From the IMG/VR virus record IMGVR_UViG_3300027766_000002: a stretch of 26,362 nucleotides of DNA; one strand, written 5' to 3'. The notes beneath the pieces were generated by a model that made no database searches, was not told where the DNA came from, and worked only from the letters and a program-made list of their open reading frames with translations. A program made the position numbers and the translations under genes. Positions 1 to 26,362 of this stretch are shown here, piece after piece (positions within the stretch are counted from its first letter, which is position 1; each line of letters starts with the position of its first letter). The DNA comes from a virus (taxonomy: Duplodnaviria > Heunggongvirae > Uroviricota > Caudoviricetes).

Positions 1-1
1 A

Positions 2-889
2 ATGATGATGGCTCGTCGTGGCCTGATGGACGTCGCTGGCAAGGAAGAGCTGGGCGGTGGTGGTGGTGGTGGTGAACCAACTAAAGATCAACCGGGTGAA
101 CAGCCTGGTGGCGAAGGTGGCGAACACGACCCTGGCACTGATGGCGCACATAAGCAGGCACGTCAGCCGGAACTCGACGATGAATACGCAGGTCTGTCGC
201 AAGAAGAGCTGATCGCAAAACTGCGTGATGCCAAGAAGTCAGGCGCTGAGCTTTTGAAAGAGAGCATGAAGCGCAAGGAAAAACTGGCTGCTTATGGTGA
301 CATCGACCCTGAACGTGCTCGTCGTTTGGTGGATGCTGAAGCTGCGGCAGAACGTACCCGTCAAGAAGCGGAGCAAGCTGAGCTTGAGCGCCGTGGTGAA
401 TTTGACGCGGTCAAAAAGCAAATGGTTGCAGCCCATCAAACCGATCTGCAGGTAGAGCGAGATGCTCGTACCCAGGTTGAGGCTGAGAATGCCACTCTGA
501 AGGCGCAGCTGCTGGAGATGACCGTAGGTGCATCTTTCTCTGGCTCTGCTTTCTTGCGTGACAAAGCACTGATGACACCAGCTAAGGCTCGTGTGATTTA
601 CGGCAACCATTTTGAAGTAGGCGAAGACGGCAGCGTTGTAGGTTACGACAAACCAGCTGGTCAGAAAGACCGTGCGGTGCTGGTCGATGGCCATGGCCAA
701 CCTCTCGCATTCGAATCAGCGATTGAGCGTATTTTGCGTGCAGATCCTGAAGCCGACGCTTTGCTGCGAAGCGAGGCTAAACCAGGTGCAGGCTCACAAA
801 GTAAGCCAAGCGCCAAAGTAACCACCCCGGTGAACAAGTCAACGATTGACAAGTTAACTGCGGGGCTGGGAAAAATCGTTACAAAATAA
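2..889 (+). CDS. Capsid scaffold/assembly protein (true start may lie just upstream of the window)
   Basis: 295-aa ORF directly upstream of the capsid gene; Gly-rich acidic N-terminus, then long E/K/R/A-rich coiled coil. Confidence 0.7.
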   Translation: MMMARRGLMDVAGKEELGGGGGGGEPTKDQPGEQPGGEGGEHDPGTDGAHKQARQPELDDEYAGLSQEELIAKLRDAKKSGAELLKESMKRKEKLAAYGDIDPERARRLVDAEAAAERTRQEAEQAELERRGEFDAVKKQMVAAHQTDLQVERDARTQVEAENATLKAQLLEMTVGASFSGSAFLRDKALMTPAKARVIYGNHFEVGEDGSVVGYDKPAGQKDRAVLVDGHGQPLAFESAIERILRADPEADALLRSEAKPGAGSQSKPSAKVTTPVNKSTIDKLTAGLGKIVTK

Positions 890-915
890 CATCTTAATCA
901 AAAGGAATTGAAAAG

Positions 916-1788
916 ATGCCATTACTGCGAGACGAAGCTGAAAAGCTGTCTAACAACGAACTGGAACAGGGCGTAATCGAAACTATCATCGATCGCGATG
1001 ACCTGTTTGCCGTTCTTCCTTTCATGAAGATCAACTCTAAGGCGTATCTGTACAACCGCGAAGATTCACTGTCTGAAGCCAGCTTCATTGACGTGAACGA
1101 TGTGGTTCCAGAAGGCGCTGCAACGTTCACCGAGCATGTGGCTAAGCTGCGTATTCTGGCTGGCGACGTTGACGTTGATAAATTCCTGGCAACCACCATG
1201 GCCGACACCAATAGCCAGCTGGCTATCCAGGTTCGTTCCAAAGTGAAAGGTTTGGCGCGCGCATTCCGCCGCAACCTGATCCAGGGTGACTCCACCAAAG
1301 ATGCCAAATCCTTCGACGGCATTGCCAAACTGATGGCTGCTGATCAGGGCATTGTTGCCAACGCTTCCATGACCTTCTCAATGCTCGATGAGCTGGTCGA
1401 TGCCGTGAAAGATCTGGGCGCTGACTGCCTGATGGTTCGTTCTGAGCATATGCGCGCTTACCGTGCGTTGCTGCGTACCGTGAACGTCGGCCCGTCTGAA
1501 GTGATGATCGAAAACTTTGGTCGCCCAATGCTGACTCACAACGGCATTCCTTTCATCGTGAACGACTTCATCCCTGTTGTTGACGGCGCTGCCGACATCT
1601 ACGGCCTGCATCTGTCCGAAGAGAACGGTCTGACCGGTCTGTACGGTGGTGATAATGCCGGTATCGTGGTTGAGTCCATCGGCACCGTTCAGAACAAAGA
1701 CGCCCTGCGTACTCGCGTTAAGTGGTACTGCTCTCTGGCGAACAAGCACGATAAAGCGATCGCAGCGCTGAAAGGCGTTAAGATTTAA
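916..1788 (+). CDS. Major capsid protein
   Basis: 290 aa, AAGGAA SD at 902-907, position after scaffold, followed by a strong terminator-like hairpin; sequence (GVIETIIDRDDLFAVLPF...KLRILAGDVDVDKF...RVKWYCSLA) resembles HK97-fold capsids of this phage group. Confidence 0.85.
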   Translation: MPLLRDEAEKLSNNELEQGVIETIIDRDDLFAVLPFMKINSKAYLYNREDSLSEASFIDVNDVVPEGAATFTEHVAKLRILAGDVDVDKFLATTMADTNSQLAIQVRSKVKGLARAFRRNLIQGDSTKDAKSFDGIAKLMAADQGIVANASMTFSMLDELVDAVKDLGADCLMVRSEHMRAYRALLRTVNVGPSEVMIENFGRPMLTHNGIPFIVNDFIPVVDGAADIYGLHLSEENGLTGLYGGDNAGIVVESIGTVQNKDALRTRVKWYCSLANKHDKAIAALKGVKI

Positions 1789-1795
1789 TCTTAAT

Positions 1796-1815
1796 GGTAG
1801 GTGGTTACCTACCTA
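1796..1815. promoter_or_regulatory. Palindrome GGTAGGT-GGTT-ACCTACC containing a TACCTAC box; candidate operator
   Basis: Perfect 7-4-7 inverted repeat at 1796-1813; core recurs at 4735, 18102, 22346 (minus strand) and 23037. Confidence 0.4.
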
Positions 1816-1830
1816 TCAACGATCACTAGC

Positions 1831-1859
1831 AAGGGTGGGCAAGTCGCCCACCCTTTTTT
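1831..1859 (+). terminator. Rho-independent terminator after the capsid gene
   Basis: AAGGGTGGGC-AAGTC-GCCCACCCTT followed by further Ts. Confidence 0.8.
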
Positions 1860-1870
1860 ATGGAGTAAAC

Positions 1871-2080
1871 ATGGCAGACAAAAAAGTACGTATTACCGAA
1901 GAAGTGCTCTCGGATTACACGGGTCACATGTTCGGTGTGCAATTAGAGAATAGCGTTACCACCAGCCCGGTGAGTGAAGCCCGACAGAAGCGAATGCTTG
2001 CCGCCCTGCGCGGTGAGGTAGTTGAGGTAGCTGCAGCCGCACCTACAGCTGCCACCGATGCCGGCACCGGCACTGAATAA
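1871..2080 (+). CDS. Small head-associated protein, 69 aa, paralogue of the N-terminus of the next gene
   Basis: ATG at 1871 with GGAG SD at 1862-1865; the ORF-track start at 1835 lies inside the terminator. Confidence 0.75.
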   Translation: MADKKVRITEEVLSDYTGHMFGVQLENSVTTSPVSEARQKRMLAALRGEVVEVAAAAPTAATDAGTGTE

Positions 2081-2120
2081 ATATAACTTGGCCGTCTAAT
2101 CGGCCTCTATGGGGACTCAT

Positions 2121-2555
2121 ATGAAAACTGCAAAAGTAAGACTGCTCGAATCCTGCTTCAAAGCCTATACCGGCATGCTGTGTGGCATCCAGTTTGAAGA
2201 TGGCATCTCTGTATCAGAACTGCCATTTGTGGATCAGCAGCGTATTTGCTCATCTATGCGCGCAGAAACCATTGAGGGCACCAATGTGTCTCCTTCTGGC
2301 ATTTATAGCGAACGTCATGGGTTATCCGCTGACAACGTAAAAGAGACCTCTGCGCCGGTTAATGAGCGTATGGAGCGAGTGACCACGCAAGCCCATGTAA
2401 GCACTCAGCCTATGTTCTCTCGTGAAGAGCTGGAGGCGGTAGCCGATAGCGAAGGAATTGCCGGTTTACGCCAGATCGGAAATGAGCTGGGGGTAAAGGG
2501 CAAGGGCATCGTTGAGATGATTGAAGGCATTTTGAAAGCCCAGGGCGGTGAATGA
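2121..2555 (+). CDS. Head-associated protein, 144 aa, with a C-terminal short helical (Rho-N/HeH-like) segment
   Basis: GGGGA SD at 2111-2115, ATG 2121; stop overlaps next start (ATGA). C-terminal FSREELEAVADSEGIAGLRQIGNELGVKG pattern; domain call is by eye. Confidence 0.65.
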   Translation: MKTAKVRLLESCFKAYTGMLCGIQFEDGISVSELPFVDQQRICSSMRAETIEGTNVSPSGIYSERHGLSADNVKETSAPVNERMERVTTQAHVSTQPMFSREELEAVADSEGIAGLRQIGNELGVKGKGIVEMIEGILKAQGGE

Positions 2556-3385
2556 TGGCTCAGCTCGGCACGTTTAAAAGCGGCGAAGCTGTTTCGCTGT
2601 CATTCACTCTCAATGTGCTAGACGCGGCAACCGCAACGTACACCCTGAAAGACGGCCGGGCGAACATTGTGGCGGAAGATGTGCCAGTGGAATTTGAGGC
2701 TGGCCAGATGTCCGTCACTGTTGTCGTGCCAGCTGAATACAATCAGCTGGCAGATCGTGAACGGGATTTGCGTCGTTTGGTCTTGACGGTTAATGACGGC
2801 ACTATTAATCACCTCACAGAGCAGCTGTATGTTCTGATGGCAGACTTTGAGCTGGCGGTTCCACGGCATTCGTTTGCCACAATCGCCGACGCCCAGATGC
2901 AGGCAATCGACATGCTGAATGGTGATGCTTTGCTTGCCGATGGCGACAGCTTGATGCGTAAGCGTCTTATTGAGGCCACGAATCGCATTAAGACAATGCC
3001 TTTCTCAATTCGTCGAATCTTTGGTATCGATTATGACGATTACGATCGACCGCAAAACATGCTGAACGTCACCACAATGCCGTTTGGCGCAGCAGGACAG
3101 TACCGCGTTGATATGGTGGATTGGGATGAGCTGACCGATGAGGATTTTGCTGCATTCCCGGATGTCTTTAAGCGCGCTGTGATGTTGGCTGTGATCAACG
3201 AAGCGTGTGAAATTGCCAACGGCAATGATGTAGCTGCCGCGCGTGAAGATGGAATCCTGTCGGAGTCGATTGGCGAGACGACCAACATGTACCGAACCGG
3301 CAAGAGCGCACCCAAAACGGTTGCCAGAACCACTTGGCGTTTGTTAGCGAAATACACTAATAACCGGTTTATCGTTCGTCGATAG
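2552..3385 (+). CDS. Head-tail adaptor/head completion protein with N-terminal beta-rich extension
   Basis: 277 aa, coupled to the upstream gene; C-terminal ILSESIGETTNMYR resembles SPP1 gp15-like adaptors; position between capsid and neck genes. Confidence 0.55.
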   Translation: MMAQLGTFKSGEAVSLSFTLNVLDAATATYTLKDGRANIVAEDVPVEFEAGQMSVTVVVPAEYNQLADRERDLRRLVLTVNDGTINHLTEQLYVLMADFELAVPRHSFATIADAQMQAIDMLNGDALLADGDSLMRKRLIEATNRIKTMPFSIRRIFGIDYDDYDRPQNMLNVTTMPFGAAGQYRVDMVDWDELTDEDFAAFPDVFKRAVMLAVINEACEIANGNDVAAAREDGILSESIGETTNMYRTGKSAPKTVARTTWRLLAKYTNNRFIVRR

Positions 3386-3494
3386 CCAATTGTCGTGCCA
3401 GCAGCCACCAGCATGGGGGCAGGGTTGAAGTCATCCTTGATGCACCCGCACCAGCTGAATGGCGCTGGCGCTGTTTATTCACATGGAGGTGAGT

Positions 3495-3839
3495 ATGCAC
3501 GTAGCCTGGCAAACTGAACTCGCTGTGTACCGCAAAGGCGGAATGAACATCTACGGCGAGTCGAAATATCAATTTGTTAGAAGCGCCAAAGTTGGCGTGG
3601 TGAACTTCACGGAAGGTGTTGTCCAGTCGTCCGTAAGGGCTGATAGCTCTGGTAGTCGTGGCAAAGCTGACGTAGAGACGTTTAATGCTGTGTTAATTGT
3701 GCCCCTGGCTGCTGATGTTAAGCTGGATGACGTTCTGGTGATGTCTGGCACTAAGTTGCTGGTGGCGAGCGTAGAGCGTCGTTGGGGGCTTCGTGGGCGC
3801 CCTGGTCATCTGGAAGTCGGGGCAAACGTATGGGTCTGA
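3495..3839 (+). CDS. Head closure protein (SPP1 gp16-like), 114 aa
   Basis: GGAGGTG SD at 3485-3491, ATG 3495; size, beta-rich sequence and position. Confidence 0.55.
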   Translation: MHVAWQTELAVYRKGGMNIYGESKYQFVRSAKVGVVNFTEGVVQSSVRADSSGSRGKADVETFNAVLIVPLAADVKLDDVLVMSGTKLLVASVERRWGLRGRPGHLEVGANVWV

Positions 3840-4300
3840 GTTACGACGCTACAAAGTTACGACGCCAGGCCAATTCTCTCGATCAGCGTCAAAAAGCATT
3901 TAAGCGTTACCTGCTTCGCGACATGGAGAAGGTGGCTAAGGTGATGGAGCGATTGGCCAGAGCTATGGCGCCGATTGAAACCGGATCACTTGAAAAGGCG
4001 ATTTACGCGCGCGTGATCAATAACTTCTCTGAGGTGAAAGTCGAGCTGTATGTCTCCGGTGCAACATCTCGCGAGGGACACCCGGGCGTGACGGTTGGGC
4101 AATATGCGGATTACATGCACAACGATCACTACCGGCTTGGCCGATTGTCGAGAATGAAGAGCGTCACCAACCCGCCGATCGAGGGAATGCGAGCGAGGGT
4201 AGGGCGTCTCTATATGGAGCGCGCGATTGAAATGGGCGAAAAACGGTTCAGGGAAGCTGTGACAGAAGCAGCGAGAAAGGCCGGATTCACAAGGGGGTGA
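3830..4300 (+). CDS. Neck/tail completion protein (HK97 gp10-like), 156 aa
   Basis: ATG 3830 overlaps the upstream gene end; MAPIETGSLEKAI matches the APVDTGxLR motif of this family. Confidence 0.65.
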   Translation: MGLSYDATKLRRQANSLDQRQKAFKRYLLRDMEKVAKVMERLARAMAPIETGSLEKAIYARVINNFSEVKVELYVSGATSREGHPGVTVGQYADYMHNDHYRLGRLSRMKSVTNPPIEGMRARVGRLYMERAIEMGEKRFREAVTEAARKAGFTRG

Positions 4301-4301
4301 A

Positions 4302-4682
4302 ATGTTTATTGAAGTGTTTGCTAAATTTCTTCAGGACAAGAAGTTAGGCGTGATTGGTAAAGATACTTTCGCGCATCACATGCCGGCTTCAGTCAAAAGC
4401 GGAATTTTGCTGGTGAATCCCAATACCGGTATTGCCATTGACCGCGAGCTTGATGGCTTTTATCAGGATGTTTTTACAGTAATCATCAGAGAGCCAACAT
4501 TGTCTGCAGTGTCGGCCAGAGCTAACAAAATCATGGCCGTACTGCCTCTGCTTGATACAGAAGTCCAGGGCATTCGGTTTAAATTTGTTAAGCCTCTGTC
4601 TCTACCGATCATTTACCCGCAGGATGATGGATCGCTGTTCGAAGCTGGTATTCCCGTCGAATTTGCAGCATATCCAGTGTAA
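4302..4682 (+). CDS. Tail terminator protein, 126 aa
   Basis: AAGGGGG SD; last gene before the tail tube gene; typical size. Confidence 0.55.
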   Translation: MFIEVFAKFLQDKKLGVIGKDTFAHHMPASVKSGILLVNPNTGIAIDRELDGFYQDVFTVIIREPTLSAVSARANKIMAVLPLLDTEVQGIRFKFVKPLSLPIIYPQDDGSLFEAGIPVEFAAYPV

Positions 4683-4705
4683 TCATCATTAAAATAGCTT
4701 CATGG

Positions 4706-4746
4706 TTACTTTTTTAAAGTAAAAAATAGCTATATACTTACTTTTG
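4706..4746 (+). promoter_or_regulatory. Candidate late promoter for the tail operon: -10 TATACT (4733-4738), no canonical -35, upstream inverted repeat TTACTTT-TTT-AAAGTAA (4706-4722), TACTTACTTTTG box (4735-4746)
   Basis: AT-rich 108-bp intergenic region; motifs read directly. Confidence 0.45.
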
Positions 4747-4786
4747 CCGCAAGGAATGCGGCACTTAATGCAAAAAGGAGTTTGCA
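4746..4786 (+). promoter_or_regulatory. Two GGA-loop RNA hairpins in the tail-tube leader (CsrA-type sites); the second contains the SD
   Basis: GCCGCA-AGGAA-TGCGGC (4746-4762) and TGCAAA-AAGGAG-TTTGCA (4769-4786). Confidence 0.6.
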
Positions 4787-4790
4787 AACA

Positions 4791-5552
4791 ATGGCTAACA
4801 CTCATGTTAAAAATATCAAATTAGGCGCTTGCAAAGTGTGTTTCGGTGGCCAGGATCTTGGCTACACTAAAGGCGGCGTTGAAGTTGAGATTTCTACCGA
4901 AACCCTCAAAGTCACCGTTGACCAGTTGGGTCAGACCACCATTTCCGAACTGGTGCAGGGTCGTAACGTGAAAGTTACCGCTCCACTGGCCGAAAGTGTT
5001 CTGGCGAACCTAGTTAATCTGATGCCTGGCTCGACCATGTCTGAAGATAAAAATACCCTGTCAATCAGCTCCGCTCAGGGCGTCAACCTCGTTGATGTTG
5101 CCCAAGAACTGATCCTGACGCCGCAGGACGGCACCGACTTCGTGCTGACTCTGCCGAAGGCCGCTACCGCGGGTAACTTCACCATGGCCTACAAATCCGA
5201 TGACGTTCGCGTGTTCTCCGTTGATTTTAACGCATACCCGGACGACGACGGCATTCTTGGAACCATGACCAACCCAAAGCCTAATGCTGGTGACGCATCT
5301 GTCGCAGTCACTGGCGTAGCTGTTAATCCAACCACGGCAAATATTGCAGTGGGCGGTACTACTCAGCTGGCCGCAGTATTTGCGCCTACCAACGCCACCG
5401 ATAAAACCGGTACATGGGTATCGAGCAACACTGCTGTAGCTACTGTAGATAGCACCGGCAAGGTAACTGGTAAGGCTGCGGGTAATACCCAGATCACCTT
5501 CACCACCACTGACGGCGCGAAGACTGCTTCGGCGGCAATCACCGTCGCGTAA
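4791..5552 (+). CDS. Major tail tube protein with C-terminal Ig-like (Big_2) domain
   Basis: LGYTKGGVEV tube motif; C-terminal VAVTGVAVNPTT...TWVSSNTAVATVDSTGKVTGKAAG is a classic Big_2 pattern; AAGGAG SD, ATG 4791. Confidence 0.9.
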   Translation: MANTHVKNIKLGACKVCFGGQDLGYTKGGVEVEISTETLKVTVDQLGQTTISELVQGRNVKVTAPLAESVLANLVNLMPGSTMSEDKNTLSISSAQGVNLVDVAQELILTPQDGTDFVLTLPKAATAGNFTMAYKSDDVRVFSVDFNAYPDDDGILGTMTNPKPNAGDASVAVTGVAVNPTTANIAVGGTTQLAAVFAPTNATDKTGTWVSSNTAVATVDSTGKVTGKAAGNTQITFTTTDGAKTASAAITVA

Positions 5553-5558
5553 CACCTA

Positions 5559-5585
5559 AAGAGGCTCAGGACGAGCCTCTTGTTT
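5559..5585 (+). terminator. Hairpin after the tail tube gene: weak terminator and/or CsrB-type site (loop AGGAC)
   Basis: AAGAGGCTC-AGGAC-GAGCCTCTT then GTTT. Confidence 0.55.
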
Positions 5586-5599
5586 AAATGGATTTGAAA

Positions 5600-5917
5600 A
5601 TGACCAAATTACTCGATCTGGATGCAATCTCGCCTCCACAAAAAGCAATCAAATTCGGCGGCAAGAAATACCCGATCGTCGAAATGACCGTTGGTCTGTT
5701 CGTCGCTATTAAGCAGATGGAAGGGAAGGATCTCTCCGCTCTGTCTATGGCCGATCAGGTAACCTCATACGCGGATCTGGTGCAGAAGTTACTGCCCACC
5801 GTTACCCCTGAAGCACTTGAAAAGCTGTCGCTGCCGCAACTGCAGCAGGTGTTCACCTTCGCCATGGAAGTTGTTGAAGAAGAGAACGAAAAAGCTGCCG
5901 GTGAAGAGGCAAAGTAA
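5600..5917 (+). CDS. Tail assembly chaperone (gpG-like), 105 aa
   Basis: Between tail tube and tape measure; ATG 5600 with ATGGA upstream; ends in GCA AAG TAA. Confidence 0.8.
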   Translation: MTKLLDLDAISPPQKAIKFGGKKYPIVEMTVGLFVAIKQMEGKDLSALSMADQVTSYADLVQKLLPTVTPEALEKLSLPQLQQVFTFAMEVVEEENEKAAGEEAK

Positions 5918-6270
5918 TTACCCGCGATGAGTCCGGGCAGATGGTGACGGTTTCCATCGATCTCGGATTCTATTTCAGTCGTGTTGTTGCTCACTATGCC
6001 GTTTCACCGAGAGAACTACTCCAGCTGCCGTTGGCCATGTTTTGGATGTTAAGTCGAAACATTGATCGTCTCCGGGCTGAAGAGGATGTCCGCAGTTTCC
6101 AGGTGGCAAGAGTCGCCCAGGCAGATGCGGATAGCGGCAAGGCGTTCATGGAGGGTTTGCAACACCGTATTGGAAGACCAGTCGTTACCGATAAAGTCTA
6201 CGATCCAAGTTATGCGAAAGCAGACCCCGACGCCAAAGAGCAACTGATGAAAATTTTTGGCGCAGGATGA
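5911..6270 (+). CDS. gpT-like -1 frame extension of the tail chaperone (G-T fusion)
   Basis: The -1 frame is open from 5905 to 6270 (KVITRDESGQMVTVSIDLGFYF...) and has a stop at 5902-5904; no SD before ATG 5941. Confidence 0.7.
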   Translation, partial: KVITRDESGQMVTVSIDLGFYFSRVVAHYAVSPRELLQLPLAMFWMLSRNIDRLRAEEDVRSFQVARVAQADADSGKAFMEGLQHRIGRPVVTDKVYDPSYAKADPDAKEQLMKIFGAG

Positions 6271-6277
6271 CAAGGGA

Positions 6278-9200
6278 ATGTCTGACAACGTAGAGTTTAT
6301 TCTGTCGCTGGACGATAAAAAGTTCACCGCGGCAATCGACCGGGCGGGAAAACTGCTGGTCAGTTTTGGCGAGAAGGCCACAAAGCCAGCCCAAAAAATC
6401 GCAACACTTGAGCGCTCTCTTGGTTCAGTCGCCGGGATTTTGGGGACGCTCGACAAAAAGCTGGAATCGGTCGCCAACGGTCTTCAGGACTTAGGCGCCG
6501 GTTTCGAGCTTGTCTCAAAGGCCATGCGCGACACCAGACAAGAGCTGGTGGCGTTCAATGCCAACCTCAAAACCTACACCACTCGCATTGACGCTGCTGA
6601 TAAAGCCACAAAAGGGTTTCATCATTCGCTGCAGGCTGTCCAATCTGAGCTGAGTGATTTCTCCGATTGGGCTAATCATGCTGGTCGCTCTGCATCATCA
6701 TTTGGCCATGAGGTCAAACAAGCTAACACCGCAACCTCTGGCATGAGCACTCGTTTGTCCAACTCCAGCAAGAAAATGGAGAATTGGGCTGCATCGTCCA
6801 CCAAAGCCGCCACCCAGATGAAAAAGGTCGTGGCGGAGATGGACGCGCTTATTAACCGCCAAAGAGAATTGGGCAATCTGCGAGCGGATGTACGTGGACC
6901 TGGCCGTGGTGGTTCCGGTGGTCGTTCGGGTCGTGGTGGTCGTCACTCAAGCGGCGGTCTGATGGACGGCATGAGAGGCAATATCTTCATGCTCGGTGAA
7001 ATCGGGGATGCAGCCTATACCGTTCAGCAGATGTTGTTTGGTTGGCAGGTGCCAATCGTCGAAGCAGCAGCCCAGATGCAGAAGATGCGCATCTTGCTTG
7101 AAGGCATGAACAAAGAAGCAGCCAACCCGAAGCTGGCTGCGACTAATGACATGAATTACATCGTGAACATGGCTAAAACAGCCCCGTTCGCAATGGAAGC
7201 GCTGACAGACGCATTCGTTAAATTCAAGTCAGCTGGCATCGATCCCGCTAATGGCTCTCTAAAGTCGCTGGTTGACTCTGTGGCTCGCTTTGGTGGCGAT
7301 AGTGAGCTGTTGAAGCGAGCAGCTGTAGCAATCCAGCAGATGTCCGGTAAGGGCGTCATTTCGATGGAAGAGCTGCGTCAGCAATTAGGTGAAGCAGTTC
7401 CTACCGCGATGCAGGCAATGGCAGATTCCGCAGGCGTTACCATGGGGCAACTGACCAAGGCGATTTCTACCGGTACTGTCTCAGCGAAGCAGGGTTTAGA
7501 GCTGTTATTCCAGGGGCTTGATGCTCAAAGCCGTGGTGCAGCCGAAAATCTTATGCAGGCATACAGTGGGGCGCTGGCTCAACTCCAGACCTCATTCACT
7601 CTGTTTGCCGATCGTATTGGCCGTGCTGGCTACCTTGAATCAATCACTAAAGCCTTCAAAGAGTTGTCCAGTTACATGAACAGCACTGACGGGAAGGTGT
7701 TTGCGCAGGATCTGGGCGAGGGGCTGTCCACTGCGGTAAACGCGCTAATGGATATGGCGAAGTGGGCGGAGCGTAACAAAGAGCTGCTTCTCACGCTCGG
7801 CCAGACTGCTTTAGCATTAATCGGCTTTAAAGTGCTGAAAGGTACTGTGACAGGGCTGGCCACTGCAGGTACACAAATGGGAGGCAGCTTCAAAAAAGCA
7901 TTTGAGGTCGTAAACGGCGCTGGTGCGAAAACAATCAGTGTAATTGCCGGTGTAGTTAAAACATTCCGTGATCTCGGCGGCACCGCGGCGATGATCATCT
8001 ATGTAGGCGAGGCCATTAAGATGGTTCGCACCGCATGGCTGGCATTCCAGGCCGTGATTGTGGCCAACCCTGTGGGCGCAGCAATTACCGCAATTGCTTT
8101 AGCGGTCGGTGGGTTAATCACCGTAATGTCATCGCTGCGTGACAAAACCGCCGAAACAGTAGCGGAGATTCGCAAGATCCCTGAAGCGATGACAGCGGCA
8201 CAGCGATCTCAAATGACCGCTCGTATCAAGCAGCTAGAGAGCCAGAACAGCGGCGATCAGCAGACCCTTGATGCGATGAAGAGCGGTGGCCTTTCGTCTT
8301 CAGCAATTGGTGTTGATCAGAAGGCACTTCAGTCGCGGTTAGAAGCAAATAAGAAGGAGTTGGCTCAGCTTAAAGAGACCGTTGGTATGGGTGATAAAGC
8401 CCAATACGAGAACCTGGCGCGCGATATTGTCACCAAACGCCTGGAAGACGTAGACAACGGCATCAAAGCGGGGATGGCTCAGTACAGCACCACTACTCTT
8501 AAGGACGCACGCAATAAGCGCACGGTGCTTTCGCAAGACCAGAAAATGTCTCCATCTGAGAAAAGCGCGCAGCTGGAAGCAATCAACGCTGCCGATCGCG
8601 ACGCTCATCTCAAGCCATTCCTGGATGGGGCAGACAAAACCCAGAAGATCGTCGATAGCCTTGGGCAAGAGGTTGTTCGAATTACGAAGCTGCTGGAAAA
8701 CCCGAACCTGAATGACAGCGACCGCTCGCGTCTGCAAGGTCAATTGAATGGCCAATCTCAGGCATACAACACCGCGCAGGAATCACTCAGCAGTTTACAG
8801 GGGCAAATTAAGAACATCCGTGAACAATCTGGTAAGGGCTTGCAGATGCTGGATGGTTCTTATTATACCGGTGTTGGCGGTACCAAAAAGCAAGATGATC
8901 GCCTGAACTCACTGTTTGTAAATTCCCAGCTCGGTACTGGCAAACAAACCCGAATGAATCCAGACGGCACAATCATGCGTGATATTGCCGGCGATGCTGT
9001 AAAGGGTGATGCCCAGCTGAAGGCTAACACTAAGCTGCGTTCTATCTACGGCGAAACCATTAAGATGGAGCAACTTACCGCAGACCAGCGCGAGAAGATT
9101 TCTTCCATCCTGACCGCGGCAAAGCTGAAGGATGAGCAAAAAGCCCAGCGCGCAGCTGAGCGAGCGGGTAAATCTGCTGAATCAGCGGCTAAGCGTGAGG

Positions 9201-10855
9201 AGAGTGCGCGTCAAAAGGCAATTAAAGCCAATGAGACGTGGATCGGAAGAGCGGAGCAGATGGCCGGCCAGTTGGGGTTGTCATCGAAAGCGAGCGTTGA
9301 GTTCGACCAGAACATTCAGGAAGTCACCAAGCACCTGACTGAGATGGCTAACGCAGTGCCAAGCGATACGCTTTCCAAAGGGATGATCGACAACGCCAAA
9401 ACCATGCTGGCGTTCATCAACCAGAACAAGGACGCCTATTCCAAGCGGCTGAATCAAGACGCTGCCGAACAGAGTATTGCCAAGTTCGCTCCGATGGCCA
9501 ACAAGGTGATCAGCTCAGGCTACACCCCGGATTATCAATCTACGGCGGCCGAGTGGAATAAGAAGTTTAACGAAAGCCTGGCTTACCTGCAGAGTCAGTC
9601 GAAGAACGCTCAAGACCAGGGCATGAAAGAGGTGTACGACCGTGCAATCTCACAAATGCTGGCTGGCCGAAATAAAGCGTTTATTGCAGAGGTTGGCACG
9701 TCTCAGCAGAAATTGGCGCAGGAGTACAGCGATGTAGCCTCGCAAATGGAATCTGTGTGGACGAGCTGCTTCGAAAATCTGACTGATAAGCTGACCGAGT
9801 TCGTCAAAACAGGCAAGTTCAGCATCGCTGATTTTGGCGATTACATCTTTGACGAAATGTTGAAGGTTAGCACCAAAGCACTGGTTGTTGAGCCGCTTAT
9901 GCAGTCGCTGGGCAAGGGTACAAACTCAGGAGCCAGTTGGGGCGATAAACTGTCGGGTGCCAAAGATGCGGTTATGGGGAGCTTCACTAAAACCCAGCAA
10001 TCAAGCTCGCCAGTTGAGGCAATGTCTTCACCAGCCAGCGCCGGTAACGACTCTGGCAGCATGTTTGATGGGCTAAAGAACTCCTTCAAGTCACTGACCA
10101 CATCCTTATCGGATCTGGCGTCATCAGGTTTGAAAAGCCTGAAAGATGGCTTCAACGAATTGACGGGCAGTACCAAAAACTCGACAACCGCGGTGACGCA
10201 AAATGCAGTCTCTACTCAAGAGGCGACATCTGCAACTCGTGGATTCACTTTGTCAGCAAGCACGGCTGTAACTGCGATCGGTGCGACGATTTCAGCGCTG
10301 GGCGCTGCTACAGGCAATAAGTGGATGGGGTATGTAGGGGCGGCCGCGAGCATTATGGGGTTGGCATCATCTGCGTATGGTGCGATGTCCTCTGCCGGTT
10401 GGACAGGAAACTCGGCCAGCACGGTGCAGGATGGAACCGAAGGTTTTCAGGTCAAGCCAAACGCCAATCAGTTTCAGGTGACGGCACACGCCAAGGGCGG
10501 GGTGTTCGGTCCAGACGGTGTGGTTCCTCTCAAAAAGTACGCCAAAGGCGGTATCGCCTCATCCCCGCAGCTGGCGTTGTTTGGCGAGGGCAGTCACAAA
10601 GAGGCGTATGTGCCACTCCCAGACGGGCGTTCGATCCCGGTGACGTTTACTGGCGGTGGCGAGGGTGCTGGCGGCGACAGTGTGGCGATTTCTATCACTG
10701 TTCAGAATTACGGTGACGGTAGCAGCAAGTCATCTGAGAACTCGGACAACGGCTCTCAGTGGAACGATATGGCTCGCAAAGTTAAGGCGGTCGTGCTTGA
10801 CACACTGACCGACGAAAGCAGACCGGGCGGCATGTTAAGCAGTACAAGCAAATAA
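6278..10855 (+). CDS. Tape measure protein, about 1525 aa
   Basis: Very long helical Ala/Gln/Lys-rich ORF, tape-measure motif (AKTAPFAMEALTDAFVKF...LRQQLGEAVP), C-terminal HAKGG...GEG.EAYVPL; AAGGGA SD, ATG 6278. Confidence 0.95.
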   Translation: MSDNVEFILSLDDKKFTAAIDRAGKLLVSFGEKATKPAQKIATLERSLGSVAGILGTLDKKLESVANGLQDLGAGFELVSKAMRDTRQELVAFNANLKTYTTRIDAADKATKGFHHSLQAVQSELSDFSDWANHAGRSASSFGHEVKQANTATSGMSTRLSNSSKKMENWAASSTKAATQMKKVVAEMDALINRQRELGNLRADVRGPGRGGSGGRSGRGGRHSSGGLMDGMRGNIFMLGEIGDAAYTVQQMLFGWQVPIVEAAAQMQKMRILLEGMNKEAANPKLAATNDMNYIVNMAKTAPFAMEALTDAFVKFKSAGIDPANGSLKSLVDSVARFGGDSELLKRAAVAIQQMSGKGVISMEELRQQLGEAVPTAMQAMADSAGVTMGQLTKAISTGTVSAKQGLELLFQGLDAQSRGAAENLMQAYSGALAQLQTSFTLFADRIGRAGYLESITKAFKELSSYMNSTDGKVFAQDLGEGLSTAVNALMDMAKWAERNKELLLTLGQTALALIGFKVLKGTVTGLATAGTQMGGSFKKAFEVVNGAGAKTISVIAGVVKTFRDLGGTAAMIIYVGEAIKMVRTAWLAFQAVIVANPVGAAITAIALAVGGLITVMSSLRDKTAETVAEIRKIPEAMTAAQRSQMTARIKQLESQNSGDQQTLDAMKSGGLSSSAIGVDQKALQSRLEANKKELAQLKETVGMGDKAQYENLARDIVTKRLEDVDNGIKAGMAQYSTTTLKDARNKRTVLSQDQKMSPSEKSAQLEAINAADRDAHLKPFLDGADKTQKIVDSLGQEVVRITKLLENPNLNDSDRSRLQGQLNGQSQAYNTAQESLSSLQGQIKNIREQSGKGLQMLDGSYYTGVGGTKKQDDRLNSLFVNSQLGTGKQTRMNPDGTIMRDIAGDAVKGDAQLKANTKLRSIYGETIKMEQLTADQREKISSILTAAKLKDEQKAQRAAERAGKSAESAAKREESARQKAIKANETWIGRAEQMAGQLGLSSKASVEFDQNIQEVTKHLTEMANAVPSDTLSKGMIDNAKTMLAFINQNKDAYSKRLNQDAAEQSIAKFAPMANKVISSGYTPDYQSTAAEWNKKFNESLAYLQSQSKNAQDQGMKEVYDRAISQMLAGRNKAFIAEVGTSQQKLAQEYSDVASQMESVWTSCFENLTDKLTEFVKTGKFSIADFGDYIFDEMLKVSTKALVVEPLMQSLGKGTNSGASWGDKLSGAKDAVMGSFTKTQQSSSPVEAMSSPASAGNDSGSMFDGLKNSFKSLTTSLSDLASSGLKSLKDGFNELTGSTKNSTTAVTQNAVSTQEATSATRGFTLSASTAVTAIGATISALGAATGNKWMGYVGAAASIMGLASSAYGAMSSAGWTGNSASTVQDGTEGFQVKPNANQFQVTAHAKGGVFGPDGVVPLKKYAKGGIASSPQLALFGEGSHKEAYVPLPDGRSIPVTFTGGGEGAGGDSVAISITVQNYGDGSSKSSENSDNGSQWNDMARKVKAVVLDTLTDESRPGGMLSSTSK

Positions 10856-10865
10856 GGAGTGGGGA

Positions 10866-11198
10866 ATGTCACGGACGACATTTACCTGGTTCCCGTTGTT
10901 TGATTCCGAGAAGGAGGTGAAGCCGGAAGTAACCCGGCTCGCCTTCAACGAAGGGTATGAGCAACGTGTAACCAGTGGTTTGAACTGGCGCAAATCCAGC
11001 TGGGATCTGCAATTCCAGGGTACACGAACTGAGATGCAGGAGATCGACGACTTCCTGTATGCGCGCGGCGGGGTGGAATCATTTGACTGGATTTCACCAA
11101 ACGGGCAGAAGGTTGTCGTGGTGAGCGATAGCCATAAGGTCAAAAACTCACGAGGGTACGCGACCTTGACCACAACTTTCCGCCAAGTATTTGAGTAA
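10866..11198 (+). CDS. Distal tail protein (lambda gpM-like)
   Basis: 110 aa; F.EGYEQR...GLN and FL.ARGGVESFDW motifs of gpM; follows the tape measure. Confidence 0.85.
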   Translation: MSRTTFTWFPLFDSEKEVKPEVTRLAFNEGYEQRVTSGLNWRKSSWDLQFQGTRTEMQEIDDFLYARGGVESFDWISPNGQKVVVVSDSHKVKNSRGYATLTTTFRQVFE

Positions 11199-11202
11199 CA
11201 AA

Positions 11203-11240
11203 AGCCCTCCAAGGATGGGGGGCTAATATTCAAGGATGAA
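11203..11240 (+). promoter_or_regulatory. Tandem CAAGGATG hairpins upstream of the gpL-like gene (CsrA-type sites)
   Basis: AGCCCTCC-AAGGAT-GGGGGGCT (11203-11224, no U tract) and TTC-AAGGAT-GAA (11229-11240). Confidence 0.6.
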
Positions 11241-11248
11241 GATAGAAA

Positions 11249-11947
11249 ATGGAAACTATTGTATCGAGTATTCAGTCGCTCCAACCGAGTGCGCTGATTG
11301 AAGTGTTTGAGCTGGATATGTCAGTAACTACCAGCGGTGGGAAGCTGTATTTTCATGCAGGCACCAACGAACTTTCTGAACCAATTATCTGGCAGGGGGT
11401 AACCTATAAACCATGGCCAATTGCGGCATCTGGTTTCGATAAAAATGGCCAGGGCAAGTTACCGCGACCAAAACTGCAGGTGAGTAACCTCGATGGAATT
11501 ATTTCGGCTGAAGTGCAGTCGAATGAGGATTTGATCGGCTGTAAGCTGATTCGTCGAGTCACGCTCGCTCGATTTTTAGATGCTGCCAACTTTACTGAGG
11601 GCAACCCAACAGCTGACGCGAACCAGCATTTTGCCGATGAGATGTGGTACATCGACCAAAAGACTTTTGAGGATCGGGAGATTGTTGAGTTTGAGCTTGC
11701 CTCAGCCTTCGATCTGATGGGGGTTATGCTACCCAACCGCCAGATCGTCAAAAACTCATGCCAGTGGCAGTATCGAAGCGCTGAGTGCGGTTATACCGGT
11801 CCCTACTTTGACAAAAATGACGCTCCAACCAAACTGGCCAGCGCCGACTATTGCACCAAACGATTGTCATCGTGCCGTGCTCGGATTAATTACTTTGCCA
11901 ATGGCATCATTGCGTTTGGCGGGTTCCCCGGAGCAAACCGCGCATGA
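11249..11947 (+). CDS. Tail tip protein (lambda gpL-like)
   Basis: 232 aa; LPRPKLQVSNL motif and C-terminal cysteines (CQWQYRSAECGY...DYCTKRLSSC...FGGFPG) of the gpL Fe-S site. Confidence 0.92.
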   Translation: METIVSSIQSLQPSALIEVFELDMSVTTSGGKLYFHAGTNELSEPIIWQGVTYKPWPIAASGFDKNGQGKLPRPKLQVSNLDGIISAEVQSNEDLIGCKLIRRVTLARFLDAANFTEGNPTADANQHFADEMWYIDQKTFEDREIVEFELASAFDLMGVMLPNRQIVKNSCQWQYRSAECGYTGPYFDKNDAPTKLASADYCTKRLSSCRARINYFANGIIAFGGFPGANRA

Positions 11948-12720
11948 TGAAAAATGAAATGATGAATGAAAAGCTGCTTGGCGCTATGCGCCTTGCCGCT
12001 TTACAGGAATATCCGAATGAGGCTTGCGGCCTGCTTATTAATACGAGAGCGAATAAGTATGAGTTAATTATTTGCCGAAACGTCGCTGATGATCCTGAAA
12101 ACTATTTTGTCATGCACGCCGAAGACCAAATTGCAGCTGAGAAAGCTGGCGAGGTGGTGGGCGTTTGGCATTCGCATACTGACGAGGACAATCAGGCGTC
12201 TGAGGCAGATGTGTCTGGTTGTGAAGCCTCAGAGTTGCCGTGGTTTATTATCAACATCAGCAAAAATTACAATCCTGAAATTGATGCAGAGTTTCGTTTT
12301 AGTGATGTAAATGTGATCAAGCCATCTGGATTTGAAATGCCTTATGAGGGAAGACCTTACGCATTCGGGGTATTTGATTGCTGGTTGCTGTGCCGAGATT
12401 ATTTAAAGCGAGAGAAAAATGTGGCTATTGGCGTCTGCCCCGAGTTGCATATCCCATCGTGGTGGGAAAAGGGGGTTGATATTTTAAACGACAACTTCCA
12501 ATCACAGGATCTTGTAAGATTACCACCGGGAACCCCACGTCAAAATGGCGACATTTTCTTCATGCAGTTAGCATCGCAAGTTCCTGATCACTGTGCAGTT
12601 TACATTGGCGATGGTATGATATTGCATCATCAAATGGATAGATTGAGCTGTAAAGCAATTTATGGCGGGATGTACGAAAAGCACACTACGCACCATTTGA
12701 GACACAAGGATTTAATGTGA
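11944..12720 (+). CDS. Tail tip assembly protein (lambda gpK-like; JAB/MPN plus NlpC/P60)
   Basis: YPNEACG and VWHSHT (JAB) plus FDCW...HCAVYIGDGMILHH (NlpC/P60); ATGA overlap with L. Confidence 0.92.
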   Translation: MMKNEMMNEKLLGAMRLAALQEYPNEACGLLINTRANKYELIICRNVADDPENYFVMHAEDQIAAEKAGEVVGVWHSHTDEDNQASEADVSGCEASELPWFIINISKNYNPEIDAEFRFSDVNVIKPSGFEMPYEGRPYAFGVFDCWLLCRDYLKREKNVAIGVCPELHIPSWWEKGVDILNDNFQSQDLVRLPPGTPRQNGDIFFMQLASQVPDHCAVYIGDGMILHHQMDRLSCKAIYGGMYEKHTTHHLRHKDLM

Positions 12721-12729
12721 GGGAAGACA

Positions 12730-13359
12730 ATGAGTGAAATGGCTATGGATAAGCCTGAACTTGTCACTGTCGAATTAGGTGGAGTTTTAGGTAAAAATTT
12801 TGGCAAGGTTCATCGCGTTGCTGCAAATACTGTCCGGCGCGCAGTAACTATTATTGACTGTAATCGCCCTGGTCTCGTAACCTGGATGAAGATGAACGCT
12901 AAGAAATATCAGAAGTATCATATTTCTGTCGAGCGTCATGATGGTGCAGTCTACGATATGAGCGAAGCCGAGTTCCAAATGGAAAATAACGGCAGCATGA
13001 AGTCGATCAGAATCACGCCAATTTATCGTGGCTCTGGCTCAAAGGTTGTCGGTGCAGTTCAGGTTGTTGTTGGTGTTATTTTGATGGTAGTGTCGGTGGT
13101 CGCAACTTCAGTAACCGGTGGTGCTTCATTGGCAATGTTTTCTGCTGGTTTTGCTATGGCCTTCGGTGGTGTCGCAGCGCTCTTATCCAAGCAGCCATCA
13201 AATAAAATGACGACCGTTGATAATAATGAATCGTACTACTTTGATGGGCCGCAAAATACAGTATCTCAAGGCAACCCCGTACAGCTCATTTACGGTAAAG
13301 AGATTTTAGTCGGCTCCCAGATTGTCAGCGTCAAGATGTCTGTTGAGCAGATGCTTTAG
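12730..13359 (+). CDS. Tail assembly protein (lambda gpI-like)
   Basis: L.G.LG..FG N-terminus, hydrophobic Gly/Ala middle, YFDGPQNTVSQGNPVQLIYG C-terminal motif. Confidence 0.9.
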   Translation: MSEMAMDKPELVTVELGGVLGKNFGKVHRVAANTVRRAVTIIDCNRPGLVTWMKMNAKKYQKYHISVERHDGAVYDMSEAEFQMENNGSMKSIRITPIYRGSGSKVVGAVQVVVGVILMVVSVVATSVTGGASLAMFSAGFAMAFGGVAALLSKQPSNKMTTVDNNESYYFDGPQNTVSQGNPVQLIYGKEILVGSQIVSVKMSVEQML

Positions 13360-13423
13360 TGCATAACCACTACGCAGGCTTAGACATTTGCGGTGGTGGC
13401 TAAGGTAGATTAAGTAAAACAGT

Positions 13424-13475
13424 TGGGCATCGACAGGAGGTTGATGCCCAGCCATGCGCCGGCAGGATGCCAGCG
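13424..13475 (+). promoter_or_regulatory. Two CsrB-like GGA-loop hairpins in the I-J intergenic region
   Basis: TGGGCATCGAC-AGGAG-GTTGATGCCCA (11-bp stem) and CGCCGGC-AGGAT-GCCAGCG. Confidence 0.6.
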
Positions 13476-13511
13476 ATCACACATAAATTGCACCAAAAAG
13501 GGAGATTTTCG

Positions 13512-16500
13512 GTGGCAACTGTTAAAGAAAGACGCCTGCTCGCCGGTTCTGGCGGTGGCAGCAAGGGCGGCGGTTCCGCGCGCACGCCTGTAGAAGATAA
13601 AGATAATGTTCAGTCGCGATCACTCGCCTCAATCCTTGACCTTCTTGGTGAGGGAAAGATTGGTGGATTGATCAATGGCGGCCAGTCAATTTTCCTCGAC
13701 AATGTCCCAATTCTTAACCCGGACGGCACCAGTAACTTCAATGGTGTAACCTGGTGGTTTCGTGATGGGACACAGAATCAGGCAGTGATCGAGGGCTTTG
13801 ATTCGGTTGAAACCCCGCATGATGTTGGCGTTCAAATCAAGCTATCTACACCTCGCACCATTCAGATCGACAACGATGATTCTGATCAGGTGCGTGTCAT
13901 TATGATGTTCCCGAAGCTGACTAAAACGGATCAGAAGTCGGGCGACACCCACGGCACGACCGTTCAGTTCCAGTTTGAGATCGCATACGGCGCTAACTCG
14001 TTTAAACCAATTAAACCTCAAGGTTATGCCTCACATGTCGTTACGCTGAGCAAAAAGTCCAGCGGCAAACACTATCGTGAGTATCTCTTTGATCTGCCCA
14101 AGCCAGGCTCAAATTATCGCATTCGCGTAAGCCGCGTGACCGCTGATAGCACCACTGACTATATCCAAGATCAGACCTGGCTCAGTCAGTACGGTGAAAT
14201 CGTCAGTACAAAACTTAACTACCCGAACAGTGCGCTTGTTGGTCTTAAAATCGACTCGCAGCAATTTGGTAGTTCTGTGCCGGCGCGTTCCTACTTGGTC
14301 TCGGGTATGGAAATCCGCGTTCCGTCCAACTATGACCCGGTGCTTGGTACGTATTCGGGAGATTGGGATGGAACCTTCCGTTTAATGGTTTCTGAAAATC
14401 CTGCCTGGATTTTGTACGACCTGCTCACCAGTAAGCGCTATGGCCTGGGGGAGTATGTCACTGAATCAATGATCAACATCGGACAGCTTTACCAGATTGG
14501 GCGCTATTGCGATGAGCTGATCAATGATGGATTCGGGGGTAAGGAGAAGCGCTTCGCAATTAACACCGTAATTAACTCACGCGGTGAGGCGTACAAGGTT
14601 CTTCAGGACATCGTATCGACTTTCCGAGGGATGATTTTCTGGGCTGGTGGCATGGTTAATATCATGCAAGATAGCCCAAGTAGCCCGGTCATGCAGTTCA
14701 GTGCCGCGAACATCATTGGCAAAGTATCCTATAAAGGCTCTTCTCGCAAAGACCGCGCAACAGTAGCTCTCATCACCTACAACGACAAAGATGACCTGTA
14801 CAAGCAGAACATTGAGTACGTTGAAGATGAAGAGGGTATTAAGCGTTTTGGTGTACGTAAAACTGAATCATTAGCTTTCGGCTGTACAAGCCGTGGCCAG
14901 GCTCACCGTGTGGGGCTTTGGACGCTTTACAGCAACCGCATGGAAACAGATCTTATCACCTTCACTTCTGGTATGGACGCATCTTTACTCATGCCTGGCG
15001 AGCTGGTGAAACTGCAAGATAAGTTCCGATCAGGGAAACGAAATTCCGGGCGTCTGGTGAACTACACCAAAAACAGCATCACACTTGACGCTTCTGTAAA
15101 ACTGACTAAAGCCGGGAATACCGTCTCTTTCCTGAGTGCTAAAGGGAAGATGATTGATCGCGACCTTATTGAAGGCGCTGGCGAATACTCTGTTGTCACC
15201 TTTAAGAAGGCATTAACTGAAGAAGAATACCCTGCGATTATGGGGATCTGGTCAGTCATTGAGCCTAATCTGGAGCCAATGCTACTACGTGTGCTGGCCG
15301 TTAACCAGAATGAAGAGAAGGGTGCCTTTGACATCGTTGGTGTGCAGCACAACCCAACGAAGTTTGCCGCAATCGATGAAGGGGCGACTCTCGTTCCGTC
15401 GAAGACGACCATTCTCGATCCAACTTTCTCAACTCCTGAAAACCTGCAGGTAACCGAAGGCACATATGTTTCTTCTCCAGGCAACCTTTCGGTAAAAATG
15501 ATGGTGAGTTGGGAGGGCAAGTCGCCTTCCTATGTGCTGCGTTACCGTCGTTCCGATGTTGTTGAAGATTGGGTTACAACAGAGGTTAAGACAGAGCAGT
15601 TCGACATTTTAAACGCTGCTGAGAATGGCATGTATGACATCGAGCTGTACTCGATTTCAGTCACGGGCAGACGTTCCAGCGTCATTTCCATGGTGTACAC
15701 CACTCTTGGAACGATGACGCCACCAGATGCGCCCACGCTTCTCACTGCGATCGGAGATTATCGCGTCAACGTTCTGGCATGGCAGTTGCCGGGCACAATC
15801 GATATCGACAAAATTAACGTTTATGCCTCTCGCACCAACGATCTCACCACCGCGTCTCTTATTGCGGCGGTTGCCTCAACGACATTTACTCATAGCGGGC
15901 TGGGCGATGACGAAACTTGGTTTTATTGGGTGCGCGCAGTAAATAAGCGCGGAATGCTGAGCCAGCCAAACTCTTCCCTCGGCACCGAGGCTACCACCAA
16001 AGATGTTCTGTCGTTCCTGAAGAACAAGATTACTTCTTCTGAGCTTGGGCAGGATCTTCTGGCTGACATCAACCAATCAGCGACAAAAGAAGCTGTTGAA
16101 GAAGTTAGTAAGAAGATCGACGAAAGTGTGGGTGAACTGCATAAAACGGTCGATGAGATTGAGCTGTCTGTCACAGGTGTTAAGCAGTCAGTTACCGACA
16201 TGCAAAACTCATTCGACGGCATGGAGAAAGAACAAAGTGATTTGAAGGTCAACGTTCAGGACACGGCAGATAAAGTCAGCCAGGCGCTAGATGAAGTAGA
16301 CGATGCCGCCGCCAGTATTTTAGCTCTTAAAGAGACCGTTAAGAAGCAGGGTGAGTCCGTTGCCAGCACTCTCGATGCGACACAGGCAGCTTTGGACGAT
16401 AGTAAAACGCTAATCGCCGAAGAGAGACAGGCTCGTGTTGATGGTGATGCAGCGATCGGCAAAAAAGTTGACACCATGCAGTCAGTGGTGGACACCGGCC

Positions 16501-17999
16501 AGGCCAATATTGATGAAATGAAACAGACGGTGGCCGGCGTCGAGCAAACAGCATCGCAATGGTCAACGAGTTTGGAGGCAAATGCTAAAGCGAACATCGA
16601 TCTGGCACTTCGTCAGGAAGAAGACAAAAAGCAGCAGGCATCAACTAATGCATCGGTGACCACCAGCCAGCAGGCTTTGGCAGACTCTGTTTCATCGGTG
16701 GCCAAGCGTGTCGATGAGATGAAAGCTGAAATCGGTGATGACATCGCCGCGCAGTTGCAGGAAGAAAGGGAAACTCGCGCCAGCGCTGATGAGGCGGTCA
16801 GTACCCAAATCACCCAGCTGAAGGCACAAGTTAACGATGATGTTAAAGCATCGCTGGCAACCGAGCAGCAGGCTCGTGCTGACGCTGATAGCGCTTTGTC
16901 GAAAAAGGTCACAAATCTGCAGTCGCAGGTTAATACTGACGTTAAAGCGCAGATCGCAGCGGAGGCCAAAACGCGCGCGGATAAAGACAGCGCCTTATCA
17001 AGCCAAATTACTGCACTTAGCGCGCAGGTTAATGACGATGTGACCGCCCAGATCGCAACTGAGTCGAAGGCACGAACTGATGGTGACACCGCAATAAGTA
17101 CCAAAGTTGATAAGCTGGCAACCAAAACTACCAGTGACATCAAAGCAGCGGTAGCATCGGAGACCAAAGCTAGAACTGACGGTGATTCAGCACTCAGCAG
17201 CCAAATTAGCCTTCTTAAGACGCAAACGGCAGCAGATATTAAAGCCGCTGTAGCTACTGAGACGAAAGCCCGCACTAATGCCGATACTGCGCTGGGAAGC
17301 CAGATTACGTCCCTAAAAACGCAGACTGCGGCTGATATTAAAGCGGCTGTTGCCACAGAGACCAGGGCTCGTTCAAATGCCGATTCGGCTATGGCCAGTG
17401 ACATCACCGCGCTTAAATCCAGAGCCGGCAAGCTTGAGTCATCGGTCACCTCTGAACAGACAGCGCGCGCTAATGCCGATACAGCATTGGGCAAGCGAGT
17501 TGATACGGTCAGTGCCAAAGCTGATTCGGTGTCATCTACCGTTCAGCAAACTTCTCAAGCCGTGGCTAATGTGAACTCTAAGGTTTCTGCATCTTGGACA
17601 TTAAAGATGGAGACATCCACCTCAAATGGCCAGAAGTATGCTGCTGGCATGGCGCTAGGGATCGACGGATCAGGGCTGTCGCAGTTCCTAATCCGCGCTG
17701 ACCGCTTCGGGTTGGTTAACTCCGTCGATGGCAAGGTGACTACGCCATTTGTTGTGCAAAATAGTGTTGCCTACATGAATGGCGCATACATTAAAGACGG
17801 CACAATCGTGAATGCCAAAATTGGTGATTTGCAGTCCACTAACTACGTTTCGGGAAGGACTGGTTGGCGAATTGCAAAAGGAGGTGCCTTCGAGATGAAT
17901 GGCAACAGCGGAAGCACCGGCCGCATGGTGATCAACAATAACCGAATCGAAGTGTATGACGAGAATGGCCGCCTTCGAGTTCGGATGGGATTGATGTAA
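13512..17999 (+). CDS. Central tail fibre/tip attachment protein (lambda gpJ-like), about 1495 aa
   Basis: GTG at 13512 with AAGGGAG SD; gpJ motifs (LNYPNSALVG, NPAWILYDLLT..RYGLG, FGCTSRGQAHRVG), FN3-like domain, coiled-coil repeats, DUF1983-like C-terminus (YAAGMALG...SQFLIRADRF). Confidence 0.93.
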   Translation: MATVKERRLLAGSGGGSKGGGSARTPVEDKDNVQSRSLASILDLLGEGKIGGLINGGQSIFLDNVPILNPDGTSNFNGVTWWFRDGTQNQAVIEGFDSVETPHDVGVQIKLSTPRTIQIDNDDSDQVRVIMMFPKLTKTDQKSGDTHGTTVQFQFEIAYGANSFKPIKPQGYASHVVTLSKKSSGKHYREYLFDLPKPGSNYRIRVSRVTADSTTDYIQDQTWLSQYGEIVSTKLNYPNSALVGLKIDSQQFGSSVPARSYLVSGMEIRVPSNYDPVLGTYSGDWDGTFRLMVSENPAWILYDLLTSKRYGLGEYVTESMINIGQLYQIGRYCDELINDGFGGKEKRFAINTVINSRGEAYKVLQDIVSTFRGMIFWAGGMVNIMQDSPSSPVMQFSAANIIGKVSYKGSSRKDRATVALITYNDKDDLYKQNIEYVEDEEGIKRFGVRKTESLAFGCTSRGQAHRVGLWTLYSNRMETDLITFTSGMDASLLMPGELVKLQDKFRSGKRNSGRLVNYTKNSITLDASVKLTKAGNTVSFLSAKGKMIDRDLIEGAGEYSVVTFKKALTEEEYPAIMGIWSVIEPNLEPMLLRVLAVNQNEEKGAFDIVGVQHNPTKFAAIDEGATLVPSKTTILDPTFSTPENLQVTEGTYVSSPGNLSVKMMVSWEGKSPSYVLRYRRSDVVEDWVTTEVKTEQFDILNAAENGMYDIELYSISVTGRRSSVISMVYTTLGTMTPPDAPTLLTAIGDYRVNVLAWQLPGTIDIDKINVYASRTNDLTTASLIAAVASTTFTHSGLGDDETWFYWVRAVNKRGMLSQPNSSLGTEATTKDVLSFLKNKITSSELGQDLLADINQSATKEAVEEVSKKIDESVGELHKTVDEIELSVTGVKQSVTDMQNSFDGMEKEQSDLKVNVQDTADKVSQALDEVDDAAASILALKETVKKQGESVASTLDATQAALDDSKTLIAEERQARVDGDAAIGKKVDTMQSVVDTGQANIDEMKQTVAGVEQTASQWSTSLEANAKANIDLALRQEEDKKQQASTNASVTTSQQALADSVSSVAKRVDEMKAEIGDDIAAQLQEERETRASADEAVSTQITQLKAQVNDDVKASLATEQQARADADSALSKKVTNLQSQVNTDVKAQIAAEAKTRADKDSALSSQITALSAQVNDDVTAQIATESKARTDGDTAISTKVDKLATKTTSDIKAAVASETKARTDGDSALSSQISLLKTQTAADIKAAVATETKARTNADTALGSQITSLKTQTAADIKAAVATETRARSNADSAMASDITALKSRAGKLESSVTSEQTARANADTALGKRVDTVSAKADSVSSTVQQTSQAVANVNSKVSASWTLKMETSTSNGQKYAAGMALGIDGSGLSQFLIRADRFGLVNSVDGKVTTPFVVQNSVAYMNGAYIKDGTIVNAKIGDLQSTNYVSGRTGWRIAKGGAFEMNGNSGSTGRMVINNNRIEVYDENGRLRVRMGLM
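16764..17519 (+). repeat. About 8 tandem 33-aa (99-nt) coiled-coil repeats inside gpJ
   Basis: Units E..AR..AD.AL...I..L begin at 16764, 16863, 16962, 17061, 17160, 17259, 17358 and 17454. Confidence 0.9.
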
Positions 18000-18004
18000 T
18001 AAGT

Positions 18005-18032
18005 TTGCCCTGAATTTATCGGGGCAATCTTT
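18005..18032 (+). terminator. Probable terminator after gpJ
   Basis: TTGCCCTGA-ATTTA-TCGGGGCAA then TCTTT. Confidence 0.6.
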
Positions 18033-18101
18033 ACCGTTATTCAAAAGCTATGAAAATCATGGTCTTTTATGTTGATACTCTCGCAAAAATAAGTAACCAT
18101 C

Positions 18102-18173
18102 TACCTACTTTTGTAAATGCGCAGGAGCGTAGTTTAACCGCCGAAGCAAGGAATGCTGACGCGTTAAGGAGAA
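18102..18173 (+). promoter_or_regulatory. Tail-fibre leader: TACCTACTTTTG box and three GGA sites (two in hairpin loops, one the SD)
   Basis: TGCGC-AGGA-GCGTA (18118-18131), AGCA-AGGAA-TGCT (18145-18157), TAAGGAG (18165-18171). Confidence 0.55.
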
Positions 18174-18176
18174 AAT

Positions 18177-21100
18177 ATGTGGTACAGGGAAGGTACTAAA
18201 ACCTTGATCAATGGTTCTAACATCGTTACTGGTGTCGGCACCAGTTGGTCTAAGGCTGAAAATGGCGTTCTGCCGGGCATGATCTTGCTTGGTGAAAAAG
18301 GTGAGCCATACGAAATTAAGTCGGTTGAGTCAGATACATCGCTTACGCTCGTAGAACCTTACGATGGCAAAAACGTGAATAACACTCCATGCCGTATCAT
18401 CACGACCTATCAGGGTGACATCAGTCAATTTTCAGCGCGCTTTGCGGCTCAGCTGCAACGCATGAATATTGATTCAGGCGTTATTCGCTCTTGGCTTACT
18501 TCGGGGCAGGATGCCCAGCTGTTAGCTGAGGATGGAACACTGATCACGCTGAAGGCTTTGCGTCAGATTGTCTCTGAACACGAAGATGCAATGGCCTGGT
18601 TTTCCGCAAACCAAGATTCGATTCTGAAGGCCGCCGCTAACGCAACAGCTGCTGCTTCAAGTGCGTCAGCAGCATTGGCATCCCAGAAGGCGACAAAGAC
18701 TTCAGAGACAAACTCAGCGGGATCAGCGCGTGCGGCTGCATCCTCCAAAGCGGCAGCGGCGGCTTCCGCTACCAAGGCGGCAGCGTCAGAGAAAAACGCC
18801 AAGGCATCTGAAGTTAACGCCAAGGCATCCGAAACCGCCGCAAGTGGTTCGGCAATCGCTGCAGCCACCTCAGAAACTAGCGCAAAAGCCTCCCAAGGCT
18901 CTGCAACTTCCTCTGCAGGAAAGGCAGCTACTTCAGAGAAGAACGCGGCTGCATCCGCCACCAGCGCAGCCAGCTCAAAAGGTTCGGCAGCAACGTCGGC
19001 AACAAGTGCAGCCACTTCCGCAACTAACGCTAAAACATCCGAAAGCAACGCGAAGAAGTCCGAAGCAAATGCTAAGGCTTCTGAAAATGCAGCAGTTGGT
19101 TCTAAATCCGCAGCGGCGGCTTCAGAGGCTAACGCCAGTACCTCGGAAACAAATGCTGCATCAAGTGCGACTGCGGCTAAGGCATCTGAGACCAGCGCAG
19201 CCAGCTTTAAATCGGCCGCGGCCACCTTTGCTACCAACGCTAAATCTTCAGAAACAAGTGCGGCCAGCTCTAAAACAGCTGCGGCCACCTCTGCATCGAA
19301 GGCGGCCACCTCGCAATCGAATGCCTCGACCTCGGAAGCTAACGCAAAGAAATCAGAGACAAATGCTAAAGCATCTGAGAATGCCGCAGCGAGTTCAAAC
19401 TCTAACGCAGGTAAATCAGCGTCAGCTGCTAAAACCTCTGAAAACAATGCGGCCGCCAGTGCATCGTCTGCTGCGGCATCGGCCAAGAGCCTCGATACAG
19501 ATAACTTATGGAAAAAAACAACTTTAACTAAAGCAGTATTGGTCGGCTTAGGGTTGGCTCCAGGTGACGCTCCATCCTTCACTGGCGGTGTTACCGTTGC
19601 CGGCACTATTAAGAATACCGGAGAAGTGCAAACTACAGCCACTAACTCATACCGTATGGTTGGCAGTAACTACGGCTTATTCCAGCGCATTGATGGTGCT
19701 AACTGGTACATGATGCTGACCGACCTGAAAGACAATTATGGAACCTATAACGCCTTCCGCCCGCTTTCTATAGCGCTTACAAGCGGTAGAGTGACTATGG
19801 CAAATGGTTTGAGTGTAACGGGTGATGTAAGGCTCGCTTCAAACCTAGCTGTGACGGGCGCACTTAGTGCTACAAAAGGGGCCATCGTGAACGCGCCGGG
19901 AGCTGGCGCGGTAGCTGATTCGACTGGCGCGGCGCTACTTGTGAATGGCTCTGCAAATAATGGCACTCAAGGCATTACGGTTAACAGCTACGCGCCCTCG
20001 TTGTCCTTAATTGATCGTAGCGCATCGAGTGCTAGTTTTCGCTGGCGCGGAGATGGCAACTGTTTGCGCTTAGATGTCGATAATCGTGACAATGGCGCAA
20101 CATGGAACAGCAATCTAGTTCAGATTGACGAACAGGGTCGATTGAGCATTGGTGGCGTAGTAACTGCTGATTATGCGGAGTCATTTACCTACCGGGATCA
20201 GTGGAAAACGAAAGCCCCTTTCTTCAATGAGATTTCTTCGAGTGGAGCAAGCGAGTATCACCCACTGGTGAAGCAGAAAGTGACCGCAGGAAATAAGAGC
20301 TATGTAGCGTCTCTCGGTTGGCTGGTTAATTCAATGGTGTTTGAACTGGGCATTACCGATCAAGCAGGCAACACTAAAAACTTTACCTTCCGACCTAATG
20401 GTGAGTTCTCAACTCCGGCCAGGGTTTTGCCAGGTGATTACTCCAACTTCGATACCCGTTATTTGCGAATCAAGGGGAATGCAGTAAGCGCAAGCAAATT
20501 AGCCACGTCTCGTAAGATTGCAGGAAAGGCTTTTGATGGCACATCTGACATTGCGATCAGCGCTGGTGACGTTAAAGCGTTACCTAATACAGGGGGCACA
20601 GTGGCCGGGCAGGTAACTGTTGCAGCAAATGGCCCCGCTCTTGTCCTGAGACGCTTGGCGGCTTCTCAGGCAGTTTATCTCATGGGGCGTGACGAAAAAA
20701 ACGTTGCACGTTGGTACGTTGGAAATGGCGGCTCGGATGATGTTGTTACGATTCACAATTACATCCATAACACTACTATGCAGCTTAACGCCTCGGGCCT
20801 GCACACCAACAGAAACATTCGTGCTGCCGGTACTCTCACGTTAAATGGCAGTGGTGAGTCGAACGCGGTTTTAGGCTCTGGAACCTCAGATGTATTCATG
20901 CAAAACTCCAAATCAAATAAGTACCTCCAGCTTAAAGATAACGGCGTTTTGGCATATTCGGATTCCGCCATTTACCACCAGGGCAATAAACCTACAGCTG
21001 CTGATGTAGGCGCGCTATCAAGTTCTGGCGGTACTGTTATCGGCCCCGTGGTTTCAACAGATCCGAATGGTTTCCGCATTAAATACGGGGCGTTCGGTTC

Positions 21101-21854
21101 ATTCTTCCGCAATGATGGTGGCTCCAGCTACTTCCTGCTGACTGCATCCGGTGATCAAAATGGAAGCTGGAACGGGTTACGTCCACTCTACTGGAATAAT
21201 ACTACCGGCAACGTAACAATGGGTCATAACGTTGGTGTTGGTGGCTCCTTGACGGCTAACGGTGGGATTGTGTCTGGAAATGTTATCAATGTTCCTACGA
21301 GCAGTGGTTCATGGATAAGTATGCGAACCGGCACTGCTTTGCAAGGTAATGGCGCTGTAGGCACTAACTCTGCCGCAGCAGTCGTTCGTCAGGAGCACGC
21401 CGATCGTCATTACGTTTTGGGTGGCTTGGGCAACTCTCAGTTCGGCATTTACATGATCAATAAATCACGTACTGCCAACGGCACTGATGCTGGGGCCTAT
21501 CTTCAAAGTGATGGGACATGGACTTGCTTGGGCAATGGTAGTTTCAATGACGTATATATCCGTTCAGACCGTCGAAGCAAGCGTAACATTAAGAAGATTG
21601 ACAACGCCCTGGACAAGCTGGAGAAAATCGACGGTGTGCTTTACGAAATTCAGAACATGGATGGGTATGATCAATCAGCTGGTCTCGTTGCTCAACAGGT
21701 GCAGGAAGTGCAGCCCGAATTGGTTACATCAGACATCGATCATGCCACTCAGGAAGAGCGCCTTCGCTTGAACTACAACGGTGTCATCGGCATGTTAGTT
21801 GAAGCCGTGAAGGAGCTGCGCGCCGAAGTTAAAGATCTGAAGGAGGCCAGATAA
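18177..21854 (+). CDS. Long side tail fibre with Ala/Ser heptad stalk and C-terminal intramolecular chaperone (peptidase S74-type)
   Basis: MWYREG N-terminal attachment domain, Stf-like repeats, KLATSRKIAGKAFDG module, and NDVYIRSDRRSKRNIKKIDNALDKL...LNYNGVIGMLVEAVKEL autochaperone starting at Ser 21564. Confidence 0.92.
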   Translation: MWYREGTKTLINGSNIVTGVGTSWSKAENGVLPGMILLGEKGEPYEIKSVESDTSLTLVEPYDGKNVNNTPCRIITTYQGDISQFSARFAAQLQRMNIDSGVIRSWLTSGQDAQLLAEDGTLITLKALRQIVSEHEDAMAWFSANQDSILKAAANATAAASSASAALASQKATKTSETNSAGSARAAASSKAAAAASATKAAASEKNAKASEVNAKASETAASGSAIAAATSETSAKASQGSATSSAGKAATSEKNAAASATSAASSKGSAATSATSAATSATNAKTSESNAKKSEANAKASENAAVGSKSAAAASEANASTSETNAASSATAAKASETSAASFKSAAATFATNAKSSETSAASSKTAAATSASKAATSQSNASTSEANAKKSETNAKASENAAASSNSNAGKSASAAKTSENNAAASASSAAASAKSLDTDNLWKKTTLTKAVLVGLGLAPGDAPSFTGGVTVAGTIKNTGEVQTTATNSYRMVGSNYGLFQRIDGANWYMMLTDLKDNYGTYNAFRPLSIALTSGRVTMANGLSVTGDVRLASNLAVTGALSATKGAIVNAPGAGAVADSTGAALLVNGSANNGTQGITVNSYAPSLSLIDRSASSASFRWRGDGNCLRLDVDNRDNGATWNSNLVQIDEQGRLSIGGVVTADYAESFTYRDQWKTKAPFFNEISSSGASEYHPLVKQKVTAGNKSYVASLGWLVNSMVFELGITDQAGNTKNFTFRPNGEFSTPARVLPGDYSNFDTRYLRIKGNAVSASKLATSRKIAGKAFDGTSDIAISAGDVKALPNTGGTVAGQVTVAANGPALVLRRLAASQAVYLMGRDEKNVARWYVGNGGSDDVVTIHNYIHNTTMQLNASGLHTNRNIRAAGTLTLNGSGESNAVLGSGTSDVFMQNSKSNKYLQLKDNGVLAYSDSAIYHQGNKPTAADVGALSSSGGTVIGPVVSTDPNGFRIKYGAFGSFFRNDGGSSYFLLTASGDQNGSWNGLRPLYWNNTTGNVTMGHNVGVGGSLTANGGIVSGNVINVPTSSGSWISMRTGTALQGNGAVGTNSAAAVVRQEHADRHYVLGGLGNSQFGIYMINKSRTANGTDAGAYLQSDGTWTCLGNGSFNDVYIRSDRRSKRNIKKIDNALDKLEKIDGVLYEIQNMDGYDQSAGLVAQQVQEVQPELVTSDIDHATQEERLRLNYNGVIGMLVEAVKELRAEVKDLKEAR
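18630..19490 (+). repeat. Degenerate 7/14-aa Ala/Ser/Thr/Lys repeats (A.TSE.NA) of the fibre stalk
   Basis: Visible in the translation; boundaries approximate. Confidence 0.85.
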
Positions 21855-22339
21855 TGACGGTAGGATCTGGGTGGATTGGTTCAAGTGCAGTAGGGGAAAC
21901 CGCTCAGCGTTGGATGTCGGCCGCAGGGCCGGCAATCAATGTCGGAGTTCCTTTTTGGATGAGTACATTGGCAGGTAAAAGTAAAGGGGTAAAGTTGACT
22001 GTGGTACAAAAGCAGGTGGGGGTTCTGCCGCCTGGCGTTCGTGGACCTCAGCCTTTCCCGATTGTAGAGTTCGGTTATCATAAAGCGCAAGGTTTTGGTG
22101 GTATCACTGGTAACTACAATGGCCGCGAAATCATTGCCCTCTACTCCAGCACACAATTTGGCGGCCTTTTGTTCCAGCTAAGTGGCGCAATGTCAGGCTC
22201 GGTCGTCATTAAAATTAATGGGGCGGCATTTACGTTGCCCTATAACTCATCAATAAATGCATATGCGATTTTAAATAATAATGCGGCCTACGCTGCTTTG
22301 CAGACAAGGGTAGGCCAAACGGTCGAGGTGACTTTTTAA
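21854..22339 (+). CDS. T-even gp38-like adhesin (receptor-recognising tip protein), short form of 161 aa
   Basis: N-terminus GWIGSSAVGETAQRWMSAAG...VPFWMSTLAGKS has the three-Trp pattern of T2/S16-type gp38; TAATG overlap with the fibre gene. Confidence 0.8.
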   Translation: MTVGSGWIGSSAVGETAQRWMSAAGPAINVGVPFWMSTLAGKSKGVKLTVVQKQVGVLPPGVRGPQPFPIVEFGYHKAQGFGGITGNYNGREIIALYSSTQFGGLLFQLSGAMSGSVVIKINGAAFTLPYNSSINAYAILNNNAAYAALQTRVGQTVEVTF

Positions 22340-22419
22340 CGGCGGTTGTAGGTATTTAGCTATTATCGTGTATCAAATAGTGGATAATGCACTCATTCAA
22401 ACCGAATGGGTGCAATATC

Positions 22420-22710
22420 ATGAAATGTTTAAATTTGTCCTTCCTTGCATTGGCTCTTGCCTCGCTCACTATTACTGGCTGCGCCGGATTTCCCGGCTCA
22501 AATATTGAGAAAGTTGATTGTATTGCGAAATATACCTCTGGAACCTGGCCGGGTGGTGAGCACTGGGTGAAGGTTGACCAGCGTCGTGTTAATCACGTTG
22601 GGCATCGTTACGTTCACGTAAATAGTGATTTAGTCCTGCACTTCTATGGCCGCTGGCAGCGAGAAGAGCTGTTTACTGATTACCAGTGCAAAAAGGCAGA
22701 TGAGGTATGA
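22420..22710 (+). CDS. Cor-like superinfection-exclusion lipoprotein 1
   Basis: MKCLNLSFLALALASLTITG|C lipobox; Cys...W...F....C spacing as in Cor. Start at 22420 preferred over 22387. Confidence 0.6.
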   Translation: MKCLNLSFLALALASLTITGCAGFPGSNIEKVDCIAKYTSGTWPGGEHWVKVDQRRVNHVGHRYVHVNSDLVLHFYGRWQREELFTDYQCKKADEV

Positions 22711-22994
22711 TTAAATTAGGCTCAAAGCTCCTTATCGCCGCTTTGGTTTTAAACGTGTTAGGGTGCGCGGATCTGCAAAGGTTCGAGAGACACAAGGTAA
22801 GCTGCTACGGCAAGTATGGCTCGAACTTTACAGGCTTTACACGTTATAAGTGGATCAAGATTGATGCTATCAGTGTCAGTCAAAACGGCACTCGCTTTGT
22901 TCACCCAGAGCCTGACCTCGATGTGAGTTTCGAGGCTAATTGGGTCTCGGATAGAGTGTTTAAAGAAATCCAATGTGAACCCCTTCCAAAATAA
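22707..22994 (+). CDS. Cor-like superinfection-exclusion lipoprotein 2
   Basis: MIKLGSKLLIAALVLNVLG|C lipobox; VSC...WVSDRVFKEIQC ending as in Cor; ATGA overlap with copy 1. Confidence 0.6.
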   Translation: MIKLGSKLLIAALVLNVLGCADLQRFERHKVSCYGKYGSNFTGFTRYKWIKIDAISVSQNGTRFVHPEPDLDVSFEANWVSDRVFKEIQCEPLPK

Positions 22995-22999
22995 TCCCC

Positions 23000-23025
23000 A
23001 AAAGCGCCTGTTGGCGCTTTTTCTT
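23000..23025 (+). terminator. Rho-independent terminator (potentially bidirectional)
   Basis: AAAAGCGCC-TGTT-GGCGCTTTTT then CTTT. Confidence 0.85.
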
Positions 23026-23036
23026 TGGTTGTTAGC

Positions 23037-23067
23037 TACTTACTTTCCTGTTGCATTTTGATACTAT
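23037..23067 (+). promoter_or_regulatory. Candidate lysis promoter: TACTTACTTT box in the -35 position, -10 GATACT/TACTAT
   Basis: TACTTACTTT 23037-23046; TTGATACTAT 23058-23067; lies right after a terminator. Confidence 0.4.
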
Positions 23068-23105
23068 TTGCGCCTATCGAGATTTGACTTTTCATGGAGG
23101 AAAAA

Positions 23106-23432
23106 ATGTCAAATGAGATGGGAGGCGTGACGCCAGACCAGGTGGAGCGCATCGCCCAAATTGTTGCCAGAGAGGTCATGGGGAACTTGCGAAAGGATCT
23201 CCGTGATGACATCGGCGCAGAAGTGAAAGCGCAGCTAAGAGCCTATTTTGGTGATATGACAGCCGCTCAACACAGCATCCAGCACTCAAATCTGGAAAAG
23301 CTGCTGACGCGGTTAGACAGCATCTCAAGTGGATTCTTCGGCGGCATCATCTCCAAGATCACATCCATTCTAACCGCTGCTCTTATTCTGGGGCTGGCGG
23401 CGTATGGCGTTAAAAACGGTTTCGGCAATTAA
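23106..23432 (+). CDS. Single C-terminal TM protein heading the lysis cassette; holin/antiholin candidate
   Basis: GGAGG SD, ATG 23106; hydrophobic C-terminal segment (ITSILTAALILGLAAYGV); position before the endolysin. Confidence 0.5.
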   Translation: MSNEMGGVTPDQVERIAQIVAREVMGNLRKDLRDDIGAEVKAQLRAYFGDMTAAQHSIQHSNLEKLLTRLDSISSGFFGGIISKITSILTAALILGLAAYGVKNGFGN

Positions 23433-23446
23433 GAGGAAGGCTAAGG

Positions 23447-24139
23447 ATGGCTACTCCAAGAGGTATCAGAAACAACAACCCCGGCAACCTTGACCGCGGC
23501 GATCCGTGGCAGGGGCTGGTGGGTAACCCTGCAGAACCGAGGTTCTGCACATTCAAGGACGCGACCTGGGGCATCCGTGCTCTGGCTGTAACGCTCATTA
23601 CCTATCACGACAAGCGCAAAGCTCAGGATGGCTCGCCGATCGACACTGTCCGTGAAGTGATCGAACGTTGGGCGCCGCCACATGAGAACGACACTGAGGC
23701 ATACATCAATGCGGTGGCCAAGGCAGTCGGCGTCTCTCCTGAGATGATTGTGGATCTCCACGACTACAGCACTTTGCGCCCTCTGGTGGAGGCAATCATT
23801 CGCCATGAGAATGGTAAAGGCCCATTAAAGACGGCAAACAGCTGGTATTCAGTGGAAGCCATCGACGAGGGTCTGCGTCGTGCCGGTGTTGTGCGAGTGG
23901 TCAAAGCCGTAAAAGCGGTTCCGGTCACTAAGGAATCTGCTGGCGCAACGATTACAGCCGGTATTGGTGTCGCGCAGCTGGTGGACGTAGCGCCGCAGAT
24001 CACTCATGCGATGGATAAGGCTCAGGACAATATCTCCAGTGGCGACACCATTCGCATCGTGTTCGGTGTTGCCACGGTAGCAATTGCACTATTCATCGCC
24101 TGGTCTCAGGTTCGCAAACACCAGAAGGGGATCGCGTAA
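23447..24139 (+). CDS. Putative endolysin (lysozyme-like RGIRNNNPGN family) with hydrophobic C-terminal tail
   Basis: RGIRNNNPGNL...RWAPPHENDT.AY...AIIRHENG motifs; flanked by a holin candidate and spanins. Confidence 0.7.
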   Translation: MATPRGIRNNNPGNLDRGDPWQGLVGNPAEPRFCTFKDATWGIRALAVTLITYHDKRKAQDGSPIDTVREVIERWAPPHENDTEAYINAVAKAVGVSPEMIVDLHDYSTLRPLVEAIIRHENGKGPLKTANSWYSVEAIDEGLRRAGVVRVVKAVKAVPVTKESAGATITAGIGVAQLVDVAPQITHAMDKAQDNISSGDTIRIVFGVATVAIALFIAWSQVRKHQKGIA

Positions 24140-24390
24140 TGCTTCTTGGCCTTTACATTAAGGCCAAGCAGTACCTGTTGACGGCTGCGGCCGTCATCAT
24201 GGTGCTTGCTGGTGCCTATTACCTCGGTGGCCGGGCTGCTCGCCGGGCAATGGAAATCAAAGCAGAGCGTGAAGACAACAAGCGCCTGCAACACACACTG
24301 GATGTGAAAAATGACGTTATCAATGCAGTCCGACGCTCGGATGGTGCTACCGTTGATGCTCAGCTTGCTGCTGATTGGATGCGTGATTAA
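24139..24390 (+). CDS. Inner-membrane spanin (Rz-like)
   Basis: N-terminal TM (YLLTAAAVIMVLAGAYYLG) followed by a charged helix; TAATG overlap. Confidence 0.75.
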   Translation: MLLGLYIKAKQYLLTAAAVIMVLAGAYYLGGRAARRAMEIKAEREDNKRLQHTLDVKNDVINAVRRSDGATVDAQLAADWMRD

Positions 24391-24541
24391 GCCACCAGCC
24401 CAAGGGGTGCTGTTCTGCGATGCAGCAAACCCCATTTACGTTAGCCATAGCGATCAGCTAACGCAGGAAACAAAACGTGAGATCCTTTCCCACAACGTTC
24501 AAGGTGCTACATTGTGCCATTGGGAGAAAAAGCCCCGTTAG
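24311..24541 (+). CDS. Outer-membrane spanin lipoprotein (Rz1-like), overlapping Rz; exact start uncertain (24311, 24323 or 24341)
   Basis: LSLLLIG|C lipobox, Pro-rich linker, two further Cys; different frame overlapping the Rz 3' end. Confidence 0.8.
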   Translation: MTLSMQSDARMVLPLMLSLLLIGCVIKPPAQGVLFCDAANPIYVSHSDQLTQETKREILSHNVQGATLCHWEKKPR

Positions 24542-24556
24542 CGTTTTGCTTTTGAA

Positions 24557-24588
24557 GGCGTCTCCCTGGGTCTGGGGACGCCGGTTTT
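24557..24588 (+). terminator. Probable terminator of the lysis operon
   Basis: GGCGTC(T)CCC-TGGGTCT-GGGGACGCC then GGTTTT. Confidence 0.5.
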
Positions 24589-24635
24589 CCTTACCGGCTG
24601 TAAGGAACTATTCAACGTTTGGTTGAGTTTAGTGG

Positions 24636-24664
24636 TTGCCACAAAGCCATATATGACGTAAATT
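24636..24664 (+). promoter_or_regulatory. Sigma70-type promoter of the accessory operon
   Basis: TTGCCA (24636-24641), 17-nt spacer, TAAATT (24659-24664). Confidence 0.65.
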
Positions 24665-24670
24665 TGTTAG

Positions 24671-24786
24671 ACAGTTGACGAAAGCGTCAACCCAATTTTA
24701 AGACCTACGAAGTATCCTCGTAGCCTCTAAATCCCCAGGTTGGGGGTCGCCGAACACGCTGCATAGCACTCGGCTAAGGTGGAAAC
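24671..24786 (+). ncRNA. Candidate structured 5' leader (four hairpins) of the accessory operon
   Basis: Stems at 24674-24691, 24705-24723, 24731-24747 and 24749-24774, then AAGGTGG SD. RNA function is unproven. Confidence 0.35.
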
Positions 24787-25182
24787 ATGCGTAACTCTCT
24801 GAACATTAAAGAAGCGAAGCGCTCAATTCAAACCATTCGTGATTGTACGAGTGTCATCGCTACTCACATCTTCGGTAATTCGAAGCTGCAGGTGCGCACA
24901 CTCAACAATGAAGCGTTGGCACCTAAAGACCTCAAATTCATCGTTACTTTTGCTCACGATGTAGAGACAGCTCGAGCCTCGGTAAAACCGCTGGCTGAAG
25001 CTCGTTTTCTCGATGGCGAAATTTGCTTTACGGTGAACCCAGCTAAGCAATTCCCTGAGATGGCTAACAAAATTTCGTCTTTCTCAGAGGCAATTGAAAC
25101 TTCTATTCGCGATTTTTTGAGCAAGCATGATAGTATCTTTAGCACCAATTCTGCTAATGATACTGCTAAATGGTTACACTAA
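24787..25182 (+). CDS. Hypothetical protein, 131 aa; possible antitoxin/partner of the downstream GNAT
   Basis: AAGGTGG SD; overlaps the next gene by 13 nt; no motif recognised. Confidence 0.75.
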   Translation: MRNSLNIKEAKRSIQTIRDCTSVIATHIFGNSKLQVRTLNNEALAPKDLKFIVTFAHDVETARASVKPLAEARFLDGEICFTVNPAKQFPEMANKISSFSEAIETSIRDFLSKHDSIFSTNSANDTAKWLH

Positions 25183-25922
25183 TACCTTCATCGTTTTTCG
25201 ATAAGAACATAGGTAAGTTTGCTCATAAAGGCGAAACTAGCCTTCTTCGTTTCGGCTATTTGTTCACTAATGATGCGCTCTACAAGCTATCTCAGCTGGA
25301 GTTAATCGAACCCGAAGATGAGATTCATACCTACATAACGATTGAATGTGTAGGTGCTGCTGACGACGACAAAGCGAGTATCACCAAAACCATCGCAAAA
25401 ATGGTTGATGATGACGCCTCCGATGAAGAGATTATCAAGCATCTTTTAGACTCTGGCTATGTTGATGAATCTAAAAACGTTGATGCCGGCAGAATTGCAC
25501 TCCGATCCTATTTCTTCATCGATGACGCTGGCCAAGAGGTGGAAGCCCCTCAAGTCGCTGGCGTTAAAGTTGAGCGACCTTTCCAGCAGCAAGGTCTAAG
25601 CAGCCGCGCATATATGTTCATTCTGAATTGGTTTGATCACCTGGTTTGCGACGAAGAGCAAACAGTTCCAGGCGCAAAAATCTGGGCTGGTCGTCTTTAT
25701 GACCAATGCGACGTGCGCATTTATAACGGTAAGGGTCAGGTTTTTGAAGATCGCTTGAGCGAACTCGGTGTTGGCGCTAAAGGCTTTCTGCCGTGGAACA
25801 AGGGCATGTTGGTAGACCTCAGCGGATGGACACCGAACCAAGTTCAGCAGAAGGTTCAAAAGTTCATCGTTTTAATCATATCTCGCGACACGTCTCCATC
25901 AGTCGGCTACTGTCCAGCCTAA
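25170..25922 (+). CDS. GNAT-fold acetyltransferase-like protein, 250 aa
   Basis: QVAGVKVERPFQQQGLSSRAY fits GNAT motif A (beta4, Q/RxxGxG/A-like loop); followed by LVCDEEQTVPGAKIW in the motif-B position. Confidence 0.65.
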   Translation: MVTLIPSSFFDKNIGKFAHKGETSLLRFGYLFTNDALYKLSQLELIEPEDEIHTYITIECVGAADDDKASITKTIAKMVDDDASDEEIIKHLLDSGYVDESKNVDAGRIALRSYFFIDDAGQEVEAPQVAGVKVERPFQQQGLSSRAYMFILNWFDHLVCDEEQTVPGAKIWAGRLYDQCDVRIYNGKGQVFEDRLSELGVGAKGFLPWNKGMLVDLSGWTPNQVQQKVQKFIVLIISRDTSPSVGYCPA

Positions 25923-25931
25923 TTCTAAATG

Positions 25932-25953
25932 AACCCGCTTCGGCGGGTTTTTT
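25932..25953 (+). terminator. Rho-independent terminator of the accessory operon
   Basis: AACCCGC-TTCG-GCGGGTT followed by TTTT. Confidence 0.9.
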
Positions 25954-25989
25954 ATTCCCAAAATTCAGTTCATTGCCTACAAACTGGCC

Positions 25990-26048
25990 TTTACACCGTG
26001 GCCGCCCCGCATTAGGCTAATAGGCACATAAGAAAACAACTTGTTTTC
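25990..26048 (+). promoter_or_regulatory. par operon promoter with downstream palindromic operator candidate
   Basis: TTTACA (25990-25995), 17 nt, TAGGCT (26013-26018); GAAAACAA-C-TTGTTTTC at 26032-26048. Confidence 0.6.
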
Positions 26049-26083
26049 ACATAATTACTATTTCGCATAACAAGGAAACAACA

Positions 26084-26362
26084 ATGGCTAAGATCATTGT
26101 GATTGGCGGCACCAAAGGTGGCCCCGGCAAATCCACGGTTGCGCAGCAGGTAGCCGGTGCGCTGGTTCTTAAAAAGCAGAAGAAATGTCACCTGACCGAC
26201 ATCGATGGGCAGATGACGACCGCAGGCTGGGCTGAAGAGCGCCGCGAAAACGAAGACCTGGCGCTTATTCCATTTGAGTTTGTGGATCATGACGTGGTTA
26301 AGCACATCAACGCGGTCAGCCAGCGACACGACTTCGTGGTTATTGACGCAGGGGGCTTCGAC
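26084..26362 (+). CDS. parA: ParA-family partition ATPase (3' end beyond the window; absent from the ORF track because no stop is reached)
   Basis: Own translation: MAKIIVIGGTKGGPGKSTVAQQ (deviant Walker A)...LTDIDGQ (A')...DFVVIDAGGFD (Walker B); AAGGA SD. Confidence 0.92.
   Translation, partial: MAKIIVIGGTKGGPGKSTVAQQVAGALVLKKQKKCHLTDIDGQMTTAGWAEERRENEDLALIPFEFVDHDVVKHINAVSQRHDFVVIDAGGFD

Follow-up and report, generated by a model that had tools for sequence, protein, structure and literature searches.

Do the short hairpins with GGA in their loops that recur at gene starts in a phage late operon form a set of binding sites for a Csr/Rsm-type protein? The stretch of DNA analysed here (26,362 nucleotides, the window) belongs to a partial SSU5/pHCM2/pMT1-type phage-plasmid, of which it is the late operon, with the genes for head, tail and lysis. 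The initial annotation had proposed that such hairpins make up a CsrA-type regulon for virion assembly. Every string that it had quoted, namely eight ribosome-site hairpins, four looser versions (1857-1869, 2108-2121, 13495-13509 and 21835-21852), seven upstream hairpins (4746, 5559, 11203, 13424, 13457, 18118 and 18145) and a hairpin at 4286-4301 whose AAGGGG loop has no GGA, is present letter for letter in the window, and its statement that parA and the accessory genes have no such hairpins holds. Our analysis confirms and extends the observation: conserved, over-represented A(N)GGA-loop hairpins lie at or just 5' of the start codons of virion and lysis genes. All features located below are on the plus strand.

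Structural work on CsrA and RsmE has identified the high-affinity target as an ANGGAX hexaloop placed directly on a stem; pentaloops of the forms AGGAX and A(R)GGA are bound as well (PMC4005645). This definition was adopted beforehand and unaltered as a strict rule, which calls for a stem of 4 bp or more closed directly by an ANGGAX hexaloop or an AGGAX/ARGGA pentaloop. Strict sites number 19 on the late sense strand, where dinucleotide shuffles give 4.4±2.0 (z 7.4); there are 2 on the antisense strand of the same region versus 2.4 expected, and 9 in the rest of the contig (50 kb of early and plasmid DNA) versus 9.2 expected. The phage lambda late operon has 3 (5.4 expected), and the excess is absent from three of four unrelated phage regions, the fourth (L058) showing a weak one (z 2.5). 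Strict sites number 22 in pCP102, the annotated close relative used to compare late and early genes, and 21 in SSU5, versus 5.9 and 5.8 expected. They occur at the starts of 9 of 27 late but 4 of 82 early genes in pCP102 (Fisher 4e-4), and of 9 of 29 late but 3 of 85 early genes in SSU5 (Fisher 2e-4). By structure sampling, the Shine-Dalgarno (SD) GGA of late genes has a probability of 0.43 and 0.29 of lying in a hairpin loop; early genes give 0.13 and 0.11, shuffles about 0.1 and lambda late genes 0.10. Late genes are thus enriched over both early genes and shuffled controls, the comparison that the annotation had suggested. When loops were sorted into 256 classes, A..GGA ranked first (z 8.1, the runner-up reaching z 4.5), and its excess takes in loops within coding sequence and loops distant from any start. 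G-U pairs and the strand bias show that the feature belongs to the RNA, on the sense strand.

Could permissive definitions, base composition or chance have produced this pattern? Loose rules (loops of 3-8 nt, stems of at least 4 bp, G-U allowed) do let about 30% of shuffled start regions score, and when stems of 4 bp or more are simply counted, lambda late genes, 11 of 27 of which score, cannot be told apart from the SSU5-type family. Against this stand the z value under the pre-defined strict rule, the restriction of the excess to the sense strand and the late module, its presence in eight lineages and a structure-sampling signal 3-4-fold above shuffles, and we regard an artefact of this kind as very improbable. 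Agreement with the 12-nt SELEX consensus is modestly above background (mean 6.9/12, where all GGA average 5.9 and early SDs 6.1) and reaches at least 9/12 at only two sites.

The hairpins fall into two groups of different fold quality. Folded in isolation, those at ribosome sites are weak (0 to -3.8 kcal/mol), and four of the eight first described (head closure, chaperone, gpL and holin) are thermodynamically marginal and predicted to be poorly populated. The robust ones are the upstream leader hairpins, at -8 to -18 kcal/mol. The probability (P) that the GGA lies in a hairpin loop, computed with ±50 nt of context, is about 1.0 for those at 4746, 5559, 11203 and 13424, and lower at 18118, 18145 and 13457.

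Among the head genes, the major capsid start region (890..918) contains an inner hairpin, TCAA-AAGGAA-TTGA (898-911), enclosed by an outer stem, CATCTT/AAGATG, that includes the ATG (916); it is present in the minimum free energy (MFE) fold, with P 0.98, and relatives build it from other stems (TCAT/ATGA, AATATA/TATATT, TGTTAA/TTAATA, ATTGTCTA/TAGATAAT). A further hairpin 3' of the capsid gene (1831-1855) is followed by T6. The head-closure ribosome site (3476..3495) is TATTCAC-ATGGAG-GTGAGTA, with 7 bp including one G-U and the ATG at 3495; its P in context is just 0.24, and the start is ambiguous in the annotation of relatives (3459 or 3495). The portal gene has a conserved GGA that is not an SD in an ATGGAA loop at its start, and a hairpin with another conserved non-SD GGA loop at its variable 3' end.

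The tail tube gene combines a leader hairpin, TGCCGCA-AGGAA-TGCGGCA (4745..4763; -9.2 kcal/mol), with a ribosome-site hairpin, TGCAAA-AAGGAG-TTTGCA (4769..4786; P 0.90), that carries the SD in its loop ahead of the ATG at 4791. Stems of the tube covary between lineages (GGTAAA/TTTACC, GGAAAA/TTTTCC, ATAAGTA/TACTTAT, GTAA/TTAC), and the leader GGA hairpin is limited to the clade of the window, other lineages having a hairpin at this position with an AGA, GTGAA or TAGATT loop. Located 3' of the tube gene, the GC-rich tube-chaperone hairpin AAGAGGCTC-AGGAC-GAGCCTCTT (5559..5581; -14.0 kcal/mol, P 1.0) resembles an attenuator or terminator and carries GGA in its loop. It looks conserved as a terminator irrespective of that loop, with a T-run after it in every lineage; the loop is AGGAC, AGGAA or AGGA in enterobacterial clades and ATGAC, GAAA or others elsewhere, with just one covarying pair within the close clade. 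The adjoining chaperone ribosome site, TTTAA-ATGGAT-TTGAA (5583..5598; ATG 5600), is weak in the window (P 0.09) and stronger in relatives (TTTAAAA-GGAT-TTTTAAA, TTAAA-AGGAC-TTTAA).

The GGA had been equated with the SD in most cases, which does not apply to the tape measure and endolysin genes, where it abuts or overlaps the ATG. In the tape measure hairpin, GACA-AGGGAA-TGTC (6269..6282; P 0.75), the GGA, at -3, directly adjoins the ATG (6278), and 11 nt upstream there is a CAGGATG; relatives keep the hairpin as TGACA-AGGGAA-TGTCA, GGATA-AGGGAA-TGTCC or TGACA-AGGAA-TGTCA. The start of the gpM-like gene, missing from the original list, is a perfect site, GAATGTC-ACGGAC-GACATTT (10864..10883), with the ATG (10866) within the 5' arm. 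It is kept in pCP102, and in other lineages the SD itself is in the loop (CACA-AGGA-TGTG, CTCA-AGGA-TGAG, GTATGTTA-ACGGAG-TAACATAT).

Both of the sites with the best SELEX matches belong to gpL. Its leader hairpin, AGCCCTCC-AAGGAT-GGGGGGCT (11203..11224; -15.3 kcal/mol, P 1.0, match 9/12), is replaced in SSU5, Xenorhabdus and Morganella by unrelated stems with GGA loops. Its ribosome site, TTCAAGGATGAA (11229..11240; ATG 11249), matches at 10/12 on a stem of just 3-4 bp (P 0.11), and relatives have 5-7 bp (ACTCA-AGGA-TGAGT, TCTTCA-AGGA-TGAAGA, TGTTTCA-AGGAG-TGAAACG). The gpJ leader has a strong hairpin, GTTGGGCATCGAC-AGGAG-GTTGATGCCCAGC (13422..13452; -17.8 kcal/mol, P 1.0), and an imperfect second one, CGCCGGC-AGGAT-GCCAGCG (13457..13475; P just 0.17 in context). 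Ahead of the tail fibre gene (ATG 18177) lie TGCGC-AGGA-GCGTA (18118..18131; P 0.98, in the MFE fold) and, 20 nt 5' of the SD AAGGAG, AGCA-AGGAA-TGCT (18145..18157; P 0.81), the latter position being occupied in the SSU5 clade by GGCGGGCG-GGGA-TGCCCGTC or GACGGGCA-AGGA-TGCCCGTC. At the lysis genes, the holin-candidate ribosome site, TTTTC-ATGGAG-GAAAA (23089..23104; ATG 23106), is identical in a Salmonella relative; its P with context is just 0.04, yet it appears in the MFE fold of the intergenic region. The endolysin start hairpin, GGCT-AAGGAT-GGCT (23439..23452), is a strict site with P 0.97 whose GGA overlaps the ATG (23447), the true SD being GAGGAAG 10 nt upstream; the Salmonella relative L008 does not keep this hairpin.

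Across the family, the strict-site excess is seen in eight diverged lineages, reaching Xenorhabdus, Morganella and Photobacterium, with z values of 2.8-5.9 in the six lineages beyond the figures for the window, pCP102 and SSU5. The probability that the SD GGA is in a loop is 0.22-0.61 in seven lineages versus 0.10-0.14 in shuffles. As the annotation had suggested, stems were compared across SSU5-family lineages: the GGA loop is kept while the stems differ. Native hairpins average 4.90 bp versus 3.64 bp for 5'/3' chimeras (P = 1e-6), although some of this stem conservation comes from a shared flank pattern (A-rich on the 5' side, T-rich on the 3' side), and 51% of chimeras still reach 4 bp or more.

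The main alternative is that these are structural elements serving ribosome sites and operon punctuation, displaying SDs or attenuating transcripts with no dedicated protein. The weak stems would hold the SD unpaired in a loop and shield each start from a polycistronic RNA that is long and GC-rich; the GC-rich hairpins upstream would partially terminate transcripts or stabilise 3' ends, and so set how much of the major virion proteins is made relative to the minor ones; and purine-rich loops would hold GGA by descent or chance. Much is consistent with this. Selection for an SD and for CsrA are confounded at ribosome sites because GGA is also the SD core; the stems there would melt upon 30S binding; hairpin arms share the A-rich/T-rich pattern; and T-runs follow the post-capsid and post-tube hairpins in all lineages. 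Some upstream hairpins are conserved and terminator-like, with loops that lack GGA in sister lineages: L054 has the same hairpins with GAAA, GAGA and TAGATT loops, L021 has ATGAC where its sister lineage has AGGAC, and L008 has TGGC where SSU5 has GGAA. Upstream GGA loops are dispensable in places. What such punctuation leaves unexplained is that A..GGA alone is singled out among the loop classes, also far from starts and in coding sequence, and that the lambda late operon and most of the unrelated phage regions have no such excess. Some conserved GGA loops could moreover not serve as SDs, namely that of the tape measure at -3, the ATGGAA loop of the portal and that of the portal 3'-end hairpin, and GGA also occurs in a non-SD position at the endolysin start. 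About two-thirds of roughly 33 independent upstream hairpins carry GGA, versus 5-30% expected. We consider a purely structural role possible but doubtful.

If a protein reads these loops, which one is it? No csrA homologue is encoded in the contig, pCP102 or SSU5, so the candidate binder is either host CsrA or an unrecognised protein. The proposal of a CsrA regulon accordingly stands in part: the sequence-level tests favour it, while the element-encoded homologue and the GGA-repeat RNA that it had allowed for were not found. An element-encoded late regulator or an autoregulating virion protein with CsrA-like loop specificity, comparable to T4 RegA or the coat protein of MS2, would suit a feature specific to the SSU5-type phage family. 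The early genes of the same element share a start motif of their own, and the late region includes many genes of unknown function. Small start-site hairpins on phage genes are indeed recognised by protein in the MS2 coat protein-replicase, T4 RegA and T4 RegB systems, and RegB cleaves at GGAG, often the SD. Those regulators are, however, encoded by the phages themselves and control a single gene or early genes; the searches of the SSU5-type element yielded neither a candidate of this type nor a CsrA-fold gene, and we know of no such regulator for it. The rule that gave the signal came from CsrA/RsmE work and needed no adjustment, and to our knowledge all hosts of the family are gammaproteobacteria with abundant CsrA. 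A different protein seems unlikely. The loops agree with the high-affinity CsrA/RsmE target described in the literature, their shape being that of the best CsrA targets (PMC4005645), and late-gene translation is probably tied to CsrA. We consider this reading well motivated and put it at about even.

Although the annotation knew of no description of such control, the ColE7 lysis gene cel offers a published case of CsrA control on an extrachromosomal element. CsrA represses cel by binding at two GGAs. One sits in the loop of the terminator hairpin T1, which lies between two genes; the other, in a predicted loop, overlaps the SD of the downstream lysis gene. Binding and regulation were demonstrated by gel shift and mutation (PMC2896534). 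It is the closest precedent, by analogy, for the late-gene hairpins: in both cases the element is extrachromosomal and SOS-induced, a lethal late product would be held back, and the tube-chaperone, gpL, fibre and holin/endolysin leaders have the same two-site layout. A start-proximal site accompanied by a second A(N)GGA 10-63 nt upstream is found in 37% of late genes, versus 12-13% of early and 7% of lambda late genes, with a loop-to-loop spacing of typically 20-24 nt. Whereas ColE7 has two sites at one gene, here about 19 predicted sites span a 24-kb virion operon and are conserved in a phage family.

Classical Csr/Rsm targets, such as glgC and pgaA in E. coli and the 20-nt hcnA ribosome-site hairpin bound by RsmE, likewise have, at the SD, a stem capped directly by an ANGGAX hexaloop and, upstream, a hairpin-loop site that tethers the dimer (PMC4005645; PMC2896534). 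The gpL site of the window (TTCAAGGATGAA) resembles the hcnA hairpin, as does that of Morganella (CTCACGGATGAG), which has hcnA's ACGGAU loop. Those targets are single 5' leaders of host genes, however, whereas the sites described here recur at junctions between cistrons within a single long viral transcript, with stems that are in many cases A-U rich and weak. In the number of GGA-loop hairpins on one RNA the late transcript, with its strict sites, recalls the CsrB/CsrC/RsmZ sponges, CsrB having about 18-22. Unlike the sponges, which are non-coding and 250-370 nt long, it is coding and about 24 kb; the search of the element for a CsrB/RsmZ-like GGA-repeat RNA gave no Rfam match and no dense GGA cluster (no 350-nt stretch with more than 7 loop sites).

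What an element would gain by repressing its most abundant virion proteins through a regulator most active in growing cells is not obvious; suppression of leaky expression and adjustment of subunit stoichiometry are roles that we infer. On the reading that we favour, the late polycistronic mRNA of SSU5-type phage-plasmids would carry a selected set of Csr/Rsm-type protein-binding sites, short hairpins with A(N)GGA in a 4-6 nt loop. For many genes of the head, tail and lysis modules the loop would cover the SD or the start codon, or would belong to a GC-rich hairpin some 20-24 nt further upstream, and some of the upstream hairpins would double as attenuators. The likeliest ligand would be the host CsrA dimer, one RNA-binding face on the upstream loop and the other on the start-site loop; such bridging would block 30S binding and keep late-gene translation low until late transcripts exceed free CsrA, or until CsrB and CsrC lower CsrA.

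The window comprises bases 2821-29182 (26.4 kb) of a single 79.5-kb virus contig and matches the complete plasmid pCP102 (Enterobacter sp.) with ~90% nucleotide and ~97% protein identity; Salmonella phage SSU5, Y. pestis pMT1 and ~480 other plasmid records are more distant relatives. A late operon occupies its + strand and encodes the scaffold, major capsid, proteins of head completion, tail tube, G/T chaperones, tape measure, gpM/L/K/I/J-like tail tip proteins, the tail fibre, and holin and endolysin candidates, followed by the start of parA. The PGAP annotation of pCP102 and the GenBank annotation of SSU5 supplied the gene starts, which tblastn then mapped; starts in unannotated relatives are tblastn extrapolations.

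The 396-nt gap between annotated genes 3' of the lysis cassette (24391-24786), only partly covered by a 76-codon ORF (24311-24541), folds at -142 kcal/mol for 420 nt and could contain spanin genes or an RNA. On the - strand inside the tail fibre gene (18608-18888), a weak Rfam isrG match (25.5 bits, gathering score 100, E = 0.003) is most likely due to chance. In the window and in SSU5 an Ig-like C-terminal domain is fused in frame to the tail tube protein (window 5273-5279); in the diverged SSU5-family lineages L045 and L054 (around 10470-10510) the tube frame stops ('...PK*') directly past a CCCAAAG heptamer, beyond which the -1 frame encodes the Ig domain, and the Photorhabdus lineage has a tail tube devoid of this domain. 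The arrangement looks like a programmed -1 frameshift that was replaced by a fusion in the window.

The initial annotation had proposed that GGA-loop hairpins on late genes form a CsrA/Rsm-type regulon, and that they should be enriched over early genes and shuffled controls. Loose hairpin counts, which accepted every 3-8-nt loop on a stem of 4 bp or longer, were dropped as too permissive, given that ~30% of shuffled start regions scored; 13/27 late genes of pCP102 and 16/30 of SSU5 did so against 7.4 and 9.5 expected, an enrichment of only 1.7-2.9-fold, and 11/27 late genes of phage lambda, one of our outside controls, scored as well. Structure sampling and a strict rule were used instead, and both bear out the enrichment. 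By sampling, the SD GGA was looped in a hairpin with a probability of 0.43 in late genes of pCP102 and 0.29 in those of SSU5, compared with 0.13 and 0.11 for their early genes, ~0.1 for shuffles in which GGA and ATG were retained, and 0.10 for late genes of lambda. The high-affinity CsrA/RsmE target has been defined as a stem capped directly by an ANGGAX hexaloop, with the pentaloops AGGAX and A(R)GGA ranking equal or lower (Duss et al. 2014, PMC4005645). Our strict rule takes this definition unaltered, adds a stem of at least 4 bp, and was calibrated with dinucleotide-preserving shuffles (n=100). The late sense strand of the window holds 19 strict sites versus 4.4±2.0 in shuffles (maximum 9 in 100; z 7.4), and the late regions of pCP102 and SSU5 hold 22 (5.9 expected) and 21 (5.8 expected). 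Counts were at or below expectation on the antisense strand (2 versus 2.4), in the other 50 kb of the contig (9 versus 9.2) and in the lambda late operon (3 versus 5.4). At gene starts, strict sites occur in 9/27 late and 4/82 early genes of pCP102 (Fisher 4e-4) and in 9/29 late and 3/85 early genes of SSU5 (Fisher 2e-4). With such counts, chance as the source of the pattern is disfavoured and, in our judgement, highly improbable.

The excess is specific to one kind of loop. Among 256 loop classes, defined by first loop base and three-base core, A..GGA is an outlier at z 8.1, the next class reaching 4.5. When the leading A is left out, GGA is still the top core (z 3.9), but TGA and TAC come close and the class is not unique; its uniqueness thus depends on the leading A. 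Scoring against the SELEX 12-mer in fixed register gave a modest shift only and for this reason is not one of our main arguments. On the + strand of window positions 1-24400, an excess is likewise seen for loops whose core is TGA, TAC or G..TTC (z 3.8-4.5); those with TGA may hold stops or stop-start overlaps in the loop.

All hairpin strings quoted in the initial annotation were recovered from the window at the positions given for them. Taken alone, the ribosome-site hairpins are weak (0 to -3.8 kcal/mol). Ensemble sampling with ±50 nt of context placed the GGA in a hairpin loop with a probability of 0.98 for the capsid, 0.90 for the tube, 0.75 for the tape measure and 0.97 for the endolysin gene, and of 0.24 for head closure, 0.09 for the chaperone, 0.11 for gpL and 0.04 for the holin. 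The short capsid hairpin is nested in a longer one (890-918) that has the ATG in its outer stem, and in the tape measure and endolysin hairpins the GGA abuts or overlaps the ATG and therefore cannot be the SD. Genes with a strict site at their start are capsid, head closure, tube, chaperone, tape measure, gpM, holin and endolysin; the gpM site (GAATGTC-ACGGAC-GACATTT, 10864-10883), a perfect ANGGAX site with the start codon in its 5' arm, had escaped the earlier list. The solid structures are the upstream hairpins at 4746, 5559, 11203 and 13424, to which the initial annotation gave only a brief mention, with energies of -8 to -18 kcal/mol and loop probabilities of about 1.

Such second, GC-rich hairpins lie 20-40 nt 5' of the start-site loop in many late genes, and in roughly two thirds of ~33 lineage-by-junction cases they carry a GGA loop on unrelated stems, the expectation being 5% for random loops and at most ~30% for purine-only loops. 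A start-proximal A(N)GGA accompanied by another 10-63 nt upstream occurs in 37% of late genes, compared with 12-13% of early genes and 7% of late genes in lambda. Mercante's 2009 work is said to give 10-63 nt as the distance between two sites that one CsrA dimer can bridge; spacing is 20-23 nt in the strict-site pairs 4752/4775, 5568/5588 and 11211/11232. In every lineage a T-run follows the hairpin behind the tube gene, which resembles a conserved attenuator. The loop of this hairpin reads AGGAC, AGGAA or AGGA in enterobacterial clades, ATGAC in one sister, and GAAA, GAATA or TGAAAT elsewhere, and in lineage L054 all three upstream hairpins have non-GGA loops. In the window this post-tube hairpin (5559-5581) has a 9-bp stem (-14 kcal/mol) and a tail, TTGTTTAAA, too T-poor for the terminator scan, where relatives have T4-T6 runs. 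For the tube-chaperone leader of the close clade, RNAalifold returned one covarying pair only and did not call the weak ribosome-site hairpin. If the hairpins did no more than display the SD and punctuate the operon, this would explain why many stems are weak, why some elements resemble terminators and why certain lineages lack GGA. We regard this account as the main rival, though a rather unlikely one. It leaves unexplained that A..GGA is the only loop class in such excess, that there are internal and non-SD sites, and that lambda does not have the feature.

Other signals were noted at the same junctions and elsewhere in the operon. The sole clear terminator call in the late operon is a strong intrinsic terminator directly 3' of the major capsid gene (1831-1859; AAGGGTGGGC-AAGTC-GCCCACCCTT then T6), which is kept in SSU5, and a palindrome, GGTAGGTGGTTACCTACC, lies behind the capsid gene at 1796-1813. 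A leader motif, TAC(T/C)TACTTT(T/C), is repeated at 4735-4746, 18102-18113 and 23036-23048, directly 5' of the tube, fibre and holin GGA hairpins, and relatives have TAAGTA..TACTTA palindromes at the same junctions. Motif and palindromes are probably dispersed operators or late promoters; if transcripts begin at the motif, the GGA hairpins would form their 5' ends.

Early genes are built differently. parA (window 26070-26086) and ~20 early genes of pCP102 share the start motif AAGGAAA(A/C)(A/G)CAC-ATG, often preceded by AAAACAAnTTGTT, and none of these motifs in the window or pCP102 falls in a hairpin loop, in agreement with the earlier observation that the parA SD has no GGA hairpin. The two gene classes thus differ in start-site design. 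That early genes of the element already have a start motif of their own lends something to the idea that the late loops are bound by another RNA-binding protein, possibly element-encoded, which we nevertheless consider improbable.

We compared diverged late regions from the viral collection (IMG/VR lineages L045/L048, L054 and L056) and from the genomes of Photorhabdus, two Xenorhabdus, Morganella, Photobacterium and a Halomonas prophage, with one well-annotated phage and four unannotated phage regions as external controls. Strict sites are in excess in 6/6 SSU5-family lineages tested (z 2.8-5.9); no excess was seen in the very distant Halomonas locus or in 3/4 unrelated phage regions, the fourth (L058) showing a weak one (z 2.5). 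In seven lineages the probability of a looped SD GGA was 0.22-0.61 versus 0.10-0.14 in shuffles; because the lineages are related, P values of pooled tests overstate their independence. The feature recurs on the same genes (scaffold, capsid, tube, chaperone, tape measure, gpM and gpL) with differing stems: TGCAAA/TTTGCA, GGTAAA/TTTACC, GGAAAA/TTTTCC, ATAAGTA/TACTTAT and GTAA/TTAC at the tube gene, and TCAA/TTGA, TCAT/ATGA, AATATA/TATATT, TGTTAA/TTAATA and ATTGTCTA/TAGATAAT at the capsid gene. Because differing loop sizes threw the arms out of register in MAFFT alignments of the tube and capsid starts, distance from the loop served as the basis for comparing stems. A first cross-lineage arm test, biased by picking the best hairpin, was replaced by one using chimeras (5' side from one lineage, 3' side from another). 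Native hairpins averaged 4.90 bp against 3.64 bp in re-optimised chimeras (Mann-Whitney 1e-6), yet half of the chimeras reached 4 bp, since an A-rich/T-rich pattern is common to the arms; the stem covariation anticipated in the initial annotation is thus real but partial. G-U pairs in many stems, together with the strand bias, indicate that the feature belongs to the sense RNA.

Just left of the window (contig G000, 2740-2770), the portal gene ends in a poorly conserved stretch that contains another GGA-loop hairpin, ~57 nt 5' of the scaffold start; relatives keep this hairpin on unrelated stems (TTCCC/GGGAA, CCTCAA/TTGAGG, CCCCG/TGGGG) even though the residues encoded there differ. A GGA-loop hot spot at this 3' end was set aside as ordinary coding sequence.

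Suggestions that the element itself encodes a csrA/rsmA homologue or a GGA-repeat sRNA found no support: the Pfam CsrA model had no match at E <=10 in the contig, pCP102 or SSU5, no CsrB/RsmZ-like sponge RNA was matched in Rfam at E <=1, and sliding windows revealed no dense GGA-loop cluster, the densest 350-nt windows having <=7 loop sites, all coding. With neither on the element, the candidate ligand is a host protein. Hosts of the relatives are Enterobacterales and Vibrionaceae, which carry csrA on the chromosome. The sequence features of Csr/Rsm targets are present, namely the loop rule, the SD or start site, a second tethering site and the spacing. On these grounds the late GGA-loop hairpins are predicted targets of host CsrA, a prediction that could equally prove right or wrong. 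Its closest published counterpart, and a very close one, is the ColE7 lysis gene, where CsrA binds a GGA in the T1 terminator loop and another in the cel SD, each predicted to be looped, and represses expression (PMC2896534). Over-expression of csrA was found in 2025 to inhibit prophage release in Salmonella, an effect attributed there to higher cI (PMC12371270); this shows that CsrA can affect phage life cycles and is not evidence for a mechanism acting at the late hairpins.

CsrA bound to late leaders might dampen or gate late translation, might silence leaky transcripts in the plasmid state, or might create a titration threshold that abundant late mRNA would cross. A bolder proposal, to which we give little credence, is that the late transcript is both target and sponge for CsrA, or that the loops serve a phage protein with CsrA-like specificity. 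With ~20 high-affinity-type sites per copy, rare leaky late transcripts would be fully silenced, sparing the carrier cell holin, endolysin and wasteful virion synthesis; after induction, a burst of late mRNA would titrate free CsrA and produce an ultrasensitive, all-or-none virion switch, with de-repression of the host Csr regulon as a side effect.

No paper connecting CsrA with SSU5-type elements or describing the GGA-hairpin feature was found in the literature on them, and the LF82 'Cyrano' paper has nothing about translation control. The initial claim that no description is known has to be qualified by the ColE7 precedent (PMC2896534). If CsrA binds, a known mechanism would operate at unusual scale, with ~19 sites along one viral operon, and that single precedent would be widened to an entire viral operon. 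The family with this feature is widespread and includes pHCM2 and pMT1. Phage-plasmids of the SSU5 type, some of them bearing resistance genes, are frequent in E. coli, Salmonella (pHCM2), Yersinia pestis (pMT1), Klebsiella, Enterobacter and Cronobacter. To our knowledge, the repressor is the one established means by which some 25 kb of virion and lysis genes are kept quiet in the plasmid state and particle production is timed. Should CsrA not be the ligand, the hairpins remain a genuine RNA feature specific to the family, ignored by annotation pipelines, and a defined, easily mutated set of elements. If the CsrA reading is true, a conserved post-transcriptional layer would tie phage production to host physiology through the host's global regulator.
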